Source: Escherichia phage vB_EcoM_DE16
Length of the DNA: 64,000 bases
Sequence record: OP595145.1
Direction: 5' to 3' (one strand)
A model generated the notes under the pieces. It made no database searches. It saw nothing but the letters and a program-made list of their open reading frames with translations, and was not told the origin of the DNA. Below, piece after piece: positions 1-64,000 of this stretch (positions within the stretch are counted from its first letter, which is position 1; each line of letters opens with the position of its first letter). The translations under genes and the position numbers were made by a program.

Positions 1-2
1 TA

Positions 3-422
3 TTGTCTCATTTTATTGAGCGAGATGTAGATATTGTTGTAGAAGCTATAAACTCTCAACTGATCCCTCAAACACTACGACTAAACAATATCTTCCTTTC
101 TGATGAAGATATGCCTAAGTTTGTCAGTGGTGAAATGGGTGATCCTGATATTGAAGTAAATGCTAAAGCTATTCAGCAGTTGGTAGCCTCTGGTGCAATA
201 CCTTTAACCCCAGAAGTTATTAACGAGTTCCTTGAAAAAATTGGTTTTGAATATCGCATCCCTGACGATATTGTTGCCAATAAAGAGAAATTCTTTGAAT
301 TCATGGATAACTATATGCCTGACAAAACTTCACGATCAGGAGATGGTTTAGCTACAGCGGGAACTGGAACGTCTGATACTGTTTCTGCTTTAGATCCTTC
401 AGCACAAAACCTGTCGAATTAA
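3..422 (+). CDS. head morphogenesis protein, C-terminal fragment (possibly portal); ORF open at window start
   Basis: ORF runs from window edge to stop at 420-422; sits immediately upstream of the scaffold/decoration/major capsid block; no diagnostic motif recognised. Confidence 0.3.
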   Translation: MSHFIERDVDIVVEAINSQLIPQTLRLNNIFLSDEDMPKFVSGEMGDPDIEVNAKAIQQLVASGAIPLTPEVINEFLEKIGFEYRIPDDIVANKEKFFEFMDNYMPDKTSRSGDGLATAGTGTSDTVSALDPSAQNLSN

Positions 423-450
423 AAATATTTAATATTTTTTAATTTTTCTA

Positions 451-479
451 TTGACAAAACAACAAATATCCTGTAGACT
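451..479 (+). promoter_or_regulatory. sigma70-like promoter, TTGACA-N17-TAGACT
   Basis: Consensus -35 hexamer, 17-nt spacer, TAnnnT -10, about 35 nt upstream of the 516 ORF; coordinates approximate. Confidence 0.4.
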
Positions 480-515
480 AAGATTTATGGGATATCTGTT
501 TTTAAGAGGTTTCAA

Positions 516-995
516 ATGGAACTCAATAAAGATACACTGTGGGAACTCTTCAAAACCTTCGCTGGTTTTAAAGAGAATTCTGAATCCCAACAAGATTCTA
601 TACCATCTCAAAAACCTGAAACTTTAGTCAAACAAAATAAATTTGACGAAGAAAAGATGCAGGTTATTGAGGTCTTGTATTGTCCACCTGAAGAAGACGA
701 TCTCCACGGAGAGCGCATGTCTGATTTGGAAATCAGGAAGATGGTTGACAACTTCAATGAGAATATTACCAACATTAGTGGTAATCTTGGTCACATGAAG
801 AACACCGATAAGTTTTCTCCAATTAAAGCTTGGGTAAATGAAGTCGATTGTTACATTGGTGACGAACTCGTTGTGGAAGGAACTCCCCTCGTTAAAATCC
901 AATTCAACGACCCTGAATTATATCAAGCTCGTAAAGACGGCGTTCTTAAAGGTTTGAGTATAGGCGCAATGGGCGTTAAAGTCAAGAAGGACTAA
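516..995 (+). CDS. head assembly protein (possible prohead protease or scaffold-associated)
   Basis: 159 aa; RBS GAGG before ATG; position between putative portal fragment and scaffold-like gene; function inferred from gene order only. Confidence 0.4.
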   Translation: MELNKDTLWELFKTFAGFKENSESQQDSIPSQKPETLVKQNKFDEEKMQVIEVLYCPPEEDDLHGERMSDLEIRKMVDNFNENITNISGNLGHMKNTDKFSPIKAWVNEVDCYIGDELVVEGTPLVKIQFNDPELYQARKDGVLKGLSIGAMGVKVKKD

Positions 996-997
996 TC

Positions 998-2113
998 GTG
1001 GCAAATACATATTTAACTAACGTAGACTTTTCAGGAAAAGCTACGGAAGAGTCACTAGGTGCTCATATTGCTTACACTTTTGATTTTCAAGGTGGAGCGG
1101 CATCTGGTTACAATACCCCCCTTTTATTTAAGTCAGACGGATCTCCAGACATAACTTTTGAAAAGTTAGAAGCTCTCACTAAAATGGGAGAAGATGTTAC
1201 AGAGTTACGTAAAAGCTATATTCAACAAGTGATGGATCGCATTTCTGAAAAAGTGCGTGAAAAATTTGAAGCTGGTTGGGATTGGGTTTACGTTATTGAT
1301 GCTGACTTCGATGCGAACGTTGCAATTTTCTGTTCAGATAACGGTATGTTCTCTGTTGGCTTTAAAGTTGACGGACTGAATGTTGAAGTTGAAGAGGTTG
1401 CTAAACCTGTTGTTCGTGTTACTGATTATCAAGTTGTTGATGGTGATGTAATGATCTCCATTGATTTCTTTGAGGACGTTTTAGACGATGCTTTGAGTAA
1501 TCTCGTTAAGAGTTCCTTGAAACAAAGTCAAGTTAAAGATTATTTAGTGAAAGCTCACGCTAAAGCTAATACAAACTCTGTGGATGCAGAGGCTAACCCC
1601 GCAGGTGATAAATCTGCAAACACAACTGGAATCAATAAAGGAGAAACCCCTTTGGAAAATATCAACAAAGAAGAATTCCTGAAATCTGCTGAATTCCAAG
1701 AACTGATGAAAGCACAGATTGCTGAAGCTGTAGAAAAAGCAGCCGCAGATGCACGTGCAGCCGCAGAACTTGAAGCACAGGAAAAAATCGCTAAGGCAGA
1801 ACAGGAAGCAGAAGAACTTCGTAAAGCTGAACAAGCTCGTATCGAAGAAGAATATACAACTGTTGTTAAATCCTATTCTTTCGTAGAAGAAGACAAAGTT
1901 GAAGCTCTCGTTAAATATCTGGTAGACAATAAAGATATCGCTGAAACTATCGTCAAAGCATTCGAAAAAGCACGTGCAGAAGTGGACGCAGTTAAGAAAG
2001 AATTTGGAACAGAACGTGGTGTTGACGTGATCAATACTCAACCTGTAGCTAAATCTTCTTCTGAACTGATTAGTCAGAAAGCTGCTGAACTTAAAAAAGC
2101 CCAGAAACAATAA
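998..2113 (+). CDS. scaffolding protein (putative)
   Basis: 371 aa, GTG start; C-terminal half is A/E/K-rich predicted coiled coil (AEAVEKAAADARAAAELEAQEKIAKAEQEAEELRKAEQ); located before decoration and capsid genes. Confidence 0.5.
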   Translation: MANTYLTNVDFSGKATEESLGAHIAYTFDFQGGAASGYNTPLLFKSDGSPDITFEKLEALTKMGEDVTELRKSYIQQVMDRISEKVREKFEAGWDWVYVIDADFDANVAIFCSDNGMFSVGFKVDGLNVEVEEVAKPVVRVTDYQVVDGDVMISIDFFEDVLDDALSNLVKSSLKQSQVKDYLVKAHAKANTNSVDAEANPAGDKSANTTGINKGETPLENINKEEFLKSAEFQELMKAQIAEAVEKAAADARAAAELEAQEKIAKAEQEAEELRKAEQARIEEEYTTVVKSYSFVEEDKVEALVKYLVDNKDIAETIVKAFEKARAEVDAVKKEFGTERGVDVINTQPVAKSSSELISQKAAELKKAQKQ

Positions 2114-2132
2114 TCTTAGGAGATTAAATTAA

Positions 2133-2531
2133 ATGGCTAAAGGAATTACTTTATCTAACTCTCGCCAGGAATTCGGACACCTGGTTCTGGGTGGAGTGTT
2201 TAGCTCTGACCTTGGACACTGTGTACGTGAAGTTAACCTGGTTAAAACAGCAACCATGAAAATTGGTTCTATCCTGAAAGCTGACAACACTGAAGCTGCT
2301 AAAGCTGAAGCTGCCGATGCTGCTAAAGTTCTGATTTGGACTGATGCTCTGTTCGGTATTGACGATGTAGCAGTAGGTGACACTTTCACCGCAGTTGTTG
2401 GCGTACGTGATCTTACTCTGAACCGCTTTGCAGTATACTACAAAGATGGCTCCCTGGTAGATGACGCTGGCGTAGCAGCACTGGAAACACATGATCTGAA
2501 ACTGACCGAAAAAGTCGTTTTCACTTCTTAA
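2133..2531 (+). CDS. head decoration protein (lambda gpD-like position)
   Basis: 132 aa; strong RBS AGGAGATTAA; directly precedes the major capsid gene as D precedes E in lambda. Confidence 0.45.
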   Translation: MAKGITLSNSRQEFGHLVLGGVFSSDLGHCVREVNLVKTATMKIGSILKADNTEAAKAEAADAAKVLIWTDALFGIDDVAVGDTFTAVVGVRDLTLNRFAVYYKDGSLVDDAGVAALETHDLKLTEKVVFTS

Positions 2532-2552
2532 TTTTAATAGGAGATTAATATA

Positions 2553-3554
2553 ATGCCAGCAGTAATTTTAGATCAGGTTGTAGATTTCAGCCCTATGATC
2601 GAACTTCAGGATTCCCCTGATACACTGATTGCCAGCCTGAATCTGTTCAGTGTTGACTATCATTCAACTACCGCTATTGAAATCGGTAAAGAAAAAGCTG
2701 AAGATGCTCTGATCTCCGCTCGTGAGCGTGGTGGTGAGCGTAACTTCCTGACCATGAAAAATCCAGAACTGAAAGCGTTCCGCATTCCGTTCTTCCCTCT
2801 GGATAAAAACATCAAAGCTCAAGATATCCAATCTTTCCGTAGCTTTGCAATGGCAGGAATCAATGACTCTCTGCGCACAGACGCTGAAGTTGTTAACCGC
2901 TATATGTCCCAGATTCTGCGTGACGTAGCAAAAACCAAAGAGAAAATCTTTGCAGAAGCAGTTATGGGTCGTGCCTATAACGGCGTAGGTGGTGCAGCTA
3001 ACTCTGCATACAACTGGTATACCGAATGGGGTGCTACCCAGAAATCTGTTGCTGTAGACTTTGCTTCTACCACTGTTTCTCCAGCAGCCACTATCGAACA
3101 AGAAGCTCGTGCTTACATCATCGATACTAAACAAGATGGCTCTACCGCTACCCGTATCGTAGCTCTGTGTTCTCGTGAGTTTTTCGCATCTCTGGTTAAC
3201 TCTCCATTTGTTCGCCAGGCATATCAGTATTTCCAGGGAACTCCTAACCTTCTGCGTGACCGCCTTAGCGGTAACATGGATGTTCAGGTGTTCGAATGGA
3301 ACGGTGTAACTTACATTGAAGATATCCACGGTAACATCCCTGCTGGTGAAGCATATGTTCTGCCTATGGGTATCGAAGGTATGTTCCAGGCGCACTACGC
3401 TCCTGCGGATACTCCAGAACTGGCTAACACCCAGGCTCGTGAACTGTATACCTTCATGATCAGCCAGCACCGCACTATTCAGCTTCAGTCTGAATTCTCG
3501 CTGCTCGCAGTTAACACCCGTCCAGAACTGGTAGTTAAACTGACTACGGCTTAA
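2553..3554 (+). CDS. major capsid protein (lambda gpE-like family)
   Basis: 333 aa; strong RBS AGGAGATTAA; followed by a hairpin terminator; size and order (scaffold, decoration, capsid) match the lambda E-type head module; family assigned by recognition, not by search. Confidence 0.75.
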   Translation: MPAVILDQVVDFSPMIELQDSPDTLIASLNLFSVDYHSTTAIEIGKEKAEDALISARERGGERNFLTMKNPELKAFRIPFFPLDKNIKAQDIQSFRSFAMAGINDSLRTDAEVVNRYMSQILRDVAKTKEKIFAEAVMGRAYNGVGGAANSAYNWYTEWGATQKSVAVDFASTTVSPAATIEQEARAYIIDTKQDGSTATRIVALCSREFFASLVNSPFVRQAYQYFQGTPNLLRDRLSGNMDVQVFEWNGVTYIEDIHGNIPAGEAYVLPMGIEGMFQAHYAPADTPELANTQARELYTFMISQHRTIQLQSEFSLLAVNTRPELVVKLTTA

Positions 3555-3574
3555 TAGAACTCTGTTAAGATTAG

Positions 3575-3606
3575 AGGCTCGTCCGTGATGGGCGAGCCTT
3601 TTCTGT
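3575..3606 (+). terminator. rho-independent terminator after capsid gene
   Basis: Stem AGGCTCG/CGAGCCT with 11-nt loop followed by TTTTCTGTTTT. Confidence 0.55.
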
Positions 3607-3639
3607 TTTACAATAAGAGTTTACAACGAGGAGATTGAT

Positions 3640-3984
3640 ATGTCAAACCCAGAATTGAAACGTTACTTTAGTTATCACGAAATGATTCGTGATTTCGAAT
3701 CGCTTTCACCACTGATCGATGCTGATAAAACATTAGTATCTGCGCCACCAATGTCTTTCTATCTGAAAGATGGTCGTATTGCATTAGGTGGAAACTTCAT
3801 TCACTTCCTCACGCGTTTGAGAGAAGAAACAGGTATTCTTGTGCATCCTTTTGCAAGTGAAGAACACATGGGTTACTATCTTGTAAGTTACGAAGACTAT
3901 GCACCTGTAAAAATCAAAGAAGAAGTTTTAAAAGTAGAAGCGGTAGACACTCCAGCTAAAAAACGTTCCCTTCGTAAAAAATAA
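3640..3984 (+). CDS. hypothetical protein (head completion / head-tail joining region)
   Basis: 114 aa; RBS GAGGAG; lysine-rich C-terminus; position after capsid gene. Confidence 0.45.
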   Translation: MSNPELKRYFSYHEMIRDFESLSPLIDADKTLVSAPPMSFYLKDGRIALGGNFIHFLTRLREETGILVHPFASEEHMGYYLVSYEDYAPVKIKEEVLKVEAVDTPAKKRSLRKK

Positions 3985-3993
3985 GGTGGGCTT

Positions 3994-4542
3994 ATGCTGA
4001 ATGCGGTAGAGTTGGCACCACTGATCCGAATTCTTGTTTATAACCCTTCTCAAGAAGTATTGCCAGATGCAATGCTGATTCAGATCATCCAAACTTGGAT
4101 TGATATTATAGGGAATGAAGATAAGGATAAGTGTGCAGTATTGTGGAACAGCTTGATTTCTGTTTTAGAGTATCTATGGAACAACGATGTTCTTAACAAC
4201 AATACTCAAACAGGAGGAGCTATGTCCCGCAGAGAAAAGATGGGTGAAGTCGAAGTTGAAGTTAAATTTAACAACGGTCAAGTAACTTATAAGTCTCCGT
4301 GGGAAGATATCTATCATAACTATTTAAATGGTCTTATGGTCATTCCTGGGTGCACGGCAGGACGAGGAGCAACCAGTAAAGTTCTTATTGGCGGTGTGGA
4401 TGCTCGTGAGATTGATCGAGTAAACAGCGATCCTAACTCTGTGAATGGTCTTGGTAATGTTGCAAGTGTTGATCGTAATACACGTAACGTTAATTATTTG
4501 CGAAATTACGGACCTGTTTCTTTTTATCGTAGGGACAAATAA
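3994..4542 (+). CDS. hypothetical protein (head-tail connector region)
   Basis: 182 aa ORF tightly packed between neighbours. Confidence 0.45.
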   Translation: MLNAVELAPLIRILVYNPSQEVLPDAMLIQIIQTWIDIIGNEDKDKCAVLWNSLISVLEYLWNNDVLNNNTQTGGAMSRREKMGEVEVEVKFNNGQVTYKSPWEDIYHNYLNGLMVIPGCTAGRGATSKVLIGGVDAREIDRVNSDPNSVNGLGNVASVDRNTRNVNYLRNYGPVSFYRRDK

Positions 4543-5030
4543 TGGAAAGTGAGATCTTACCAGGTGACGATACAGATTGGGAAACCATTATCAAAAAGAT
4601 GATGGACCTTGAACAAGTTCAAATCGAAGCTGGTTTTTTAACAAACAAAAGGCATCCTGAATCAGATCTCACTATTCCTGCAATAGCAGCTATTCAACAA
4701 TATGGTAATGAAACAAATAACATACCTGCTCGTCCTTTTATAACAGATGGTGCTGTTATCTCACAGAACAATATCGCTAAAAAGATGAAGCAGGTTTTTG
4801 CAAATTACCTAATGAACAATGTTGGGTTGGCTGTTTTTGAGCCTATAGCGAGAGCCTCTAGAGAAGGAATAGCTCAAGCGATTGCAATGCAACGTTATCG
4901 TCCTTTATCTCCTGTGACAATTAAGATACGACAAGATAAAGGCAACTATTCTAATCATATCTTAATAGATACGGCACACATGATAAATGCAATCGAAACA
5001 AAAATCACAAAAAGCAAGTCTAAAAAATAA
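4542..5030 (+). CDS. hypothetical protein (possible head closure / neck protein)
   Basis: 162 aa; start overlaps upstream stop (ATGA). Confidence 0.4.
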   Translation: MESEILPGDDTDWETIIKKMMDLEQVQIEAGFLTNKRHPESDLTIPAIAAIQQYGNETNNIPARPFITDGAVISQNNIAKKMKQVFANYLMNNVGLAVFEPIARASREGIAQAIAMQRYRPLSPVTIKIRQDKGNYSNHILIDTAHMINAIETKITKSKSKK

Positions 5031-5031
5031 C

Positions 5032-5060
5032 TTGCATAAACTTTGTTTTTGATGTATACT
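5032..5060 (+). promoter_or_regulatory. sigma70-like promoter, TTGCAT-N17-TATACT
   Basis: Near-consensus hexamers with 17-nt spacer, followed by RBS AAGGAG and a GTG start at 5076. Confidence 0.45.
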
Positions 5061-5075
5061 AAAAAGGAGATACAA

Positions 5076-5492
5076 GTGTTACTAGATCAATTTACTCTCC
5101 TTGATCTAACTGAATACCAAGGTCGTAGACGAGTCTACAAAGAGGCCGTTGGTTCAGTTATTGCTAACTTAGAAAGTAGTGTAGAATATGAACCATTTAC
5201 TATTGAAGCGGCAAGCTTACAACCGATATCTGGTAAAACACTGAATGCACTACCCGAAGGTTACAGATCTAAGGCTCAATATAGTTTCTGGACTAAAACA
5301 GAAATGAAGGGGTTACAACAAGGAACAGAACAGTTATCAGATCAAATATTGATAGATGGTAAATGGTATTCTGTTTATTCCCTTAAAGATTGGACCAGAA
5401 CATCTTTCTTAGTCCATCATCACTGTGTTGCGATATTAGACGATCAAAACAACTCCTGGTCTTATGGAACAGAAGGAGGAAACTTTGGCTAA
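5076..5492 (+). CDS. hypothetical protein (neck / tail completion region)
   Basis: Track ORF begins at 5043; GTG at 5076 is preferred because AAGGAG lies 7 nt upstream and the promoter -10 overlaps 5055-5060. Confidence 0.45.
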   Translation: MLLDQFTLLDLTEYQGRRRVYKEAVGSVIANLESSVEYEPFTIEAASLQPISGKTLNALPEGYRSKAQYSFWTKTEMKGLQQGTEQLSDQILIDGKWYSVYSLKDWTRTSFLVHHHCVAILDDQNNSWSYGTEGGNFG

Positions 5493-6123
5493 TATTTACC
5501 AACAAATAGAAGCATACGAAAATGCCATCTACTTAAATATAGGTGGCTTCCTTCAAGAATTAGTGGGGTTGCCAGTCTATGTTATGGATAAGCCATTCAT
5601 TAAACCGGATACTCCTTACCTAGCACTACGTATTATCACTTCCAGCGATTCTGGAGGTTGGTCTTACCGAAGCTCTATTCAAAATGATATGTATTCCTAC
5701 GAGATGGATAATACCTACGAGATTGAACTTGTAGCCTATCGTGGAAGACCTACCACTTTGATGAGCTATGTTCTGGCTGCTCTCCGTGGTGCAGAGGAAT
5801 TAAAATACAAACATCTCTATTCTAAAGGTCTTGGTTTTTTAGGAGCCTCCAATATAGCTCAAGCCAATACAATTGTAGACGGAGATAAGACTGAATTAAG
5901 AGCGCGTATGGTTATGACGTTCAACACTCGTATGAGTATTGAAGATATTGCTACTACACCAATAGAAGCAATCAACATGCACATCCGTTCATTCAGAGAT
6001 AGTTACAATGATCCTATCCCTTTAGATTTAATTCTAAACAGGGTTTATGCAATTACTTTGGTTCCAGGCGAATACTCGTCAGTTAATCAAAATGGATCAT
6101 TATTTAACAACCCTACCGAATAA
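5464..6123 (+). CDS. hypothetical protein (possible tail terminator / sheath initiator)
   Basis: 219 aa; alternative TTG start at 5485 is preceded by GGAGG; overlaps upstream gene end. Confidence 0.4.
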   Translation: MEQKEETLANIYQQIEAYENAIYLNIGGFLQELVGLPVYVMDKPFIKPDTPYLALRIITSSDSGGWSYRSSIQNDMYSYEMDNTYEIELVAYRGRPTTLMSYVLAALRGAEELKYKHLYSKGLGFLGASNIAQANTIVDGDKTELRARMVMTFNTRMSIEDIATTPIEAINMHIRSFRDSYNDPIPLDLILNRVYAITLVPGEYSSVNQNGSLFNNPTE

Positions 6124-6157
6124 ACTCATTGGAATTAAGTTTCTAACAGGAGCATAA

Positions 6158-7531
6158 ATGGCAACTTTTCGTGAAAAGGTAGCAACCGTAACTTTACTGT
6201 ATGGTGCTACATCAATTCGTGAAACCCAGTTCGATATTCCCCTGATCCTTACAGGTCAGAATGTAACTGGCGAAGCGATTCAATATTACTCTTCTTCCGA
6301 TGCACTTTTGGAAGCAGGTTATGGATTAAATGATCCAGCGTATATTATGGCAGTCAAACTGTTTAACGGTTTGTTCCCACCAGATCAAGTCATGGTTGGT
6401 AAGCGTGAAGTTACAAACTTTACTCTAACTCCAATCGTAGAAGATAGTGCAACTTACACAATTACCATCAAAAATGGTACCAAGAAAAAAGAATTTAAAT
6501 TCATTGCTGATGACACTGCAACTGCACAAGAGATTGTAGTTGGTCTGACTGAAATGATCAATGCAGATCTTGTTTATGGCCCACTGTTTACAGTAGCTAA
6601 CAACGGCGCTGCAATGACTTTCACTCCAGTAGAAGGTAAGTTTGGTTCTATTGACAGCACAGGTTTCACTCAAGAAACTGTCTATGCTAATGCTATTACG
6701 GAAGATATCGCTGCTCTGCATGATATTGATAGTAGCTGGTTCTGGACCCTTTCAGATTCCCATGAAACAGAAGATGTTCTAGCTTTGGCTGCATGGGTAG
6801 AAGAGAATGATAAAGTTTACTTCTTCTCTAGCTCTGAACCTGGAATTAAAACGAAAGCAGAAGATAACGTTCTGGAACGACTGAATGACCTCGGCTATAA
6901 TAACACTTGCTTTGCTTTGTGGATGACCGATGCAGATTCTGTATTCCCAGAAGCAGCAGTTGTTGGTGCAATCTGTTCTCGTCAACCTGGTTTAACTACT
7001 CTTCACGGTAAAACACTGGTAGGTGTAGAGATCGAGAAACTGGATCAGACTTCGGAAAACAATATTGTTCAACAGAACGGTAACATCTATCGTAAAGAGC
7101 ATGGAACTCTGTTCTATCGTGATGGATTGATGGTTAGCGGTTTCTTTGTTGACTATGTTGTTCATGCTTTGTGGTTTAAAGCTCGCACAGAAGAATCACT
7201 GTTTACACTGTTTAAACAACAGTCTATGCTGGGTGGTGGTGTTCGTGCTACTTCAAACGGTCTGGCTTTGATTCGACAAGCTGTTCTGGCTAACCCGATC
7301 CAAGTAGGTATCCTCAACGGTTCCATCGCTAATGAAGTTGTTACTTCTGAAGAGACTGGTTTGCGTGTCGATCTGAAACCTATTGTTTATATTCCTTCTC
7401 GTGCCGATATGACCGATGCGCAAATCAATGCTCGTCTGGTTGATGGGATGAAGATTGAATATGTTTACGCTGGCTTCTTCCATTACGTTAAAGTTCAGGT
7501 CAACGTCCTGACTAACCGTACTGCAAACTAA
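6158..7531 (+). CDS. tail sheath protein
   Basis: 457 aa; RBS AGGAG; immediately precedes a 159-aa tube-like gene; size and order typical of contractile tails. Confidence 0.65.
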   Translation: MATFREKVATVTLLYGATSIRETQFDIPLILTGQNVTGEAIQYYSSSDALLEAGYGLNDPAYIMAVKLFNGLFPPDQVMVGKREVTNFTLTPIVEDSATYTITIKNGTKKKEFKFIADDTATAQEIVVGLTEMINADLVYGPLFTVANNGAAMTFTPVEGKFGSIDSTGFTQETVYANAITEDIAALHDIDSSWFWTLSDSHETEDVLALAAWVEENDKVYFFSSSEPGIKTKAEDNVLERLNDLGYNNTCFALWMTDADSVFPEAAVVGAICSRQPGLTTLHGKTLVGVEIEKLDQTSENNIVQQNGNIYRKEHGTLFYRDGLMVSGFFVDYVVHALWFKARTEESLFTLFKQQSMLGGGVRATSNGLALIRQAVLANPIQVGILNGSIANEVVTSEETGLRVDLKPIVYIPSRADMTDAQINARLVDGMKIEYVYAGFFHYVKVQVNVLTNRTAN

Positions 7532-7533
7532 TA

Positions 7534-7560
7534 CGGCGGGGGTTAAGCCCCCGTTATCAA
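7534..7560 (+). terminator. hairpin terminator after sheath gene
   Basis: GC stem CGGGGG/CCCCCG with short loop then TTATCAAAAT; T-tract is weak. Confidence 0.4.
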
Positions 7561-7577
7561 AATAAAGAGGATCTATA

Positions 7578-8057
7578 ATGGATAAAATGCTTACTGGCGT
7601 AATGGCCTACGACCCATCTCAAGTTATCCTTTCATTAGGTGGTTGGGAACCGTGGGGTTTTGCGGCTGATACTAAAATCGTTATTGCTAAATCTAACGAT
7701 ATTATCAACCCTTATTCAGGGACTGATGGTGACGTTTCACTAGCTTTGAGTCGTAACCGTTTGGGAACACTCACAATGTCTTTGCAACGCACATCTCCAG
7801 CTAACGAAGTACTTGCAACATATGCACAAACAATGTATTCTACTCGTCAAGTAGCATTCAGTGTTTACTTGGAAGACCCACGTGGCTATTACATTAGCAC
7901 GATTGGATGGATTCAAAGTCAGCCTGAAGATACTATTGGCGAAATGATTACAGAGAACCAATGGGTTATTGGTCTTAAAGATGCAAGCCTTCTGCGTAAT
8001 GAAGTTGGTGTAGGTTTGAGCACCCTTAACTCAATCTCTGCTCTGACAATTCAATAA
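7578..8057 (+). CDS. tail tube protein
   Basis: 159 aa; follows sheath; followed by a strong terminator. Confidence 0.6.
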   Translation: MDKMLTGVMAYDPSQVILSLGGWEPWGFAADTKIVIAKSNDIINPYSGTDGDVSLALSRNRLGTLTMSLQRTSPANEVLATYAQTMYSTRQVAFSVYLEDPRGYYISTIGWIQSQPEDTIGEMITENQWVIGLKDASLLRNEVGVGLSTLNSISALTIQ

Positions 8058-8063
8058 TAAATA

Positions 8064-8085
8064 AAGGGCAGAAATGCCCTTTTTA
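8064..8085 (+). terminator. rho-independent terminator after tube gene
   Basis: AAGGGCA-GAAA-TGCCCTT followed by TTTT. Confidence 0.65.
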
Positions 8086-8102
8086 TCATTAGAGAGGAAA
8101 AT

Positions 8103-8585
8103 ATGTCACAAGAACAAGATAACACAATTCAAAAATATGCTCGACCAGAAGAAGTAGTTGAGATTCCGTTAGATGGAAACAGATCTGTTACTTTCCGTAT
8201 TATGAAGTGGAGTCCATCTAAAGTGTTTGACAGGATTCCAGAATTGGGTAGTGTTCTGGTTGTTCCTATGACTATGTATAGCACAGCAACAATGTCCGCA
8301 GACGAAGACCTTGAGTCACGTATTGCTATGGCACTGATCCAACTTTTTGCAGGTTTGGAAGAAAAGAATTTAACTGTCTTTTTGCGTAAAATTTTAGATG
8401 AGGTTTATACTCAAGACGGTTATAACGTTGCAGAAAATTTTGATGAATTATTTATGGCTCACCCAGAACTAGTGTTAGATCTTACTGCTAAAGTTCTGGA
8501 GGTAAACTACGGCCCTTTTTTCAAACGAGGTTTCGGAAAACTGTTCACACAGCTTCAGGCGATGACGAGTTTAGCAGCAAATTAA
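8103..8585 (+). CDS. tail assembly chaperone (gpG/gpE-like)
   Basis: 160 aa between tube and tape measure genes; contains slippery heptamer T_TTT_TTC at 8516-8522. Confidence 0.55.
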   Translation: MSQEQDNTIQKYARPEEVVEIPLDGNRSVTFRIMKWSPSKVFDRIPELGSVLVVPMTMYSTATMSADEDLESRIAMALIQLFAGLEEKNLTVFLRKILDEVYTQDGYNVAENFDELFMAHPELVLDLTAKVLEVNYGPFFKRGFGKLFTQLQAMTSLAAN

Positions 8586-8851
8586 CACCTGCGATTGAAC
8601 ATGCTATCGACACAGCAACGAAAACCCTTACTTTGAAGTGGTATGAGGTTATTCTTTGCAAAGTCGTTAAAGATACCTCGGAAACACTGAAAACATTGGA
8701 TAACTACGGTGTAGATTATCTTTTAAAACTATATGAGTATTTAACATACGAAGAGTATGTTGAAGCCATGTATGTTAAAGACACTTCAATAAAGAGAAAA
8801 CATCAAAACCAGACAAATAAAATGTCAGATTTGTTTAAGAAACTTGTTTAA
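8103..8851 (+). CDS. tail assembly chaperone, predicted -1 frameshift-extended form (GT/E' analogue)
   Basis: The -1 frame is open from 8492 to the stop at 8849-8851; slip at 8516-8522 would fuse about 139 aa of frame 0 to about 110 aa of the -1 frame. Confidence 0.45.
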
Positions 8852-8871
8852 TCCAACACGAGGAACATACT

Positions 8872-10860
8872 TTGTTAGAAATTAACGCCTCCAAAATTAG
8901 TAACGTGGTTACGTTTAAGGTGGACAAGAACAGTCTCAAGGAAGCAAAAGATGCCGTGTTGAGTGTTCAGAAGTTTGCAAATAAAATGCAACCCACTATG
9001 AACATGACCAAGTTTAGACAACAAATGAAAGAGATTGAGCGTGAACTTAAGAAAGCTCAAACTCAAAGTCAAAAACCTATGCGAGCACCTACTCCCGCTG
9101 GAGCGGGTGCTCCTGTAGGCGGATCTGGCAGACCTAGAACTCCTAAAACCCCGCAAGGAAGAGAAGAAGAAAAAGCTCGTAAAGCGGCTGAACGCGAAGC
9201 TAAAGCAGCAGCACGTAGGGAAGACTTAGGTAATCTTCGTTTGCAGAACTTTAACTACCGAGCAAGAGCATTCAGTAAAGCTAGTCCTGGTGCTATGCAA
9301 GAAGCTAGAGACGTTATGGGTAAAGCTGTAGAGCAATACAAAAAGGGTGAAATAACTCTTCAACGTATGAACCAAGCTCTTGCTCACCAGTTGGATGCTT
9401 TACGCAGATCTCATCGTGAAAAGAATGCTGAAATAGAAGACGAGGTTCGCGGTCGTCGCCGTATTCGTAGAGAGCTAGAAGCAGAAGCTAAAATGCGTAT
9501 ACGTATGCGAAATCGTGAACTTAGAGATATAGAACGCAACCGTAAGCGGGAATTAGCTCAACAAAAACGTGATCGTGATCGTAGATATGGACAATTAAAA
9601 GAAGGTGCAGCAGGTCTTAATCCACGCATGATTGCATCCTCTTTGATTGGTGCTGGGCTGTTTGCAGGTGGTTCTGTAGTTGGTAACACGTTGATGAATA
9701 CTAACGAAAGAATTAAACTTGTAAGCCGTGGTGCTGAAAACGTTCAGACAAACGCCAACGCTATTTTGGCAATGACAGCTTGGGGTGAACAGAACGGTGT
9801 AGACTCTGCAAATATTATTAAATCAATAGATAATATTAAAGACGTTCGTGAACGTCTTGGTAATACAGTTTTAGCTGCAAAGTGGAATGAGAAAGAAGGG
9901 AAGTGGAAAGGCGGTGATAATGGCATAACTGACATTATGAACCTGTTTGGATGGAATCCAGAACAGCTTAAACCTTTACAGAACGATCCTTTAGCTTTTA
10001 TTCAGGCTACTGTTAATGAAGGTGAGCGTCGAGGTATGAACTCTGCTCAAATAGGGCGACTTCTTGAAAACCTTGGTGATGACCTTATGCACTACCAACG
10101 CATGTTTAGTAAAAACGGCGAAGGGTATAATGAAGTATTGAAAATGCTTCAAAGAACAGGTGCAACATTAACTCAAGAACAAATAGATGCTTCTAAGGAG
10201 TTTACTCGTTTTGCTGCAACAGTTCAGCTTGTAGGTCAAGGTATGCAGAACCATTTCTTAGAGGGTTTTGTGAAAGCCTTACCTAAAGATGATTCTTGGT
10301 TGGATAACGTTAAAGTGCTAGATCAGTTCGCCAAAGATTTAGGTGAAGAACTTGGTAAAACAACAGTTCAACTTGGTGGTTTTGCTAAAGAATTAGGAGA
10401 TGGTTTCGGATCTTTTACCAATTGGCTTAAAGAAACATTCCCAGATACCTTCGGAGACAACACAGATCCTAATAAATCTTTGGCACAAAAAGCATACGAG
10501 GCAACGCAAAGTGGAGACAGCAATCCTGTAGCAGATTGGTTGTACAATTTAACAGGTATTGATACACAAGATATTGGTCGTATGTGGAGAGGAGAACAAA
10601 CAAGGACACGTGCTTTTGGATTTGGTAATCCTCTTGAAGATTTACGTGAATCAGCCTATACACCTAACGTAAGTTTGGCTCGTAATCAACCTGTTGTTGA
10701 GAATACGGTAGCAATACCAAGTGATCTTATCAAAGTTACGATCAGTCCTTCTTCCGAGTTTGGAAATATTCTTGATGCAAGAATTCAAAATAGCGGAAAT
10801 AGCATTTTCCAACGTTTGTCTCTTTCAACTCTAAGTGGACAATCTAACACTGGTGGTTAA
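8872..10860 (+). CDS. tail tape measure protein
   Basis: 662 aa, TTG start after RBS; long charged R/E/K helical region (RRIRRELEAEAKMRIRMRNRELRDIERNRKRE) and a glycine-rich hydrophobic segment; position after chaperone. Confidence 0.65.
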   Translation: MLEINASKISNVVTFKVDKNSLKEAKDAVLSVQKFANKMQPTMNMTKFRQQMKEIERELKKAQTQSQKPMRAPTPAGAGAPVGGSGRPRTPKTPQGREEEKARKAAEREAKAAARREDLGNLRLQNFNYRARAFSKASPGAMQEARDVMGKAVEQYKKGEITLQRMNQALAHQLDALRRSHREKNAEIEDEVRGRRRIRRELEAEAKMRIRMRNRELRDIERNRKRELAQQKRDRDRRYGQLKEGAAGLNPRMIASSLIGAGLFAGGSVVGNTLMNTNERIKLVSRGAENVQTNANAILAMTAWGEQNGVDSANIIKSIDNIKDVRERLGNTVLAAKWNEKEGKWKGGDNGITDIMNLFGWNPEQLKPLQNDPLAFIQATVNEGERRGMNSAQIGRLLENLGDDLMHYQRMFSKNGEGYNEVLKMLQRTGATLTQEQIDASKEFTRFAATVQLVGQGMQNHFLEGFVKALPKDDSWLDNVKVLDQFAKDLGEELGKTTVQLGGFAKELGDGFGSFTNWLKETFPDTFGDNTDPNKSLAQKAYEATQSGDSNPVADWLYNLTGIDTQDIGRMWRGEQTRTRAFGFGNPLEDLRESAYTPNVSLARNQPVVENTVAIPSDLIKVTISPSSEFGNILDARIQNSGNSIFQRLSLSTLSGQSNTGG

Positions 10861-10864
10861 TAAA

Positions 10865-10890
10865 ATACCTCGCTTCGGCGGGGTTTTTTC
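10865..10890 (+). terminator. rho-independent terminator after tape measure gene
   Basis: CCTCGC-TTCG-GCGGGG stem-loop followed by TTTTTT. Confidence 0.6.
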
Positions 10891-10897
10891 GTTTCCC

Positions 10898-10927
10898 TTG
10901 ACACGAAGTTTCTATATGTGTTACAAT
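10898..10927 (+). promoter_or_regulatory. sigma70-like promoter, TTGACA-N18-TACAAT
   Basis: Consensus -35 directly after the terminator, 18-nt spacer, upstream of the 10987 ORF. Confidence 0.35.
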
Positions 10928-10986
10928 AATCAATATGGGAAGATCTTGCATCTTCCTTTTGGCATTATCATTACTACGAGGTTATC

Positions 10987-11688
10987 ATGGCAGCAATGAC
11001 TCCACAACAGTCGGTGAGAGCCGTCTATAAGGCAGAACAGGAAATCAACTCTACCGAGAATAAAAATACCTCGGCATCTACTGTAAAGGGTGATAATGGT
11101 TTCTGCATTTTAGCAAGTGTTTATAATAGTTCAAGTGATCAATACATTCAAAACTTTAAAGCAATTACTTTCGATTCAGTCCCTGAAATAGGTGTAACTC
11201 GTGAGGCAGATGTTACAAGTTTTCCAGTAGAATCAGGATCGGATGTAAGTGACCACGTTCAAATAAAAAACAACAGATTTAAACTTTCAGGTATAATTAC
11301 CGAAACACCAATTCGGCTTATGCGAGATCAATTATACAGTGCAGGTGTAAATGGTGCTAGGATTTCTCAAGCAATAGAGTATCTAGATCAAATATTTGAG
11401 TCAAGACAACCAATAGTTCTTTTGACAGAACACAGAACTTTTGAAAATGTTATTCTCAAAGGTTATTCGTATGATTATAAATCTGAATTTGCTATGCAAT
11501 TTGATTTAGAGTTTGAACAAATCCGTCTCGTTTCTAAGGCCACTACTAACGCTATTGCTGTAAAAACAGCACCAAATAAGTCAACTGGTGGTGATGTGAA
11601 AGGTCAAGTTGCTTCGAATGGTCCTAAGTCAGATATTACAGTAAGAACTGCTGAAGCTACTAATACCCCAACAAACAACGGAGGTTAA
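10987..11688 (+). CDS. hypothetical tail/baseplate protein
   Basis: 233 aa ORF with RBS; first gene after tape measure. Confidence 0.4.
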   Translation: MAAMTPQQSVRAVYKAEQEINSTENKNTSASTVKGDNGFCILASVYNSSSDQYIQNFKAITFDSVPEIGVTREADVTSFPVESGSDVSDHVQIKNNRFKLSGIITETPIRLMRDQLYSAGVNGARISQAIEYLDQIFESRQPIVLLTEHRTFENVILKGYSYDYKSEFAMQFDLEFEQIRLVSKATTNAIAVKTAPNKSTGGDVKGQVASNGPKSDITVRTAEATNTPTNNGG

Positions 11689-11690
11689 TA

Positions 11691-12104
11691 GTGACAACTT
11701 ATTCTAAAACAACAAGGTCTACAAGTAATACAGGCTACAGTGCAGTTTATCTGGAGGACCATTCTACTTATTTTGCATGGTATCTGAAAACTGAAGAGTA
11801 TCCTGATCAAACATATACAGTTACATTGGATGGAGTTGATTATGACATTCGTTTAAGGTGGAACACTAGGGACGAGTCTTGGCAATGTCAAATAGGATTA
11901 TCTGGAGATGATCCAAGTATAAGTTTCAAAGTTACAAACGGTTTAGATCTTCTTAAACCTTATAAATATCTTGAAAGTGTGCCAGATGGTCAATTGTATA
12001 TAGTAGATACAGTTAAGATTAATGGTCGTCCTGGGTATACAACTACAGGTCGAGATAAACGTTTTGTATTGGTTTATATTGATAACAAACCTAATCAGGC
12101 GTAA
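11691..12104 (+). CDS. hypothetical tail/baseplate protein
   Basis: 137 aa, GTG start directly after upstream stop. Confidence 0.4.
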   Translation: MTTYSKTTRSTSNTGYSAVYLEDHSTYFAWYLKTEEYPDQTYTVTLDGVDYDIRLRWNTRDESWQCQIGLSGDDPSISFKVTNGLDLLKPYKYLESVPDGQLYIVDTVKINGRPGYTTTGRDKRFVLVYIDNKPNQA

Positions 12105-12113
12105 GGAGATAAT

Positions 12114-13124
12114 ATGGCAGAAAGAGAGTATACAAAAGCTCCTGCCCCTAATTTAAACAGGGCATACAAATTATTAATTGGTTCTGCCACAAACACAATA
12201 CAGAAGAGAACTAAGAACTCGGCATTTAAATCTACAGTAGATTTGGATACCAAGTTAGGGACAACAGAAAAATCCTCTTCTAATTTGTATTTGTTGCAAG
12301 ACCATCAAATAACCTTCAGTATTAAGAAAGATAATAACAAAGATCCTAACCAAGCAGAGATTGTAGTTTATAACCTTTCGGATGATACTGTTAACTATAT
12401 AAACCGTGGTATCCGAAATAACTTGGCTGTTGCTTTAGCGGTAGGATACGCAGGTGAAGAGTTGGTTATGATCTTCAAAGGAACTATCCAGTGGGTTAGT
12501 GATACTTTTGACTCGGTAGACAGGAAAACCACTTTACACTGTTTGGATGGTGGTATTAACATTGCAGAAGCAAGAACAAGCCGCAGTTATCCAAAAGGAA
12601 CTAAAATCAAACGTGTTGTGACAGATTTGGTAAAGGATTTAGGAACTACAGAAGGTAATATACACGTAGATAATGATCAAACCTTATCTTCAGCAACAGC
12701 TATGTGCGGAAACACTTCACATTACCTAGAACATATTTGTAAGAGTATTGATCACAATGTGTCAATACAAGATGGATCTGTTTACGTTACTCCTCGTTCA
12801 CAAATGTCTAGTGCACGTAGCGCCTACATTAGTCCTGAAACTGGTCTGATAGGAAGTCCAGAACCATTCCACAACGATATAAAACCTACTAAAAAAGTTA
12901 CCAAGTCCTCTAAGAAGGCAAAGAAACCTACAGACGGTGTTAAATTCAAATGCCAAATGAATGGTGCAATATTACCAGAAAAAACAATCTGGTTAAAAAG
13001 CCGAGATTATGATGGTCCATTTAAAGTAGTTTCTGTTTCTCACAACGGAGATAAAGAAGGTAAAGAGTGGGTTACTGAAGTGGAATGTGTATCCGTGTCT
13101 GAAATAATGACTAAGGAGAAATAA
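12114..13124 (+). CDS. baseplate hub-like protein (putative)
   Basis: 336 aa; RBS AAGGAGA; precedes the spike gene; assignment by position only. Confidence 0.3.
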   Translation: MAEREYTKAPAPNLNRAYKLLIGSATNTIQKRTKNSAFKSTVDLDTKLGTTEKSSSNLYLLQDHQITFSIKKDNNKDPNQAEIVVYNLSDDTVNYINRGIRNNLAVALAVGYAGEELVMIFKGTIQWVSDTFDSVDRKTTLHCLDGGINIAEARTSRSYPKGTKIKRVVTDLVKDLGTTEGNIHVDNDQTLSSATAMCGNTSHYLEHICKSIDHNVSIQDGSVYVTPRSQMSSARSAYISPETGLIGSPEPFHNDIKPTKKVTKSSKKAKKPTDGVKFKCQMNGAILPEKTIWLKSRDYDGPFKVVSVSHNGDKEGKEWVTEVECVSVSEIMTKEK

Positions 13125-13858
13125 TGGATGCATTGAATTTTGTCACAGCAATGCGTGGCTTAATGACAGAACAATTAGCAGAAGTCCATACAGCCTTGCC
13201 AGTCCGTGTGACTGGCGTTAATTATGGTGCTAAAACTGTCACCTTAGAATCTATTGTTAAAAACACACGATCTAGTGAAGATGAAATAGATTATCCTACT
13301 TTTGAAGATGTTCCTTTTATGGTTAATGGTGGTGGGACAGGAAGAATCTCATTCCCTATTAAAGCTGGCGATTTAGGAACTGTTATATTTTCTGAAAGAG
13401 ATCCTTCTAATGCACTGCAAACTAGTGGGGAAACCTCTTCATCATCCACTTTTATGCAGCCTTGTGGATTATACCCTATTTGTTTTATTCCTAAAATAGC
13501 TACAGGAACAGATTCAACAGAAGCTGTAGATTCTGAAAAGGTAGTTATTTCTAATAACAAAAACACATACGCTTCTTTCGATCCTACAGGCAATATTTCA
13601 ATATGGAATAGTCAAGGGATGAAAATAGATATTACTACCTCCGGTATTACTATTACAGATGGCACAGGGACTTTGGATCTAAAAGGTGGTAATTTAACTT
13701 TCAAAGGCGGCGTAGCAGATATCAATGGTCTTAAAATAGATCAGAACGGTTTGATGACAGATGGTAATGGCATCGGATTCCATACTCACACGCACACGGT
13801 TCGTAACATTCAGAGCGGTAGCTCAAGTGCCGAGTCCTTAAAACCAACAGGAGCCTAA
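13124..13858 (+). CDS. baseplate central spike protein (P2 gpV / gp5-like)
   Basis: 244 aa; C-terminal GIGFHTHTHTVRN His-x-His motif typical of metal-binding spike tips; precedes a gp25-like gene. Confidence 0.55.
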   Translation: MDALNFVTAMRGLMTEQLAEVHTALPVRVTGVNYGAKTVTLESIVKNTRSSEDEIDYPTFEDVPFMVNGGGTGRISFPIKAGDLGTVIFSERDPSNALQTSGETSSSSTFMQPCGLYPICFIPKIATGTDSTEAVDSEKVVISNNKNTYASFDPTGNISIWNSQGMKIDITTSGITITDGTGTLDLKGGNLTFKGGVADINGLKIDQNGLMTDGNGIGFHTHTHTVRNIQSGSSSAESLKPTGA

Positions 13859-13859
13859 C

Positions 13860-14486
13860 ATGGGAATCCCTTTTGACTTAAAACTTGGACCAAACAACGA
13901 CCTCATCATGGATGATGGGGATTTGGTCCTCACTACAACCAGAACAGAAATTGCAGCACAAACTCTTGGGATAACTCTGAACACGTATCGTGGGGAGTGG
14001 TTTTTAAATACTAACTTCGGTGTTCCTTACTTACAAGAGATTATTGGTGTTGCTAGAAAGAAAGATATTGTAGACAGAATATTTTTAGCAGAGATTGCCA
14101 AAAACGTTTACATAGATACAATAAACAGTTATAAATCTGCTTATGACATGGACCAACGTTATTATTCAATGACAGTTATGGTCACAGTTGGAGCAGATAC
14201 AGTAACATCTATATTCAATACTCAACCTTCTGAAGAGTTTATTTACCCTGAAGCTGGTGAAGACAATGCAGCGATCATTTGTGAAGCTTACAGTATTGTT
14301 GAGAATTCGAATAGACTTTATCGCTTTATCAACTTTGTTGGTTTGCCACGTGATACCTACTCTACTTGGTGGAATGAATGGTCTACAGAGTCAGCAGTGG
14401 AAAGAATCATGGTTAACGAAAAAGGTGATGCATTAGCTACAAACAATAATTTCGGTATAACAGCTATGACAGGAGTAGAAGAGTAA
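13860..14486 (+). CDS. baseplate protein, gp25/gpW-like N-terminal domain
   Basis: 208 aa; N-terminal TYRGEWFLNTNFGVPY resembles the GPW/gp25 signature; follows spike gene. Confidence 0.45.
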   Translation: MGIPFDLKLGPNNDLIMDDGDLVLTTTRTEIAAQTLGITLNTYRGEWFLNTNFGVPYLQEIIGVARKKDIVDRIFLAEIAKNVYIDTINSYKSAYDMDQRYYSMTVMVTVGADTVTSIFNTQPSEEFIYPEAGEDNAAIICEAYSIVENSNRLYRFINFVGLPRDTYSTWWNEWSTESAVERIMVNEKGDALATNNNFGITAMTGVEE

Positions 14487-14959
14487 TGGCAGATTTAACT
14501 ACGATCAAAATTTCTGATCTTACACAAACAACCTCTGTGTCTGATACAGATTTCTTTGTAACAGATCAGGCTGGAATAACAAAGAAAACTTCTTTGAAAG
14601 TGCTGTTGAGTGGTGCAGGGGTAACTAGAAACCGTCTGAATGCACGGGGAACAGTAACTAGCACCTTGGCATTAGATATTAGTTCGGCAGAATATTTTTC
14701 AGCAACTTTATCTTCTGCAACGTGCACAATTAGTTTTACTAATATTCCAGTAGCAACAAATGCAGTTTTAAACTTTACTTTAGCTTTGCGTCAAGGAAGT
14801 GGTGCAAATAAAGTCGTATGGCCTTCTTCTGTAAAATGGAGTTTTGGTCGTTCCCCAGTTTTGAGTTATCGTCAAGGTGCAACAGACACTTTTGAGTTTA
14901 TCAGTTATGATAATGGTGCAACTTGGACAGGTAGCTTAGTTTTAGCAGGAGTTATTTAA
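14486..14959 (+). CDS. hypothetical tail-associated protein
   Basis: 157 aa; ATGA overlap with upstream gene. Confidence 0.4.
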   Translation: MADLTTIKISDLTQTTSVSDTDFFVTDQAGITKKTSLKVLLSGAGVTRNRLNARGTVTSTLALDISSAEYFSATLSSATCTISFTNIPVATNAVLNFTLALRQGSGANKVVWPSSVKWSFGRSPVLSYRQGATDTFEFISYDNGATWTGSLVLAGVI

Positions 14960-17835
14960 TGTCAAGAGTTAAGCACAATATTGACAACACGTTTCAGTTG
15001 ATTGAAGGGTTGGTTCAGTTTTTGGAAAGAAATACTGGGCTTACCATAGATCCTACGGTTCAGCATTACATTATCAACCCACAAAACGTATTGGCGAACA
15101 ACAGACACTTTATTAACTGGACAGCGCAGGAAGGGCAACCAAACGGTGACGCTACTACCGAAGGTCAATCTGTGCTTATCACTGGTTTTGCCTATGCATA
15201 TTTGGCTACAGGGGATAAAAAATATCTTGAATCTGCCGAGAAGTACTGGCAAGCCTATATAGATCACTTCTTCGGGGGCCAACCTATTCCTGATCCTCCG
15301 GCTAAGTATCGTCCCAACTGGATCATCAATGGTAAAGAACCACGTTTAGCACATTACCCTCTCACAGATGATGGGTATCCTACGCACGGTGGGTTCAAAG
15401 GTAGCATGATGACTTGGATTAACGGAAGGACTGTTATTCCTAAAGGTGCACCGCATTGGGGGGAATACTTAGATAAAGCTTGGTTTGCTTTCAATGGCAA
15501 TCTTGGTTGGAACTCCGTTAACGCAACAGTTTATGCAACTAACCCAGATGGTTCAACTAACTGGAAAGAATATGGAGATCAGTGGGACGTTGAATGGATT
15601 ATAGATCGTCTAGGACGTAAAGTTGATTGGGATGGTAACATTTTATCTACAGGTCACAGCTTCGCAGAATATGGAACAGTGCAACTTAAAAATGCTTCTG
15701 TGAACGGTGATTATAAATTCAACTACGCTACATGCAACCCTGTAGAACACGGTGGATATCTGCTTAAGCGTAATGAGATGTGGCATAACCGTCCTGTAAA
15801 CGTTCCGGTAGAGTTAGGTTATCAAGATAATGCTTCCGATGCTGAAACGTGGTGGTGTGATGCAAACTACTTGATGTATCAGATCACAGGAGAGAGAAAA
15901 TACTGGCTTTGCTGGCAATCTTCTTTATTGTTGTGTCAAGACTACTCAAACATCGATATGTTTGATAAATTCTTCCGTAGATCTACGACAGCAATAATTC
16001 CTTTTACAGATGGTATCTCGTATGATTACTCATACCCATCTACAGCAATACCTAAATATTCTCGTGATGAATTAGGATACACAGTAATTCGCCAAGATGT
16101 TTCAGCACAAACAACTCTAGAACAACAGGCAGTTTGGTTCAGAGTGGATCAGAATTCAAAACTGCGTATTGAGTTTCAAGGTGTAGATGATGCAGGGGAA
16201 GGTGTTCTTTTCCGTCCAGAGCTAGAATTAAGCAAAACTAAGAGTGAAACAGACACAGTGACATATCGTTGTGGCTTACCTCTTGGTGCAGCTAATATGA
16301 CTAAGATGGATATACCTTTATCCAGTTTTATGCGCACCGAACCTCCTGGAGGTGGTGTATATATTATTGCTGAACCCAGAATTATTGTTGACTGGGGAAG
16401 CAATACTGTGATACAATATAAATATGCAACTGGTATTGCTGGGACAAATAGTGATCAGATAGTTTCTGCTAATATGGATTCAGATGGTGGTTTTACTGTT
16501 GGGTTTTGGTTAACACCAACTAAAACAGCCAATTTAAAATCTATTACATATCGTTCATACGCAGATGATTTTAACATCACTATTACGGATTCCGCAGGTT
16601 GGAGATGGTGGGCCATGTTAGAAAAAACAAATTCTGCATGGGTTACTAAAGCTTTAAGTCCTGCTGATTTCAAATTAAGCACTTGGCAACCCAATCATAA
16701 CGACACAGAGACAAAACCTTCGTCAATAAACCTGACTGCTGTTGATCAGATCAACATTGCATTGGATTCTGAACCTGCAAATGGCTTGACAGGGGCAATC
16801 GATTTTTATTGTGTTAACGATATCCCATCTTTGTATTCTTCAGCCGCTGGTGATGATTACACAATGTATTTCAGGGTTACAGTTTCATCTGAAAATCCTT
16901 ATACAGCAAAACTTGGAGATTGTACAATACTGGACTATAAACTTGACAGTTTGAATTATACTCCAGGAATCATTCCATTTTCCAATATTAGTGATCCTAA
17001 CACAGCATTATATGACGGTTGGCGTGGTATTCCTTACCCAGGCTATCAATACCCATCCTTATATTGTTTTAAAGGGAGAGATATTGACTGGGTTCGTATG
17101 AACAACAGTATAGACTTTTTATATGATTCACAAATGTGGTTTTATAATAAGTTTGCCCCTGTGATGCCTGGGCCAATGGCACAAGCTTATGTTTGGGATC
17201 GTTGGGATGCTCATAAATACGGAAACAAGAATGAGTTCACAATGTATCATTGGAACGATAAAGCTTGGGATGGTTATGAAGCACGAGCATTCTTCTGTGC
17301 GTGTCATACAGTATACGAACTGAAGCAACGAGGAGCAGAAGTTCCTGCAAAACTTTTAACAGTTTGTAAAAACTGGATCAATTATCTGAAGTGGTTCCAA
17401 GATAACAACGAAGGAAGAACACCAACAATATTTTATCCCAACGGAGAAGTGGCTGCGCCTGTAGATGACTTTACAAGTCACATGTCTGCGCTCTTTATGG
17501 CGGGATGTGCTATAATGGGGATGGCTGGATATGATTCAGAAATTCCTAACATTAAAATAGTAGCAGATCGCTGTTTTGAACTTATTCAGGAAAATTATAT
17601 TGTTCTTGGTCCTAATCACGTTATGAATGGTTGTTGGAGTGCTGCCCCTAGACCAGACAGTGATAACGGAGTCTTCTTTGGCTTCCACGCCGGAGAGTTG
17701 TTACGTGGTTTTGGGTTGTATGCCTTATACAAAAAACTTAATCCCCAAAATGCATTACCTGTTTTGGATTCGAGCAATATTCCTGCACTTACTGTTTTGA
17801 CAATGGCAAACATTAGTGTGGACGTTACCGAGTAA
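14959..17835 (+). CDS. large tail-associated protein, possible carbohydrate-active (W/Y-rich) domain
   Basis: 958 aa; aromatic-rich composition suggestive of a glycan-binding or hydrolase fold; no catalytic motif identified. Confidence 0.35.
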   Translation: MSRVKHNIDNTFQLIEGLVQFLERNTGLTIDPTVQHYIINPQNVLANNRHFINWTAQEGQPNGDATTEGQSVLITGFAYAYLATGDKKYLESAEKYWQAYIDHFFGGQPIPDPPAKYRPNWIINGKEPRLAHYPLTDDGYPTHGGFKGSMMTWINGRTVIPKGAPHWGEYLDKAWFAFNGNLGWNSVNATVYATNPDGSTNWKEYGDQWDVEWIIDRLGRKVDWDGNILSTGHSFAEYGTVQLKNASVNGDYKFNYATCNPVEHGGYLLKRNEMWHNRPVNVPVELGYQDNASDAETWWCDANYLMYQITGERKYWLCWQSSLLLCQDYSNIDMFDKFFRRSTTAIIPFTDGISYDYSYPSTAIPKYSRDELGYTVIRQDVSAQTTLEQQAVWFRVDQNSKLRIEFQGVDDAGEGVLFRPELELSKTKSETDTVTYRCGLPLGAANMTKMDIPLSSFMRTEPPGGGVYIIAEPRIIVDWGSNTVIQYKYATGIAGTNSDQIVSANMDSDGGFTVGFWLTPTKTANLKSITYRSYADDFNITITDSAGWRWWAMLEKTNSAWVTKALSPADFKLSTWQPNHNDTETKPSSINLTAVDQINIALDSEPANGLTGAIDFYCVNDIPSLYSSAAGDDYTMYFRVTVSSENPYTAKLGDCTILDYKLDSLNYTPGIIPFSNISDPNTALYDGWRGIPYPGYQYPSLYCFKGRDIDWVRMNNSIDFLYDSQMWFYNKFAPVMPGPMAQAYVWDRWDAHKYGNKNEFTMYHWNDKAWDGYEARAFFCACHTVYELKQRGAEVPAKLLTVCKNWINYLKWFQDNNEGRTPTIFYPNGEVAAPVDDFTSHMSALFMAGCAIMGMAGYDSEIPNIKIVADRCFELIQENYIVLGPNHVMNGCWSAAPRPDSDNGVFFGFHAGELLRGFGLYALYKKLNPQNALPVLDSSNIPALTVLTMANISVDVTE

Positions 17836-17843
17836 GGGGTAAA

Positions 17844-19997
17844 ATGAAACAAGCTATATTTACTGTCACGCGAGACAAGAGAGTAAATGCGAGTTCATTT
17901 AACTACACGACTGTTGATGGAACAGCAGTCGCTGGTAGAGATTATATTGCAAAATCGGGAACACTTGTGTTCCCTGATGATGCTGATTCTGCTACTATTG
18001 TGGTTGAAGTATTTGAACGACCAAAGAACTCAATAGATCTTAACTTCTCCCTCCAAGTTTCAGGGATTAGTCAAAATAATATGATGGTTGAAACAACCAT
18101 CAATTGTATTATAACTACTATCCAAGAAAATACCACTCCAATAACTTGGACTACAAAAGACGTTAAAATGTTCTCTCCTATGTATTGGACAATAGATTCT
18201 CAAGCAACGGAAAGTTGTTCTATTGTATCTCATGGAGACTCTTTTACTGCAAGATTTGTAAACAGAACAACAGCAGGTTTGGCAGGGGTTATCTGGAGCA
18301 CAGTTGACAAATATGACCATAAAGGTGTTGGGTATTTACCCCACACAGATTTAAGTTCAGAGAAACTTTGGTTTAAAATGGAAATTAGTCAAAACATGCC
18401 AGGTTTTAAAGAAGAACCTTTGGTGCCGACTTTGACTGTAACTCTCCTGGATAAAAGTGTTCATTATGTCAGTTTAGGATTCTATGCTTCAGATATTTCA
18501 GAAGATGGTAAAACAGCCACAATCAAGCTAGATTTTGGTAATATCTTTTCTGGCCCTAATAATGATATTCCTTTGGATATGAGTGCCGTAGACAATATTT
18601 TCTTCTCTTTGATTACAGCAAGGTATGAAGAAATAGAGGAGATTGTACCTATTGACAGTCAAGAGGCTTGGTTTACTTTCACTCTTCTTGAACCTACTTC
18701 TGGTTATAGTATGATGAAAGTCAGCAACCTTGTCCAGCCTGAACATGATATTCGCATGTGCACATCTTATGATGATATGTATAACCTGACTCCAGAGAGA
18801 GTTATTTATAATACATATGCACTAGGTTATCGTGGAATGATTAACCATTACAACGGAATGTCTCACTATTATGAGTTCTCATGGAACGGAACATCTTGGG
18901 CTTTAAATAGATCTGTTTTCCTGAATCCGGCTACAGAAGCTTGGCTTAACAGTTTCCATTCTATAGCTAATGAAAATGGCTACACAATAATGAACTCTTT
19001 GAGTTTTGAGTTGATGAGCACAGTTTGTCCTGTAGAATGGGTTCAACATGATTGGAACGATGCTCTTGCAGCAACAGGTTATAAGCCGCCTAGCTATGTG
19101 TTATCTCCAACAATTGATGAAGGTATGGAATATTTGCAAAATGTTATTAACAAAATAGCATCTATTTCTCAAGCTAACAATATTCCAATCGTTATTCAAA
19201 TTGGTGAACCTTGGTGGTGGTATAATACAGCAAGTAAAATGCCTTGTATATATGATTACACTACCAAACTGGCATTCAATACTGAAACAGGCTTATTTGC
19301 ACAAGATGCAGGAACTATAGATAATTATAAAACAGGAACACCATTTGACGAATACTATGCATTTTTGTCTCGTAAACTAGGGTTAAGAGTTACAAAGTTT
19401 GCAACAGACACCAGAGCAACTTATCCAGGAGCTAAAGTAACATTGCTTCCGTTCTTACCATCAATTATCGGCAACGGTTTGATGGAGAAAGTTAACTTTC
19501 CGTCTGATTACTACATTCCTGAAGCTTTTGATTTTTATTGTTCAGAGTGTTACGACTGGCTTCTGGAAGGTAAAATGATGAAAGCATTTGATGCAATTAC
19601 CATACCACATGAAAAATTAGGTTTTGAATATTCTGATATTCACTATCTTGCAGGTTTTGTTCCAGATGCTACTCTTGCACCTTTGTATGGCTTTGATCCT
19701 GAATCAAACTACCGCACGTATCTTTGGAAAATGATTATAGGTAATATAGTGTTGAACGCCAATAAGTTCAATGGACTTACACAATATATATGGGCCTATC
19801 CTCAAATAATGCACGATTCTATCACGGTAGTTAATTCTCAATCCCAAGTTTTCTATATGGGTAACGTGCCTTTGAACGCTTATTTACAGGATATCACTCT
19901 TAAACAGGTAAATGTTGAGATTGCCACCATAAGTGGAATTACATTAGCCACTAAATCTGGAGAAGATTTAGTAACAACACAAAAATTTTATATATAG
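17844..19997 (+). CDS. tail-associated protein with N-terminal Calx-beta domain
   Basis: 717 aa; N-terminus FNYTTVDGTAVAGRDYIAKSGTLVFPDDADSATIVVEV matches the Calx-beta signature. Confidence 0.55.
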   Translation: MKQAIFTVTRDKRVNASSFNYTTVDGTAVAGRDYIAKSGTLVFPDDADSATIVVEVFERPKNSIDLNFSLQVSGISQNNMMVETTINCIITTIQENTTPITWTTKDVKMFSPMYWTIDSQATESCSIVSHGDSFTARFVNRTTAGLAGVIWSTVDKYDHKGVGYLPHTDLSSEKLWFKMEISQNMPGFKEEPLVPTLTVTLLDKSVHYVSLGFYASDISEDGKTATIKLDFGNIFSGPNNDIPLDMSAVDNIFFSLITARYEEIEEIVPIDSQEAWFTFTLLEPTSGYSMMKVSNLVQPEHDIRMCTSYDDMYNLTPERVIYNTYALGYRGMINHYNGMSHYYEFSWNGTSWALNRSVFLNPATEAWLNSFHSIANENGYTIMNSLSFELMSTVCPVEWVQHDWNDALAATGYKPPSYVLSPTIDEGMEYLQNVINKIASISQANNIPIVIQIGEPWWWYNTASKMPCIYDYTTKLAFNTETGLFAQDAGTIDNYKTGTPFDEYYAFLSRKLGLRVTKFATDTRATYPGAKVTLLPFLPSIIGNGLMEKVNFPSDYYIPEAFDFYCSECYDWLLEGKMMKAFDAITIPHEKLGFEYSDIHYLAGFVPDATLAPLYGFDPESNYRTYLWKMIIGNIVLNANKFNGLTQYIWAYPQIMHDSITVVNSQSQVFYMGNVPLNAYLQDITLKQVNVEIATISGITLATKSGEDLVTTQKFYI

Positions 19998-20005
19998 GAG
20001 TAAAA

Positions 20006-21946
20006 ATGTCAACTACAATTACTAATTTACCCGAAACATCAAAAGTTAATGATTCTGATTACCTGGTTTTAGACCAACCTGATAAGACTGTTAAAAGCAC
20101 AGTTTCCAACTTTCTTACTGACACTGGGGTGGTTTTAGCCACCCAGTTGAAAGATACAGATGGAGCAGATTTAATACAATCCTCAAATGGTAATACTGTT
20201 CAGGAAGAGTTGAATAACAATCTTCTTAATGATCGTGAACAGTGGCGTCGTAGTCTTGCTGAGGCTGGCTTAACGCTTGTTGATGGTAGTTTTGAAGACG
20301 GTGCTACAGCAAATAGTAAAACTGATGCCGTTTGGTATAGGACAGGAGGTCAGTGTTATGTGTGGGATGGTGTCGGGGTTAAAAATGTACCTGCTAAATC
20401 AACTCCAACATCAACTGGCGGGGAAGGGGTTGATAAGTGGCTTAATGTTAGTAATGTTACACTTAGGAGTGGGATAGTAGCCTCTATAAATCCAGTAGAT
20501 AATCTAAGCGCACTTAAATCGTCCCTTGCATCAAAGAAGATAACCACATTAACTGAGGCTGTAACCACTACGGATGTAATTATTGTTCCTTCCTACAGTG
20601 AGTTAAGAGGCATTGGTCATAATATAGGAATCATTGCACAACAACCGAAGCCGCAAAAAGTAATATCAAAATCTGGAAATAAAAAATATGATTTTGTTAA
20701 TACAAATAAACCACTTCAGTCGAGAGATGCAATATTAGCTATAGATCCTGCGTGGATTGACGGAGTATACCCCCAACATACAATAATCGATGGGGTATCC
20801 TTACTTGGTGATCCATCCAGTAAAAATGATGTCGGGCTATTTATTTTTCAGGGTGGAAATTTCACCATCAGGAACATGCAGATAGCGAACTGCCTAGACG
20901 GGATTCTTAGCAGTGGCTGCTGGATTAGTCGCTTTGAGAACGTGAGTGCGCTTGGTGGCAGTCTGGCTTTTAATGGTGGCACAAGCCATGTATTAATTGG
21001 GTGCGCTGCCTGGGCTACCGCTGAGAATGACGGAGCATTTTATTTTAATGACGTAACATACAGCAGCATGGTTGGATGCACATCTGACCACTCGGAAGCT
21101 CCAGCTAACTTCTTCAGAGATGGCGTGCAGATGACCATGGTTAACTGCGGAAGCGAGTTCGCTACCTCACCGGGAGGTGGTGTTGGTAGCATGATTGCGT
21201 CAGCAGGTGCGGGCAATAAAATCACGGTACTTGGATATAAAGGGGTTCCAAAGGCTGGGCAGACTGACCCGCTAATTAGTATTTCAGAAAACAGTACGAT
21301 GCACATTATCAATTGGTACAGCAATGAGCCAGACTATCCGAATAGTTTAGACGTCAGTGTAAATGGTGACGGAAGCACTATTATTGTTGAAGATAGTATA
21401 TTCTCTGGAGGCCGAACCCTGCCGGTTGTACAGTTCAGGGGCAACCAACCGAACAGTAAAGTTATTGTTAAGAGCGGCGGTAATGAATATGTATATACCT
21501 CACCTCTGGGGGGTGGTATTGTAAGTTCACCAGAACGTAAGTACAGAGGTACAACGTATACACCGAAGCTACTGGTTAATGGCGCGAATGTTGCCGAGCT
21601 AACATATTCCACTGCTATAGGTAGTGCAGTAAAGAATGGTAATCAACTAACAGTAAACTTTAATTTAGTTATATCAGCCGCTCCTTCATCCCCATCTCAG
21701 GGTACTATTACACTGGATTTACTTTCTACTGAGACGGGGTACGTTCCTGAATATGAATCGTGTGGTGTGCTAGTAGTTTCTAATGGTGTGGGTTTCAGTG
21801 GGGTGGCATGCGTAGTGTCGCCCAATGAGACTATGGTTTATTTAAAAAGCAGTGATGGGGTAAATATGCAACTACAGCATATAAAGGCAGGAACGCAAAT
21901 CAGAGGAGCGGTGACATTTAAAGTAAAAAGATCTGGTTGGTCATGA
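20006..21946 (+). CDS. tailspike / tail fiber with parallel beta-helix-like region (possible depolymerase)
   Basis: 646 aa; RBS AGGAG; central region rich in G/N/S/T/V with repetitive short beta-strand pattern. Confidence 0.45.
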   Translation: MSTTITNLPETSKVNDSDYLVLDQPDKTVKSTVSNFLTDTGVVLATQLKDTDGADLIQSSNGNTVQEELNNNLLNDREQWRRSLAEAGLTLVDGSFEDGATANSKTDAVWYRTGGQCYVWDGVGVKNVPAKSTPTSTGGEGVDKWLNVSNVTLRSGIVASINPVDNLSALKSSLASKKITTLTEAVTTTDVIIVPSYSELRGIGHNIGIIAQQPKPQKVISKSGNKKYDFVNTNKPLQSRDAILAIDPAWIDGVYPQHTIIDGVSLLGDPSSKNDVGLFIFQGGNFTIRNMQIANCLDGILSSGCWISRFENVSALGGSLAFNGGTSHVLIGCAAWATAENDGAFYFNDVTYSSMVGCTSDHSEAPANFFRDGVQMTMVNCGSEFATSPGGGVGSMIASAGAGNKITVLGYKGVPKAGQTDPLISISENSTMHIINWYSNEPDYPNSLDVSVNGDGSTIIVEDSIFSGGRTLPVVQFRGNQPNSKVIVKSGGNEYVYTSPLGGGIVSSPERKYRGTTYTPKLLVNGANVAELTYSTAIGSAVKNGNQLTVNFNLVISAAPSSPSQGTITLDLLSTETGYVPEYESCGVLVVSNGVGFSGVACVVSPNETMVYLKSSDGVNMQLQHIKAGTQIRGAVTFKVKRSGWS

Positions 21947-22112
21947 TTATATGCTAACAGGATGCTGAAGATATGGGAGTGAGTTTTCCCTTTCTTAATC
22001 TGAACTGTATATGGCATCAGTGGCGTGGATGCCCATGGATGGCACCACGCTAACTGGTGTTAATAATCTTGATTTGACTTTCTACTATTAATAGAAAAAC
22101 AAAGAGGTTTAT

Positions 22113-22421
22113 ATGAACGAAATGTTCTCACAAGGTGGTAAAGGTTCAACCGGAATCTTAACCAATAAACAAGCAGTAGCCCGTCACTTTGGAGTTAAAC
22201 AATCTGAGGTTGTTTACTTCTCAGTTGGTGTGGATTTGGGTGGGTATAAGGTTATCTATGATAAGGAGACGCAAAGGGCGTATTCCCTACCTGCTGATAT
22301 TGCCCCAGGTACTACTGCCATTAGTCTTAGTGCTGCTGTACTTGTGCATTCAGCGGGTTCTGTAGACCTTGGGGAATTAGCTGTATCTTGTGATTTAAAA
22401 AGTAATGAGAACGCACCATGA
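22113..22421 (+). CDS. small tail-fiber-associated protein, homologous to an internal module of the 26745 tailspike
   Basis: 102 aa; residues 17-92 align with the segment of the 1017-aa protein encoded around 27420-27660. Confidence 0.45.
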   Translation: MNEMFSQGGKGSTGILTNKQAVARHFGVKQSEVVYFSVGVDLGGYKVIYDKETQRAYSLPADIAPGTTAISLSAAVLVHSAGSVDLGELAVSCDLKSNENAP

Positions 22422-22660
22422 GAAAGTTTTTAATCGGAATGTTTTGTACTTATCCAAACAACAAAATCAGTTCTACTAAAGTGTGGAACGCACTGGGAAT
22501 GCTAACCATGACAGGCATGTTTATCTTTTTAGGAATAGAAAAAGAAATTCCTGAATGGATGGGTTGGGCTTTTGTTTTCATGATAACCCCTTCTCGCCTC
22601 ATGAAAAATCTTATTGATTTACGTTGGGGCAGATCACAATCTACCAAAGAGGATGACTAA
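22418..22660 (+). CDS. small membrane protein (2 predicted TM helices; holin-like topology)
   Basis: 80 aa; hydrophobic segments VWNALGMLTMTGMFIFLGI and WMGWAFVFMITP; charged C-terminus. Confidence 0.3.
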   Translation: MRKFLIGMFCTYPNNKISSTKVWNALGMLTMTGMFIFLGIEKEIPEWMGWAFVFMITPSRLMKNLIDLRWGRSQSTKEDD

Positions 22661-24147
22661 TGGACGAATATGGTTTGACAGATGCGGGATTTGTAATCCC
22701 GACTTTTGACGATGTTCTAAACAATTATATGACAGCAGTAAAAAACACATTTGGTGCAGATGCAGCCACTTCGGAAGATACTGTGATCGGACAACTGTTT
22801 AGAATAATTGCATACACAGATTACACATTGTGGGAAGGTATGCAAGGTGTTTATAATACTCAAACACTGGATGGTGCAGAAGGTATTTATCTTGACGAAA
22901 TCTTTTCTAAGCGCGGTTTCTATCGAGCAGGGGCAGCAGCAAGTACAGGTTATGCCTATGTTAAGAGTAATAACAAAGCAGCTTGGACTTATGAGTTAGG
23001 CACGGATATTTACTTCAACTCTGATAGTGATATGAACTACTATGTTAGCACACCAACTATGTTGAATGCTAAGATTGCAGCTTATCAAATCTCTCGTGCT
23101 AATGCAACTGCTACAGGTGTTCCAAATATTACTTTTTATGCACAAAGTGCGGTGGATGGAGGACTAAACAGTAAAACACTTGCACCTGGTTCTTCTACAT
23201 TTATAACCGATCTTGAAACTTTTATCAAGGCGAATTTAACAGAAGCTGATCGTAGTCTTGTATTTTCTGATTCAGGTAACTTATCAATTGGTTTTACTTC
23301 TTTAACCAGTGATACTCCAGTGGGGCTGGTAACTCCTATTAAATTTTATGCTAGTGTTCCGGTTGGAACCAAGTGGAGTGAGATTCCGGTAGTTGCAGCA
23401 GAGAAAGGATACAATCCTGTTGGTGTGGAGTCTATTACAGGGATATCTTCTACCTTTACAGGTTATCTTGATAGTGGTAACTTCTATTCATTTTCCCCTG
23501 GTCGAGATGTTGAGACAGACGCAGAATTCCGCTCTCGTTTCAATGACAACGTTGACGAAGCTAACGCAGGGACACGAGCAGCTATTGTGAAAGCTCTGCT
23601 ACTTACAGATGGTGTTACTAAGGTGAAGATTTATGATAACCCTACATTACATGATCAAGAACATGCTCCAGCTATGACTTTCCAGACTATAGTTTATGGT
23701 GGCAGTGCAGAAGAAATTGCAAATGTTATCTATAAAACCAAACCAATCAACACTTTGACACACGGAACAACTAACATAACAGTTACAACAGAAGATGGAG
23801 GACAAGAAATTATCCGCTTCTCTCCTGGTACTTCTGCTATGTATTCCGTAAAACTTGTTTATCAAACTGTCAACGGAACAACTTTAAGTGGAACAGAAAA
23901 ACAAAACATCGTAGAAGCTTTACAAAACCTGCAAGCTTACTTTGAGTTAGGTTCTTCAGTAACGAACGATCAAATCAAAGGTGTTATTTATGCAGCACTT
24001 GCTTTTGGACGCTTGACTTCTCTTCGTGTTTATGTTAAACTTAATACTGAGGATGACAGTAAATATACAGAGAATAATATAGTTCCTGCTTATAATGTTG
24101 TCCCTTCTTTTGACCTTGATAACATTTCTTACGAGTATGGAGTGTAA
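22660..24147 (+). CDS. baseplate wedge protein (gpJ / gp6-like)
   Basis: 495 aa; N-terminal region follows the Baseplate_J pattern (TLDGAEGIYLDEIFSKRGFYRAGAAASTGYAYV); precedes gpI-like and fiber genes as in P2. Confidence 0.55.
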   Translation: MDEYGLTDAGFVIPTFDDVLNNYMTAVKNTFGADAATSEDTVIGQLFRIIAYTDYTLWEGMQGVYNTQTLDGAEGIYLDEIFSKRGFYRAGAAASTGYAYVKSNNKAAWTYELGTDIYFNSDSDMNYYVSTPTMLNAKIAAYQISRANATATGVPNITFYAQSAVDGGLNSKTLAPGSSTFITDLETFIKANLTEADRSLVFSDSGNLSIGFTSLTSDTPVGLVTPIKFYASVPVGTKWSEIPVVAAEKGYNPVGVESITGISSTFTGYLDSGNFYSFSPGRDVETDAEFRSRFNDNVDEANAGTRAAIVKALLLTDGVTKVKIYDNPTLHDQEHAPAMTFQTIVYGGSAEEIANVIYKTKPINTLTHGTTNITVTTEDGGQEIIRFSPGTSAMYSVKLVYQTVNGTTLSGTEKQNIVEALQNLQAYFELGSSVTNDQIKGVIYAALAFGRLTSLRVYVKLNTEDDSKYTENNIVPAYNVVPSFDLDNISYEYGV

Positions 24148-24149
24148 AA

Positions 24150-24779
24150 ATGGCAGTGAGTGTTGACCATGTAACAACTTGGGCCAGTATCAATGAAGAT
24201 GTTAAAAACCTTCTGATTGAAGATTTTAAATCTTCTCCTAACATTGTCAAGCTCCTCTACATCGTATCCAGTGAAAAGCAAAAGATAGATCAGGCAATGA
24301 TCTATCTTGCTAAACACCGCTTGATCTCTACAGCTACAGGCAAATACCTAGATATTCTAGGGGAAGAAATGGGGATCGAACGTAATGGCTCTGATGATGA
24401 AGAGTATAGAACAATATTAAAAATCAGGGCTTACCGCGTAGCCTCATCGGGGACTCGTGGTGACATAATTGATATCTTCGCCCGTTTCACAGGAACAGAG
24501 CGTGAAACGCTTAATACTTACGTAGGTTTGAATAAAACCTTTGATGTGTTTTTCTACAACCTGTGTCTTCAATCTGATCAAGCTTTAGAGCAGTTGCTAA
24601 GTGTTTTCCCTATTATTAGTAGCTACCGTCTTGGAGCAAAAGCAGGATCAGCTTTTGGTTTTAGTTCTTATTATGCTACCAAACCGCCTCATGGTATTGG
24701 TGGTTTAGGTTCCCTGTACATGGAATCTACTGGGGATGAAACAGGACGCATGTGTACGCTTCTCAAGCAAATAGATTAA
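24150..24779 (+). CDS. baseplate/tail protein (P2 gpI-like position)
   Basis: 209 aa between J-like and tail fiber genes. Confidence 0.35.
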   Translation: MAVSVDHVTTWASINEDVKNLLIEDFKSSPNIVKLLYIVSSEKQKIDQAMIYLAKHRLISTATGKYLDILGEEMGIERNGSDDEEYRTILKIRAYRVASSGTRGDIIDIFARFTGTERETLNTYVGLNKTFDVFFYNLCLQSDQALEQLLSVFPIISSYRLGAKAGSAFGFSSYYATKPPHGIGGLGSLYMESTGDETGRMCTLLKQID

Positions 24780-24788
24780 GGAGTTTAA

Positions 24789-25850
24789 ATGGCGAAGCCA
24801 ATATATTATCCTGACTGGGCTACACAAACTGTAACGCTCCCAGGAACTTTAAACACAAACAAAATTAGACCTAAAGAAACCATCCGCACAGTTGGTATGG
24901 ATTATGGTCAAATCATGACTTGCGAAGAAATGAACTGGATTCTTAATAATATCGGTTTATGGATTCGCTATTTGGTGGATGATTTTCTTCCAACTTTACC
25001 TAATACCTACTTGCCTTTAGTGGGAACTAAGATTACAATGGCAGGTGATGCTACTGGTGAGGCCACTTGGAACGGTAACAAAGAAGTTACTTTATCTATC
25101 CAAGTTCAAGATAACAGTCATAATCACTTGTCAGCAAACATTACAGATGCTACTAGTTCAACAGTAACACCAAACGTGTTGGTAAAACGTGATGCGGGTG
25201 GTGCTATTTATGGTGGTGATGTTTATGTTAACGGTACTTCCACAACAGATCCTGCAACACTGTTCTTCAAAAACTTTGCAGGACAAACAAATGGTGAGAT
25301 TTCTGCCGAGTATCAAAGCGGAGGTCAGCTTTACATCTATCGTAGAAATCCTAACACAGGTAGTGTATTGGCAGGTGTTCGTTTATATGATGCAGGTTAT
25401 GTTCTAATAGATAATCCAAGATCGAACAGTGGACAAGATACTTCTAACGGAAATGCTTTAGTTCGTTTAGATTATCTGAACTCTCGTTTGACTTCCCTTC
25501 AGAACACATTGCAGACGAATATTAACACTGTTCAAAACAACTTGAATAATGTTAACAACAACCTCTCTTCTCGTATAAACAATGTAGAAAGTAATCATCA
25601 AAGTCAGATTACAAATAACTACAACTATGCTAACGGAACCTTTGTAAGAGATATTCGTTATACTAGCCAAGGTGTGTATTATCCGCCAGGGAACGAGGTT
25701 TCTTGGACTTATATCTGTTCTTCTGGTTATGTTCTTTCTGGTATTATCGTACAGGAAACAGGACGTAGCTCTGCGGATAACATCGGTGGGGTTTACTTCA
25801 AACGCCTCCAGCGCAACGTTAACGGAAACTGGTACGATATTGGAGGCTAA
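24789..25850 (+). CDS. tail fiber protein
   Basis: 353 aa; N/Q/S/T-rich repeat region (NTLQTNINTVQNNLNNVNNNLSSRINNVESN) typical of fiber shafts; followed by an assembly chaperone-like gene. Confidence 0.55.
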   Translation: MAKPIYYPDWATQTVTLPGTLNTNKIRPKETIRTVGMDYGQIMTCEEMNWILNNIGLWIRYLVDDFLPTLPNTYLPLVGTKITMAGDATGEATWNGNKEVTLSIQVQDNSHNHLSANITDATSSTVTPNVLVKRDAGGAIYGGDVYVNGTSTTDPATLFFKNFAGQTNGEISAEYQSGGQLYIYRRNPNTGSVLAGVRLYDAGYVLIDNPRSNSGQDTSNGNALVRLDYLNSRLTSLQNTLQTNINTVQNNLNNVNNNLSSRINNVESNHQSQITNNYNYANGTFVRDIRYTSQGVYYPPGNEVSWTYICSSGYVLSGIIVQETGRSSADNIGGVYFKRLQRNVNGNWYDIGG

Positions 25851-26396
25851 ATGATATTTACAAACTTTAAAAAATATATTCCTGAAGACCCTGAACTAAA
25901 AGAATTGGTAGAAGCAGAGAACATTCTTTTTCTTCGTTGCGATCAAGGTTACGACTGGTATGATTTACGTAGCACAGAATTCAATAACGATAAAATGAAA
26001 GTCGTTTTTGATGATCAAAATCGTATTGTGTTTTGGAATACTGATCCTACACTACTTTGCCCTGAAGATCTTTCTATAGCACAAGTAGACTTTAATATAG
26101 ATACTTTTGAGGATATTAGGAACAAGGTTCTGGATTTAGAAACCTTAACTCTTAAGGATAAAGAGTATTCCCGTGAAGAGTTGATGACACAAGCTAGTGC
26201 AAAAATTCGCTCTTTACAAGAAACAGCGGTAGCACTTATAACACCTTTACAGTATGCTAAAGATTTAGAAATGGCTACTGAAGACGAATTAGCTTATCTT
26301 AAAAATCTTCAAGTTTATGTAGTTAAACTAAATCGTGTTCCGCTTCAAAAAGACTATCCTTACGCTATAGATTGGCCTACATTACCGACAGAATAA
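25851..26396 (+). CDS. tail fiber assembly chaperone (Tfa / gpG-like)
   Basis: 181 aa immediately downstream of the fiber gene with ATGA overlap. Confidence 0.45.
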   Translation: MIFTNFKKYIPEDPELKELVEAENILFLRCDQGYDWYDLRSTEFNNDKMKVVFDDQNRIVFWNTDPTLLCPEDLSIAQVDFNIDTFEDIRNKVLDLETLTLKDKEYSREELMTQASAKIRSLQETAVALITPLQYAKDLEMATEDELAYLKNLQVYVVKLNRVPLQKDYPYAIDWPTLPTE

Positions 26397-26405
26397 GGGA
26401 TCACT

Positions 26406-26741
26406 ATGGAATTTCAAGAAGCATGGGGACTTGCAAAGGATGCAATAATCCCTTTAATCGGAGTCATCTGGTTCTTTTTCAAACAAAAAATGGATAAATT
26501 CGGCTCTGATCTTGAGGAAATGGAGGAGAAAAGTCGAGAGCTAGAGAAGAAGTTGGTCTTTGTTGAATCAACTTATGCAACTAAAGCCGAACTTACCCAG
26601 ATGCTAAATCAAATTAACTCTACATTAATGGCAAATAATAACACCCTTGAGCAAAAAATTGAAAAGATTATGGACCTCAAGAATGCGACTATCCAAATGA
26701 TGCTAGATGACATAGTTAAACGTACACAGAATAAGGGGTAA
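26406..26741 (+). CDS. small protein with N-terminal TM helix and coiled coil
   Basis: 111 aa; hydrophobic AIIPLIGVIWFFF then heptad-like helical region. Confidence 0.35.
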   Translation: MEFQEAWGLAKDAIIPLIGVIWFFFKQKMDKFGSDLEEMEEKSRELEKKLVFVESTYATKAELTQMLNQINSTLMANNNTLEQKIEKIMDLKNATIQMMLDDIVKRTQNKG

Positions 26742-26744
26742 TTA

Positions 26745-29700
26745 ATGGCAACATTCCCAACATATCCAGCAACGTCTCTCGAACAGGGCGTAGACCTGGT
26801 TATTTTCTCATCTAACCAACTCCATGATGTTATTAATGGAAGTGCTACAGAGAGTATTGAAACAGAATCAGGGTTGATACCAACCCTGAGAAAAGCCCTT
26901 GTTGACAACTTTTTCTTTAAAAGCCCATTGGATTGGGCGCAAGGCACAAACGAAACAGTTTTTAACCAACTTCGTTATTTCCAGAATGGAGTATTGAGCG
27001 GTTATTACTATGCCCCTAACGCTACATTGGTTAACCCAATCCCTATGCAAGGGACTCCAGTAGGAGATAACAACTGGGTATTGTGGGGACTGAAAACAGA
27101 ACAATTAGCAACAGAAGTCACCCCGTGGGTATACTCTGGTGCAACGGGTTATGAAACAGTAATTAGTCCTCCTTACATCTTTGATAGTGCTATTGTTACG
27201 ATCAATGGTGTTATTCAGGTTCTGGGGGAAGCTTTCCGTATAGAAGATAGTAAGATCATCTTATCTGAACCTTTGGGACACGATCCTGCAACAGGACTAC
27301 CAAACAAGCTTTTTGCTTATATTGGTAAAATCGTAGCTTCAGCAGATACAGATCCTAATCTAGAGAACCGTCTTGTTAGTTTAGAAACAAAAACGGAAGA
27401 ACTAACAGAAAGCATGGATAAAGTCCCTCTGCAAACTATTGCTCGTAAATATGGTTTGTTAGATGATGAGGTGGCTTACGCAACAGCAGGTCAATCGTTA
27501 ACAGGGATTAAAGCTCTGTATGATCCAGTAGCACAGTCTTCCTACACATTACCTCCTAACATCACAGGAACTTTAACATCCTTGTCTGTTTCTGGAGTAA
27601 TGACTTATTCTGGGGGGTCTGTAGATCTTTCTGCACTAGCTGTTGAACGTGGACAGTTTGTTCATTTGCCTACAAGCTTTGGTAATAACGTAACTCTGAC
27701 AGCTAAAAATCAGACGATTGGACGTGGTGCTGGTCGTTATCGTTGGGCTGGAAGTTTACCAAAAAGTATTTTGGCTTCTGATACATTGGAGACAAGCGGT
27801 GGATTAGGTCCAAATGCATGGGTTCTGACCAATACAGAAGGACTGTTAACCCCTCGTGGTGGAACATACAACGATTTATTCGATGTTGTCTACTTGTCAG
27901 AATTTGCTAACAACACAACAACATATACCACACCAGAAGCAGCTTTCCAAGCGGCACTGTTAGCAGCAAAAGCTTCGAAAAGCAAGATTCTCGATGCTTA
28001 CGGTTGCGATATGACTTTCACGACAAGCTCTTTTGATATTCAAGGTATCACTTTGCGTGGGGGTGTGTTCCGTGGTCAACGCGACTATCGTGTGCAAAAT
28101 GCTACAGTAGAAGGCACAACTTTCCGTAACTCTCGTGTTATGTATTGGGGTGGTGCTGTGCGCATGTTCGATTGTTTGTGGGACGGTGCTCCTCGCGCAG
28201 GTCAAGTTGGTAGCTTGGTATTCCAAGGCAACCCAATATCAGGTACTTTTGAAATTGATAATTGTACTTTTAAAAACGGGTTATACGGCATCCTTCAACA
28301 AGGAACAGGGGAACCAGTAACACGTGGTGTCTTCCGTAACCTTACCTTCATGGACATGCAAGGTGATGCAATAGAACTGAACGTCATCAATAAACATTAT
28401 GACGATGGTTGTGTGATTGAGAATATTTACCTGTCTAATATCGATGGAACTAATGCTCCTATTCCTCTGTCCAACTGGGGTATCGGTATTGGTGTAGCTG
28501 GTAAAGGACCATATGGTTACGGAATCCCTGATGATCAATATTGTAAGAATATTACAATTCGTAACGTTTTTGCAAAACGTTGCCGTCAGATTGTCCACGT
28601 AGAAGTTGGTCGTAATATCTCTATCGAAAACATTCATGGCGATCCAGACCAGACTGTATCTGTTGGGACAGGTTTGGCAACTGGCGCAGTTGTAATGTAT
28701 GGAAGTAAAGATTTTACGATTGATGGTGTTTATGGAGAGCCTAAAACAGACGGTAGCACACTTGCAAGTAATATCCGTATGATTTATTTGGAGTGGGGAA
28801 CTAACGCAGTTCTGGACGAAGAGGGTAATCCGGTAGTTCCGGCACAGGGCAGACCTTCAAATCCATGCTTTAACTATTCTGTTCGTAACATTCACACCAA
28901 AACTGGGCGTGTTTTTGCGGGAGTTTCCGCTGGGCCAGGTTATGAAAACAGAGTTAGCTTTGAAAATATTCGTTGCGCTGCATTGCAGTTGTTCGGTATA
29001 GCTTCTTGGCTTTCAATGTCTAACATCACCTGTAATATCTTCGATTGTGTTGGTCAACCTGAATCTGGTCCAGGGACATTTTATGATGGATTCTTCCGTA
29101 GAGAAAAATCTGTTCTTGAAATGGTTAACGTAAACTGTTACCCAGATGGCAAGACGATGGTTACTGGTCGTCCACAGTGGAGCCGTTGCCGTTACTCGGA
29201 TATTCATCGTGTCAACTGTAATGTTGAAGCTAATATGTATACCAATATCGCAGGTGGTATTGGAGCTATTGTAGGGACAACGGGCAAAGTTTATTACTTA
29301 GAGCCTAATCCTAGTCGAAACATTGATGGAATGCATTTCCCAACAGGGAAAGAGTTTGACAAAGGGGATATGATAGTCAAGGCGGATAATACGTTCTTCC
29401 TTGTAACAACAAGTGGGGCATATATTCCAGATATCCCAGCTTTCGGTATTCGAGCTACACAGGCAGGAGATACCTTCCTGACACAGAACTTGACTCCTAA
29501 CGGGACAGCAACAAATGCTTCTTGGTTGTATCATTACCCTCTGTCAGCAGGGACACGTATCCGTATTCCTGGTGCTGGTGTAGGTGGAGCAGATTTGGAC
29601 ACAGTTATTACTCGTGCACCTTATCAAGATAATGATACGTGGACTAACCCAGTTAAAATAGACATTGCAGATCCAATTGTAACGCCTACAAGTGCTGGAG

Positions 29701-29798
29701 TTAGAATTAAAACCATACCTAATGATTCCAGTAATGTTTCTGTAGGTAATACTGCGGTTATTCGCCCAACGCCAGTAGTAGATGTGCCAACAACCTAA
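26745..29798 (+). CDS. large tailspike with beta-helix-like domain (possible polysaccharide depolymerase)
   Basis: 1017 aa; central region shows beta-helix-like repeats (NITIRNVFAKRCRQIVHVEVGRNISIENIHG); contains the module shared with the 22113 ORF. Confidence 0.5.
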   Translation: MATFPTYPATSLEQGVDLVIFSSNQLHDVINGSATESIETESGLIPTLRKALVDNFFFKSPLDWAQGTNETVFNQLRYFQNGVLSGYYYAPNATLVNPIPMQGTPVGDNNWVLWGLKTEQLATEVTPWVYSGATGYETVISPPYIFDSAIVTINGVIQVLGEAFRIEDSKIILSEPLGHDPATGLPNKLFAYIGKIVASADTDPNLENRLVSLETKTEELTESMDKVPLQTIARKYGLLDDEVAYATAGQSLTGIKALYDPVAQSSYTLPPNITGTLTSLSVSGVMTYSGGSVDLSALAVERGQFVHLPTSFGNNVTLTAKNQTIGRGAGRYRWAGSLPKSILASDTLETSGGLGPNAWVLTNTEGLLTPRGGTYNDLFDVVYLSEFANNTTTYTTPEAAFQAALLAAKASKSKILDAYGCDMTFTTSSFDIQGITLRGGVFRGQRDYRVQNATVEGTTFRNSRVMYWGGAVRMFDCLWDGAPRAGQVGSLVFQGNPISGTFEIDNCTFKNGLYGILQQGTGEPVTRGVFRNLTFMDMQGDAIELNVINKHYDDGCVIENIYLSNIDGTNAPIPLSNWGIGIGVAGKGPYGYGIPDDQYCKNITIRNVFAKRCRQIVHVEVGRNISIENIHGDPDQTVSVGTGLATGAVVMYGSKDFTIDGVYGEPKTDGSTLASNIRMIYLEWGTNAVLDEEGNPVVPAQGRPSNPCFNYSVRNIHTKTGRVFAGVSAGPGYENRVSFENIRCAALQLFGIASWLSMSNITCNIFDCVGQPESGPGTFYDGFFRREKSVLEMVNVNCYPDGKTMVTGRPQWSRCRYSDIHRVNCNVEANMYTNIAGGIGAIVGTTGKVYYLEPNPSRNIDGMHFPTGKEFDKGDMIVKADNTFFLVTTSGAYIPDIPAFGIRATQAGDTFLTQNLTPNGTATNASWLYHYPLSAGTRIRIPGAGVGGADLDTVITRAPYQDNDTWTNPVKIDIADPIVTPTSAGVRIKTIPNDSSNVSVGNTAVIRPTPVVDVPTT

Positions 29799-29804
29799 TG
29801 GAAT

Positions 29805-29825
29805 AGAGGGGGATTCCCCCTCTTC
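29805..29825 (+). terminator. hairpin terminator after tailspike gene
   Basis: AGAGGGGG-ATT-CCCCCTCT followed by TCTTCC. Confidence 0.45.
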
Positions 29826-29859
29826 TTCCAATAGAATGGTCTAATGATAGGAGAGATAA

Positions 29860-31884
29860 ATGAATTTAACAAGACCTAATAGTGCGATAGCCGATCTGGT
29901 AGAAGCTACTTATCGAAAACGTCGCAGCTTTGAGGCAGGTTTTACATTACGTAATTCCCGTGAAGTTTTGCTGTTAGCAGCAGAAGGGAATTATTACCAA
30001 TGGAAAGGAACTTTTCCTAAAGTTGTTCCAGCAAACTCTACGCCAGCCACCACAGGTGGTATTTCTTCCCTTGCATGGCAAAGTGTTGGGACCGCTGATG
30101 ATATAGCAATTATCAATGCCAAGTTTACAGCAATGCAGCAACAGATTGATGATCTGTCGGAAACAATACCTGAAGCTGGTAAATCGGCTTATCAGATCGC
30201 ACTTGATAATGGTTTTGTTGGAACAGAAGCACAATGGCTTGCTTCTTTGAAAGGGGATACTGGTGCTCAACTTAATATTAAAGGATCATTAGCAAGCACT
30301 AGTGAACTACCATCCACAGGTAACGTTGCAGGGGATGGTTATATCGTAGGTGATGTAATCTACGCTTGGGATGGTTCTGTTTGGAAACTTATTTCTTCTC
30401 TTGGGCCAGAAGGTAAATCAGCTTACGAGGTATGGTTGGCAGATGGTAATACAGGATCTGTTTATGATTTTCTTACCTCTATAAAAGGTGATAAAGGTGA
30501 TGTTGGTCCTACAGGGCCACAGGGAGCACCTGGTGTTAACGCCAACGGTTTTGATTATCGTGGGGATTTGCCTTCTACAAGTAACTTACCACAACCTAAC
30601 TCTGAAAACGTAAGCCAAGCTTATTCTATCAATGGTAATCTTTATGTCTCTAATGGGACAGCTTGGGTCAACATGGGTAATATTGTTGGTCCTCAAGGTC
30701 CACAAGGTGAGGCAGGTAAAGACGGTCTTGATGGAACAGATGGAGATGAAGGGAAATCTGCATATCAAAGTTGGCTGGATGCTGGTAATGAAGGGACAGA
30801 AGTAGATTTTATTGCCTCACTTAAAGGTCCAAAAGGAGACAAGGGTGATCAAGGAGAGCGAGGTCCACAAGGTGAACTAGGTCCACAAGGACCAGTGGGT
30901 GCAACAGGATCAGGTTTAGAGATTATCGGGGTTCTGAACAGTGAAGCTGAACTTCCTCCTACTGGAGAAGTAGGTGATGCATATAAAATTAATAATGATT
31001 TGTATGTTTGGATTCAAGATGCTACGGAATGGATGAATGTTGGCAGTCTTGGAGGAACATCAATTACAGCTAAAGGTCATGTTCCGAACAGTGAAGCTCT
31101 CCCTGTTTATAATAACTATGGTGATGCCTATTTAACTGAAGACACTAGTAATCTTTACATCTATACCTACGATCAAGACACCAATTCCGCATCTTTTGTT
31201 GACATGGGAAGTATTAAAGGCGACAAAGGTGAAAAAGGGGATAAAGGAGATAAGGGTGATCCTGGAACAAACGGAACCAACGGTACTGATGGGACCAACG
31301 GTAAGGACGGCGCACAGTGGTTTGTAGCAACAACTAATCCAGTTGCAGGAGACGGTGTTATCAATGATTACGCTTTCAACACTACCACTGGAGCAGTGTT
31401 TAAGAAAACAGATTCTTCTACATGGACACTTATAGGAACTCTTCCTAGTATACCAGAAGCACCTCAAGACGGCTTGACGTATGGTCGTTCTGATGGGAAC
31501 TGGATCGAAATATCAGGATCAGATCCTACAGAAGCTATAACACCAACTAAAGTTACAGCAGGTTTCATGGAACTTGAAACAACTACTGCCAACTCTGGAG
31601 CATCTTGGACTCCTTCTGGAACTTCCAATATGTATGTTGTTACAGTAACTGACGCTCTGACAGTTGGAGCATGGCCTGGTGTCACTGGCTCTACAAAGCC
31701 TAAAGCGTTTTCAGCAATGATTTATTTGATTCAAGATACAACGGGACACACGGTTACACTAGATGCGTCTTATGGAGCACTGAATGATACAGAAATAGCA
31801 ACTACTGCTAACGCAGTAACAATTTTGCAATTAACGTATCCTGGTGTGGGTGATATCGTGGACATGGTTGTTGTAACACGATAA
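29860..31884 (+). CDS. tail fiber protein with collagen-like Gly-X-Y repeats and phage tail-fibre repeats
   Basis: 674 aa; G-X-Y runs (KGDKGDQGERGPQGELGPQGPVGATG; KGDKGEKGDKGDKGDPGTNGTNGTDGTNGKDG) and three GKSAY...WL..GN.G...DF..S.KG repeats. Confidence 0.65.
   Translation: MNLTRPNSAIADLVEATYRKRRSFEAGFTLRNSREVLLLAAEGNYYQWKGTFPKVVPANSTPATTGGISSLAWQSVGTADDIAIINAKFTAMQQQIDDLSETIPEAGKSAYQIALDNGFVGTEAQWLASLKGDTGAQLNIKGSLASTSELPSTGNVAGDGYIVGDVIYAWDGSVWKLISSLGPEGKSAYEVWLADGNTGSVYDFLTSIKGDKGDVGPTGPQGAPGVNANGFDYRGDLPSTSNLPQPNSENVSQAYSINGNLYVSNGTAWVNMGNIVGPQGPQGEAGKDGLDGTDGDEGKSAYQSWLDAGNEGTEVDFIASLKGPKGDKGDQGERGPQGELGPQGPVGATGSGLEIIGVLNSEAELPPTGEVGDAYKINNDLYVWIQDATEWMNVGSLGGTSITAKGHVPNSEALPVYNNYGDAYLTEDTSNLYIYTYDQDTNSASFVDMGSIKGDKGEKGDKGDKGDPGTNGTNGTDGTNGKDGAQWFVATTNPVAGDGVINDYAFNTTTGAVFKKTDSSTWTLIGTLPSIPEAPQDGLTYGRSDGNWIEISGSDPTEAITPTKVTAGFMELETTTANSGASWTPSGTSNMYVVTVTDALTVGAWPGVTGSTKPKAFSAMIYLIQDTTGHTVTLDASYGALNDTEIATTANAVTILQLTYPGVGDIVDMVVVTR
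30470..31320 (+). repeat. coding collagen-like (G-X-Y)n segments inside the tail fiber gene
   Basis: Four separate Gly-X-Y blocks in the translated sequence; boundaries approximate. Confidence 0.6.
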
Positions 31885-31886
31885 CA

Positions 31887-31912
31887 GAAGCCCCGAAAGG
31901 GGCTTTCTTTTT
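31887..31912 (+). terminator. rho-independent terminator after collagen-like fiber gene
   Basis: AGCCCC-GAAA-GGGGCT followed by TTCTTTTT. Confidence 0.7.
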
Positions 31913-31925
31913 ATGGAGGGTTTAA

Positions 31926-34598
31926 ATGTTTCCAATTCCAATATTTACTATTATGACCAGCACTGGTGTCGTTCCTCTGCCAGCAGGTATTGTTAAAAAA
32001 GTAATTACTTTAGATTACCCAGATAACGCTGGTAATTCTAACAGCAGTTTAGCAATTTTGCTTAATGATGGTAGATTGTTTACTCAAGGCGCAAACCTCT
32101 TTGGTGAGATTGCAGATGGAACTCGTAGTGCACGATTCAATAATTTCCACTTAGCTTCTACTGTAGTAGCAGATGTGTTTACCGCAGATCGTTGTTTTGT
32201 TATTAAAACTAACAGTGGGGGATGGCAATATTCAGGATTGACAGCAGGGTTGGTAGGATCTATAGCAGCAGGTGGTACGGATGCATGTGTAACTACTTGG
32301 ACCAGCTTTCCATCTGTAATAACAGGGACTATTTCTTTAGCCAATCTTAAAGAGGTTAAAGGAGGGTATAACAATACTCTCTGGTTAATGAATAGTGGTG
32401 TTCTTTATGGATCGGGTCAAAACACAGTAGGCAGTTTAGGTGCAAGCACTACTAACGAAGTTTCTACTCCTCGTCAGATAACAAGCGCAGCAGTTGCTTT
32501 TGATGCAGGTTACAACCAATGCTCTTATGTCAACAATGTGGGAACCTTGCGTGTTTGTGGAGCTAGTAAAGGTTTAGCAGGTAATAATAACACAACAACC
32601 GCTTTTGTCAATGCCAAGATATCCACTACTGAAACAGTGTATGTCAAAGATTACATCAATACAGTTTCCCAGACAATAGTTGTAGGAGATACCTCCGGTG
32701 GTACGGGTACGGTAAACTACTTATATGTTAGGTCTAATACAGAAACAACCTACACTAAACTGGACACCTTTGCAGCAGGTTTCTCAACATGGAAGTTTCC
32801 ACCAAGCCGCCACTCTTTTTTCGTTGGGATCAATAATTCCTTGTGGGCTATTGGTAAGAACTACACTGCAAACTTAGGTTTGGGGTATGATTCTGCGAGC
32901 GGAGATCCGCTTCAAGTGGGAAAACCAGTTAAACCTGAAGGAGTGGGTTCCTGGGATATAAACAAGCTCACAAGCGTTCATACGCTGAATATGGATGTTA
33001 CTAACCAATTAGGTTATCAAGGAACCTTTTTCGTTTATAACGGGGATATGTATTATTCCGGTATTTGGAAAGATGGGAAAGCCTCGTATCTGTTCAATAG
33101 TGGTTTAAACTATAATAAATTCACACCAATAGCAAGCTCTGTGATTACAGGGGATGTGCTGGCAACTAGCTTAACTACAGATTCTTTAGGAATTTGTATT
33201 GTAGGTGGAACTAAACAGTTGACGCATTCTGTTAGCCCAGAAGGAGGTAAACTTTTCAATATTAAATACACTTCTTCTGCCCCTGCAAACATGACAATAT
33301 CATCTACTGGTTTAATGACTTTCCATGCAGAAGGTGGTTTTGATGCAGGTATGACAGCCTTAAACGCTGAAGGAACAACTTTATCAGATACCTCTGGAGG
33401 ATATGCTTCAACATTAAGTGTTTACACCCCTAGCTTATCTGCGATGGATGTAGGAACAACACAAACAATGGTAGCAGAAATAACGCCAACAGGGGCAGCA
33501 AGCTTACCTGGTATGGTTGTTGAGTATACAACTACAGATCCTAATGTTGCTACAGTAGATCCTACAACTGGTGTAATAACTGGTGTTGGTGATGGTGGTT
33601 GTAGAATTGGTTGCACAGCTACGTATCAAGGTGTTGTTACCGCTTCTGATAGTTCTTATTTAACGGTGAACGCTGTTGCGGGAAAGGAGTTAGCTCCATC
33701 TCCGAGTAGTAGTTTAACGGTTCTAAACGGATATTTCAACCACTCGGCAGATGGGGCAATCACGTTCCCAATTTTATCGGGTACTGTCACACCAGCTAAC
33801 TTTGTAGTTAAGGTGGATGACGTTGTAATACCTTCAAATAAAGTAATATTTAGAAATAAAGCTTTCTCTACAGTGGATAGTTATCCAGCAGGAGAATATA
33901 GACTGGCTATTGAATTTGCAAGTGCTTCAGTAGTGAATAGTGTTGATGTGTCTATGGAAGCAAATCCAGATCTTTTAGAATTATGGGGCGGCAACAGAAT
34001 TGGTTATTCTACAAGCCCAGCCTCACAATTCTTAAAAGGTTGTGCTAACTTAAGACGAATAACTTCTGATTGTTTTAGTAACACATCTTACACCGGAACA
34101 TCTATAAGTGGTATCTTCTCTGGCTGTACAAGTTTGACAGCTATCCCTGAAGGATTATTCAGTGATGCTTTATTTCCTTCAATGACAACAATGTCAAGCA
34201 CGTTTGAAGGTTGTACATCTTTAACATCTATTCCTTCAGATTTATTTAAGAATCTGTCAAAAGTTACAAGATATTCTTACACCTTTAAAGATTGCACCTC
34301 TCTTGCAGAAGTTCCAGCAGGAATGTTTGATAATATTCCAACGAAAGTGACCTCTTTAACAGCTACATTCCAAGGTTGTTTAGCACTTACAGATTTTAAT
34401 AAAATCTTTAATGACAATCCAGGGTTAACTGTTTGTGGTAAACGTGGATCATTATCTTCTTTCTTTAGTGGATGCACAAATCTTACAGGAACAGGAACAA
34501 CATTAACAAATACATTAGGCGGAGTAGCTAATAGTTACCTATTCAGGTATTGCACAAAACTTTCTGATTATAATAATATTCCTTCGGGTTATAAATAA
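31926..34598 (+). CDS. multidomain tail-associated protein: RCC1-like repeats + Big_2 Ig-like domain + BspA-type leucine-rich repeats
   Basis: 890 aa; RCC1-like stretches (NSLWAIGKNYTANLGLG, SGVLYGSGQNTVGSLG); Big_2-like TTTDPNVATVDPTTGVITGVGDGGCRIGCTATYQG; C-terminal repeats FSGCTSLTAIPEGLF / FEGCTSLTSIPSDLF / FKDCTSLAEVPAGMF. Confidence 0.55.
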   Translation: MFPIPIFTIMTSTGVVPLPAGIVKKVITLDYPDNAGNSNSSLAILLNDGRLFTQGANLFGEIADGTRSARFNNFHLASTVVADVFTADRCFVIKTNSGGWQYSGLTAGLVGSIAAGGTDACVTTWTSFPSVITGTISLANLKEVKGGYNNTLWLMNSGVLYGSGQNTVGSLGASTTNEVSTPRQITSAAVAFDAGYNQCSYVNNVGTLRVCGASKGLAGNNNTTTAFVNAKISTTETVYVKDYINTVSQTIVVGDTSGGTGTVNYLYVRSNTETTYTKLDTFAAGFSTWKFPPSRHSFFVGINNSLWAIGKNYTANLGLGYDSASGDPLQVGKPVKPEGVGSWDINKLTSVHTLNMDVTNQLGYQGTFFVYNGDMYYSGIWKDGKASYLFNSGLNYNKFTPIASSVITGDVLATSLTTDSLGICIVGGTKQLTHSVSPEGGKLFNIKYTSSAPANMTISSTGLMTFHAEGGFDAGMTALNAEGTTLSDTSGGYASTLSVYTPSLSAMDVGTTQTMVAEITPTGAASLPGMVVEYTTTDPNVATVDPTTGVITGVGDGGCRIGCTATYQGVVTASDSSYLTVNAVAGKELAPSPSSSLTVLNGYFNHSADGAITFPILSGTVTPANFVVKVDDVVIPSNKVIFRNKAFSTVDSYPAGEYRLAIEFASASVVNSVDVSMEANPDLLELWGGNRIGYSTSPASQFLKGCANLRRITSDCFSNTSYTGTSISGIFSGCTSLTAIPEGLFSDALFPSMTTMSSTFEGCTSLTSIPSDLFKNLSKVTRYSYTFKDCTSLAEVPAGMFDNIPTKVTSLTATFQGCLALTDFNKIFNDNPGLTVCGKRGSLSSFFSGCTNLTGTGTTLTNTLGGVANSYLFRYCTKLSDYNNIPSGYK

Positions 34599-34599
34599 G

Positions 34600-34628
34600 A
34601 AAAGGAGCCATTTGGCTCCTTTCTTTTA
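34600..34628. terminator. bidirectional terminator at convergence of plus and minus transcription units
   Basis: GGAGCC-ATTT-GGCTCC hairpin flanked by A-run on one side and T-run on the other, between the stops of the 31926 (+) and 34663 (-) genes. Confidence 0.6.
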
Positions 34629-34662
34629 TTCAGCATTCAACCTCACACACTTGAAACAAACC

Positions 34663-35595
34663 TTAGAAGCAATGCAGGAAGTTTCGACCATATTGCAGTC
34701 CAATAGGAGCAAATGGAATATCATCGTCGAAGTCCATTGGAGGTTCTTCTTGATTACTTGGAGTTGGTTCTGGTTGTGGTTCAGGCTTCTTAACTTCTTT
34801 CTTCTCTTCTTTCTTAGGTTGTTCTGCGGAACCACGAATGGCAGCAGCAACTTTATCAGACAGAGCCAGAACTTTACGAGCAGAGTCAATCAGATCTTCT
34901 ACAGATACAGTCTTAATGGTATGGTCTTTACAAGCATTGAGAATAGCGTGACCAACAGATGCCCCAAGATCATAATCATTAATATCAACGCCACGAGATT
35001 CAGCAATTTCCGATTTCAGCGTGACAGTTGCAGATTGAACAACCCCAGCGATATCGAAAGCATCACCTTTAACACCATTACGAATCAGTTCCAGTGCACC
35101 ATTTACTGCGTGACCAGTTTCCAGACCTACAGTATCACGTTTTTTATAGGACTGCTTAGGAGCAGCATCGTTGGAACCTTTATTGCCAGAAGATTTGTTA
35201 GACTTCTGAACACCATCGGTAGACAATACTGTAATACGAGATTTTTTAGTATTGTAGTAAGTTTTACCGCCTTTATTATCAACGCGATCAATATCAATAC
35301 TTACTTCTACACCTTTTTCAATAGTGATCCAATTATCACCTTCTTTGACTTGCAGGTTTTCATAACCTTCTTTCAGTTCAATGTCACCAAGAGAAATCCA
35401 AACACCTTTCTCATCTGGTTTAGCACCTTTCTCTTTCAGAACAAGAGAAGCTCGGTGAGTTGAAACAATCGTTTTTCCTTCCCAATGAAAAGTTTTAGGT
35501 TCAGCGAATTTATCCAGTTTAACGTAGTCTACGATACCAGTTGCATAAGTTACGGTTTTGCCTTTACGATCAGTTTCAGTATTAATTACGGACAT
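34663..35595 (-). CDS. single-stranded DNA-binding protein-like, carrying an E. coli SSB-type acidic tip motif
   Basis: 310 aa; RBS GAGGAG; acidic/proline-rich tail with PPMDFDDDIPF followed by 15 more residues; N-terminal beta-rich region. Confidence 0.45.
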   Translation of the reverse strand: MSVINTETDRKGKTVTYATGIVDYVKLDKFAEPKTFHWEGKTIVSTHRASLVLKEKGAKPDEKGVWISLGDIELKEGYENLQVKEGDNWITIEKGVEVSIDIDRVDNKGGKTYYNTKKSRITVLSTDGVQKSNKSSGNKGSNDAAPKQSYKKRDTVGLETGHAVNGALELIRNGVKGDAFDIAGVVQSATVTLKSEIAESRGVDINDYDLGASVGHAILNACKDHTIKTVSVEDLIDSARKVLALSDKVAAAIRGSAEQPKKEEKKEVKKPEPQPEPTPSNQEEPPMDFDDDIPFAPIGLQYGRNFLHCF

Positions 35596-35611
35596 TATTA
35601 TCTCCTCTACA

Positions 35612-36004
35612 TTACATTAATTTTGCACAGAAAGAACGGAGTCTTTCCATATCATCTTGCTCTAACAGGTATTTACCTTTACCTATTCCAACTCCAATTT
35701 CACCATTAGGAAAATGAACTATTTGCACTGGGAAACCTCCGAGTTTAATTGTGGCAGCTTTGCCTTCTTCGTCTATAACGTTTCGGATTGTATCTTGCAG
35801 TGAAATGAATTCTTTGTTTGTAACGGTGGTTTCAATTATTTCAGATGTTTCAACACGAGCAGTTAGCTTCTTGTTTCCACCTTGAATAACCAAAATTTGA
35901 AAATAAAAAGAGTTGTCAAGACCTACAACATTTTTCTCAACTAGTGTCAAACTGGTATAGTTTCCATAAACAGTTTCAACAGCTATCTTAGAACGTTCAG
36001 TCAT
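35612..36004 (-). CDS. hypothetical protein
   Basis: 130 aa ORF in the minus-strand operon. Confidence 0.4.
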   Translation of the reverse strand: MTERSKIAVETVYGNYTSLTLVEKNVVGLDNSFYFQILVIQGGNKKLTARVETSEIIETTVTNKEFISLQDTIRNVIDEEGKAATIKLGGFPVQIVHFPNGEIGVGIGKGKYLLEQDDMERLRSFCAKLM

Positions 36005-36049
36005 TGAATGCTATCCTATCATAAAATGTTTAATATTGTCAAGCTTTAA

Positions 36050-36643
36050 TTACCAAGGAATATCATCTTCTTCCAATCTGGTATCTACTTGAGGTGGACG
36101 TGGAACCTTAACCTCTTTCACAAAACGAAGATATGGGAAACGTGTAGCAATTTTAATAACATGTTTGGCATCTTCTCTAACATCTTTGTGCAAGAAGCAG
36201 ATCCCTGTTTCCAAGGTTGTTTCAAAATCTTCAGAATAATAACAATCCTTCCCATCAAATGCAGCCTGGCAGATGGACAGATCGAACTCATTTAGAAAGG
36301 TTGTCATTACGCTTGTTTCCATAATCATAAGGTTGCAAAGCTGACCATCACGTTCAAACTCAAAAACGTGTTTAAGACCAGTAACACCTTCATAATTGTC
36401 AGAAGCCTCTTTGTTTCCTAGTTTACGAATATTGGTTCCCATTAAAGCAGATGCAATTAATCCTTGTATTTGTTCTTCAGTCCGATGTGCAGGAAGGGAT
36501 GTATAGAAATCCAGATCACGTCCAGCAATATCAAGAATACGCCAATCACGAACAGCACCGCCAGCCAAGACAGAATTAGGATCAGCGATCTTTAATACGG
36601 TAAGAATCTCTTTGGCAATATTGATTTGTTTTGATTTAGTCAT
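36050..36643 (-). CDS. minimal Pol-beta-superfamily nucleotidyltransferase (CCA-adding / poly(A) polymerase head-like)
   Basis: 197 aa; GGAVRD followed by DLD (LAGGAVRDWRILDIAGRDLDFYT); C-terminus ends EEDDIPW. Confidence 0.5.
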   Translation of the reverse strand: MTKSKQINIAKEILTVLKIADPNSVLAGGAVRDWRILDIAGRDLDFYTSLPAHRTEEQIQGLIASALMGTNIRKLGNKEASDNYEGVTGLKHVFEFERDGQLCNLMIMETSVMTTFLNEFDLSICQAAFDGKDCYYSEDFETTLETGICFLHKDVREDAKHVIKIATRFPYLRFVKEVKVPRPPQVDTRLEEDDIPW

Positions 36644-36854
36644 TGATACGCTCCACAGTTACTTTTACAACATCGTCCATATTAATCTCATCCCCCAAGA
36701 CCTCAATAACACCTTCCTCATAAAGTCGAGCACATTCTTCCCACACTTCAGCTTCCGTCATTCCACCTGCAATCTTATTTGCAAGACCTTTAATAACATC
36801 TTCATTTTGTTCATCAATAAGAATTGAAACATTAAAGCTCACTAATTTACGCAT
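36636..36854 (-). CDS. hypothetical small acidic protein
   Basis: 72 aa ORF with RBS GGAGAA. Confidence 0.4.
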   Translation of the reverse strand: MRKLVSFNVSILIDEQNEDVIKGLANKIAGGMTEAEVWEECARLYEEGVIEVLGDEINMDDVVKVTVERIND

Positions 36855-36864
36855 TGTTTTCTCC

Positions 36865-37032
36865 TTATACTTCTAAACGGAAAGTTTCTTTAGATACAAA
36901 ATCGTATCCACCTTTTTCAAGCCAGTCATTGTAAACCTCATCAGCTTGAGACTCTATCATAAAATACCGAGTGGTAACTTCGTCTCCGACAATACGCACA
37001 ATTTTATAGCAAATCATGATACCATTTCCCAT
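36865..37032 (-). CDS. hypothetical small protein (55 aa, below ORF-track cutoff)
   Basis: ATG overlaps the upstream stop (TAATG) and is preceded by GGAGGAAG; found by manual translation. Confidence 0.3.
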   Translation of the reverse strand: MGNGIMICYKIVRIVGDEVTTRYFMIESQADEVYNDWLEKGGYDFVSKETFRLEV

Positions 37033-37223
37033 TAATCTTCCTCCAGATCAATTTCATTATAACAATGTATACAGAAACCATCATTGTGCATATGTTGTTC
37101 ATAAGACATATCTTTACCACAAGACCAACAACGGATATCCCCATCGTCCCATTCACGTTCTTCTTCGCCTTCAAATTCATCTGGTAGGTAAGGCATACCA
37201 AAATAATCTAAATCGTAACTCAT
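37032..37223 (-). CDS. small zinc-ribbon protein
   Basis: Start re-assigned to internal ATG (MSYDL) preceded by AGGAGA; paired CxxC motifs (CWSCG ... CIHCY). Confidence 0.45.
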   Translation of the reverse strand: MSYDLDYFGMPYLPDEFEGEEEREWDDGDIRCWSCGKDMSYEQHMHNDGFCIHCYNEIDLEED

Positions 37224-37272
37224 ATCTTCTCCTATAAAGGGGCAGAAGCCCCTTATAAAACAATACGTTAGA

Positions 37273-39870
37273 TCAATGACAGGATGCCCAGGAATTACCC
37301 ACATCATATCCGGCAGTAAGCTGAACATTAAGATTGTAAAATTCTCCAGCCTTAGTAACAGCTAAGGCAGCAAGTTCACCTGCCCGACTATAGGCTGTAA
37401 ACCATCCACCTTTGGGAGATTCATGAATGTTAGCCCAAATTTGCCCTGTCTCTTTTTCCTTATTATGCTTCCATTCTTCGACTTTAGCAAGGCATTCTTT
37501 ATCAATTTTCTTTTGTTCTTCAGGATCGTCTACTTTCTTCCAACCTAATGATTCAGGTGAAAACCATTTGAATTCTACAAGGTTACGAGAAACTTCAAGC
37601 TGGGCTTCATCGTGGTATGCAATCATTTGTTGCACGAAGTCTTTATTCTTCCAATCATCTTTAAAGAAGTCAACACTTAGTCCTTCTTCTTCGATCATGT
37701 CGTCATAAATAACCATTGCACGTTTAGCACAGATAACCCCACCACTTTGGAACAGAGAGTTAAGAATCGCGTGAGCAGAACGAGTAGGAACCTTACGACC
37801 GTCAATACCCAAAACATATTGTTTACCAGTCTTAACCCAGAAATCGTTTAAACGTTCTTTAAGACGCGCCAATGGGAATGCAGCTTCCCAGAAAGCATCG
37901 AACACCAATTGACCTGTAAACTTATCGCTACCAATTGTTTTAGCAACCTTGTCGGCTTGTGCACCATAGGTAATACCATACTTAACAGATTTAGCAGGAC
38001 TACGTTCAAATTTACGTCCAATAGTTTCAGTGATACGTTTTGCCATCATTGTGTGAACATCATTAGGTTTCTCTAACAACAGGGCGTTACAATACTCGTG
38101 TGGCTCCGGCTCGTACCGCCAACAGTAGTGTGATTCAATTTTTGCTTCCAAAGAGTCGAAGTCGTAGCCGATCTGGAAGTATTTAGGAACCTCCACACCA
38201 AACAAGTTACGCATCTCCCATCCAAACAAAGATGTGACACGAGGAATATTAGCTACAGACCTATGCTTCATACGCGAGGTTGCAGCATCACATGTAGCGG
38301 CTGGGGTAGGAATACGCCCATCCGCCCTTACTGCGGCTAAGAAACCTTTATCGTATTCTTGATCTTCTTCATCTTCTTCCCAATCAGCACCGCCACCTAA
38401 AATAGAGTTCCTACGATGTTTATACGTTAAGTATTCTACAATCTGTGTAGCATAAGGGAATTTCTCACCCAAAGCTTGCAGGTTAGGACAGATTTCTTTT
38501 TCCTGACCTTTGGTAAAGCATGGGTTAGTCAATACTTTAAGACCGCGACCTTTACCTTTTGCTATACGCTCTTGAATCTTCCTTTCCAAAGTTTCCGGTG
38601 TGCACTCCAGATGATCACAACGATCCTGACAAAAATTAGAAGATAGAGTTTGCTCAACGTAAGCTCGAATACCTTTCTGAAGTTCTTCCTCGCTCTTTTT
38701 AATCTTGGTGCCAGATTTAAGAGTCAAGTCTTTATCTTTATATTCAGACGGTACCCAACCTAATCCTACAAGCCAGTTTTTAATATGGGTAGTATCGTTC
38801 AATGTTGCAGGGATGTTAGGATCACACAAAGGCTCATCTGCTGCAACTGGCAGTTTCCACTCTTTCCCCAACATCACTAACCACCAATCTCCATCCCTCT
38901 CTTCCAAATGACCATCATGTTTCTTAGCAAAATTGATCATATGGTTAGTTGGCTCTAAGTTCTTTTTAATTTGCAACTTAGGTGGAATAAAAGCCTTAAG
39001 ATAACCTTTTGTTGCTGGTTTAGGTGGCAAAATAGGCTCAACGAGTAAACGAAGACGCTCCATTTCTGCATCCAAAAAAGCAAGGTTCTCTTCTGCTTGC
39101 TTCATGTTAAAAGCAAACCCACGGTGTTCCTGGCGTGTAATAATGTCTGCTACACGTTGTTCAAGTTCAAATGGACCTTCCCATTTATCATAATCACCCC
39201 ATTCTTCCATAAGGTAATTATATACGCTCGTATTGGCTTTGTTGTCATAGATACAGTAATAAAGCATATCAGCAGCAAAAGTCTTAAATCGATCTTCTTC
39301 TGGAATCTCTTTACGGAAATCTATTTTTACATCACCCCCTGCCTTTCGAGAAAGTGCTGCCAAACTATGTCCTGATTTGCCTTCAATCTTTCGATCTGGG
39401 TTTAACACTTTACTCAAAATCAAGGAGTCAATAAGTTTTACCTTATTTTTGCCCCACGTATTATATTTAACACTGTAATCTAAGCCATAAAACAGTTTTG
39501 TAGCCAACCAGTCATAGTTGATACCGTTGTGAGCCACAGCCATTTCAACCAGATATTCAGGCTTATCTTTAAAATAACCTTCATGATTAATAAAGTCTGG
39601 GAAATCTTTTAGTTGAAAATGTGTGTAATCTTGCGCCACATACTCTTTAAGAACATATGTGTATTTACCATCTGACTCTTCATAAGGACGCCCATCAAAG
39701 ATGTATTTAGGGCCATCGTGGAAAGCTACTATTTCTCCTGTTTCATGGTTCTCTAAGACAATACAGTGCATTTGAAATGTGTCTTTGAGACGATAAGGAC
39801 TAGCTAAATAATCGATAGTGTCATTATTCAACAATCCGTTTGCTTCAATATCCCATGTAAACTTACTCAC
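37273..39870 (-). CDS. DNA polymerase, family A, with 3'-5' exonuclease domain
   Basis: 865 aa; exonuclease motif DIEANGL; motif B-like KSVKYGITYGAQ; motif C YHDE; GTG start after AAGGAGG. Confidence 0.85.
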   Translation of the reverse strand: MSKFTWDIEANGLLNNDTIDYLASPYRLKDTFQMHCIVLENHETGEIVAFHDGPKYIFDGRPYEESDGKYTYVLKEYVAQDYTHFQLKDFPDFINHEGYFKDKPEYLVEMAVAHNGINYDWLATKLFYGLDYSVKYNTWGKNKVKLIDSLILSKVLNPDRKIEGKSGHSLAALSRKAGGDVKIDFRKEIPEEDRFKTFAADMLYYCIYDNKANTSVYNYLMEEWGDYDKWEGPFELEQRVADIITRQEHRGFAFNMKQAEENLAFLDAEMERLRLLVEPILPPKPATKGYLKAFIPPKLQIKKNLEPTNHMINFAKKHDGHLEERDGDWWLVMLGKEWKLPVAADEPLCDPNIPATLNDTTHIKNWLVGLGWVPSEYKDKDLTLKSGTKIKKSEEELQKGIRAYVEQTLSSNFCQDRCDHLECTPETLERKIQERIAKGKGRGLKVLTNPCFTKGQEKEICPNLQALGEKFPYATQIVEYLTYKHRRNSILGGGADWEEDEEDQEYDKGFLAAVRADGRIPTPAATCDAATSRMKHRSVANIPRVTSLFGWEMRNLFGVEVPKYFQIGYDFDSLEAKIESHYCWRYEPEPHEYCNALLLEKPNDVHTMMAKRITETIGRKFERSPAKSVKYGITYGAQADKVAKTIGSDKFTGQLVFDAFWEAAFPLARLKERLNDFWVKTGKQYVLGIDGRKVPTRSAHAILNSLFQSGGVICAKRAMVIYDDMIEEEGLSVDFFKDDWKNKDFVQQMIAYHDEAQLEVSRNLVEFKWFSPESLGWKKVDDPEEQKKIDKECLAKVEEWKHNKEKETGQIWANIHESPKGGWFTAYSRAGELAALAVTKAGEFYNLNVQLTAGYDVGNSWASCH

Positions 39871-40664
39871 TATTCCTCCTTTCTAATGTTCTCCAGAACC
39901 CACTGAAGTTCTTTTAAACTTAAACTTCTTACTCCCGCAGTTTTACTAGCTTCAGCTTTAAGTAACGGGTAAGCCTCAATGATACGCGTTTTAAGATCAG
40001 AAGTCAAGGCTTTTAAAAAATAGGTAGATGCTTCAGATAAAGAATCTTCTTCTGATAACACTTTACCTGCACTTGCTCCCGCTCTCCTAACGGCTATATC
40101 GTAGTCTTTACTGTTACCTAATACGAATAGTCGATTCTCTCCTAAAACAACGGGAGAACGCTTCTCGTTGCGTTTAATCCATATCTGGAATACACAAGGA
40201 ACATCCCAAGGTTCTCCATGAAGAATAAAAGATCCTTTTGGACATTCTTCTTCGTAAAGAAGATGCATATGGGGATTTAGTTTGTGTGCAAAAAAGATTT
40301 TTTGAAATGTGCGAGGCAAGATAAAACAAATACCACCTTCGTTATCCAGCATTTCAGCACAATGGTTAAAGAATTTAATGGCAAGACTAGCATTTTTTCC
40401 AAATGGAGGATTACCGACAAAAGCAGTTACACTACCAACAGACTCAACAGATTGAGCTAAAAAATCTGCCTCAATACAATCTTCAAACTTAGGGTCAATA
40501 TCAAAAGAAGTTATGTTTTTAAAACAAGAAGAGAAAGCTCCTTCTCCCGCAGATGGTTCTACGTAGTTAGCTTCCTCTCCAAAAATTTCTTTGATCTTAT
40601 CACATAAGAACCCCGCATAAGCGGGGTTAGTGTAATATTGATCAAGTGTGTTCAACTTGCTCAA
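39870..40664 (-). CDS. DNA N6-adenine methyltransferase (putative)
   Basis: 264 aa; AdoMet motif I EPSAGEGAF and catalytic motif IV NPPF; stop overlaps polymerase start (TAGTG). Confidence 0.65.
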   Translation of the reverse strand: MSKLNTLDQYYTNPAYAGFLCDKIKEIFGEEANYVEPSAGEGAFSSCFKNITSFDIDPKFEDCIEADFLAQSVESVGSVTAFVGNPPFGKNASLAIKFFNHCAEMLDNEGGICFILPRTFQKIFFAHKLNPHMHLLYEEECPKGSFILHGEPWDVPCVFQIWIKRNEKRSPVVLGENRLFVLGNSKDYDIAVRRAGASAGKVLSEEDSLSEASTYFLKALTSDLKTRIIEAYPLLKAEASKTAGVRSLSLKELQWVLENIRKEE

Positions 40665-40673
40665 TAGTCCTCC

Positions 40674-41105
40674 TTAGTTGTTAGCGAACTCAATAGTGAG
40701 GTCCACTTTACCATCATCAGAAATAACCATGTTTTTGGTATTTTTAAAGATGATATCTACTTTACCTTCACTTACACGACAGAATGCAACACCATCTGCA
40801 ACTTTATCAATATAATATTTGTAAGAAAGAATACCCACTTTACTACGACCAGCACCTTTTGTGAAAGAAGGGCTTACATCGAAACGGAAACCTTTAGAAG
40901 AAACAACACGGTAAGAACGTCCAGTTGGGATATGTTCAATAACAGAGACATTGTTCTCAACAACTTTTACAGCAAACTCTTCAGGATGATCCTCAACAAT
41001 CATGTGCGGAATGGCAAATGCCAACGCTTGTTTGTGTTTAATAACACCAGCACCCAGAGCACCAGCAGCTTTAACTTTTGCATTCAGATCGATTGTCATA
41101 CGCAT
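40674..41105 (-). CDS. hypothetical protein
   Basis: 143 aa; RBS GGAGA; sits behind a near-consensus promoter. Confidence 0.45.
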   Translation of the reverse strand: MRMTIDLNAKVKAAGALGAGVIKHKQALAFAIPHMIVEDHPEEFAVKVVENNVSVIEHIPTGRSYRVVSSKGFRFDVSPSFTKGAGRSKVGILSYKYYIDKVADGVAFCRVSEGKVDIIFKNTKNMVISDDGKVDLTIEFANN

Positions 41106-41138
41106 TTTTACTTCTCCTCTTGTTTGGTTGATGAGACA

Positions 41139-41167
41139 AGTATAAGTCCCTTCCGCAAAGTTGTCAA
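41139..41167 (-). promoter_or_regulatory. sigma70-like promoter, TTGACA-N17-TATACT
   Basis: Perfect -35, 17-nt spacer, TATACT -10, about 30 nt upstream of the 41105 start codon. Confidence 0.5.
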
Positions 41168-41171
41168 CAGG

Positions 41172-41195
41172 TATTTTTAATAAAAGGGCCGAAGC
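41172..41195 (-). terminator. hairpin terminator after primase-helicase gene
   Basis: GGGC-TTCG-GCCC stem-loop followed by TTTTATT on the minus strand. Confidence 0.5.
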
Positions 41196-41197
41196 CC

Positions 41198-42976
41198 TTA
41201 ATAGTTGCTATCCGTAGGCAAATTAGCAGGATTGTTGAAATACTGCTCTTTGTCATGCAGAGTTGCAGTTCTAATGTCATAGTAAAACTGCCCTGCTGGA
41301 CCAGTCTCTGAGAACTCACGGTTTTTTAGGATAAAGCAATGAGTCGTATTTCGTTCTACAGGGTCTTCAGCGGCTTTATCTCGTTCCAAAGCCAAGGTAA
41401 TACCAGCACCTTTAGCCAAGAAACTACTACCCATTGCATCGTCCTCTGTTAAGTGTTCATTGCCACCATTAGCCGATTTCTTAACGTGTGAGATGACAAT
41501 AATAGTTATAGCATACTCTTTCATGATGCGCTTCAACCATGTTGCTAACTCTTCCTGGGCTTGAACATCCATACCAGAAAGCAAATCAGAATAAGGGTCG
41601 ATAACAAGAATTGTTACTCCAAAATAGATGATCATCTCCAAAACTTTTTCTTTGATAGACTCCACATCTGCTCCACGATCATCACACACATAAAAACGTG
41701 GTGATCCATCTTCTCTTTCGTAAAAATCTAGGATTTTTTCTTTATTCTCTTCCAAGATTTGAAATTTCTCTTCCGGTGTTTTCCTATGTAGAGGAATGTG
41801 CAGGAAAGAGGACAACAGGTTACGAGAATATTTCTTATAGGTTGCTTCCAATGACAGAATACCGAGGGTATGTTCTGGGTGTGCAACAATAATATGTTTG
41901 GTGATCTCGTTCACCATCAAAGTTTTACCGATACTGGTCTTTGCCAGGATGACTGTAATCTCTTCCTCTACTAAACCACCACCCAGCATATTTGCAGCAA
42001 CACGCATAAAAGGAGGCAAGGTAATCATCTTGGATTCCAAACATTCTAATGCAGCTTCATACAAGACATTAGAAGCATAAACACCTGCTGGGGTGTATAG
42101 ACGAGCACTCCAAAAAGCTTTTACGAAATCCTTTGCACGACCTTCTTCCAGATACTGATTGGCATCCTTAAGATCCATCTGCATACGGTAGACTTTGTTA
42201 CGAGGCAGCACCTTAACAATATTTTCAAATGCCTCATTACCCGCTTTGTCATTATCCATGCAAACAATAATCTTCTTAAATTTTTCAAAGAAAGGATATT
42301 GTGCCTGAACTTGTTTATACATACTGGTTTCACCAGTTGTGCCACTTACTACTGCTGGAAGCTCATATTTGTTGTCCAAGTTTTCAGACAGCATTTGATA
42401 AGCTGCCAGAGCATCGTGTTCACCACCTGTAATTACCACAGTATGAGAACGATCTGCAAAACGAATTTGTCCAAAAAGATCTACATCTTTACCTACTTGA
42501 CCAATAGGTTTACTGAAATCTTTAGGATGAATACGACGCTTAAAACCAACCAATTCTTTACCGATGGTAGTCGGATATAAACAACTTTCTACTACCATCT
42601 GATCCCCTTCCTGACGGTATTCATAACGAACACCATAGAAAGATGAAACTTTTTCTTTAATGCCTCGATAACCACGTGGGTTGGTTGATGTTTCTTGAAC
42701 AATTTTACGATGAATCTGTTTATTAAATTCCGAACCCACAATCTCCTCCTCTTCTTCTAAAACTTCACCATTTTCTCGTAACCATTCTACGCTAGGAATA
42801 GTGTATTCACACGCAAAGCACTTAGCACCTTTATGCTCTCCATTAGAATCTAATCCATAAACCATCAGGTTATTACGAGAGCGATCCTTGCCATTTTTCA
42901 TGCAGCGCGGACAACCTGTATGCCCTTCCTTGCTAAGATCAACATCAAATCCATATTTAGTTATAATGTGCGACAC
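41198..42976 (-). CDS. DNA primase-helicase (zinc finger + TOPRIM + DnaB/gp4-like helicase)
   Basis: 592 aa; N-terminal CPRCMKNG...CFACEY zinc ribbon; TOPRIM acidic motifs (GGEHDA; CMDNDKAG); Walker A ILAKTSIGKT; Walker B LVIDPYSD. Confidence 0.8.
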   Translation of the reverse strand: MSHIITKYGFDVDLSKEGHTGCPRCMKNGKDRSRNNLMVYGLDSNGEHKGAKCFACEYTIPSVEWLRENGEVLEEEEEIVGSEFNKQIHRKIVQETSTNPRGYRGIKEKVSSFYGVRYEYRQEGDQMVVESCLYPTTIGKELVGFKRRIHPKDFSKPIGQVGKDVDLFGQIRFADRSHTVVITGGEHDALAAYQMLSENLDNKYELPAVVSGTTGETSMYKQVQAQYPFFEKFKKIIVCMDNDKAGNEAFENIVKVLPRNKVYRMQMDLKDANQYLEEGRAKDFVKAFWSARLYTPAGVYASNVLYEAALECLESKMITLPPFMRVAANMLGGGLVEEEITVILAKTSIGKTLMVNEITKHIIVAHPEHTLGILSLEATYKKYSRNLLSSFLHIPLHRKTPEEKFQILEENKEKILDFYEREDGSPRFYVCDDRGADVESIKEKVLEMIIYFGVTILVIDPYSDLLSGMDVQAQEELATWLKRIMKEYAITIIVISHVKKSANGGNEHLTEDDAMGSSFLAKGAGITLALERDKAAEDPVERNTTHCFILKNREFSETGPAGQFYYDIRTATLHDKEQYFNNPANLPTDSNY

Positions 42977-42988
42977 TTTGTTCTCCTG

Positions 42989-43267
42989 TTAAAATGGTTC
43001 GTTAGTCTCCATCATATATTCTGCTTCTAGTTCTTCCATGTGCTTTCTAAATTGGAAAGCAATTTCTGCTACAGTTACATTTAAATCTTTTTCAAAAACT
43101 TCTGTAGAGCCTTCGTAAAAACGAATACCGTCAATTAAAAGCCCTCCGTGGTAATCCCAATCACTTTCACGAGAAAGCGGGTTAGGCTCTTCATAATAGT
43201 AATCCACCTCCACGACTAAGGCTTTCCCGTTACGAGTGGTGTATTCAAAATCAAAAGTGTTAATCAT
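42989..43267 (-). CDS. hypothetical protein
   Basis: 92 aa ORF. Confidence 0.4.
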   Translation of the reverse strand: MINTFDFEYTTRNGKALVVEVDYYYEEPNPLSRESDWDYHGGLLIDGIRFYEGSTEVFEKDLNVTVAEIAFQFRKHMEELEAEYMMETNEPF

Positions 43268-44211
43268 TATAGCTCCTCAAATAAAAGTCTACGACGCTCA
43301 TTCAACACATCAATGTGATAATGAGTCCTGACATACTTAGCTAATGCTAATCCTTTCTCCATGCAAACATCGGGAGCACTTAATAAGTATTCCGTAATAT
43401 CTTTCCACTCGGAAGGTGTTTCAGCAAAGAATAACAGATCTTTAAACTCTTGTGTATGATAATTCTCACGAGGAGAACAAATCAAAGGTAAACCCTTAGC
43501 ACCTGCCTCAAGAATTTTAAGATTGCTTTTTGCATTATTAAACACGTTATCAATCAATGGCGCAAGACTGACTTGATGACCATCGTAAGATTCCATGTAG
43601 TTGGCATATGGTCTTACACCTTCATAAACACAAGTTGGTGCTACATTTTCTCTGATTACAGACCATTCACGACTACTTAAAACTTCAGAATCCCTACGAA
43701 AACCACATATTGTAAGATCTTTACCAAAATCGGGCAAGATAGCCAAATCTTGTTTATGTGTTTCACTTCCAGCCCAGACTAATGGAGTTTTGGAGTAGCG
43801 ATCACGGGTCAACACAAATTGACCTTCATCGTAAGGAAGTCCATTAGGGATTATGTGCACATTATCATTGTATTGTGAAAGTTCAACTTGCAAGGCAGGT
43901 GTCGTAGTTGTAACAAGGTCACTGTGCTCTAAAAACCATTTTAAATGTTCACGAATACCTGATTCAAAAATACCTTCTAACATGTGTCCTTTTGGAATAA
44001 CTAAAGAGTCATCCAAATCCATAACCATTTTAAAGCCTAGGTTTTTAAGGGCTAAAAAGCCCTCTTTACCTTTTGTTGGCACTCCGTTAAAAACGAAAAC
44101 GTTGTGTTTAGGTTGTGAAGAGAACTGCCTTGAGTAAGGCAGCACTACCCTATGGAAATCGCAGACACTATAATTGATTCCGTTACGATTGTCAAGAATT
44201 ATTTGTCCCAT
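43267..44211 (-). CDS. glycosyltransferase-like protein (GT-B fold type), paralogue 1
   Basis: 314 aa; paralogous to the 44219 gene; C-terminal NAKSNLKILEAGAKGLPLICS resembles the GT-B donor-binding region. Confidence 0.4.
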   Translation of the reverse strand: MGQIILDNRNGINYSVCDFHRVVLPYSRQFSSQPKHNVFVFNGVPTKGKEGFLALKNLGFKMVMDLDDSLVIPKGHMLEGIFESGIREHLKWFLEHSDLVTTTTPALQVELSQYNDNVHIIPNGLPYDEGQFVLTRDRYSKTPLVWAGSETHKQDLAILPDFGKDLTICGFRRDSEVLSSREWSVIRENVAPTCVYEGVRPYANYMESYDGHQVSLAPLIDNVFNNAKSNLKILEAGAKGLPLICSPRENYHTQEFKDLLFFAETPSEWKDITEYLLSAPDVCMEKGLALAKYVRTHYHIDVLNERRRLLFEEL

Positions 44212-44218
44212 ACTTCAC

Positions 44219-45166
44219 CTACAAACTTTCAATAACCTGGCGTCGCAATTCGTTTGCATCTGCCAGATTATAATGTGTTCGAACATGTTCAGCCAAGAAC
44301 AAGCCACGATCTTCCCGATAGTTTGGATTGCGAAGAAGCTTAACAATTTCGTAATGCCATTCTGCTTTATTCTCTGCGTAAGCAACAGCACGAGCATCTA
44401 CAGGGTTAAAATAAGGTAACACCTTAGAACAAACAATCGGAATACCTTTTGCCCCAGCTTCCAGGATTTTGAGATTACTTTTGCAATTATTAAAATCATT
44501 ATCTACCAAAGGAGCTATAGCAATAGCATGACTTTCGTAAACACTCATGTAATTATCTAAATCTTTTACAGCAGCTTTATATTTAGCGTTTGGTAAATTT
44601 CTGCGAATCTTAATCCACTCTTGTCCCGTGATGCTCTGTGATGCTTCATATCCCGCAATAGTAAGAAGTTCATCATCGAAAGTATTAGAGACTAGTCGTA
44701 AGTCGGGTTCGTGACTAGCACCGCCAGCCCATACAACAGGGGTACCGGATGAACGATCATTTGACAAAGTGAATTGTCCACTATCAAAAGGAAGTGCATT
44801 TCGGATCACAACAACATTCCTATTTAAGTGACGGATCTTATATGCCAAGTATTCCGTAGTCACAATAACCACATCAGCAAGCTTAACCATAGCCACAATA
44901 GCATGAGTGTTTGACTCGTATAAACTTGCCAAATAATGCTCTGGATTAAGTTGGTAAAAATCATCTAAGTCTACAACAATCTTAACACCTTGACGTTTCA
45001 AAGATAAAACGTATTCTGCACCTTTAGAGTGGATACGGTTAAACACAACAACATCTTTCTTAGGTTGAATATTACTGTTGTTAAATGGTATAACAATACG
45101 ATGATAGTCACAACCGCTGTGAGGTTTTGCATCAATTTTTAGTTTAGACCATTTTTTATTTGACAT
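44219..45166 (-). CDS. glycosyltransferase-like protein (GT-B fold type), paralogue 2
   Basis: 315 aa; shares HRxVxP N-terminal and CKSNLKILEAGAKGIPIVCS C-terminal motifs with the 43267 gene. Confidence 0.4.
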   Translation of the reverse strand: MSNKKWSKLKIDAKPHSGCDYHRIVIPFNNSNIQPKKDVVVFNRIHSKGAEYVLSLKRQGVKIVVDLDDFYQLNPEHYLASLYESNTHAIVAMVKLADVVIVTTEYLAYKIRHLNRNVVVIRNALPFDSGQFTLSNDRSSGTPVVWAGGASHEPDLRLVSNTFDDELLTIAGYEASQSITGQEWIKIRRNLPNAKYKAAVKDLDNYMSVYESHAIAIAPLVDNDFNNCKSNLKILEAGAKGIPIVCSKVLPYFNPVDARAVAYAENKAEWHYEIVKLLRNPNYREDRGLFLAEHVRTHYNLADANELRRQVIESL

Positions 45167-45839
45167 GTGCTAGTGCCTCCTCATAGGAAATTCGGATTTT
45201 CCCATTTTTAATATCCTCTAAAGATGCTTTATATTCTTCCCAGTTAATCCCAATAGCAGCTTCTTTCTCTTCTTTTGTCAGGTTAGCAAAAGGCATAGGA
45301 TTGTTTCCAAAAACATCGTCTGGGTGGATATAAGCCATGATACGAAGTGGACAAGGTGTTGCCTGAATACCATGATTCAAACCAGCAGCTTGCAAACGGT
45401 GTCCCCATTCAGCATCTTCAAAACCATAACCGTGAGTGTAAGGACGGAAATAACCCATCTTCTCAACAACGGCACGAGAATACATTGCAAATTGACACAT
45501 TGCAAGTTCCCAGAGAATAACTTCTCCTTTGCTTCCAACAACTTTATCTTTGAAATACTCCGGCATACCAAAGAAATCCCATCCTCCAGAAACAGCCTGA
45601 TCTACAAAGTATGTTTCCCATCCTTCCATGACTGGGTAGCAATCATCGTCAAAAATAAACCAATAATCATAACCTTCTTCATAAAACTGGTGCATAAGTT
45701 CATTCCTGGCATAAGCTACACCTTTACGATCTGGATCGTTGAATACTCGAAAATCTGCACGTGGATCTGTTACAAGGTAGTCTTTAAGTGGACGGACACC
45801 TACAGTGATAACACCCACTCCGATTTTAATATTTTCCAT
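45156..45839 (-). CDS. glycosyltransferase-like protein (GT-A fold, DxD type)
   Basis: 227 aa; N-terminal beta-strand IGVGVITVG and FIFDDDC DxD-like motif. Confidence 0.4.
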   Translation of the reverse strand: MENIKIGVGVITVGVRPLKDYLVTDPRADFRVFNDPDRKGVAYARNELMHQFYEEGYDYWFIFDDDCYPVMEGWETYFVDQAVSGGWDFFGMPEYFKDKVVGSKGEVILWELAMCQFAMYSRAVVEKMGYFRPYTHGYGFEDAEWGHRLQAAGLNHGIQATPCPLRIMAYIHPDDVFGNNPMPFANLTKEEKEAAIGINWEEYKASLEDIKNGKIRISYEEALAHVK

Positions 45840-45847
45840 TATCTCTC

Positions 45848-46411
45848 CTAAATAGTTTTACTGTGATCGTGACAGTGTAATAAATGATGTATAGACCGTT
45901 GAGGATTTGTTTGACCTAATCTGTAAATGTGGAACAGATACATTCCCCGCATCAATCCTAACCTTTTTCCTTTTTCGTGTAAAGTGCGAGAGAAAATTAA
46001 GTCAAATTGAATAGATTTTTCTTCGAAAGGAATTTCATTCCATAGTGATTTCCTAAAAAGCAAAAAGAAACCTGCCAGAGGTGTTCCGAAAGGAACTTCT
46101 TCAACACTCACTTTATGATATTCTCTTGCAATCTTAGCATATTCTATATGGTTTAGAATATCTGGATCATCGTTAATTTGGTTAGAGAAAAGCTGATAAC
46201 CACTGCCTAACCTGTTACAAGTTGCACCTATTACATCAAAAGGCGGGTTTGACATAACAAGCTCTTCAAGCATAGATGGTTGATCAGGTAGGAGGAACAT
46301 TGTATCGGTATCTCTTAAACACACCCAACTATCATCTGGAAGAACGGCAATGGCTTCATTGATAGCCTTGCCGATATTTCCTGTCAGATAGGGAGTAATA
46401 TAATAAATCAT
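45848..46411 (-). CDS. hypothetical protein, possible small GT-A-like transferase
   Basis: 187 aa; RDTDTMF DxD-like motif; weak. Confidence 0.3.
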   Translation of the reverse strand: MIYYITPYLTGNIGKAINEAIAVLPDDSWVCLRDTDTMFLLPDQPSMLEELVMSNPPFDVIGATCNRLGSGYQLFSNQINDDPDILNHIEYAKIAREYHKVSVEEVPFGTPLAGFFLLFRKSLWNEIPFEEKSIQFDLIFSRTLHEKGKRLGLMRGMYLFHIYRLGQTNPQRSIHHLLHCHDHSKTI

Positions 46412-46427
46412 TCTCCCCTCCGTTATA

Positions 46428-46619
46428 TTAACTGTCGGCTACAATCCCACGTTTAATCATTTCTTGTTGAATCTGGATCACACGATCTCGTGCTTCCATA
46501 TATTCTTTAAAAGATTCTTGAAGATGGTCACGAGCTACGTCTCGTAGCTTAATCAGTTTGTCGTTTGTCACTTCTTGAAGAGAGATTTCGCCAGTTTCAT
46601 TGGTCCCAAGCGTTTTCAT
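46428..46619 (-). CDS. hypothetical small helical protein
   Basis: 63 aa ORF. Confidence 0.35.
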   Translation of the reverse strand: MKTLGTNETGEISLQEVTNDKLIKLRDVARDHLQESFKEYMEARDRVIQIQQEMIKRGIVADS

Positions 46620-46827
46620 TTACAACCTCCTTAATAGCTACTGCACAGTTCTTACAAATACATTGACCTTTGTTCTTAGAAATTTCAATGTAAGGTTCAT
46701 TTTCGTTTTCTCCGCGTCGTGAGTCGTATATTACTGTATTGAAGCAGACAACGCAAATGTTTTTAATAACGACATATTTTTGCACTTTCTGTTTAGTGCG
46801 AAAATTGACTTCAATGACTTCTCCCAT
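46597..46827 (-). CDS. small zinc-finger protein
   Basis: Start re-assigned to ATG (MGEVIE) preceded by GGGGAG; CVVC ... CICKNC motifs. Confidence 0.4.
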   Translation of the reverse strand: MGEVIEVNFRTKQKVQKYVVIKNICVVCFNTVIYDSRRGENENEPYIEISKNKGQCICKNCAVAIKEVVNENAWDQ

Positions 46828-47111
46828 CAGTGAATCTCCCCTAAAATGTTGTTTTGAGACATTACTGCGGAGCATTCTACAGCATCATGAGTCCTTGCAA
46901 AACGCTCCCACAACACAGCATCTACTTTAAGAACCATACAAGGATAAATACTGTCGTTGATCATGTCAATGCTATATTTATCTACATCCTTTTCATCTTC
47001 CATAAACAAAGTAGCGTATGCTTCTAAATGCTTACGGGTGTAGTATACATCCTCCTCGGTAAGACCGACAACCAGGTAACTTGCTACAACAACAGTATTA
47101 TCTTCTTGCAT
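46827..47111 (-). CDS. hypothetical protein
   Basis: Start re-assigned to ATG (MQEDN) preceded by AAGGGGAG; 94 aa. Confidence 0.4.
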   Translation of the reverse strand: MQEDNTVVVASYLVVGLTEEDVYYTRKHLEAYATLFMEDEKDVDKYSIDMINDSIYPCMVLKVDAVLWERFARTHDAVECSAVMSQNNILGEIH

Positions 47112-47112
47112 T

Positions 47113-47634
47113 TTAACTCCCCTTTGGTAGATAGAAACCATGCACTTTATCTCGATAAACAAGACGCATATCACGTTCCCAGTGTGTCCTTATATTCCGT
47201 TTCTTGAAGTATAGAGCACCTTTAGTAACATCTAAAACAGACCGCAATTCAGGAAAATGTTTCTCTAAATAAAGTAAACGCTCCGCTATTGCTTTTGCTT
47301 CCTGCCATTTATCTTTTTCTGTTACGTTAAAAGTTTTCGCATATGAGAATTGCCCTTTCTGGAACAAAACTCCTCTGACTGTGTTAGGGAAGTAGGTATC
47401 ATTTCTTCTGTTGATTACCACATTCCCAACGGCATTCATTCCTTTTTTACCCAGACCGCGACCTTCTGCGTAAATTGCACAAGCTAATAGAATTTTATCA
47501 TTATATTGCTTTGTACATTTGTGAACTACTTTAGCGGTTTTTACGTTTGCAGCTTCGGCTTTCGCCACAACAGGTGTAAATGTAAAAGCAGTTAAGGATA
47601 GTAACGCAACTGTTACAAAGTTTTTTATCAGCAA
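47113..47634 (-). CDS. secreted cell wall hydrolase, SleB / Hydrolase_2 family (possible endolysin)
   Basis: 173 aa; N-terminal signal peptide (LLSLTAFTFTPVVAKAEA); motifs YAEGRG, NVVINRR, FQKGQFS; TTG start after GGAGG. Confidence 0.6.
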   Translation of the reverse strand: MLIKNFVTVALLSLTAFTFTPVVAKAEAANVKTAKVVHKCTKQYNDKILLACAIYAEGRGLGKKGMNAVGNVVINRRNDTYFPNTVRGVLFQKGQFSYAKTFNVTEKDKWQEAKAIAERLLYLEKHFPELRSVLDVTKGALYFKKRNIRTHWERDMRLVYRDKVHGFYLPKGS

Positions 47635-47666
47635 ATTTTGCCTCCTTTTTAAGTTAACGAATTTCT

Positions 47667-47695
47667 AGTATAACACGATAGAGGCTTTATTGCAA
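47667..47695 (-). promoter_or_regulatory. sigma70-like promoter, TTGCAA-N17-TATACT, preceded by a GC hairpin
   Basis: Hexamers with 17-nt spacer upstream of the SleB-like gene; hairpin GAGGGGGA-TTTC-TCCCCCTC just upstream. Confidence 0.45.
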
Positions 47696-47733
47696 GAGGG
47701 GGATTTCTCCCCCTCAAAATCATTTGTTAATTA

Positions 47734-48336
47734 TTATGGACATTCATACCATTCTTTTTTACCACCGAAGGCCATCACCACATCACAAATATCCAGACCA
47801 GCTTTACCTACACCATATGCTTTCAGCTTCCATTCTCCATCTTCACGAACCAAGGAAGCCACGTGGCAGATTGTGTTGCCAGCTACTTCAGGAGCCAGGA
47901 AGTCAAAATCCAGAATTTCCACATTGCGCTCGGAGTCGAAGATTTTAAGCATACCTTCAGAAGCATGACCAAAACGTTTCAGACCTGTATCATCATCAAT
48001 GGTCAGAACAAAGGCAATCTCTTGTGCATCAGGAGAGATTTTAGCCAGAGTAATATCAATCTGCTCCATGCTGCCAGTTCCATCACGAACATCATCACCA
48101 GCGAAGGTAGAACGTTCAGGATCAAACTTGTTAGCATAGCAAACCAGATGACGTGCAGACAGCATTTCAGGATTGCCAGCGGCATTGTGACGACAAACCA
48201 GTGCACTTACATCCAGGTCCAGTTTAGAATCAGATTTCCAAGAGAATTCCAGGCGCAGTTCTTTCAGAGCCGGAGCAACTTTCTTCAGGGAAATTTTTTC
48301 GCTAGAGCCTTTTTTCAGGGAAATTTTATCAGTCAT
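47734..48336 (-). CDS. terD: TerD-domain protein
   Basis: 200 aa; tandem KISLKK strands at the N-terminus, LDLDVSAL motif, acidic GDDVRDGTG loop; closely follows the E. coli TerD N-terminal pattern. Confidence 0.7.
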   Translation of the reverse strand: MTDKISLKKGSSEKISLKKVAPALKELRLEFSWKSDSKLDLDVSALVCRHNAAGNPEMLSARHLVCYANKFDPERSTFAGDDVRDGTGSMEQIDITLAKISPDAQEIAFVLTIDDDTGLKRFGHASEGMLKIFDSERNVEILDFDFLAPEVAGNTICHVASLVREDGEWKLKAYGVGKAGLDICDVVMAFGGKKEWYECP

Positions 48337-48351
48337 CTTTTGTCTCCTCTA

Positions 48352-48621
48352 TTATTTAAGTGTAATACCAGTTACAGTCAATTCTACTTCCAAAAGCTTA
48401 GATGTGTTTTGGATTGATACTAATTGTGCATGATGGTTTAGTTCTACAGCAGAATAATCATTCTCCCCATCATCTACTTTTAAATAAACAATAACTTCAC
48501 TAAGGTCTAAACCATTTTCGTCAAATGCAGTTTCATAGACGAAAGTATCTCCTACATCCAAATCTTTAATGGTAAGGCATCGTTTATTTACTTTTTGCTC
48601 ATCAATTTCGAAGTTTAACAC
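48352..48621 (-). CDS. small TerD-adjacent protein, paralogue A
   Basis: 89 aa; paralogous to the 49643 gene (shared DLxxGxTF and GLD motifs and ITLK end). Confidence 0.45.
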   Translation of the reverse strand: MLNFEIDEQKVNKRCLTIKDLDVGDTFVYETAFDENGLDLSEVIVYLKVDDGENDYSAVELNHHAQLVSIQNTSKLLEVELTVTGITLK

Positions 48622-48850
48622 TTCTTCCTCCTAATGTTATCTCCGGTTTGTATATACGAAGAATTATAGCATTTTCATTTTCTTTGTCAACCCATTCTTC
48701 ATAATCGGGCCATACATGAATCTCTACTCTATTCGCAATATCTTCCATCCGCACAGTCCCAATGAAATACTCTTTGAGACTGCGCATAATGAAAGCTTCT
48801 CTCTCGCGCCAATAATTTTCTACGACTTGAGAGGCAAGCTCGTCGATCAT
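48602..48850 (-). CDS. hypothetical protein
   Basis: 82 aa ORF between the vWA and paralogue A genes. Confidence 0.35.
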   Translation of the reverse strand: MIDELASQVVENYWREREAFIMRSLKEYFIGTVRMEDIANRVEIHVWPDYEEWVDKENENAIILRIYKPEITLGGRSVKLRN

Positions 48851-49641
48851 TTTTTAGCACCTACTTTAACAACCCACTCTCCGAACTCTTCAGATAAGAG
48901 TTTGTCATAAAGCTCTGAATCTGTCAAGTCTAAATCTTTAATGCCAATAAAACCAACATTATCATAAGCATTTGCCAGTTCTTTCAGGAAGCCAAACTTC
49001 TCATTACCAACGCCAACCATGAACCAATAGATAGGCTTATTCTTATTTTCTTCAATAAGACGACGAACAGCACTAGGATCACCATTCTCACCATCTGTCT
49101 GGAAGAATACAACACCAGGGGTAACGTCAGCACCTGGTTCAGATACAGCTACAACCTTTTCACGCTCTACAGACACTGTTTCAGTTTTACCAAGCAGACG
49201 ATTAAAGAAGCCTTTCTTTGGAGCCTCCTCTTGTACCACTTGTTTAGTGGTAATATATTTGGTAACAGTGCCAAAATACTCATCGTAGATATCTGCCATT
49301 ACAGGGGCGTAATTTGTTCCACCTCCGATACGAACATTACGCATACATTTACCAACATAGTCATCGTAAACGTCTGCTGTTGCTGGAGTAAGCTCTTGAG
49401 AACTCGTATTGAAGGCCCACATGTCAATTTGTTCATTATCGTCGAACAGCATACCAAAAGGAAGCAGTTTACCTACAAAATCACTCACTACCCCACGAGC
49501 ATATAGACTATGCATACTACCAGAAATATCTAGAGCACATGCTACACGAAGAACAATCTTACCTTCATTCAGGTTCTTATTCTTTTTCAGAGAGAAAGCA
49601 AGGTTTTCTTGACGTTTTTTCAGGCTGATTTTCTCGGACAT
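48847..49641 (-). CDS. vWA-domain protein with TerD-like N-terminal strand (TerF-C-like / TerY-like)
   Basis: 264 aa; N-terminal KISLKK ... FSLKK; MIDAS motif DISGSM, downstream GGGTNYAPV. Confidence 0.6.
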   Translation of the reverse strand: MSEKISLKKRQENLAFSLKKNKNLNEGKIVLRVACALDISGSMHSLYARGVVSDFVGKLLPFGMLFDDNEQIDMWAFNTSSQELTPATADVYDDYVGKCMRNVRIGGGTNYAPVMADIYDEYFGTVTKYITTKQVVQEEAPKKGFFNRLLGKTETVSVEREKVVAVSEPGADVTPGVVFFQTDGENGDPSAVRRLIEENKNKPIYWFMVGVGNEKFGFLKELANAYDNVGFIGIKDLDLTDSELYDKLLSEEFGEWVVKVGAKK

Positions 49642-49642
49642 A

Positions 49643-49921
49643 TTATTTCTCCTTCTTAAGTGTAATGTTGGTAACTTCTAAATCTACTTCCACCATATTT
49701 GTATCTGGTGGGATACAATGAGTATAGCCTCGTTGTGCTAGTGATCCATTAATACAAATCGCACTGTTTGTGGAATTTTTAATGAACACCAAGTTACGGT
49801 AGGTATCCAACCCTGCGTCTTCATAGGCATCATAATACATGAATGTGGCCCCTATGCCAAGATCTTCGAAAGCAATAGGCAAATCCTGACACTTTTCTTC
49901 TTGAATATTGAATCTAAACAC
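49643..49921 (-). CDS. small vWA-adjacent protein, paralogue B
   Basis: Start re-assigned to GTG preceded by GAGGAGG; 92 aa; aligns with paralogue A over its full length. Confidence 0.45.
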   Translation of the reverse strand: MFRFNIQEEKCQDLPIAFEDLGIGATFMYYDAYEDAGLDTYRNLVFIKNSTNSAICINGSLAQRGYTHCIPPDTNMVEVDLEVTNITLKKEK

Positions 49922-50477
49922 GCATACCTCCTCTACCAATTTTGAAGCCCAAATCGTAAGCTTCCTTAGTGATCTTTTGTAACTCACTTATAGGAAGTGT
50001 TACAAGAGGATCATCTTCTTCAATTTCCATCTTGTCATCTTCTGTTTCAATGAGAGTATTATGCACTTTGTGATAAGGGTTGTCAACACGTTTAAACTTA
50101 TTCTTTTCTGTGCTGAAAAAACAATCTGGATCTTCTTCACCATCACCCCAACCTTGGTTAGGATCTCCGTCAGATTGTTCTGTAGGGATTTCACCTGTAA
50201 AGTACTCTTCCAGCACCATAGCAATACCGTCCCTTGGATTTGAGGAATGCATTAAATCACAAACCTTACCCCAATCCATAGCCCATTCGAACCGTTCACG
50301 AACGCCATTTTCATCCTCCTTTCCAGAGAAAACACAACCATAACTATCATAGTTGCCATACATCTCTTCAATAACAACACCATCCTTCAAAAGAAAGAGA
50401 TAACAAGGTGATCCGTCGAAAGAAGTAGAAAGGGCAGCTTTGCCAGATTCCTTACACAAAAAACTAAAACAACCCAT
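49914..50477 (-). CDS. hypothetical acidic protein
   Basis: 187 aa ORF. Confidence 0.4.
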   Translation of the reverse strand: MGCFSFLCKESGKAALSTSFDGSPCYLFLLKDGVVIEEMYGNYDSYGCVFSGKEDENGVRERFEWAMDWGKVCDLMHSSNPRDGIAMVLEEYFTGEIPTEQSDGDPNQGWGDGEEDPDCFFSTEKNKFKRVDNPYHKVHNTLIETEDDKMEIEEDDPLVTLPISELQKITKEAYDLGFKIGRGGMRV

Positions 50478-50680
50478 TACAAACCCTCCTTCAGATTATC
50501 AAGAGCTACAGTGGTTTCACAAAAGTCTCCATACGTTTTATGATGTTCCAGAAAAGCTTCGGGTCCACCCCAATCATTATCTTGTGTATTCCAGCCATCA
50601 ATAAAAGCATCTTCAATGATTGTGATCAGTTCTTGTCGGGTTAACTGGATAATATCAGGATCGTTATCGTAGTTAAACAT
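50477..50680 (-). CDS. hypothetical small protein
   Basis: 67 aa ORF. Confidence 0.35.
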   Translation of the reverse strand: MFNYDNDPDIIQLTRQELITIIEDAFIDGWNTQDNDWGGPEAFLEHHKTYGDFCETTVALDNLKEGL

Positions 50681-50846
50681 CTTCTTCCTCCTCTAAAATA
50701 TGAAACCCGTAATTACAATAGTCCTGAAATGTTTCGTGTGCAAGATCTTCTATATCCTCTTGAGACATATCATCTTCAATTTCGATATCCACAACCTCAT
50801 TGCATCCACACCAAGCAGTTTCAATATTCACTCGTAATATTTTCAT
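50673..50846 (-). CDS. hypothetical small acidic protein (57 aa, below ORF-track cutoff)
   Basis: ATG preceded by GGAGGAGGA, overlapping upstream stop (TAATG); found by manual translation. Confidence 0.3.
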   Translation of the reverse strand: MKILRVNIETAWCGCNEVVDIEIEDDMSQEDIEDLAHETFQDYCNYGFHILEEEEDV

Positions 50847-51043
50847 TATTCCTCCTCCTCGTTGAAGTCGATATCTGCAAGTAGTTGGAATTTACGGAAG
50901 TTACGACAACCTTCATAAATATAACAATCACGACAAACTGCTAGAACACTTGGGGGATATATGCCTCCCATCGGTGCGAATCGTTTTTCGTCATCATAAC
51001 GGACACCAATGTCTTCATCAATTATATAGATACGGATTCTCAT
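50846..51043 (-). CDS. hypothetical small cysteine-containing protein
   Basis: 65 aa; start overlaps TelA-like stop. Confidence 0.35.
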   Translation of the reverse strand: MRIRIYIIDEDIGVRYDDEKRFAPMGGIYPPSVLAVCRDCYIYEGCRNFRKFQLLADIDFNEEEE

Positions 51044-52152
51044 TTACCAAGCCCTCGTTTCACAGCAGCTACCATCCCGTCTTCCAGAGATTGAACTTCA
51101 TTAATATAATCAACACGAGCAGCACGGGCTTCCGTATTGATGCGGTTAGTTTCTTCCAACATCTTAACCAAGTTTTCCTGATCGTGACGCAGAGTTTCAA
51201 TATCCAACACTTGACGGTTAGCCAGTGCTGCTGCTTCGATCTGATTCTGTGTGGCAAGATCGCTACCCAGTTTAATTGCCAGGTTAAATTCGTCAAGAAC
51301 GTTATTCTGCGTCTCTGCTGCTTTCATTTGACGTAAGCTCTCGATATACATGGAGAAGTTAGCAGAGTAAGCAGGAATAACATTATTTACTATGTTACGC
51401 GCAGATCGCATTAAGCTTGCAGAAACTTTTTGCATACCTTGTACACGCGGTCCCATTTGGACACACAGTAGGCGCAATGCTTTTAAATCTGCAATACGAA
51501 TCTCCAGAAGATCCAAAGTATCTCGGATCACTTGTCGCTGTTCTACTGCATCTTCTGGAAGAGCAGCCAAAGCTTGTTCTTCTTTTTCATAGGTTGCTGT
51601 TAGAAGCTGCATATCTCGGTTCAAACTTGCAGCATATTGTCCAATAGCTTGATGTAGCTTTTCAAGATATACCAAGGAATCTTCTTCTTTGCGAATATCC
51701 ATTTGAAGGTTCTTTACCAACTCTTCAATACGGTTATTAACATTATCAAACTCCCCAAACAGGTCTTCTTTCATACCCATAACTTTTTTAATGAGTTTAG
51801 TAATACCCTTGCTTTGTTTAATAGAGTTTGGATCAAGTTGTTTTGCCTGTTTAATCAAAGCTGTGAGTCGTTCACTCATCTGATCACCTTGATTACTACG
51901 TTGATGTTTTAATACCTCGGCATTCAAGGAACGCAAGGTTGTTCCTGCCTCTGCCCCGATTTCTTCGATTTCTTGCCTGGTCATAGAAGGCAAAGCTGGT
52001 ACTTCTTGCGGTGCGGCTGGTGCATAAACAGGACTGGCATCTAACACGCTTGGAGCGAATACAGATTTACTGGCATCTGTTGTTGCAGCAAATACGCTCA
52101 TTTCAGGCTTCTTCTGACCACCAGTAGCTGCTTTTAAAAATGGACTTGTCAT
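51040..52152 (-). CDS. TelA-like (toxic anion resistance) protein, putative
   Basis: 370 aa, all-helical with A/P/S-rich N-terminus; assignment rests on size, helical character and Ter gene context, no sharp motif. Confidence 0.4.
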   Translation of the reverse strand: MTSPFLKAATGGQKKPEMSVFAATTDASKSVFAPSVLDASPVYAPAAPQEVPALPSMTRQEIEEIGAEAGTTLRSLNAEVLKHQRSNQGDQMSERLTALIKQAKQLDPNSIKQSKGITKLIKKVMGMKEDLFGEFDNVNNRIEELVKNLQMDIRKEEDSLVYLEKLHQAIGQYAASLNRDMQLLTATYEKEEQALAALPEDAVEQRQVIRDTLDLLEIRIADLKALRLLCVQMGPRVQGMQKVSASLMRSARNIVNNVIPAYSANFSMYIESLRQMKAAETQNNVLDEFNLAIKLGSDLATQNQIEAAALANRQVLDIETLRHDQENLVKMLEETNRINTEARAARVDYINEVQSLEDGMVAAVKRGLGK

Positions 52153-52739
52153 TCTTCATTCTCCTCTTCTGCATCTCTTATATATGGTGAAACACCGTAC
52201 TCTTTAGCTACTTTAACCCAATCGTCCCATTTATACAACCATAATTTTCCTTCTGTCCCTTCTTTATCTGATTTCAACCACATATTAGGTTGCTTACCTG
52301 GGTACATGCGATTAGGTTTACGATTATAACCTCTAACACATCTTGTCGCAAACCTATCTACCAGAACAAGAACATATTTATATTCGTGGTTCAACGGCTC
52401 TTTGGAAGTGGCTTTAGGATTAGCCCCTAATTCTGCTGCCAGTTTTTGCCAATGAGCACCGTGCCTACTAAACTTACCCATACAACCATCAATAGCATGA
52501 GCAATTTCGTGCTTCATTGTATCTACGATCATATCTCTTGTGGAGTTCTTATGCAAGTGCCAATTTACAACAACAATTTTATCTCGGTAGTTGCACCAAC
52601 CGAAAGAGTTATTCACTTTGTTTCTAACACAAGCTTTATATCCTGCTTCACGTAACATGTTGTAGTAAACAGGAAAATCTTCTTTTATTTCCTGCATCAC
52701 TTCCCACCACAAGAGTTGCAAGTCTCTCTCGGTATGCAT
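52149..52739 (-). CDS. SprT-like zinc metallopeptidase domain protein
   Basis: 196 aa; HEIAH (HExxH) motif. Confidence 0.4.
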   Translation of the reverse strand: MHTERDLQLLWWEVMQEIKEDFPVYYNMLREAGYKACVRNKVNNSFGWCNYRDKIVVVNWHLHKNSTRDMIVDTMKHEIAHAIDGCMGKFSRHGAHWQKLAAELGANPKATSKEPLNHEYKYVLVLVDRFATRCVRGYNRKPNRMYPGKQPNMWLKSDKEGTEGKLWLYKWDDWVKVAKEYGVSPYIRDAEEENEE

Positions 52740-52742
52740 AAC

Positions 52743-53336
52743 TTACACCTTAAAAGCGAAATGTGTGGTCGTGGCTTCAAAATCAGGGCCAGATAAACTT
52801 GCACTGAAATCTGAAATATTTGTAATTAAAAAGCTTTTATGCATACCTAACACAGCCACGCTTTCAATATCTTCTACTAACATTTCAATCATGTTAGAAA
52901 CATGGCTGAACGTATAGTTTTGTTTTTTGATGGTGTAGAAAGAAAGACTCCCACCTGCTGTATAAGATACCTCTTCAAAATCTTTAATCGTATATTGTGT
53001 GCCATCAGTAAAGAAAATGGTAGCTTTATTAGTAGCACGTTTCTTGTTTTTTGGTCCTTTTTTACGTTTACTGCGAGTAGGCAAACCATTTGGAAATACC
53101 GTAGCTACAAATTCTTCAGGAGAAACCTCCTTACCGAAATCATAACCGTAAGAAACAGCGTCTATAAACTCGTCGTCTTCATTTTTAAAATAATGAAAAT
53201 AGGGCCAATTTGAGAGATTATCGAGCATCTTGTGCTCATCCACAGCAGAGAACGTATCCCTCAAAGCACGTGTGATTTGCAAAGCATTAGGCAAACTTTT
53301 AACACCTGTAATGGAAGTACGAATAGAAATTGTCAT
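52743..53336 (-). CDS. hypothetical protein
   Basis: 197 aa; basic KRKKGPKNKKR patch. Confidence 0.4.
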   Translation of the reverse strand: MTISIRTSITGVKSLPNALQITRALRDTFSAVDEHKMLDNLSNWPYFHYFKNEDDEFIDAVSYGYDFGKEVSPEEFVATVFPNGLPTRSKRKKGPKNKKRATNKATIFFTDGTQYTIKDFEEVSYTAGGSLSFYTIKKQNYTFSHVSNMIEMLVEDIESVAVLGMHKSFLITNISDFSASLSGPDFEATTTHFAFKV

Positions 53337-53350
53337 TGTTTTTCTCCTTA

Positions 53351-53788
53351 TTAACGTCGCTTGCTACGAGATGAACTCTTTTTACTTAAAGGGCTATTGT
53401 AAGATTTACGAGTTGTATAGCTACTATTTGTTTTAAAAGTTTGTCTCGGCTTTTCATAAGTTTTTATCTCTTGTTTAGGCTTACCATAAAAATTAGTTTT
53501 CGGTTTAGGTGTATTATAATGCTTATTAATAATCGTTCTGTTATCGTTATAATCTCCACTGCTACGATTACTACCGCCACTCATCATATGCCCTAACAAC
53601 ATACCTGTAGCAAACTCACCAACACCGCTACTACTAGAACCGCCACCATTGTTGATAATAGTTGTATCTCCGTCAGATCCTTGTTGAGCGTATTGTTGAG
53701 GAGGTTGTTGGTATTGTGCAGGATTTGTTTCATCCTCGCAAGCTGTTAAAAAGATACAACCAATTAAAATCAGGGCTAGTTTTTTCAT
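53351..53788 (-). CDS. lipoprotein (signal peptidase II substrate), low-complexity
   Basis: Start re-assigned to ATG (MKKLALILIGCIFLTAC) after GAGGAAAG; lipobox LTAC; Q/G/S-rich mature region. Confidence 0.5.
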   Translation of the reverse strand: MKKLALILIGCIFLTACEDETNPAQYQQPPQQYAQQGSDGDTTIINNGGGSSSSGVGEFATGMLLGHMMSGGSNRSSGDYNDNRTIINKHYNTPKPKTNFYGKPKQEIKTYEKPRQTFKTNSSYTTRKSYNSPLSKKSSSRSKRR

Positions 53789-53877
53789 ATTTGCTTTCCT
53801 CGTTTTGGCTATTAATACATCTGTGTTTGAAATCTCCAGAGAAGCAATAAAGTTGCTCTCCATCTCGGTATAAACTC

Positions 53878-53906
53878 ACTTTACTGCCGTTGATTATGCT
53901 TGTCAA
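53878..53906 (-). promoter_or_regulatory. sigma70-like promoter, TTGACA-N17-TAAAGT
   Basis: Consensus -35 with 17-nt spacer upstream of the lipoprotein gene. Confidence 0.35.
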
Positions 53907-53971
53907 TACAAAAATTACAACAAACAACCCTATTGCAAAACAGATATTTTCAAACACAACCAACAAGTATT

Positions 53972-54322
53972 TCATTTTAAAAATACCTCATCATCAGTTT
54001 CATTATCCCAGAAGAACAAATCCCAACCACTTGGATCATTCCATTTGGCTGCTGGAGAAGTCCATATTTGCTCAATATCAATATTCAAAACTTCACCGTT
54101 TCGTTTTGAAACAGCTTTAGTTAATTCCCAACGGGATACAGGCTCCACTTCCCCTGAACCACTCCCACAACAAGCTACAACATTAGGAGGCAAATTAATT
54201 GGATCTTTGGTCACAATCATAACGCTTACCCCAGGGTAAACTTTTGAAAGATAATCTGAAATATAATCCACATCACCAGATAAATCCCAAACAAGTTCTT
54301 GAATTTCATCAAAATTATTCAT
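53972..54322 (-). CDS. hypothetical protein
   Basis: 116 aa; RBS GGAGG. Confidence 0.4.
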   Translation of the reverse strand: MNNFDEIQELVWDLSGDVDYISDYLSKVYPGVSVMIVTKDPINLPPNVVACCGSGSGEVEPVSRWELTKAVSKRNGEVLNIDIEQIWTSPAAKWNDPSGWDLFFWDNETDDEVFLK

Positions 54323-54364
54323 AAGTCTCTCCTATAAAATAGCCTCCCGAAGGAGGCTCATCTA

Positions 54365-55339
54365 TTAAACAGCAGCTTCTTCTTTTTCAGGGAAGATAAA
54401 GCTTGCAATAACACCAAGAGCTAATGTGCCTAGAACAATCATCAGACTTACGTTAGGGGAAATATCATGCGGGAGGAATGACCACTTGGCATGAAGTGTT
54501 TCACCGAACGGGTGATACATAAGTTTAGCACCAACAAACACCAGAACCACAGCAACAGCTTTCTCTAAGTGAACCAGATATTTCACAGCTACACTTAACA
54601 CAAAGAAAAGTGCACGTAAACCAAGAACAGCCATCAGCATTGCAGAATAAACTAGCAGAGGTTCTTGTGTCACCCCGATCACAGCCGGAACTGAATCAAA
54701 AGAGAAGACAATATCTGTAAGCTCAATAACAAACACACAAAGAAGAGCAGGAGTTGCATATTTAATACCATTCTTAATGGTAATGAACTTTTCACCATCT
54801 AGTGCATTGTGCACAGGCAGAACTTTACCTACTAAACGAACAGCCCAATGCTTAGAGTAATCAATATCCTCTTCTTCGTCACCACCTTTGATGATAGCCA
54901 CGGCAGACCAAGCTACAATCAAACCGAACAACACTTGGACCGACCAATGAAGGTTAAACAAAGCGGTCCCTGCTGCAACAAAAATACCTCGGAAGACAAT
55001 GGCTCCTGCAATCCCCCAAAGTAAAATCTTATGTTGGAGATGTGTGCTCTTAATTCCAAAGCTTGCAAAAATTGCCATGAACACCATCAGGTTATCTACA
55101 GAAAGACTCTTTTCCAACACATAACCACTTAGGAAAAGCGCGGCAAACTCTTTACCATGTTCTACCCAAATGAATGCGTAATATCCTAAAGCTAAAGCAA
55201 TCCAAAAAACAGACCAAAGCAAAGCAGATTTAATTCCAATTTCTTTATTCTCTTTATGACCAAAGAAATCGATACCAATAGACAATGCCAAAATACCAAC
55301 TAAAACAACTACATCAATAATTGGGAAACCGAGTTGCAT
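54365..55339 (-). CDS. terC: TerC-family integral membrane protein
   Basis: 324 aa, multiple TM helices; conserved YVLEKSLSVDN and FSFDSVPAV motifs. Confidence 0.7.
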   Translation of the reverse strand: MQLGFPIIDVVVLVGILALSIGIDFFGHKENKEIGIKSALLWSVFWIALALGYYAFIWVEHGKEFAALFLSGYVLEKSLSVDNLMVFMAIFASFGIKSTHLQHKILLWGIAGAIVFRGIFVAAGTALFNLHWSVQVLFGLIVAWSAVAIIKGGDEEEDIDYSKHWAVRLVGKVLPVHNALDGEKFITIKNGIKYATPALLCVFVIELTDIVFSFDSVPAVIGVTQEPLLVYSAMLMAVLGLRALFFVLSVAVKYLVHLEKAVAVVLVFVGAKLMYHPFGETLHAKWSFLPHDISPNVSLMIVLGTLALGVIASFIFPEKEEAAV

Positions 55340-55386
55340 TCTTTTCTCCTCTCTTTGCGGGGAACTATTCCCCGCTTCATGTGATA

Positions 55387-55414
55387 TATCTTACTCTTTT
55401 TAAGAACTATGTCA
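55387..55414 (-). promoter_or_regulatory. sigma70-like promoter, TTGACA-N16-TAAGAT, upstream of terC
   Basis: Hexamers with 16-nt spacer; followed by a 5'-UTR hairpin GCGGGGA/TCCCCGC and RBS GAGGAG. Confidence 0.4.
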
Positions 55415-55418
55415 ACAC

Positions 55419-55640
55419 TTATTTTGTTGAATGAGAGGAAAAGATTCCTCGTAATACCGCCAGAATAAACGAAACACAAACCACGGTCCAGAAGGTTACT
55501 GGGACAGTGATATCTGCATGACCCATAACTTCAGCAACATAGTTGTAAGCCAGCAACAGTAACCAAGCTGGAATCAAACTAAGCATAAAAGCAATAACAA
55601 AAAAGCTTACCACTGCAACAATACCTGCAAAAACACCCAT
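55419..55640 (-). CDS. small membrane protein (2 TM)
   Basis: 73 aa, two hydrophobic helices. Confidence 0.4.
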   Translation of the reverse strand: MGVFAGIVAVVSFFVIAFMLSLIPAWLLLLAYNYVAEVMGHADITVPVTFWTVVCVSFILAVLRGIFSSHSTK

Positions 55641-55652
55641 ACTAATCTCCTC

Positions 55653-56126
55653 TTAAAGTTTATAAATAGTCACATCGTGACCTGTTTTTACTAAAGTTTC
55701 TTCAATCATCACTTGGATGATAGCCCAATTACCTCCGGCATGTCCCGCTCCAATCATAGGTAAACCGATCTTACATTTTTGGTCACGGAGAAGCAAATCA
55801 TTAGCCATAGCTATTAGTGCATCGTATAGGGCATCATAGTCCAACTGACGACCTTTAGCATTATATCCGTAACGGTATTGCCCGTATAGATTATATACCA
55901 AAGGGTCTGATTGTTCGTCTGGCACCCCTAAACTAAAAGAACCTAACTTACTTTGATCACCAGCCATTGTGTCTAAATCTGCCGCATATGCATAAGGGAA
56001 TGCTCGTTTAATTTGCGGAGCAATTCCTGCCCCCATATTACACATACAATTGCAACAATGAGCAATAACAGTTACTTCACCTGCTTTAGCGGCATCAATA
56101 AGATTACCTGTTTTCATTTTAAGCAT
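55653..56126 (-). CDS. macro domain protein (ADP-ribose binding / hydrolase-like)
   Basis: 157 aa; N-terminal NLIDAAKAGEVTVIAHCCNCMCNMGAGIA and later LPMIGAGHAGGN follow the macro-domain glycine-rich pattern. Confidence 0.5.
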   Translation of the reverse strand: MLKMKTGNLIDAAKAGEVTVIAHCCNCMCNMGAGIAPQIKRAFPYAYAADLDTMAGDQSKLGSFSLGVPDEQSDPLVYNLYGQYRYGYNAKGRQLDYDALYDALIAMANDLLLRDQKCKIGLPMIGAGHAGGNWAIIQVMIEETLVKTGHDVTIYKL

Positions 56127-56138
56127 TTTAGCTCCTTA

Positions 56139-56966
56139 TTACAGAATGTGTTGTTTTGTGTAACGATCCAAGAATTCAAAGTTTTCAGCATACTTTGAAA
56201 TTCGGTTGTAACCTTCTCCCAAACATCCGAAGAAAAGTTGCTCTACATAGTAGTGTGGCAATTGGCTAAGAATGATTTTGAAGTCTTCGTGATTTTGGCC
56301 CATAAGATACTTAATAGGACGAACAAGACACTGTGCATCACGTTCTTCATTAATCATTTTAACAAACGCTTCTGGTGTATTAATATAATTAAAATTCAGT
56401 TTAGCTTCGGTATCTGCTTGATTACCTTCATATTTTGCAAAATACAAGAAGTAAACATCATTTTTAACTTGATTTTCATCAAGGATCTCAATCAGTTTGT
56501 CTTCATGAGTTCCAGTGATATTTACATCATCAATAAACACAAGCTTCTTATCACCCCAGAATTCTTTGTTGCAGTAGAATGTATCCCCATCGATAAGTTT
56601 CTTACGACTAGCTTTATCCAAGAAACCATAATCGTTGATATAGCTAACTTTACGATGAATAATATCCAGTTCTGCTGAACGACCTTGATCATATTGTGAT
56701 TGCAACATATTAAAGTAATTAATAAAATGATCTGTCATCATTGTTGCAGCATTATGCACATGGTTGTAAGGAGAAGGAATGATAACAAATTGTTCCCCAA
56801 TATGTTTCATTGCCACTTGAGCAAAAAACTGAAGTGCCAATTCTTTACCCATACGACGCGCAGCCTGGTTACTACCAAATTTCAATTTTGAATAATCTTG
56901 GATATCAAAAGTAGCAGTTTCCAGGTCATCAAATTTATTTGCAAAAATTTGAGTTTGATTACGCAT
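56139..56966 (-). CDS. phosphoribosyltransferase-like protein
   Basis: 275 aa; PRPP-binding-like loop KLVFIDDVNITGTH. Confidence 0.45.
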   Translation of the reverse strand: MRNQTQIFANKFDDLETATFDIQDYSKLKFGSNQAARRMGKELALQFFAQVAMKHIGEQFVIIPSPYNHVHNAATMMTDHFINYFNMLQSQYDQGRSAELDIIHRKVSYINDYGFLDKASRKKLIDGDTFYCNKEFWGDKKLVFIDDVNITGTHEDKLIEILDENQVKNDVYFLYFAKYEGNQADTEAKLNFNYINTPEAFVKMINEERDAQCLVRPIKYLMGQNHEDFKIILSQLPHYYVEQLFFGCLGEGYNRISKYAENFEFLDRYTKQHIL

Positions 56967-57636
56967 TTACAATTTCTCCTCTTTTAAGTTTCTCTAGTAA
57001 GTCGTTAGGGTTCTTAATATGACAGAAGTTAATCCCTATGTCAACACATTTACCATCAAATTCTTCGCTGTCCCCAACATGTAAAATCTCTTCAGCCTTC
57101 AAAGGAATGCTTGAATATGTGGCGGTCCTAACAAAGAATCTAGGATCTGGTTTACACAACAGATGTTCGTCTGAAAAATGCATAAATTCAAAACAATTCC
57201 AACTGTCGAACATACAAGCACGACGCAAAATATCCCCAGATATAAAATTAGTATTGCTTTTAATACTAAGATCATATTTACCAGACAAGTATAGCAAACA
57301 AACTGGCAAATCTAAAGCAATATGTGGAGGAAATTTAAGAAACCATTGCTCACACTCAAAACGCATTTGTGCAGATTCTACAGGGGTTAAACCTATCTTT
57401 CTTCCCAACATATTCCATGCATATGCTACACCTTCTGCACACCCATTTAGTGCAGCATTATCCATAATTTCTTTGGCATCTTTATATGCTTCTTTTGCCG
57501 CACGTTCAGACATTCTACCATATGTAGCAATAGTGTGCGTACGTGCATCTGCATAGTTTTGATTGGCAGAAATAAGAGTATTCCATACATCAAAAGAGAT
57601 ATGTTTTATTGTCATACTAGGCCCACCATGCATCAA
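56959..57636 (-). CDS. HAD-superfamily hydrolase-like protein
   Basis: 225 aa; motif I-like ISFDVWNTL and motif IV-like HVGDSEEFD. Confidence 0.4.
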   Translation of the reverse strand: MMHGGPSMTIKHISFDVWNTLISANQNYADARTHTIATYGRMSERAAKEAYKDAKEIMDNAALNGCAEGVAYAWNMLGRKIGLTPVESAQMRFECEQWFLKFPPHIALDLPVCLLYLSGKYDLSIKSNTNFISGDILRRACMFDSWNCFEFMHFSDEHLLCKPDPRFFVRTATYSSIPLKAEEILHVGDSEEFDGKCVDIGINFCHIKNPNDLLEKLKRGEIVNA

Positions 57637-58222
57637 GATTTAAGTTACTGTCTACCACAACTTGTTCTATGTGGTAGCCTTTTATCTGTATGCCACTGTT
57701 CAAGAGCATATCATATGCTTCATTGAAACGCAACTTATCTTCTGCGGAATATAAGCGAGCATTATAAAATCGGTAATCAATTTCTTCAGCATTAGAAGAA
57801 ATACGGAAGAAGTTTGTTTCTACTTCGGGATCACTTGCTGAAGTCTTAATGTGAACTTCTCCATAATTTTCTTTACTTAGATCCATGAAAAGAACACAGG
57901 CAACATGTTTAAACATTCGTTCCAGTTTGTAACGAACAACATTGAAACCTGCATTCTCAAGTTTTTCTACACACTGCAACATTAAAGTAGTGTCGAGATC
58001 GCTTTGATACTTTGTTAACATACGATCACGTTGAGACTTTGTATCCCGATGTAAATCAATTGTTGTGCATTTTGCACCAATAATCTTAGCTGCTTTCATC
58101 AACTCTTCAGAACTAACGTTAGATAAAGTAAGATGAAAATGGGCTTTCCACACTTTTTTAGCAGGGACACCAAAAGATTTATCCCCACTATTCGGCATGT
58201 TGACTACTACACTATGTTGCAT
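57617..58222 (-). CDS. hypothetical protein
   Basis: 201 aa ORF. Confidence 0.4.
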   Translation of the reverse strand: MQHSVVVNMPNSGDKSFGVPAKKVWKAHFHLTLSNVSSEELMKAAKIIGAKCTTIDLHRDTKSQRDRMLTKYQSDLDTTLMLQCVEKLENAGFNVVRYKLERMFKHVACVLFMDLSKENYGEVHIKTSASDPEVETNFFRISSNAEEIDYRFYNARLYSAEDKLRFNEAYDMLLNSGIQIKGYHIEQVVVDSNLNLDAWWA

Positions 58223-58237
58223 TACTTATCTCCTCAC

Positions 58238-58429
58238 TTAAAATGGAAGTCTTTGAAGTTCATCTCCTCCGATATCAAGTAATTTAGCAACATCTCGATC
58301 AGAAAGCAACTCTTTTCTTTGTAAAATATCCACAAGGGTTGCAAGAATGTCCTTAACGTCCCGATCACTGTTCTTCAAAAGTTCTCCTGCCGTCCCTACT
58401 TTATCTCCTACAGCAAAATATGTAACCAT
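58238..58429 (-). CDS. hypothetical small protein
   Basis: Start re-assigned to ATG (MVTYF) after TAGGAGG; 63 aa. Confidence 0.35.
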   Translation of the reverse strand: MVTYFAVGDKVGTAGELLKNSDRDVKDILATLVDILQRKELLSDRDVAKLLDIGGDELQRLPF

Positions 58430-58442
58430 GAAACCTCCTAAG

Positions 58443-58913
58443 TTAATCTGATTGCCAACCACTTGCCGTTTTGGTCCATAATCTTTGATTATCTGACCCT
58501 CTGAAAGGTTTTGTAGTTGGATTGTTTATTTCATACTTTCCGTCTACAATAATGTCAACAAGATTTTTAATATATAAAGGCACTTCCTCAAAAGTATATC
58601 CTGTATACACCATTATATCTTTGCTTGACCCATAAACGTCTCTAACCTTTTCTATAAGGCTTTTAACATTGTAAATATTCTGCGGATCTAATGGTTCTCC
58701 TCCTAAAATTGTTAAACCTTTTACAAACGGTCTTGACAAATCTTTTAAAACTTGCTCTACATTTTCGTGAGTAAATGGTTTCCCGTAAGAATAAGACCAG
58801 GCTTTCTGGTTAAAACAGCCACGACAACCGTGGCTACAACCACTAACCCAGAGGGAGCACCTAACTCCCTCACCATTAATAAGATCTACAGGTTCATATC
58901 CTGCAAAATTCAA
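58443..58913 (-). CDS. nrdG: anaerobic ribonucleotide reductase activating protein (radical SAM)
   Basis: 156 aa; CSHGCRGC CxxxCxxC cluster; directly downstream of nrdD with overlapping stop/start. Confidence 0.8.
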   Translation of the reverse strand: MNFAGYEPVDLINGEGVRCSLWVSGCSHGCRGCFNQKAWSYSYGKPFTHENVEQVLKDLSRPFVKGLTILGGEPLDPQNIYNVKSLIEKVRDVYGSSKDIMVYTGYTFEEVPLYIKNLVDIIVDGKYEINNPTTKPFRGSDNQRLWTKTASGWQSD

Positions 58914-60724
58914 AGATGTTTCTCCCTTTGCAAAACTTCCTGCATTTTACCTTTGTTATAAGGCCGTGAATTAGGGGCAGAAAGATACCCTGATACACGT
59001 CTAACTACAGAAATAGTTTCTTCTTCATGGTTGCCACAATCAGGGCACTCAAACCCTTTAGCCGTTGCCTTAAATTCTCCATGAAAACCACACTTAAAGC
59101 ATTGATCCACGGGCTGATTAATACCAAAATAGTGAATATGTTCATAAGCGTAGTCTACTAAAGTCTCCAAAGCTTCTAAGTTATTCTTTAAGTTTGGTGT
59201 TTCGACATAACTTATGTTACCACCATTGCTAATCTGTGCAAAACCTGCTTCATAATCCCATTTTTCAAAAGGATTTGTTACCAACCATACAGGTTGATGA
59301 AAAGAGTTGGTAAGATAGTCTCTTTCTACCAAACCTGGGTATTTTTCATTTAAAGCTGTTGCAAACTTATAGCACAAGGATTCTGCTGGAGTTCCATAGA
59401 GACTAAACGCCAGTTTAGATCGTTCTTTAAACACAGCACACACATCTTTCATATGTTGCAGAATGTTTTTACCAAGTTCCTTTTTATCTTTTTCTTCTGG
59501 ATAAAGGATTTCCAAAGCTTCAGCAAGACCTACATAACCAATACTAATAGAAGCATAACCATCTTCAAACAAAACACCAATTTCATCGTTGGCATTTAAA
59601 CGCGCTAAAGCCCCTTCCATGAAAAGAATAGGGTTTTCAGATGCTTTGGTATGTCTAATACGGTTTACACGTAGCATGTGAGCATCATAGGCTATCTCCA
59701 TATGCTTATTAAGAAGATCGGTGAAAGATTCTCCTTTGCTTCTCGCTTCCGCAGCAATCAGAGGCAAGTTGATAGAAACTACTCCAAGGTTGAATCGTCC
59801 ATCATATTTTTCTCCTTGTTCTGTGGCATAGTACGACAAAAAGGAACGACAGCCCATACTCGTAACGGTACCATCTGCTGATCCCGTAACTTCTTTGTTC
59901 AAAGGAACAGAAATAAAATCTGGATAAATACGATCAGCACAACATGCCAAAGCTTGTTGCTTAAGGTCATAGTTAGGATCACTAGGTTTCATGTTAACAC
60001 CTTCTTGTAAAAAGAAAATAACTTTAGGGAATACAGGCGTTACATGATCTTTGCCTAGACCATTACTATGCACTTTAAGATAGTTAGCTGTGATCATTCT
60101 GCCAAAAACAGAGGTATCCAGACCCATACTGATTGTAATAAAAGGAGATTGTCCATTTACACTCATTAAAGTATTAACCTGATACAAGAGAGTTTGCATA
60201 GCATCATATACATCTTGTTCAGTCATTTCTAGGGCTTCTTTCCTTGCATAACAACCGTAGCGACGTTTGGTTATCTCCATGTTTTTAAGGAAACTAGCTT
60301 CAACATAAGGACTAAGACCTTTATCAATGTGCGCACACGTCTGACCGCCATACTGACTGGAGGCAACAGCTTGGATGATTTGAGTTAGCACTGTAGTAGC
60401 TACTCCAATAGATTTTGGTTTTTCTATCTGTGCAGCACCGATCTTAAAACCATTCTCTAACATATCTTGATAATTAACAAGACAACAGTTTGTAAGAGGA
60501 GAGAGTAGATAATCCAAGTCGTGAATATGTCCAAAACCTTCTGTATGCCATTCTGACAAGTTTTTTGGCAGTATCTGTGTCATTGCCATATGTTTGCTTA
60601 AAATCCCCGCCAAGAGATCCCTGTGCGTGTTAACGAGGTGGGAAGGTTTGTTTGCATTCTCTCTAGTGTATGTTTCTGAAGTGCGATCTAAAAAAGAAAA
60701 AACATCTTGGTACAAATCTTTCAT
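58910..60724 (-). CDS. nrdD: anaerobic ribonucleoside-triphosphate reductase
   Basis: 604 aa; C-terminal CxxC...CPDCG zinc ribbon and glycyl radical motif RRVSGY. Confidence 0.85.
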   Translation of the reverse strand: MKDLYQDVFSFLDRTSETYTRENANKPSHLVNTHRDLLAGILSKHMAMTQILPKNLSEWHTEGFGHIHDLDYLLSPLTNCCLVNYQDMLENGFKIGAAQIEKPKSIGVATTVLTQIIQAVASSQYGGQTCAHIDKGLSPYVEASFLKNMEITKRRYGCYARKEALEMTEQDVYDAMQTLLYQVNTLMSVNGQSPFITISMGLDTSVFGRMITANYLKVHSNGLGKDHVTPVFPKVIFFLQEGVNMKPSDPNYDLKQQALACCADRIYPDFISVPLNKEVTGSADGTVTSMGCRSFLSYYATEQGEKYDGRFNLGVVSINLPLIAAEARSKGESFTDLLNKHMEIAYDAHMLRVNRIRHTKASENPILFMEGALARLNANDEIGVLFEDGYASISIGYVGLAEALEILYPEEKDKKELGKNILQHMKDVCAVFKERSKLAFSLYGTPAESLCYKFATALNEKYPGLVERDYLTNSFHQPVWLVTNPFEKWDYEAGFAQISNGGNISYVETPNLKNNLEALETLVDYAYEHIHYFGINQPVDQCFKCGFHGEFKATAKGFECPDCGNHEEETISVVRRVSGYLSAPNSRPYNKGKMQEVLQREKHL

Positions 60725-60792
60725 TATTAATCCTTATTTTGTGAGTAGAACTATTATTCTACCTCTTTCAACCGAAAAAAGCTTTGAGGGAA

Positions 60793-60820
60793 ATCAAAAA
60801 AGGCGCAAAGTGCGCCTTTA
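60793..60820 (-). terminator. rho-independent terminator between the 60825 gene and nrdD
   Basis: GGCGCA/TGCGCC hairpin followed on the minus strand by TTTTTT. Confidence 0.6.
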
Positions 60821-60824
60821 AGTT

Positions 60825-62174
60825 TTATCGTTTGGAGAGGAATTGTCTTCCCATGATCTTACCATTCTTTACAGCGGTCCCATCATGTCCATTATAATCC
60901 CAAGTTCCGTCGATATTACGCAAGAAACTATCACGAACAGTGTAGGCTTTACCGTTCTCTACTTTACTTTCTTCCACAATGATCGCCATAACAAGCTTAT
61001 TTTCAATTTCGGTAGTAACCGATTCTTTGATACCCTCTGTAACTTCACGATCATATTGGATATAAACTCGCTCCTCAGTCACTTGCACGTCTACCACATT
61101 TTTAAATGTGTAGGTCTGTTGTGTAGTGTAGAGGACACGAACGACACTCTTCTTACCTACTGGCGGCTTCTGACGACGTTTGCGGTAACGTGGAGACGGG
61201 TTAAGTTTAATATAGCCTACAATGTCTGATCCATCTCCAGAGTGGCTCCAATAAAGTGTCTCTGCCAACAAACCTTTTCCTTGGTCCCCATTTCGAAAAA
61301 GAACATCAACAGGACCATCACAAGGGCGTTTACCTCCGATGTGGGCTTGGTATTTTGCTGTTCTTGGGAGAACAAAATATTCTTCAATCTGCCATTCACT
61401 ATCGTATTTCTCCCACTCAAAGTGGTTGGCTTTGCATACTTCTAAAACACCATTTTTGTAACGGACTTGAACAAAGTCCTCACAAGGTTGAATACCTGTA
61501 TTAGGAATATAGGTAGGCTCTGTGTCTTCTGGTTCAAAAGTCTCTTTTTGTTGTTCCACATCTTCCACTTTTCTTACATGCTTAGTATAAAACATATCTT
61601 TAAACTCCTGTGCTTCAACCTCAACTGCAAATTCATGTTCTCTGACAGCCGGAGGCACAAGGCTTCCACACTCAAGATGTAGAGCATCCAGACCTGCCAT
61701 TTTATCGTAAAAGATAACTTTTCGATACTTCTTACCGTCTTCTGGAATAGCAGGGTCTACTCGTTTAAGACGGGAAGCATCGCTTTTAGTCCAAAAACTC
61801 TTCCCTGTTGTATTATTGAAAGTAGTAATCATTTCTCCAATTTCTTCTTCAGAAAGGTTACTAGTGTCTGTGTAAACATCTTCAATTTTTAGCATTTTAG
61901 TTTTCTTAAAAATTAAATCTAGCATTGCATCTCCTGTAAAACGTAGTTCATTATCTCCTACTGTCGGCTCTCCAGTAAATTCATCGGTCCCGACTGTGTG
62001 ACAGATGTATGGAAAATTTGTGCAACCGTGTAAAAGAGCATATTGTCCTGTAAGTTTAGGATCTGTCTCTTTAGTCCAACCATATGCAATCTCAATAGCT
62101 TTGCAAAGCTTATCGAACAAGCCCCGATTGTTTGCCGCTGTTACCAAATCTTGCTTATGTGCATATACATTCAT
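60825..62174 (-). CDS. hypothetical protein
   Basis: 449 aa ORF; no motif recognised. Confidence 0.45.
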   Translation of the reverse strand: MNVYAHKQDLVTAANNRGLFDKLCKAIEIAYGWTKETDPKLTGQYALLHGCTNFPYICHTVGTDEFTGEPTVGDNELRFTGDAMLDLIFKKTKMLKIEDVYTDTSNLSEEEIGEMITTFNNTTGKSFWTKSDASRLKRVDPAIPEDGKKYRKVIFYDKMAGLDALHLECGSLVPPAVREHEFAVEVEAQEFKDMFYTKHVRKVEDVEQQKETFEPEDTEPTYIPNTGIQPCEDFVQVRYKNGVLEVCKANHFEWEKYDSEWQIEEYFVLPRTAKYQAHIGGKRPCDGPVDVLFRNGDQGKGLLAETLYWSHSGDGSDIVGYIKLNPSPRYRKRRQKPPVGKKSVVRVLYTTQQTYTFKNVVDVQVTEERVYIQYDREVTEGIKESVTTEIENKLVMAIIVEESKVENGKAYTVRDSFLRNIDGTWDYNGHDGTAVKNGKIMGRQFLSKR

Positions 62175-62725
62175 AATAACCCTCCTCGTTTTATTGCAAT
62201 AGATGCCCTAGGCTCTGCGATACCAGTGGCGTATAAATATGGATGACCTTGTGGAGAAGTTCTCATCCCAAACGAACCTAATTCTAACCCATACATATCT
62301 TCCACGTCAAGACCAATATCTGTCTCTATGATTTGAGTTTGAACTTTGTAATACGTCCAAAAGAAATAGCGCATAGTTTCGGCATATTCTTTGACGGACG
62401 CTCCTGGATAAAACTCAATAATTTCCAACTTTAAGAAAATGTTAAAATGAGCATCATCCAATTCTTCTTCTGTTCGGTAGCAAGGTGTTAGAGCCATATA
62501 AGGATGATCTGTTGAAAATTCAAACCCATCTTTCTCCATCTGGAGGAAAGACTGCTCTGCACTGGCTACGTAGAACTTACCATTAGGATGCCCCAAGGGG
62601 CGATCCTCTTTACCTTCTGGTAATGTATATGCAAGGATATCCGCATCTACAAGATAAGGGACTTCCAACATCTCCGCAAATCGCCCGTAGTAATCAATAG
62701 CTTGAGCAATAACAGCTACGTTCAT
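62171..62725 (-). CDS. hypothetical protein
   Basis: 184 aa ORF; ATGA overlap with downstream gene. Confidence 0.4.
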   Translation of the reverse strand: MNVAVIAQAIDYYGRFAEMLEVPYLVDADILAYTLPEGKEDRPLGHPNGKFYVASAEQSFLQMEKDGFEFSTDHPYMALTPCYRTEEELDDAHFNIFLKLEIIEFYPGASVKEYAETMRYFFWTYYKVQTQIIETDIGLDVEDMYGLELGSFGMRTSPQGHPYLYATGIAEPRASIAIKRGGLL

Positions 62726-62973
62726 GATCTTCCTCCTGTGCGGAAAGCGCGTTTAGTAATGTTGGACATAATGATTAAATCTTGTAAAGTCATATCTGGG
62801 AACTGTTGTTCTAAAACTCCCTCAACAGCACCTATAATATCTGACAATTCAACAAGTTGCATTATTTTGCAATCCTGTTCAACAGCATCAAAAAGTTCTT
62901 CTACTTCCTCTTTAATCTTTTCTATGCTGCCATAAGGTTGTTTCTTAATGTCTGTTATGTGATACCCCGCCAT
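62722..62973 (-). CDS. small acidic helical protein (possible MazG-like NTP pyrophosphohydrolase domain)
   Basis: 83 aa; EEVEELFDAVEQD and ELSDIIGAVEG acidic helices; weak. Confidence 0.25.
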   Translation of the reverse strand: MAGYHITDIKKQPYGSIEKIKEEVEELFDAVEQDCKIMQLVELSDIIGAVEGVLEQQFPDMTLQDLIIMSNITKRAFRTGGRS

Positions 62974-64000
62974 TTAACGATCCTCTCTGATTTGATTAAT
63001 CTTACGAGCAAGGGCAGCTATAAGCTTATCTTCTTCGGATACAGGAGCCGTGCTCTTACCTAAACGATGCATGTCTAGAATCTCTTGAACAGTCCGGTTC
63101 CATTGTAGACATTTAATACAACGTGTATGTGCAACATACAGAAGATTTCGTTCTGATTCTTCAAGACCTACCCACTCACCCTTCTTATCATAATTAGAAG
63201 GGAAGTCATTTGCAACAATAACCTGATCCCATTCCAAACCTTTTGATTTGTGGGCTGTAGTTAAAGTAACTTTAGCCGTTGGAGAGTTACGGTGCATACG
63301 TAAAGTGTATGCAATATTATTAGCTTTACCAGAAACAACAATGTTTAAAAGTCGTTTTGCATCAGGATCTGATTCTGCACACTCTACAAATTCTTCCCAA
63401 GAAGTGTAAGGTAGAACTGTCTCATGCTTAACTTTGTCCAAATCACCTCTACGTAAAGCATTAACACTATCAACCATAGAAATGAAATCTTTGGTATCTA
63501 CGTTAATAATAATCTCTTCTCCGTTAGCGATTCGGTCCATAGCTTCGAGCAACAGGGTCAAATTCTTACGGAAAATAATGGTGTAAGGTTTACTATAATC
63601 TACCACATCAGAATGAAAACTTCCAGTGACAGTATCATAACCTTTCCCTACCAGCGGATGCTTCAGAGGTGAGCGATCAGAAAGGATCGCATTAGCAATG
63701 TCCGCAACTTTAGGACCAAAGCGAAAACAAGCTGTCAGAGGCAACTCAACCCCATATGTAGCCGTTTGCTTCATCATGTTCTGGCTTCCACGGAACTGAT
63801 AAATACTCTGAAACTCATCACCCACAACAACAATACGTTTAGCCGATTTAGCATTGCGAAGGATAGACAGGAATGCAGGGTTAACATCCTGGAATTCATC
63901 TCCAAAAATAATATCGTATCCTAAATCTTCTTTACTCAATTCAAAGAGTTTCACATAGGTGTCATGAGTCATAATGGTTTCTGATTTAGGATCAATACGC
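62974..64000 (-). CDS. UvrD/Rep-like superfamily 1 helicase, C-terminal part (N-terminus beyond window end)
   Basis: Motif II DEFQD, motif III VVVGDEFQSIYQFRG, motif VI TAHKSKGLEWD; reading frame stays open to position 64000. Confidence 0.65.
   Translation of the reverse strand, partial: RIDPKSETIMTHDTYVKLFELSKEDLGYDIIFGDEFQDVNPAFLSILRNAKSAKRIVVVGDEFQSIYQFRGSQNMMKQTATYGVELPLTACFRFGPKVADIANAILSDRSPLKHPLVGKGYDTVTGSFHSDVVDYSKPYTIIFRKNLTLLLEAMDRIANGEEIIINVDTKDFISMVDSVNALRRGDLDKVKHETVLPYTSWEEFVECAESDPDAKRLLNIVVSGKANNIAYTLRMHRNSPTAKVTLTTAHKSKGLEWDQVIVANDFPSNYDKKGEWVGLEESERNLLYVAHTRCIKCLQWNRTVQEILDMHRLGKSTAPVSEEDKLIAALARKINQIREDR

Follow-up and report, generated by a model that had tools for sequence, protein, structure and literature searches.

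Are the head and tail genes of this phage transcribed by the unmodified host RNA polymerase, from promoters of the same kind as its other genes, or does a phage factor recognize a related motif ahead of them? The question arises from the window, a stretch of 64,000 nt from Escherichia phage vB_EcoM_DE16 (OP595145.1), in which the first-pass annotation had listed seven pairs of TTGACA-like and TAnnnT hexamers separated by 16-18 nt. The phage is a phAPEC8-like myovirus (Phapecoctavirus, Stephanstirmvirinae), the window being ~99% identical to the Phapecoctavirus genomes phAPEC8 and UP17. Enrichment, orientation, and phylogenetic footprinting support the sigma70-type identity of the sites, including those ahead of the head, tail, and baseplate operons. 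Judging from the sequence, they are very likely genuine promoters of the host RNA polymerase with sigma70 (RpoD), which together with hairpin terminators would split both arms of the window into operons.

Candidate promoters in the window

All seven pairs read as described and are co-oriented with their downstream genes (7/7), and two further sites, P36013 and P48663, were added to the list (Table 1). The -35 box is exactly TTGACA at P451, P10898, P36013, P41139, P48663, P53878, and P55388, and TTGCA(A/T) at P47667 and P5032. The -10 box is TAnnnT, with A in position 2 and T in position 6, in 9 of 9 sites, and all nine spacers are 16, 17, or 18 bp long. An extended -10 element (TGn) is present at P10898, P36013, P47667, and P48663; P451 and P5032 were rejected as extended -10 promoters, as their TG directly adjoins the hexamer and is out of register by one base. 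The -10 box TATACT, noted at the outset as common to three sites, is that of P5032, P41139, and P47667, and G+C-rich hairpins precede P10898, P41139, and P47667. The intergenic position claimed for all seven sites holds in general, the exception being P53878, which lies inside a conserved small membrane-protein ORF (53730-53975) that is unannotated in phAPEC8. At each site, we infer that the E. coli sigma70 holoenzyme would initiate ~7 nt 3' of the -10 box.

The phAPEC8 record (GenBank JX561091) lists six host dependent promoters, none of them in the structural arm. P41139, as a "putative host dependent promoter determined with MEME", and P55388 are already annotated there, and P451, P5032, P10898, P36013, P47667, P48663, and P53878 are not. 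A search of the accessible literature for transcriptome, start-site, or expression data on Phapecoctavirus, Stephanstirmvirinae, Vequintavirinae, and rV5-like phages returned nothing relevant.

Table 1. Candidate promoters, hairpins, and associated genes of the window (promoter notation: -35 box, spacer length, TGn where present, -10 box; PWM score)
Feature	Position	Strand	Description
Candidate promoter P451	451..479	+	TTGACA-17-TAGACT; 13.4 bits
XkdF-type protease gene	516-995	+	first gene 3' of P451
Major capsid protein gene	2553-3554	+	in head operon of P451, with protease, scaffold, and decoration protein
Strong intrinsic terminator	3573..3601	+	after major capsid gene; 13 pairs, 7 G-C; annotated in phAPEC8
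Candidate promoter P5032	5032..5060	+	TTGCAT-17-TATACT; 8.4 bits, best of the sub-threshold gaps
Neck/minor head protein gene	5076-5492	+	first gene 3' of P5032
Tail sheath gene	6158-7531	+	3' of P5032
Tail tube gene	7578-8057	+	3' of P5032
Terminator	8063..8082	+	after tail tube gene; annotated in phAPEC8; identical hairpin in relatives
Intrinsic terminator	10867..10884	+	after tape measure gene, directly 5' of P10898; 7 pairs, 5 G-C, then TTTTTT
Candidate promoter P10898	10898..10927	+	TTGACA-18-TGT-TACAAT, extended -10; 14.8 bits
Leader hairpin of P10898	10937-10956	+	
Candidate promoter P36013	36013..36042	-	TTGACA-18-TGA-TAGGAT; 13.3 bits; added here
Candidate promoter P41139	41139..41167	-	TTGACA-17-TATACT; 14.0 bits
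Hairpin preceding P41139	41184-41199	-	
Endolysin gene	47113-47634	-	3' of P47667
Candidate promoter P47667	47667..47695	-	TTGCAA-17-TGT-TATACT; 11.2 bits
Hairpin preceding P47667	47696-47715	-	
Candidate promoter P48663	48663..48690	-	TTGACA-16-TGc-TATAAT, perfect consensus; 15.5 bits, top score of the window; added here
Candidate promoter P53878	53878..53906	-	TTGACA-17-TAAAGT; 12.7 bits
TerC-family gene	54365-55339	-	3' of P55388
Leader hairpin GCGGGGAATAGTTCCCCGC	55357..55375	-	13-31 nt 3' of the P55388 -10 box
Candidate promoter P55388	55388..55415	-	TTGACA-16-TAAGAT; 11.2 bits

Enrichment over background and conservation in relatives

The simplest alternative is that the sites are functionless chance matches in A/T-rich intergenic DNA. 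The pattern TTGACA-N16-18-TAnnnT occurs 16 times in the window versus 4.0 +/- 1.9 times in shuffles, and 6 of the 16 matches fall into co-oriented intergenic DNA, which makes up ~3% of the window. With a sigma70 positional weight matrix (PWM) and a threshold of at least 11 bits, 7 co-oriented intergenic matches were found, whereas dinucleotide shuffles of the gaps lead one to expect 0.13; none of the 300 shuffles reached 7 matches, and the antisense strand of the same gaps contains no match above this threshold. A similar density inside coding regions, named in the first-pass annotation as an observation that would speak against promoters, was not seen: there are 3.4 PWM matches per kb in co-oriented gaps versus 0.26 (co-oriented) and 0.15 (antisense) in coding DNA, that is, the gaps are 13-23 times denser. 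Further, the gap scores are bimodal, with 7 gaps at 11.2 bits or more and 13 gaps at 8.4 bits or less. In the complete phAPEC8 genome, 39 co-oriented intergenic sites were counted versus 3 antisense intergenic ones.

Two observations favor chance. A loose scan, accepting 9 of 12 consensus positions over the whole window, yields as many sites in shuffled sequence and is thus uninformative; only the near-consensus class stands out from the background. Coding DNA also contains several equally good matches, most of them not conserved. Relatives lack the coding-region matches at 46941, 11863, 32584, 8227, 18652, and 957, which were treated as chance, and the one at 44167 is conserved, but inseparably from protein constraint. 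A separate reservation about the promoter reading is that some coding-region matches exceed the shuffle expectation too (10 versus about 4), with conservation that is likewise inseparable from protein constraint.

In relatives at 67-81% identity, the spacer sequence has diverged, but the hexamers, TGn, and the precise length of the spacer are retained. The A and T positions of the -10 box persist in orthologues even where its inner bases differ, and TGn is conserved in all orthologues of P10898, P36013, and P47667. Such conservation with diverged spacers, seen in four or five genomes, and the gap shuffles effectively refute the chance reading, which we regard as extremely improbable.

Predicted promoters of the structural arm

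Host-type promoters had been claimed ahead of head and tail genes, and enrichment, orientation, and footprinting bear this out for P451, P5032, and P10898. They are the only such promoters in the 34.6 kb structural arm, most gaps of which contain hairpins only; the description of the promoters as occurring "throughout" is slightly overstated for the late region.

An A/T-rich UP-like tract (423-448) lies just 5' of P451. Together they would drive transcription of the protease, scaffold, decoration protein, and major capsid genes up to the terminator at 3573, at whose position a hairpin is kept in all relatives compared. P451 is conserved in phiWec188, phi92, and KP13-26. At the same junction, FBKp34 and KP13-16 have a different promoter, TTGACA-17-TAAAAT, annotated as such in FBKp34, and the Vequintavirinae 4MG and pEp_SNUABM_01 have TTGCAA-17-TGT-TAAAAT. 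A sigma70-type promoter thus lies between the portal and protease genes even among Vequintavirinae with a protease of about 37% identity. In four genomes, a 40-nt stretch spanning the -10 box and +1 of P451 shows almost no variation and is far more conserved than its flanks; a long hairpin or inverted repeat at 461-500 encloses the -10 box and +1 (z about -5). This hairpin might terminate or process transcripts reading through from the portal operon, or it could be an operator gating P451.

P5032 is the weakest candidate. Its -10 box lies 3 nt 5' of the Shine-Dalgarno sequence AAGGAG, and transcription is predicted to start at this sequence or immediately before it; the leader would be about 9 nt long. 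Its orthologues in phiWec188, phi92, and KP13-26 keep TTGCA(A/T)-17-TATACT, and FBKp34 has TTGATT-18-TGc-TAAAAT at this junction. The predicted transcript would cover the neck, sheath, and tube genes and stop at the terminator at 8063.

Transcription from P10898 would start directly after the tape-measure terminator and proceed into the baseplate and tail-fibre operon, which begins at 10987. The TTGACA-18-TGn-TAnnAT pattern is kept in phiWec188, phi92, and KP13-26 despite unrelated spacer sequences.

Predicted promoters of the minus-strand arm

The minus-strand arm would likewise be divided into operons by P55388, P53878, P48663, P47667 (endolysin), P41139 (methylase and DNA polymerase), and P36013. 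P55388 retains TTGAC(A/T)-16-TAnnnT in phi92 and KP13-26, where the leader hairpin GCGGGGAATAGTTCCCCGC has compensatory variants. This hairpin is the element labelled "PHIRE promoter" in the phAPEC8 record, and about 15 more copies are found in the early region of that genome. On the phAPEC8 genome, an early-type promoter class was defined by a 16-nt spacer followed by the leader hairpin, and P55388 is a member of it. An Rfam scan of the window revealed no known RNA family at the leaders.

The ortholog of P53878 in KP13-26 is TTGACA-17-TAGTAT, at 65% local identity. PHROG matches to the protein encoded 3' of this site begin at residue 22, and the true start of the gene is probably at 53788. 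P48663 lies inside the 3' end of ORF 48602-48850, 41 nt 5' of the start of 48352-48621, and phiWec188 retains TTGACA-16-TGt-TATAAT at 76% local identity. For P47667, phiWec188, phi92, and KP13-26 retain the pattern TTGCAA-17-TGT-TAnAnT, and the hairpin 5' of it is kept with compensatory changes in relatives. P41139 is followed by 40674-41105 and then by the Dam methylase and DNA polymerase genes; its position is only loosely conserved in relatives, which differ in gene content, and is not conserved in phi92. Finally, 8 nt separate the end of the P36013 -10 box from the ATG of 35612-36004, which would make the mRNA almost leaderless; phiWec188, phi92, and KP13-26 retain TTGAC(A/T)-18-TGn-TAnnAT at this site.

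Search for a late promoter class

Bulk late transcription might instead start from unrecognized phage-specific late promoters, T4-like or other, with the sigma70 sites of the structural arm being minor or early-only. Support for this comes from rV5, for which a MEME motif, TggTAaAAtA, was described 5' of late genes and compared by the authors to the late consensus of T4 (PMC3606486). However, this motif reads as an extended -10 box (TGnTAAAAT), TTGAC(A/T) is also present at 17 nt in two of its eight copies, and in the form TGnTAnAAT it is not enriched by itself in the window. Nothing equivalent was seen to the late promoters of T4, which consist of TATAAATA without a -35 box and are read with gp55, gp33, and gp45: the window contains 7 copies of TATAAATA versus 4.9 expected, none of them in a gap 5' of a late gene, and homologues of gp33, gp45, and gp55 are absent from rV5 (PMC3606486). 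The remaining late-arm gaps hold hairpins only; comparison across five genomes revealed no shared conserved block in them, only hairpins with compensatory changes. We therefore consider such promoters very unlikely.

The -35 variant TTGCAA, seen at two late-function promoters, was rejected as a late-specific element, since early-region promoters of phAPEC8 with the early leader hairpin have it too. TGn and TATACT are found in the early region too, and no feature sets the late-function promoters apart. These observations, with the lack of enrichment of TATAAATA and TGnTAnAAT, argue against the suggestion of the first-pass annotation that a phage factor recognizes a distinct, related motif. Since late- and early-function promoters share their architecture, late timing does not appear to be set by a separate late promoter class, and it would come from something acting on the sigma70 promoters or the template: a regulator, an anti-sigma protein, read-through, or replication.

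A phage factor could also act at the sigma70-like sites themselves; the sites would then be real, but the late genes would need an activator, a sigma appropriator, or an anti-sigma switch there, the unmodified host polymerase being insufficient. The near-invariant 40 nt and the hairpin at P451 suggest an added control layer, the early-type promoters with their 16-nt spacer and leader hairpin form a separate architectural class, and modification of the host polymerase is conceivable because rV5 encodes an Srd-like anti-sigma candidate (PMC3606486). Against this, the late-function promoters have no distinguishing sequence feature, no regulator came to light in this analysis, and the near-consensus -35 box and UP-like tract of P451 predict activator-independent activity. 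We regard the need for such a factor as possible, though on the unlikely side.

The 461-500 hairpin at P451 and the leader hairpin repeated after early-type promoters with 16-nt spacers led us to consider whether RNA or DNA structures superimposed on ordinary sigma70 promoters, and not a distinct class of late promoters, determine late timing; this idea seems to us unlikely. The repeated leader hairpin could mark a co-regulated early regulon.

Discussion

The preferred reading, sigma70-type promoters in both arms, has parallels in other coliphages. In T5, the pre-early, early, and late promoters are reportedly all strong sigma70-type promoters read by the E. coli holoenzyme. T5 is a large virulent coliphage without a polymerase of its own, in which timing is achieved partly via two-step DNA entry and phage proteins; it is unrelated to the phage studied here. 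The early promoters of T4 are also of the sigma70 type with UP-like tracts, as at the sites described above.

A published precedent is rV5, a related large E. coli myovirus with sigma70-type promoters, in both cases predicted ones. Kropinski et al. (2013, PMC3606486) listed 33 TTGACA-N15-17-TATAAT-like promoters, which are spread genome-wide and also occur in the late arm; 11 have an extended -10 box. They concluded that polymerase reprogramming in the style of T4 may not occur. The related phage CB7 encodes no RNA polymerase (PMC7344957). rV5 differs in belonging to the Vequintavirinae and in that its portal and protease genes overlap, so that it lacks a P451 ortholog. The novelty of our finding is low, as the rV5 paper had already drawn this inference from evidence of the same kind; it is sound but ordinary and will not surprise a specialist in phage transcription.

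What is gained is annotation, in a genus whose phages are widely isolated for therapeutic and biocontrol use: seven conserved promoters are added, three of which define the head, tail, and baseplate operons, and the operon map of the window can now be tested. It also bears on a question already raised for rV5, namely how expression is ordered in a 150 kb virulent phage that has only sigma70-type promoters.

Promoter sites and gene layout

The window was assigned by megablast to Phapecoctavirus (Stephanstirmvirinae), showing 98.8-98.9% identity across 20 kb to many sequences, UP17 and phAPEC8 among them. Candidate promoters, named by window coordinate, are listed in the table with the two gene arms. 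All seven σ70-type sites reported in the first-pass annotation, including those before structural genes, were read directly as described, each with its downstream gene on the same strand, and the TATACT hexamer is indeed shared by P5032, P41139, and P47667. Several sites had also been said to follow hairpins directly: three of the seven are preceded by a G+C-rich hairpin, the one before P10898 being a canonical terminator. We add P36013, located in a 45-bp gap, and P48663, which lies within the 3' end of a small gene (ORF 48602-48850) and precedes the following one by 41 nt.

Candidate promoters (-35 hexamer, spacer in nt, optional extended -10, -10 hexamer) and gene arms of the window
Feature	Position	Strand	Site	Genes
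P451	451	+	TTGACA-17-TAGACT	predicted unit: protease through major capsid
P5032	5032	+	TTGCAT-17-TATACT	predicted unit: neck through tail tube
P10898	10898	+	TTGACA-18-TGT-TACAAT	predicted unit: baseplate and fibres
P36013 (added)	36013	-	TTGACA-18-TGA-TAGGAT	precedes two genes of unknown function
P41139	41139	-	TTGACA-17-TATACT	precedes methylase and DNA polymerase block
P47667	47667	-	TTGCAA-17-TGT-TATACT	precedes endolysin gene
P48663 (added)	48663-48690	-	TTGACA-16-TGc-TATAAT (perfect consensus, extended -10)	precedes small gene
P53878	53878	-	TTGACA-17-TAAAGT	precedes gene of unknown function
P55388	55388	-	TTGACA-16-TAAGAT	precedes TerC-family gene
Structural arm	1-34598	+		portal gene end, XkdF-type protease, scaffold, decoration protein, major capsid, neck, sheath, tube, chaperones, tape measure, baseplate, fibres
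Second arm	34663-64000	-		replication, nucleotide-metabolism, lysis, tellurite-resistance-like genes

Together with hairpin terminators at 3573, 8063, and 10867, the promoters would cut the structural arm into the units given in the table; the other late-arm gaps contain hairpins only, with no common conserved block. The predicted distance from the -10 hexamer to the start codon is 32-59 nt at most sites. P5032, at 15 nt, is predicted to give a leader of roughly 9 nt. For P36013, 8 nt separate the end of the -10 from the ATG of gene 35612-36004, and its transcript is predicted to be nearly leaderless. At the P36013 orthologue of phi92 and KP13-26, GAGG stands between the -10 and the ATG; as a ribosome-binding site it could be usable by read-through transcripts only.

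Several local features were noted in passing. The tail-fibre gene in 20006-22112 (+; 1941 bp, with 166 bp of gap behind it) differs from the endosialidase gene of about 2760 bp that occupies this position in phAPEC8 and phi92, as though the receptor-binding module had been exchanged. The apparent gap 8586-8632 (+), between two small genes 3' of the tail tube, aligns like coding sequence across relatives; rather than intergenic DNA, it is probably the part by which a frameshift extends the tail assembly chaperone. A small ORF at 53730-53975 (-), unannotated in phAPEC8, encodes a predicted membrane protein (MKYLLVVFENICFAIGLFVVIFVL...) and aligns to an annotated small gene of KP13-26; the gene downstream probably starts at 53788 (GAGGAA, then ATG) and not at 53863.

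Enrichment over chance

The window-wide search for TTGACA-N16-18-TAnnnT proposed in the first-pass annotation gave 16 matches versus 4.0 +/- 1.9 in shuffles. TTGACA alone is not over-represented (52 copies, about 58 expected), and all six of its copies in co-oriented intergenic DNA have a -10 at the right distance. Using a σ70 weight matrix, with hexamer frequencies based on the classic compilations and a cut-off of at least 11 bits, we found seven sites in co-oriented gaps versus 0.13 expected from dinucleotide shuffles of those gaps, none of 300 shuffles reaching seven; on the opposite strand of these gaps nothing scored that high. Co-oriented gaps contained 3.4 matches per kb, compared with 0.26 per kb in the co-oriented and 0.15 per kb in the antisense direction of coding DNA; thus the similar density inside genes that the first-pass annotation would have counted against the promoters was not observed. 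Gap scores are bimodal, with seven gaps at 11.2 bits or more and 13 at 8.4 bits or less. A loose 9-of-12 consensus scan showed no enrichment, and therefore only the near-consensus class carries the signal.

Conservation in related phages

Syntenic regions were compared gap by gap with phiWec188 (about 81% identity), phi92 (75%), KP13-26 (73%), and FBKp34 (67%). Four genomes have in common TTGACA-17-TAGACT at P451, TTGAC(A/T)-18-TGn-TAnnAT at P36013, and TTGCAA-17-TGT-TAnAnT at P47667, where the upstream hairpin is likewise retained with compensatory changes; three share TTGAC(A/T)-16-TAnnnT at P55388. P10898 reads TTGACA-18-TGn-TAnnAT in all four Stephanstirmvirinae having the gap, with unrelated spacers. 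P48663 is retained in phiWec188 at 76% local identity, and P53878 in KP13-26 as TTGACA-17-TAGTAT. At the P451 junction FBKp34 and KP13-16 have TTGACA-17-TAAAAT, annotated as a promoter in the FBKp34 record, and the Vequintavirinae 4MG and pEp_SNUABM_01, at a protease identity of only about 37%, carry TTGCAA-17-TGT-TAAAAT between portal and protease. Constant hexamers and spacing amid diverging spacers are the signature expected of functional promoters. P5032 is retained as TTGCA(A/T)-17-TATACT, but its spacer is partly conserved too, and its footprint is therefore less specific.

In KP13-26 a 12-bp inverted repeat (TTGTACATCAGT ... ACTGATGTACAA; locus L006, 11840-11891) brackets the whole P10898 orthologue. 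At 3618-3646 (-) lies an antisense TTGACA-17-TAAACT that overlaps gene 3640's start codon and is directed into the major capsid gene from its 3' end. It is retained as TTGACA-17-TAnAnT in phiWec188 and KP13-26, with differing -10 sequences, and is absent from phi92; its -35 may be conserved only through the gene start ATGTCAA.

The P451 hairpin and late transcription

The P451 -10 hexamer and predicted start are enclosed by a long A/U-rich hairpin at 461-500 (+), whose stem of about 16 pairs (17 in relatives) is capped by a 6-nt loop and followed by TTTTT (predicted energy -14 to -18 kcal/mol; z -3.4 to -5.5). In FBKp34 the -10 is also surrounded by an inverted repeat, but a different one, TAATACT-N8-AGTATTA. 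The 461-500 hairpin hints at additional control or at promoter-terminator overlap: it could terminate or process transcripts of the portal operon at a site that overlaps the head promoter, or serve as an operator. That late promoters require a phage factor seems to us possible but less likely than not, and we entertain it mainly because this 40-nt block, spanning the P451 -10 and +1 and folding with a 17-bp stem and a T run (z about -5), is almost invariant in the window, phiWec188, phi92, and KP13-26.

No separate late signal was found among the candidate motifs. TATAAATA is unenriched in the window, with no copies in gaps upstream of late genes, and TGnTAnAAT by itself is unenriched there as well. 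The TTGCAA -35 variant, under which we group P5032, P47667, and the Vequintavirinae portal-protease promoter, was rejected as late-specific since it is present at early-region promoters too. The "late" MEME motif of rV5, TggTAaAAtA, reported in eight copies (PMC3606486), reads as an extended -10, and two of the eight also have TTGAC(A/T) at 17 nt.

Early-region promoters and leader hairpins

The phAPEC8 genome, assembled from record segments and scanned with the same matrix, contains 39 co-oriented intergenic sites versus three antisense ones. The sites reach their highest density in the early region (143.6-147.7 kb and 0-5 kb), where spacers are mostly 16 nt. Most early-region sites are followed after 6-10 nt by a hairpin of the type GGGCGGCAATGGTGCCGC or GCGGGGAATAGTTCCCC, labeled in GenBank "putative promoter determined with PHIRE"; more plausibly, these hairpins are leader structures of the σ70 promoters just upstream. 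P55388, with its 16-nt spacer and leader hairpin, belongs to this early class.

The hairpin after P55388 (55357-55375, -) is one instance of a recurrent element that the phAPEC8 early region (loci L008 and L009) contains some 15 times, always starting 6-10 nt downstream of a σ70-type -10, usually with a 16-nt spacer. Its stems differ among copies and phages, and because these changes are compensatory, they suggest an RNA structure.

Relation to known phage promoters

T5 is the classic example of a virulent coliphage in which every temporal class is served by σ70 promoters. For rV5, 33 σ70-like promoters are listed across the genome, gp33, gp45, and gp55 homologues are noted as absent and an Srd-like protein as present, and the promoter distribution led the authors to suggest that the host polymerase might not undergo T4-like modification (PMC3606486). 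For Certrevirus, comparable promoters were reported chiefly from early and middle regions, with no gene for a phage RNA polymerase identified (PMC7344957). Two of the present sites, 41139 and 55388, are already marked as host-dependent promoters in the phAPEC8 record. Thus the first-pass observation is correct and its interpretation, host polymerase throughout or a phage factor with a related motif, reasonable; neither is new to the literature on this phage group. Literature searches found neither mapped transcription starts nor expression measurements for these phages, so promoter function is predicted from sequence. The new results are seven more well-supported sites in Phapecoctavirus and a predicted operon map of the late arm.

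What the first reader, a model, noticed from the sequence alone, without database searches (positions are those of the whole stretch)
8492..8851. Predicted programmed -1 ribosomal frameshift in the tail assembly chaperone
The chaperone ORF (8103-8585) contains the slippery heptamer T_TTT_TTC at 8516-8522, and the -1 frame is open from 8492 to 8851. A -1 slip would give a fusion of about 249 aa, analogous to lambda G/GT and P2 E/E'. The location between tube and tape measure genes is the canonical position.
Basis: partly seen in the sequence, partly recalled or inferred. Interest (0 to 1): 0.5.

Follow-up and report, generated by a model that had tools for sequence, protein, structure and literature searches.

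The report
Conserved tail-chaperone ribosomal frameshift site
A tail-assembly gene of this E. coli phage has a slippery run of T's where some ribosomes most likely slip back one base and make a longer second protein, a well-known phage trick that is conserved here but not annotated in any database record I examined.

Summary
The window is a phAPEC8/ESCO5-like Phapecoctavirus. Its tail assembly chaperone (TAC) ORF 8103-8585 reads GGC CCT TTT TTC, so T_TTT_TTC (8516-8522) is in phase, and C_CCT_TTT (8513-8519) overlaps it. The -1 frame is open from 8492 to 8851. A slip gives exactly 249 aa (140 + 109), 28.8 kDa, against 160 aa and 18.2 kDa for the short form.

Comparative evidence strongly supports a programmed -1 ribosomal frameshift:
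- T_TTT_TTC is kept in 17 diverged lineages (Stephanstirmvirinae, Vequintavirinae, Aeromonas TS9). The preceding codon changes amino acid (Pro/Cys/Ser) yet always ends in T.
- Two lineages replace it with other canonical heptamers: C_CCT_TTT in KLEP7 and G_GGA_AAG in Rheinheimera Barba1A.
- The -1 ORF has no conserved start codon. It shows coding-type substitutions upstream of any possible start and carries a conserved RFR[K/R] motif directly after the slip site.
- -1-frame stops are frequent upstream of the heptamer and absent downstream in the 17 lineages counted.

No conserved stimulatory RNA structure was found, as is also reported for P2 E/E'. An upstream GGAGG is present but not universal.

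None of the 20 annotated GenBank/RefSeq loci I retrieved joins the two ORFs. The extension appears as a 64-85 aa "hypothetical protein". This is an ordinary mechanism and a new, unannotated member of a known kind. It has not been tested experimentally.

The parts
7578..8057 (+). Tail tube gene (159 aa), upstream neighbour of the chaperone
   Evidence: ORF. Pfam PF11681 KPP10_Orf10, 24.4 bits, just under the cut-off of 25. PHROG 280 'virion structural protein', 3e-35. Annotated 'putative tail tube' in the REC, SKA64 and 05F01 records.
8063..8082 (+). Terminator-like hairpin with a T tail between the tube and chaperone genes (context; it may lower chaperone transcription relative to the tube)
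   Evidence: Consensus scan, 8-bp stem with 4 G-C pairs. A 'terminator' feature is annotated under the 1.5-kb match in the ASO2A and Schickermooser records. Function not tested.
8103..8585 (+). Tail assembly chaperone, short form (TAC-N, 'G-like'): 160 aa, 18.2 kDa, made by standard decoding
   Evidence: ORF. Pfam PF21822 Phage_TAC_15, 1.3e-23, 84 bits against a cut-off of 22. PHROG 3840 tail assembly chaperone, 2.8e-55. RefSeq annotation 'tail assembly chaperone'. Mass.
8498..8502 (+). Shine-Dalgarno-like GGAGG, with 13 nt between it and T_TTT_TTC and 10 nt between it and C_CCT_TTT; a possible but unproven upstream stimulator
   Evidence: Position. An SD-like tetramer or longer is present at this place in 13 of 19 lineages and absent in 6. 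It also encodes the conserved Leu-Glu-Val. Sharma et al. searched 6-17 nt upstream for such stimulators (PMC4066793).
8513..8522 (+). Slippery tract C_CCT_TTT_TTC: two overlapping in-phase heptamers. T_TTT_TTC (8516-8522) is the one conserved across the clade
   Evidence: Both belong to the H_HH.U_UU.Y class, listed among the most efficient -1 motifs in E. coli (PMC4066793).
8528..8539 (+). -1-frame codons AGG TTT CGG AAA (RFRK), the first conserved residues of the extension. They are dual-coded with zero-frame G-F-G-K
   Evidence: RFR[K/R/Q/D] is kept in 14 of the 15 aligned lineages (05F01 has RFQK), and GGTTT is invariant in the 14-sequence DNA alignment. rV5 changes zero-frame Phe to Leu (TTA) but keeps -1-frame RFR.
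8522..8851 (+). -1-frame extension: 109 codons plus stop. It comprises a variable linker and then a conserved helical C-terminal domain
   Evidence: PHROG 16039 and 10409, 'unknown function'. AlphaFold2 model is all-helical, pLDDT 72.8.
8103..8851 (+). Predicted long form (TAC-NC, 'GT-like'): join(8103..8522, 8522..8851), 249 aa, 28.8 kDa
   Evidence: Constructed. tblastn of the fusion matches relatives as two pieces in two frames over its full length.
8872..10860 (+). Tape measure protein gene (662 aa), downstream neighbour
   Evidence: ORF. PHROG 16051 tail length tape measure protein, 1246 bits. RefSeq annotation.

Best explanation
The tail assembly chaperone gene is decoded in two ways. 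Most ribosomes read 8103-8585 and make the 160-aa short chaperone. A minority slip back one base while tRNA-Phe occupies the P site on UUU and the A site on UUC of U_UUU_UUC (8516-8522). Alternatively they slip one codon earlier, on C_CCU_UUU. They then read CAA ACG AGG ... to the stop at 8849-8851 and make a 249-aa protein. This long form shares the first 140 residues and carries a 109-residue extension: a linker plus a conserved helical domain. By analogy with lambda gpG/gpGT and P2 E/E+E', both forms would coat the tape measure protein, and the extension of the rare long form would recruit the tube protein. Neither form would end up in the virion. What is shown here: the sequence architecture, its conservation, and the coding constraint on the -1 frame from the slip site onwards. 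What is inferred: that slippage occurs on the ribosome, how efficient it is, and the assembly role of each form.
For: (1) The phase, the frame and the 249-aa product are as described.

(2) The upstream ORF is a TAC by Pfam PF21822 (84 bits) and PHROG 3840. It lies between the tube and tape measure genes.

(3) T_TTT_TTC is in phase at the homologous position in 17 lineages. These are 9 Stephanstirmvirinae at about 73-75% nt identity or less, 7 Vequintavirinae at about 30% protein identity, and Aeromonas TS9.

(4) The codon before Phe-Phe is CCT (Pro), TGT (Cys) or AGT (Ser). The amino acid changes but the synonymous third base T, the X of the heptamer, does not. Phe-Phe is always TTT-TTC.

(5) Where the T-rich heptamer is lost, another canonical heptamer appears. 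KLEP7 has C_CCT_TTT, with only five T's. Rheinheimera Barba1A has G_GGA_AAG 12 nt downstream with no T run. In both, the -1 ORF is conserved.

(6) In 17 of the 18 lineages tabulated (all but Barba1A, 93 nt) the last -1-frame stop lies 9-36 nt upstream of the heptamer, and the conserved -1-frame RFR motif starts 6-9 nt after it. In rV5-like phages this confines the shift to about 21 nt whose only slippery element is the heptamer.

(7) -1-frame stops occur at 0.106 per codon upstream of the heptamer. None occurs in 443 overlap codons pooled over 17 lineages, where 46.7 would be expected. The lineages are not independent.

(8) There is no conserved start codon. Apart from an ATG 3 nt upstream of the heptamer in Hena1, the first ATG/GTG/TTG in the -1 ORF falls 28 to 83 codons after the slip site, depending on lineage, often after most of the conserved domain. 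In the window it is a TTG at 8633 with no SD. Gene callers start the homologues at 7 different alignment columns.

(9) The 16 codons between the TAC stop and that TTG evolve as coding sequence in the -1 frame only. Differences at codon positions 1/2/3 are 32/24/70. Synonymous versus non-synonymous changes are 37/52 there, against 12/77 and 1/85 in the other two frames.

(10) U_UU.U_UU.C and C_CC.U_UU.U are in the most efficient class in E. coli, where the A-site tRNA re-pairs cognately (PMC4066793).

(11) A -1 frameshift on a conserved GTTTTT motif was recently proposed for TACs of Vandenendeviridae and Andersonviridae, which that paper relates to Vequintavirinae and Stephanstirmvirinae (PMC12846349).
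Against: No protein evidence exists. The fusion has not been observed, and no database holds a fused or joined product: all 18 homologues of the extension are 64-85 aa fragments.

No conserved downstream stimulatory RNA structure was found. RNAalifold gives 0 pairs across 14 lineages. Within each subfamily it gives only -1.06 and -0.25 kcal/mol helices, with a single both-sides (compensatory) change in one pair of the Vequintavirinae helix and none in the other. The window's own fold is no better than shuffles, z = 0.15.

The upstream GGAGG is absent in 6 of 19 lineages and is confounded with coding.

A run of six T's could in principle also support RNA polymerase slippage, which sequence alone cannot fully exclude for this particular phage.

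The lineages share ancestry, so the counts are not independent trials.
Confidence: 0.85

Rival explanations
1. Transcriptional slippage. RNA polymerase stutters on the T6 tract (8516-8521) and adds one U to a fraction of transcripts. Standard translation of those mRNAs then gives the same 249-aa fusion.
For: The tract is a homopolymer of six T's, conserved in 17 lineages. Because both mechanisms give the same protein, proteomics could not tell them apart. Transcriptional slippage is a known alternative route to frameshifted products (review PMC5009743).
Against: Barba1A has no T run at all; it has G_GGA_AAG, a canonical ribosomal heptamer. KLEP7 has only T5, but in a correctly phased C_CCT_TTT. 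What is conserved is therefore the X_XXY_YYZ rule and not homopolymer length. From my own knowledge, not tested here: efficient slippage by E. coli RNA polymerase generally needs runs of about 8-9 or more A/T, or a special upstream hairpin.
Confidence: 0.07
2. Two separate genes. The downstream ORF is translated independently as a small protein of about 72 aa (TTG 8633 to 8851), as many GenBank records annotate it, and no fusion is made.
For: Several records annotate a separate 'hypothetical protein'. Gene callers produce 64-85 aa products. PHROG 16039 is built on such 72-aa calls.
Against: The window has no ATG/GTG/TTG between 8492 and 8633, and the TTG has no SD (upstream gcaacgaaaacccttact). 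The first possible start shifts between codon 28 and codon 83 among homologues and often falls inside or after the conserved domain. There is coding-type constraint in the -1 frame upstream of the start. RFR is conserved in the -1 frame inside the overlap. The -1 frame is kept open back to the heptamer in every lineage. RefSeq curators themselves dropped the small ORF in ESCO5, leaving a 286-nt gap.
Confidence: 0.04
3. Chance coincidence. The heptamer and the open -1 frame are fortuitous, and the 286 nt between the chaperone and the tape measure gene are non-coding.
For: In-phase heptamers are common, 4 per 1000 codons in this AT-rich (39% GC) window.
Against: The -1 continuation of 109-110 codons is the maximum of 78 sites, against a median of 5. 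At the upstream stop rate, P is about 5e-6. The extension is conserved as protein down to about 30% identity across subfamilies.
Confidence: 0.02

Closest known systems
Phage lambda gpG / gpGT tail assembly chaperone frameshift (Levin 1993; Xu, Hendrix and Duda 2004, 2013, 2014; summarised in PMC5009743)
   Same: A gene pair sits immediately upstream of the tape measure gene. [quoted passage not shown] The two products share an N-terminus and the extension has no start of its own. The distant relative Barba1A even uses G_GGA_AAG, which from my memory is lambda's heptamer.
   Different: The heptamer here is T_TTT_TTC, overlapped by C_CCT_TTT. This phage is a contractile-tailed myovirus. The extension has no detectable sequence similarity to any Pfam family (no hit at E <= 0.1 other than a spurious Dodecin match), so it is not a sequence-level member of lambda's T family. 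The product ratio (30:1 in lambda) is unknown here.
Phage P2 E / E+E' frameshift (Christie 2002; described in PMC3091744)
   Same: It is a myovirus with the gene order sheath, tube, chaperone pair, tape measure. It makes a -1 slip on a run of six T's (TTTTTTG in P2). No downstream RNA structure was found, which matches the negative result here.
   Different: The last base is C rather than G, so the A-site codon is Phe UUC rather than Leu UUG. The proteins are larger (160/249 aa against 91/142 aa). No sequence homology to P2 E was shown here.
Proposed -1 frameshift at an invariant GTTTTT motif in TAC genes of Vandenendeviridae (Pakpunavirus Adele) and Andersonviridae (PMC12846349)
   Same: These clades are related by capsid, terminase and synteny according to that paper. 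Their poly-T slip motif also lies near the 3' end of TAC-N, and their downstream ORF is also routinely mis-annotated as a hypothetical protein. Vequintavirinae relatives here read TGTTTTTTC, which contains GTTTTT.
   Different: That paper did not analyse the chaperone locus of Stephanstirmvirinae or Vequintavirinae. The window has CCTTTTTTC, with no G. tblastn with three different fusion proteins did not reach those families, so homology of the sites is not demonstrated here.
E. coli dnaX and IS911/IS3 -1 frameshift signals (PMC4066793)
   Same: They have a heptamer of an efficient class and a possible upstream SD-like stimulator within the 6-17 nt range.
   Different: Those signals have defined downstream hairpins or pseudoknots. 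None is detectable here.
[quoted passage not shown]
   Same: They face the same functional need for a short and a long chaperone form.
   Different: According to PMC10885494, those phages carry one short gene and one longer fused gene. Here there is a single N-terminal coding region, and no fused homologue was found.

Membership tests
Frameshifted tail assembly chaperone pair (lambda G/GT, P2 E/E+E' type; Xu, Hendrix and Duda 2004) | The gene pair lies between the major tail/tube gene and the tape measure gene | tested here: met
   Tube 7578-8057, TAC 8103-8585, -1 ORF to 8851, tape measure 8872-10860.
Frameshifted tail assembly chaperone pair (lambda G/GT, P2 E/E+E' type; Xu, Hendrix and Duda 2004) | The upstream ORF is a tail assembly chaperone by homology | tested here: met
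   Pfam PF21822 Phage_TAC_15, 84.3 bits against a cut-off of 22. PHROG 3840, 1613, 1688 and 11820, all 'tail assembly chaperone'.
Frameshifted tail assembly chaperone pair (lambda G/GT, P2 E/E+E' type; Xu, Hendrix and Duda 2004) | The downstream ORF overlaps the 3' end of the upstream ORF in the -1 frame and lacks its own start codon and RBS | tested here: met
   94-nt overlap. The first start candidate is a TTG at 8633 with no SD. Start positions are not conserved among homologues.
Frameshifted tail assembly chaperone pair (lambda G/GT, P2 E/E+E' type; Xu, Hendrix and Duda 2004) | An in-phase X_XXY_YYZ slippery heptamer lies inside the overlap | tested here: met
   T_TTT_TTC 8516-8522 and C_CCT_TTT 8513-8519. 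Both are in an efficient class in E. coli (PMC4066793).
Frameshifted tail assembly chaperone pair (lambda G/GT, P2 E/E+E' type; Xu, Hendrix and Duda 2004) | The slip site and both reading frames are conserved in diverged relatives | tested here: met
   All 19 lineages keep an in-phase heptamer: 17 have T_TTT_TTC and 2 have a different canonical heptamer. The -1 frame shows a coding substitution pattern.
Frameshifted tail assembly chaperone pair (lambda G/GT, P2 E/E+E' type; Xu, Hendrix and Duda 2004) | Two proteins with a common N-terminus are made at a fixed low ratio | not testable with these tools
   This needs a Western blot or MS. Predicted masses are 18.2 and 28.8 kDa. Diagnostic peptides are VLEVNYGPFFK and VLEVNYGPFFQTR.
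Frameshifted tail assembly chaperone pair (lambda G/GT, P2 E/E+E' type; Xu, Hendrix and Duda 2004) | Both products are required for tail assembly and absent from virions | not testable with these tools
   There is only a weak hint. In the Pectobacterium phage CB7 record, sheath and tube carry 'MS/MS confirmed' notes, while the chaperone and the small ORF do not.
Lambda gpT-like C-terminal domain (sequence family) | The extension matches a Pfam tail-T family | tested here: not met
   No Pfam hit for 8492-8848 at E <= 0.1 except a spurious Dodecin match of 14 bits. PHROG families 16039 and 10409 are 'unknown function'. The BFVD fold search was uninformative.
Stimulated -1 frameshift signals (dnaX / IS3 / IS911 type) | A stable hairpin or pseudoknot lies 5-9 nt downstream of the heptamer and is conserved or covarying | tested here: not met
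   RNAalifold gives 0 pairs over 14 lineages. The subfamily helices are -1.06 and -0.25 kcal/mol, with only one both-sides (compensatory) change, in a single pair of the Vequintavirinae helix. The window's z-score is 0.15.
Stimulated -1 frameshift signals (dnaX / IS3 / IS911 type) | An SD-like sequence lies 6-17 nt upstream of the heptamer | tested here: inconclusive
   GGAGG lies at 8498-8502, 10-13 nt upstream. It is present in 13 of 19 lineages and confounded with the Leu-Glu-Val codons.
Programmed transcriptional slippage | A long homopolymeric A/T run is the conserved element | tested here: not met
   The run is T6 in most lineages, T5 in KLEP7 and absent in Barba1A (G_GGA_AAG). The length threshold for polymerase slippage comes from my own knowledge and was not tested.

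The most novel reading that the evidence does not exclude
The most novel reading not excluded is that this clade reaches its set frameshift level without any RNA structure, using an unusual combination of linear elements. These would be a tandem double heptamer (C_CCU_UUU_UUC, giving two chances to slip), an upstream SD-like GGAGG, and the invariant GGUUU/RFR segment 6-12 nt downstream acting as an mRNA or nascent-peptide stimulator rather than merely being dual-coded. The replacement of the site by G_GGA_AAG in Barba phages would then be a natural experiment in how slip-site strength is re-tuned.
Probability: 0.1. Interest if true: 0.5.

Novelty: new member of a known kind. Interest (0 to 1): 0.3.

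Why it matters
The biology is textbook. Long-tailed phages make a short and a long tail chaperone from one start by a -1 slip, and the ratio of the two matters for tail assembly.

The value here is mostly practical.
- For the large phAPEC8 / phi92 / rV5 / PVP-SE1 group of therapeutic-candidate E. coli, Klebsiella and Salmonella myophages, none of the 20 annotated loci I retrieved joins the two ORFs. tblastn found matches in 358-491 phage records for this group.
- The extension is either missing or filed as an orphan "hypothetical protein" (PHROG 16039 and 10409, "unknown function").
- Annotating join(8103..8522, 8522..8851) fixes a systematic error and assigns a function to two orphan families.
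- It also supplies a natural series of slip sites (T_TTT_TTC, C_CCT_TTT, G_GGA_AAG) at one homologous position, useful for studying how frameshift signals evolve.

It would not surprise a specialist.

Tried and rejected
(1) Downstream stem-loop or pseudoknot. I ran RNAalifold on 14 lineages and on each subfamily, and a single-sequence fold with shuffles. Nothing conserved or stable was found. The small hairpin that includes the U-run itself cannot act as a downstream stimulator.

(2) Naturally fused or slippage-annotated homologues. A search of the 5.8-billion-protein collection with the 109-aa extension returned 18 hits, all 64-85 aa fragments.

(3) Fold of the extension. The AlphaFold2 model from a 19-sequence alignment is all-helical but only moderately confident (pLDDT 72.8, pTM 0.41; the other four models score about 50-57). 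A Foldseek search of BFVD gave only one 73-aa homologue and noise. I drew no conclusion from it.

(4) Sequence link to the Felix O1-like (Andersonviridae) and Pakpunavirus chaperones, where a GTTTTT site was proposed. tblastn with the window, rV5 and Barba fusions did not reach them.

(5) Literature. No held paper describes this frameshift for phAPEC8, Phapecoctavirus, phi92 or rV5. Vladimirov 2022 on T4-like phages is not held.

(6) Internal initiation in the -1 frame driven by the GGAGG. I rejected this because no ATG/GTG/TTG lies between 8492 and 8633. Hena1's ATG and rV5's CTG just before the heptamer are lineage-specific.

(7) The only other long -1 continuation in the window (T_TTA_AAA at the end of minus-strand ORF 53972-54322) is an ordinary ATGA overlap.
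Full report
**What the window is.** The 1.5 kb around the finding is 99.6-100% identical to many Escherichia phages of the genus Phapecoctavirus (phAPEC8, ESCO5 and others; subfamily Stephanstirmvirinae; genomes of about 150 kb).
- The local gene order is tail sheath 6158-7531 (DUF3383), a 159-aa tube protein 7578-8057, a 160-aa ORF 8103-8585, an open -1 frame to 8851, and a 662-aa tape measure protein 8872-10860.
- The 160-aa ORF is a tail assembly chaperone (TAC): Pfam PF21822 Phage_TAC_15 at 84 bits against a cut-off of 22, and PHROG 3840 at 2.8e-55.

**Check of the observation.** In the frame of 8103-8585 the sequence reads TAC GGC CCT TTT TTC AAA CGA (Y G P F F K R).
- T_TTT_TTC at 8516-8522 is therefore correctly phased.
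A slip on either gives the same protein.
- The -1 frame has TAA at 8489-8491 and is open from 8492 to the stop at 8849-8851.
- The fusion is exactly 249 aa (140 + 109) and 28.8 kDa. The short form is 160 aa and 18.2 kDa.

**Is it more than chance?** I used a crude set of 64 ORFs in the window (19,683 codons).
- It contains 78 in-phase X_XXY_YYZ heptamers, with a median -1 continuation of 5 codons.
- The TAC site (109-110 codons) is the longest. The two other in-phase TTTTTTC sites continue for 4 and 5 codons.
- The only other long continuation (81 codons, minus strand near 53975) is a TTAAAATGA start/stop overlap of adjacent genes.
- Within the TAC gene the -1 frame has 13 stops in the 138 codons before the heptamer and none in the 109 after it.

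**Conservation of the slip site.** I retrieved the locus from 18 further lineages.
- Eight Stephanstirmvirinae relatives were examined. Six align at about 72-75% nt identity (phi92, PsgM04F, phiWec190, phiWec181, KP2025, phi1_175008). 05F01 and KP13-16 are more distant. All keep CCCTTTTTTCAA exactly (CAAACG in all but KP13-16), the same phase and a -1 ORF of 102-113 codons after the slip site.
- Seven Vequintavirinae at about 30% protein identity (rV5, Hena1, Ro1, SSE121, CB7, ChuuTotoro, 19-1-2) and Aeromonas phage TS9 also have in-phase T_TTT_TTC at the homologous position.
- The codon before Phe-Phe is CCT (Pro), TGT (Cys) or AGT (Ser). The amino acid varies while its synonymous third base stays T, as the heptamer requires. 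Phe-Phe is always TTT-TTC. This identifies T_TTT_TTC, not C_CCT_TTT, as the clade-wide site. Stephanstirmvirinae carry both.

**Replacement by other heptamers.** Two distant lineages are the most informative.
- Pseudaeromonas phage KLEP7 has lost T_TTT_TTC but has in-phase C_CCT_TTT, with a run of only five T's.
- Rheinheimera phage Barba1A has no T run. It has in-phase G_GGA_AAG 12 nt further on.
- In both, the -1 ORF and its conserved domain follow.
- The conserved property is thus the ribosomal heptamer rule and not a homopolymer. This is my main argument against RNA polymerase slippage.

**Evidence that the -1 frame is translated from the slip site.** Four lines point the same way.
- First, the shift window is narrow. 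In 17 of the 18 lineages tabulated (all but Barba1A, 93 nt) the last -1-frame stop lies 9-36 nt before the heptamer. A conserved -1-frame motif RFR[K/R] begins 6-9 nt after it. In rV5 the zero-frame Phe of G-F-G has become Leu while -1-frame RFR is kept. The invariant GGTTT in the 14-sequence alignment is explained by dual coding.
- Second, pooled over 17 lineages, -1-frame stops occur at 0.106 per codon upstream of the heptamer and never in the 443 overlap codons, where 46.7 would be expected. The lineages are not independent.
- Third, there is no conserved start. Apart from an ATG 3 nt upstream of the heptamer in Hena1, the first ATG/GTG/TTG of the -1 ORF lies 28 to 83 codons after the slip site, depending on the phage. 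In the window it is a TTG at 8633 preceded by gcaacgaaaacccttact, with no SD. In a protein database the homologues are called with 7 different start columns and lengths of 64-85 aa.
- Fourth, the 16 codons between the TAC stop and that TTG evolve as coding sequence in the -1 frame. Differences at codon positions 1/2/3 are 32/24/70. Synonymous versus non-synonymous changes are 37/52 there, against 12/77 and 1/85 in the other frames. Inside the overlap, most differences fall on the zero-frame third position and the -1 frame aligns as a variable linker, so the zero frame appears to dominate there.

**Mechanism.**
- In E. coli, U_UU.U_UU.C and C_CC.U_UU.U belong to the H_HH.U_UU.Y class, listed among the most efficient -1 motifs. 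The stated rule is that the best motifs let the A-site tRNA re-pair cognately (PMC4066793). From my own knowledge, UUC to UUU satisfies this for tRNA-Phe.
- I found no stimulatory RNA structure. RNAalifold predicts no pairs across 14 lineages. Within each subfamily it predicts only helices of -1.06 and -0.25 kcal/mol, with a single compensatory change in one pair. The window's 105 nt fold no better than shuffles, z = 0.15.
- The same absence is reported for P2 E/E+E', which slips on TTTTTTG (PMC3091744).
- A GGAGG at 8498-8502 lies 10-13 nt upstream, within the range in which SD-like stimulators were sought by Sharma et al.. It is absent from 6 of 19 lineages and coincides with the Leu-Glu-Val codons. 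Its role is open.
- The functional reading is taken by analogy from lambda (PMC5009743) and is not tested here. In that reading, the short form and the N-part of the long form bind the tape measure, the extension recruits the tube protein, and both forms are absent from virions.

**Comparison with what is known.**
- This is the conserved tail-chaperone frameshift of Xu, Hendrix and Duda (2004), in the myovirus arrangement of P2.
- A 2025 paper proposes the same event at a GTTTTT motif in Vandenendeviridae and Andersonviridae, and relates those clades to Vequintavirinae and Stephanstirmvirinae. It did not analyse the chaperone locus of the latter two (PMC12846349).
- I found no paper describing the frameshift for phAPEC8, phi92 or rV5.
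- None of the 20 annotated loci I retrieved carries a joined CDS. RefSeq ESCO5 leaves the 286 nt unannotated. Other records call a "hypothetical protein". rV5 gp050 is annotated from a CTG 3 nt before the heptamer.
- The extension matches only PHROGs of unknown function and no Pfam family. It is therefore not a sequence-level member of lambda's T family.

**Verdict.**
- I put 0.85 on a programmed -1 ribosomal frameshift at 8516-8522, with 8513-8519 as an overlapping alternative. I put about 0.07 on transcriptional slippage giving the same protein, and little on the remaining rivals.
- It is a new, unannotated member of a well-known kind. It is useful for annotation and as a natural series of slip-site replacements, but it is not surprising.
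- The fusion protein remains to be seen experimentally. The diagnostic peptide is VLEVNYGPFFQTR.

Noticed in passing
window 8063-8082 (+): A terminator-like hairpin (AAAGGGCAGAAATGCCCTTT followed by a T-rich tail) lies between the tube gene stop (8057) and the chaperone start (8103). The ASO2A and Schickermooser records list a 'terminator' feature under the 1.5-kb match, but I did not check that it lies at this position. It may lower chaperone and tape measure transcription relative to sheath and tube.
   Followed up: partly
window 53972-53981 (- strand), ORFs 53972-54322 and 53730-53975: In-phase T_TTA_AAA at the very end of a minus-strand ORF has an 81-codon -1 continuation. On inspection it is an ordinary TTAAAATGA start/stop overlap with the next gene and not a frameshift candidate.
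   Followed up: yes
records MG065650 (Campylobacter phage B15), OP562383 (Acinetobacter phage ABPW7), MH252123 (Klebsiella phage ZCKP1), and MG065639/MG065656 (Campylobacter phages A150/C3), matched to window 7500-9000: Records labelled as Campylobacter (B15), Acinetobacter or Klebsiella phages are 99.6-99.7% identical to E. coli Phapecoctavirus genomes over this locus. A150 and C3 match at phi92-like identity, about 74.5%. The host labels look doubtful, or these are contaminant isolates.
   Followed up: no
L011 (rV5, NC_011041) 1251-1619; L001 (ESCO5, NC_047776.2) 2587-2872: The -1 ORF is handled inconsistently across records. rV5 gp050 is annotated from a CTG 3 nt upstream of the heptamer. 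RefSeq ESCO5 has no feature at all in the 286 nt between chaperone and tape measure. Other records call starts at various internal codons.
   Followed up: yes
L011 (rV5) 814-842 and 1625-1662: The rV5 record annotates a sigma-70 promoter just upstream of the chaperone gene and a rho-independent terminator between the end of the -1 ORF and the tape measure gene. The chaperone pair may therefore be its own small transcription unit there. The window has only 20 nt at the corresponding place and no terminator.
   Followed up: no
L018 (Rheinheimera phage Barba1A) 1526-2136: In the 80-kb Barba phages the gene after the chaperone -1 ORF is on the opposite strand ('putative DNA binding protein'). The tape measure gene is therefore not immediately downstream, unlike in all the other lineages examined.
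   Followed up: no
L013 (Erwinia phage Hena1) 1251-1253: Hena1 has an ATG in the -1 frame exactly 3 nt before the heptamer (GGATGTTTTTTC), with GGAG 11 nt upstream. This lineage-specific possible internal start is not shared by any other lineage.
   Followed up: partly
window 8872 versus about 8998; L002 (ETEC-TG) 2999: The tape measure gene start is annotated differently between records. RefSeq ESCO5 and SKA64 use the TTG equivalent to 8872, preceded by GAGGA. ETEC-TG starts 126 nt further downstream.
   Followed up: no

Follow-up and report, generated by a model that had tools for sequence, protein, structure and literature searches.

The window analysed here is a 64-kb stretch (64,000 nucleotides) of Escherichia phage vB_EcoM_DE16 (OP595145.1), a Phapecoctavirus (phAPEC8-like, Stephanstirmvirinae). 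Between positions 14486 and 22660 it carries six open reading frames (ORFs) on the + strand, encoding proteins of 157, 958, 717, 646, 102 and 80 aa. The ORF map agrees in coordinates and sizes with the original prediction, which had placed six ORFs, including the three largest, between W-like and J/I-like baseplate genes. All six are real genes and not chance ORFs, as each of them has many homologs.

The left flank of the block is a gp25/gpW-like sheath initiator of 208 aa (13860-14486, + strand), orthologous to phi92 gp139. Its product matches PDB chain 21vq_L (Phi92_gp139) with E = 8e-102, as well as further chains named "sheath initiator", and belongs to phrog_120 (wedge subunit). It is preceded by the gene of the central spike (13124-13858), in which two Pfam spike domains were detected, and upstream of the spike there are a Dit-like tube initiator, a Pam3-gp18-type plug and a hub. 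The right flank begins with a J-like wedge gene (22660-24147, + strand, 495 aa; Pfam Baseplate_J), an ortholog of phi92 gp145 that matches PDB chain 21vq_h (phi92 gp145, wedge protein) with E = 4e-267, and continues with an I-like wedge gene (24150-24779, + strand, 209 aa; DUF2612, PHROG "baseplate protein"), an ortholog of phi92 gp146; the phi92 wedge assignments (gp145 and gp146) are derived from cryo-EM (PMC13450770). These are followed by a fibre gene (24789-25850) and a chaperone gene (25851-26396, Caudo_TAP). Past the latter, there are two more spike/fibre proteins with a Tail_spike_N domain and a large RCC1/Big_2 protein, so that three window proteins carry Tail_spike_N (646, 1017 and 674 aa). 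The spike domains, the two phi92 chains and Baseplate_J confirm the predicted identity of the gpV-like, gp25/gpW-like and gpJ-like genes, and the structure matches to phi92 gp139 and gp145 imply that the W-type and J-type genes are truly 8.2 kb apart.

The first gene of the block (14486-14959, + strand; phrog_9017) encodes the 157-aa protein, a candidate small partner or adaptor. Alignment of this protein revealed a conserved C-terminal domain of ~100 aa and an N-terminal part of lineage-dependent length; its residues 55-157 resemble the C-terminal ends of numerous "tail fiber" PHROGs, and no match was found in PDB or Pfam. The second gene (14959-17835, + strand) encodes the 958-aa protein, modelled as an (alpha/alpha)6 glycoside-hydrolase-like barrel with inserted CBM-like beta-sandwich domains, i.e., the barrel fold of GH8, GH76, GH88, GH105 and related families. 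The identity of this model to its structural matches, which are enzymes, is just 7-14%. It has no Pfam family at E <= 0.01, and thus no GH family membership by sequence, and a sequence search of PDB gave no match. Many Asp, Glu, Trp and Tyr residues are invariant across 43 homologs of the 958-type (43-83% identity), and full-length homologs occur in jumbo phages, 52-kb myoviruses, podoviruses and many prophages. No functional data on a 958-type protein were found in the literature searched.

The third gene (17844-19997, + strand) encodes the 717-aa protein with three Pfam domains: Calx-beta (E = 8e-11), NCTSP_N (E = 4e-16) and TIM-barrel_NCTSP (E = 1e-78); the scores of the last two are 59.4 and 265.1 bits, compared to a cut-off of 27. 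It also matches N4 gp64 (PDB 9lc0_M, E = 4e-30) and N4 gp65 (E = 1e-12), which are structural subunits of a non-contractile sheath (PMC13434306). In N4 they form a heterodimer (PDB 9lc0 and 9yf4), with the NCTSP_N domain and the TIM barrel in common with the 717-aa protein. The latter, in contrast, is one polypeptide with an additional Calx-beta domain, belongs to a contractile-tailed phage, has a genome position that depends on the subfamily, and has no equivalent of the gp65 C-terminal domains, which gate the N4 plug. Because the tail is contractile and these C-terminal domains are absent, an N4-like sheath or plug-gating role of the 717-aa protein is unlikely, and the comparison appears to reflect homology of domains and not of role. 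We also considered the 717-aa protein as a spike-docking hub, on the model of N4 gp66 docking on gp64/gp65; this candidate was rejected, being unsupported by the N4 paper (PMC13434306). The 717-type family is found in Phapecoctavirus, Justusliebigvirus, Vequintavirus and N4-like podoviruses, with no homolog detected in Seunavirus, and its member has been described as a conserved deacetylase-domain lateral tail fibre protein (PMC8594841). The range of the family overlaps the set of phages reported to be dependent on the NGR glycan (PMC8669472).

The fourth gene (20006-21946, + strand) encodes the 646-aa tailspike. A Tail_spike_N domain was found in residues 93-149 (Pfam, 48.7 bits compared to a cut-off of 25), and the AF2 model of the monomer is a beta-helix with a pLDDT of 81.8, exceeding 90 over most of residues 230-640. 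Foldseek matched this model with a probability of 1.0 to 6eu4 (E = 5e-12), 6f7k and CBA120 TSP1-4; the solved tailspike depolymerases that it resembles include AS12 gp42, Dettilon gp208, CBA120 TSP1-4 and K2-2. The modest TM-scores (0.3-0.45) are explained by the monomeric state of the model and its floppy N-terminus. The combination of an above-threshold Tail_spike_N domain and a beta-helix like that of solved tailspikes characterizes the 646-aa protein as a putative trimeric depolymerase, which would act on a strain-specific capsule or O-antigen. Structure prediction had been proposed originally as a search for depolymerase folds in the three large proteins. The tailspike matches such folds, the 958-aa protein has a glycosidase-like barrel outside of any GH family by sequence, and the 717-aa protein carries the NCTSP TIM barrel. 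Altogether, the domain and fold matches agree with the predicted host-interaction character of the block.

The tailspike gene is also the place where the block is variable. DNA homology to phages EF1-1, phAPEC8 and alia stops at positions 20422, 20166 and 20134 (tailspike residues ~139, ~54 and ~43, respectively) and picks up again at 22092, 22435 and 22298. The variable stretch is thus ~1.7-2.3 kb long and includes the tailspike beyond residue 43-139 and the downstream spacer. The swapped segment proper, i.e., the receptor-binding part with its 3' spacer (20430-22090, + strand), has a GC content of 0.432, in the top 4.5% of windows, and the 1.66 kb between the breakpoints had no blastn match among 50,697 phage records. 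The tailspikes of relatives from both genera, Phapecoctavirus and Justusliebigvirus, have only residues 1 to ~160 in common, with 72-87% identity, and end in a variety of C-terminal domains, among them pectate-lyase-like, beta-helix, BNR sialidase, NAGPA, GDPD, SGNH and S74 chaperone types. For the receptor-binding part of the window tailspike, the closest match is a 619-aa tailspike from ~46.5-kb siphovirus-like metagenomic contigs (91% identity, 85% coverage); the best named phage protein has 42-44% identity. Since the crossovers are located in the conserved tailspike N-terminus and in conserved 3' DNA, the receptor-binding part alone has been replaced. What is new in the window phage is the tailspike allele. 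In the phi92-like phages, the N-terminal anchor is common to the window tailspike and to sialidase-type alleles, whereas the receptor-binding part of the window tailspike is a different beta-helix allele.

Two small genes close the block. The 102-aa ORF (22113-22421, + strand; matching the N-termini of phrog_7992 and phrog_18484) is a lone tailspike anchor domain of the Kuttervirus/G7C type, standing free and ending at the point where Tail_spike_N would begin. It has 92-94% identity to residues 1-92 of Kuttervirus tailspikes and ~80% to G7C-like ones. This ORF is present in some phi92-like phages but not in all: its counterparts have 101 aa in PaulScherrer and 49 aa in alia, and there is none in phAPEC8. 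Its dN/dS is 0.30, with a dS of 0.46. The 80-aa protein (22418-22660, + strand; phrog_1322 "membrane protein") has two hydrophobic segments and a dN/dS of 0.03, and is the positional counterpart of phi92 gp144. Tail_spike_N, the beta-helix and the Kuttervirus-type anchor are all known from the branched complexes of CBA120 (TSP1-4) and G7C (gp63.1/gp66). In the window, unlike in these complexes, the anchor stands without a spike and the spike genes form two clusters, one on either side of the wedge genes; CBA120 also lacks an equivalent of the conserved 958- and 717-aa proteins.

In P2-like baseplates, the genes V, W, J, I, H and G are contiguous. The P2 homologs V, W, J, I, fibre and Tfa are all present in the window in the same relative order, and a Mu/P2-type short fibre with its chaperone is kept after I; however, W and J, which are adjacent in the P2-like loci L010 and L063-L092, are separated in the window by 8.2 kb and six ORFs. 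This interruption had originally suggested an accessory insertion, in which all 8 kb would have been acquired horizontally, and a modular hotspot in an otherwise P2-like contiguous baseplate module, with synteny in related phages named as the check. The synteny comparison speaks against an accessory insertion, because related phages keep the same genes as conserved components. Annotated phAPEC8-like records have the same genes in the same order, and the region 12000-27000 aligns to this group with 97-98% DNA identity, always in two pieces with a gap. The order W-157-958-717-tailspike-(small ORF)-80-J-I is identical in the sister genus Justusliebigvirus (the phi92-like phages alia and PaulScherrer), where the genes gp140-gp144 of phi92 occupy the same place between gp139 and gp145/gp146; the 958- and 717-aa proteins of PaulScherrer have 83% and 77% identity to those of the window. 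Orthologous genes in one order in phAPEC8, EF1-1, alia and PaulScherrer are typical of the Stephanstirmvirinae lateral tail-fibre locus, and so is the combination of a fixed scaffold (14486-20150, conserved) with few allelic receptor-binding genes (20430-22090, unique). A total of 119 phage records from two genera carry the 5.7-kb scaffold at >=80% coverage; among these, 64 have 95-99% identity and 60 have 60-80%.

The rates of evolution point in the same direction. In the comparison of the window with PaulScherrer, the dN/dS values are 0.07 for the 958-aa and 0.12 for the 717-aa protein, compared to 0.11 for J and 0.06 for I, and the dS values of these four genes are alike (1.4-1.8). Such flank-like dN/dS and dS values indicate that the 958- and 717-aa genes have diverged in step with the core baseplate and have been constrained just as strongly. 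In GC content (0.36-0.40), the three conserved genes are equal to the flanks, and the only compositional anomaly in the block is the receptor-binding part of the tailspike. Stop and start codons overlap as TAATG at the W/157, 157/958 and 80/J junctions and as ATGA at the 102/80 junction, so that the 80-aa gene overlaps both of its neighbors and the block is translationally coupled to both flanks. Patchy presence, odd composition and loose coupling, which are expected of a recent island, are absent from the block as a whole and are found in the tailspike receptor-binding segment only. A large, mostly conserved lateral tail fibre locus with few variable genes, common to Vequintavirinae, Phapecoctavirus and phi92-like phages, has been published (PMC8594841), and homologs of the 157- and 958-aa proteins, gp43 and gp42, respectively, were detected in the rV5 virion by mass spectrometry (PMC3606486). 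Judging from these comparisons, the block appears to be this ancestral, already published lateral tail-fibre locus and not an accessory island.

More distant relatives put the location of the block in perspective. The W-small-big arrangement is also present in Vequintavirus and Seunavirus, as variants: Seunavirus has just three genes (small-large-tailspike) between W and J, while Vequintavirus has seven, with the 717-type gene placed after J-I. Since the 717-type gene changes its position or is absent, there is no obligatory link between the 958-type protein and the tailspike through it. An Erwinia phage, a relative of the Felix O1 group, keeps hub-spike-W-J-I contiguous and has a homologous small+large pair further downstream; in Vibrio phage D504, the pair follows J-I. 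As W-J-I is intact and the pair is located after I in P2-like prophages and in the Erwinia phage, it is the location between W and J that is derived when a deep timescale is considered. The broken V-W-J-I order, the difference in gene content among subfamilies and the occurrence of the 157+958 cassette in very different phages are what the accessory-insertion model explains well. It does not explain the invariant order within and between the two nearest genera, core-like evolution, coupling to both flanks, the presence of the rV5 homologs among virion proteins, the confinement of odd composition to the tailspike receptor-binding part and the small size (1.7-2.3 kb) of the variable DNA. We consider the insertion of the whole 8 kb to be quite improbable, and for recent time this reading is largely refuted. 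What stands of the original prediction is that the P2-type order is broken and that a modular hotspot is present; the hotspot (from 20167/20422 to 22091/22434) is limited to the segment of the 646-aa tailspike that binds the receptor, to which the 102-aa ORF may or may not be added.

To find out where else the 958-type gene occurs, we surveyed IMG/VR and obtained 80 loci, 72 of which include DNA upstream of the large gene. A gene with the small-partner C-domain is located directly upstream in 64/72 of these loci; in 5/72 the large protein is fused to a Tail_P2_I domain instead, and neither was found in 3/72. The contexts of the small+large pair include 11 P2-type loci (V-W-J-I-small-large), 5 phi92-type and 48 other loci. 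In the P2-type loci the pair occupies the gpH tail-fibre slot. P2-like prophages have the 157+958-type pair instead of H/G or as a fusion to I; for example, in one P2-like prophage a gpI-fused large protein directly follows V, W and J. Another fusion is the 1557-aa protein P0104 from a contig of an SU10-like podovirus, in which the 958-type body, NCTSP_N and the TIM barrel are combined in one chain. The gpI and NCTSP fusions argue that the 958-type protein is located on the wedge periphery in myoviruses and works physically with the 717-type protein. In a siphovirus-like prophage the pair lies between capsid and tail-tube genes, and in Rosemountvirus (a separate GenBank record) it adjoins neck genes; attachment to the wedge is therefore not general. 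The new result of this survey is that the 157+958 pair is a widely portable two-gene cassette.

In our interpretation, to which we assign a probability of about 0.7, the block is the first half of a conserved multi-receptor-binding locus, located between the sheath-initiator and wedge genes, in which a conserved arm would carry an exchangeable tailspike; the locus has been inherited vertically since before the split of Phapecoctavirus and Justusliebigvirus. The identities of the genes, the folds, the conservation, the recombination breakpoints and the linkage of the cassette are observed; the binding partners, enzymatic activities and substrates that we infer for the proteins are as follows. 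The 157-aa protein would serve as an adaptor that pairs with the 958-aa protein through its conserved C-terminal domain and docks on the virion through its N-terminal part, which differs among lineages. The 958- and 717-aa proteins would make up a conserved proximal arm on the wedge periphery that binds or processes a conserved surface glycan. The tailspike would dock via its conserved N-terminal ~90-160 residues and then degrade a strain-specific capsule or O-antigen, with homologous recombination diversifying the host range.

It is possible that the 958- and 717-aa proteins are purely architectural components of the baseplate periphery, in which the enzyme-like folds are inactive relics that neither bind nor cut glycans. 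Very strong conservation with core-like dN/dS values would fit such a role, and so would the lack of a Pfam glycosidase match, the 7-14% identity to enzymes and the description of N4 gp64/gp65 as structural sheath subunits (PMC13434306). Evidence to the contrary is that many Asp, Glu, Trp and Tyr residues are invariant across the 43 homologs and that CBM-like domains are retained. Moreover, the pair fills the tail-fibre (receptor-binding) slot in P2-like prophages, and a need for the NGR glycan is common to the phages with a 717-type protein (PMC8594841, PMC8669472). On balance, a purely architectural role is unlikely.

The cryo-EM study of phi92 from 2026 suggests where the proposed arm may lie on the virion. 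[quoted passage not shown] Neither the arm nor fibre II has a protein assignment (PMC13450770). In position and in its N-terminus, the 646-aa protein corresponds to gp143. Most economically, the 157-, 958- and 717-aa proteins would supply the fibre density without assignment. A search of PDB found no counterpart of these three proteins in the deposited phi92 models, and gp141 and gp142 are not discussed in the phi92 study (PMC13450770). Both facts would be expected if the large conserved proteins were non-virion proteins, i.e., soluble enzymes released at lysis or assembly factors, placed in the block for co-expression only. However, loss of fibres from maps through flexibility is usual, and fibres I and II of phi92, with density of low resolution, are stated to be affected in this way (PMC13450770); in addition, the rV5 homologs were found in purified virions (PMC3606486), P2-like prophages have the large protein as a fusion to gpI, a structural domain, and phAPEC8 gp097 has the GenBank label "putative structural protein". 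A non-virion role is thus highly improbable. A broader version of the conserved-arm reading is that the cassette is a portable "glycan-processing side fibre" across all tail types, and that the 157-, 958- and 717-aa proteins are the arm of fibre I and perhaps fibre II. Plugging the fibre into a virion would take only a changed N-terminus of the small partner or a fusion of the barrel protein with gpI. We regard this extension as tentative and somewhat doubtful.

It should be noted that the type of locus is ordinary and has already been described; the novelty of the analysis is in comparative clues on a structurally uncharacterized fibre cassette. The analysis offers candidate proteins for the phi92 fibre densities that were left without assignment in the 2026 cryo-EM study (PMC13450770), and defines a widespread two-gene fibre cassette for which a PDB sequence search gave no solved structure. 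Where phAPEC8/phi92-type phages are to be used in therapy or engineered for host range, the exchangeable DNA is the tailspike gene from residues ~43-139 onward, with conserved DNA downstream, and the remaining ~6 kb of the block is a fixed scaffold.

We also scanned the sequence for transcription signals. There was no excess of promoter matches (51, compared to 51.1 in shuffled sequences), and terminator-like sites numbered 16, compared to 9.1 in shuffles. A weak terminator-like site is located 3' of the tailspike gene (21975-21990), and a strong terminator and promoter-like pair is found 5' of the operon (10867-10927).

The 102-aa ORF (window 22113-22421, + strand) encodes a lone tailspike anchor domain, which is similar to the N-termini of Kuttervirus tailspikes (92-94% identity to residues 1-92) and ends at the exact point where a Tail_spike_N domain would start. 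Its counterpart is intact in the phi92-like phage PaulScherrer (~101 aa) and is 49 aa long in the related phage alia, and phAPEC8, a Phapecoctavirus, has none. In the comparison of the window with PaulScherrer, dS for this ORF is 0.46, far below the values of 1.4-1.8 for the neighbouring genes; this low dS suggests that the ORF was exchanged more recently than its neighbours, or gene-converted. It could be what remains of an additional spike gene, or could encode a working docking-site protein.

The same genome holds both an anchor-only ORF and a fibre without an anchor. The latter, a 674-aa protein with collagen repeats (window 29860-31884, + strand), has its Tail_spike_N domain right at the start (residues 12-77), with no separate anchor, whereas in the 1017-aa colanidase-type spike (window 26745-29798, + strand) the anchor-like segment and Tail_spike_N do not appear before residues ~229-361, being preceded by additional N-terminal domains. 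A similar arrangement is found in the branching spikes of the Ackermannviridae phage CBA120 (TSP1-4).

The virion-structural operon also contains the gene for an 80-aa protein with two hydrophobic segments (phrog_1322, “membrane protein”; window 22418-22660, + strand), for which a dN/dS of 0.03 relative to PaulScherrer indicates extreme constraint. Its homologues in Vequintavirus and Seunavirus directly adjoin fibre genes as well, but at different positions. The start of the baseplate and fibre operon is probably at 10987. Directly 3' of the tape-measure gene lies a strong hairpin resembling an intrinsic terminator, ACCTCGCTTCGGCGGGGT, followed by a T run, and 3' of this hairpin a sigma-70-like promoter is predicted (11/12 match, extended -10 TG); the two lie at window 10867-10927 on the + strand. 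A weak terminator-like site (21975-21990) is located 3' of the tailspike gene, and the structural operon ends with the gene for a “tail protein” of 890 aa, in which RCC1-like repeats are combined with a Big_2 domain (window 31926-34598, + strand).

In ~30-kb prophage contigs of Enterobacteriaceae (IMG/VR loci L022-L062; e.g., L041, 6304-10814), the small partner of the 958-aa-type barrel protein is enlarged to ~560 aa, and the pair sits between capsid and tail-tube genes, away from all baseplate genes. Another attachment site is therefore possible, and in siphovirus-like particles the same cassette may be attached elsewhere, such as to the neck or tail. Some homologues of the 958-aa protein (among P0088-P0100) reach ~1600 aa through a long C-terminal extension. 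In P0092, the sole long homologue subjected to a domain scan, the extension terminates in the glycine-rich domain PF21722, which precomputed annotations also place in several further homologues of ~1600 aa; in these proteins, the barrel protein seems to bear its own distal fibre tip.

It should be noted that several GenBank records are labelled “Campylobacter phage” (host C. jejuni; MG065650.1, MG065677.1, MG065690.1 and others). They encode proteins that share 99% identity with Phapecoctavirus or Vequintavirus proteins from E. coli phages. Probably, these records name an incorrect host or stem from contamination.
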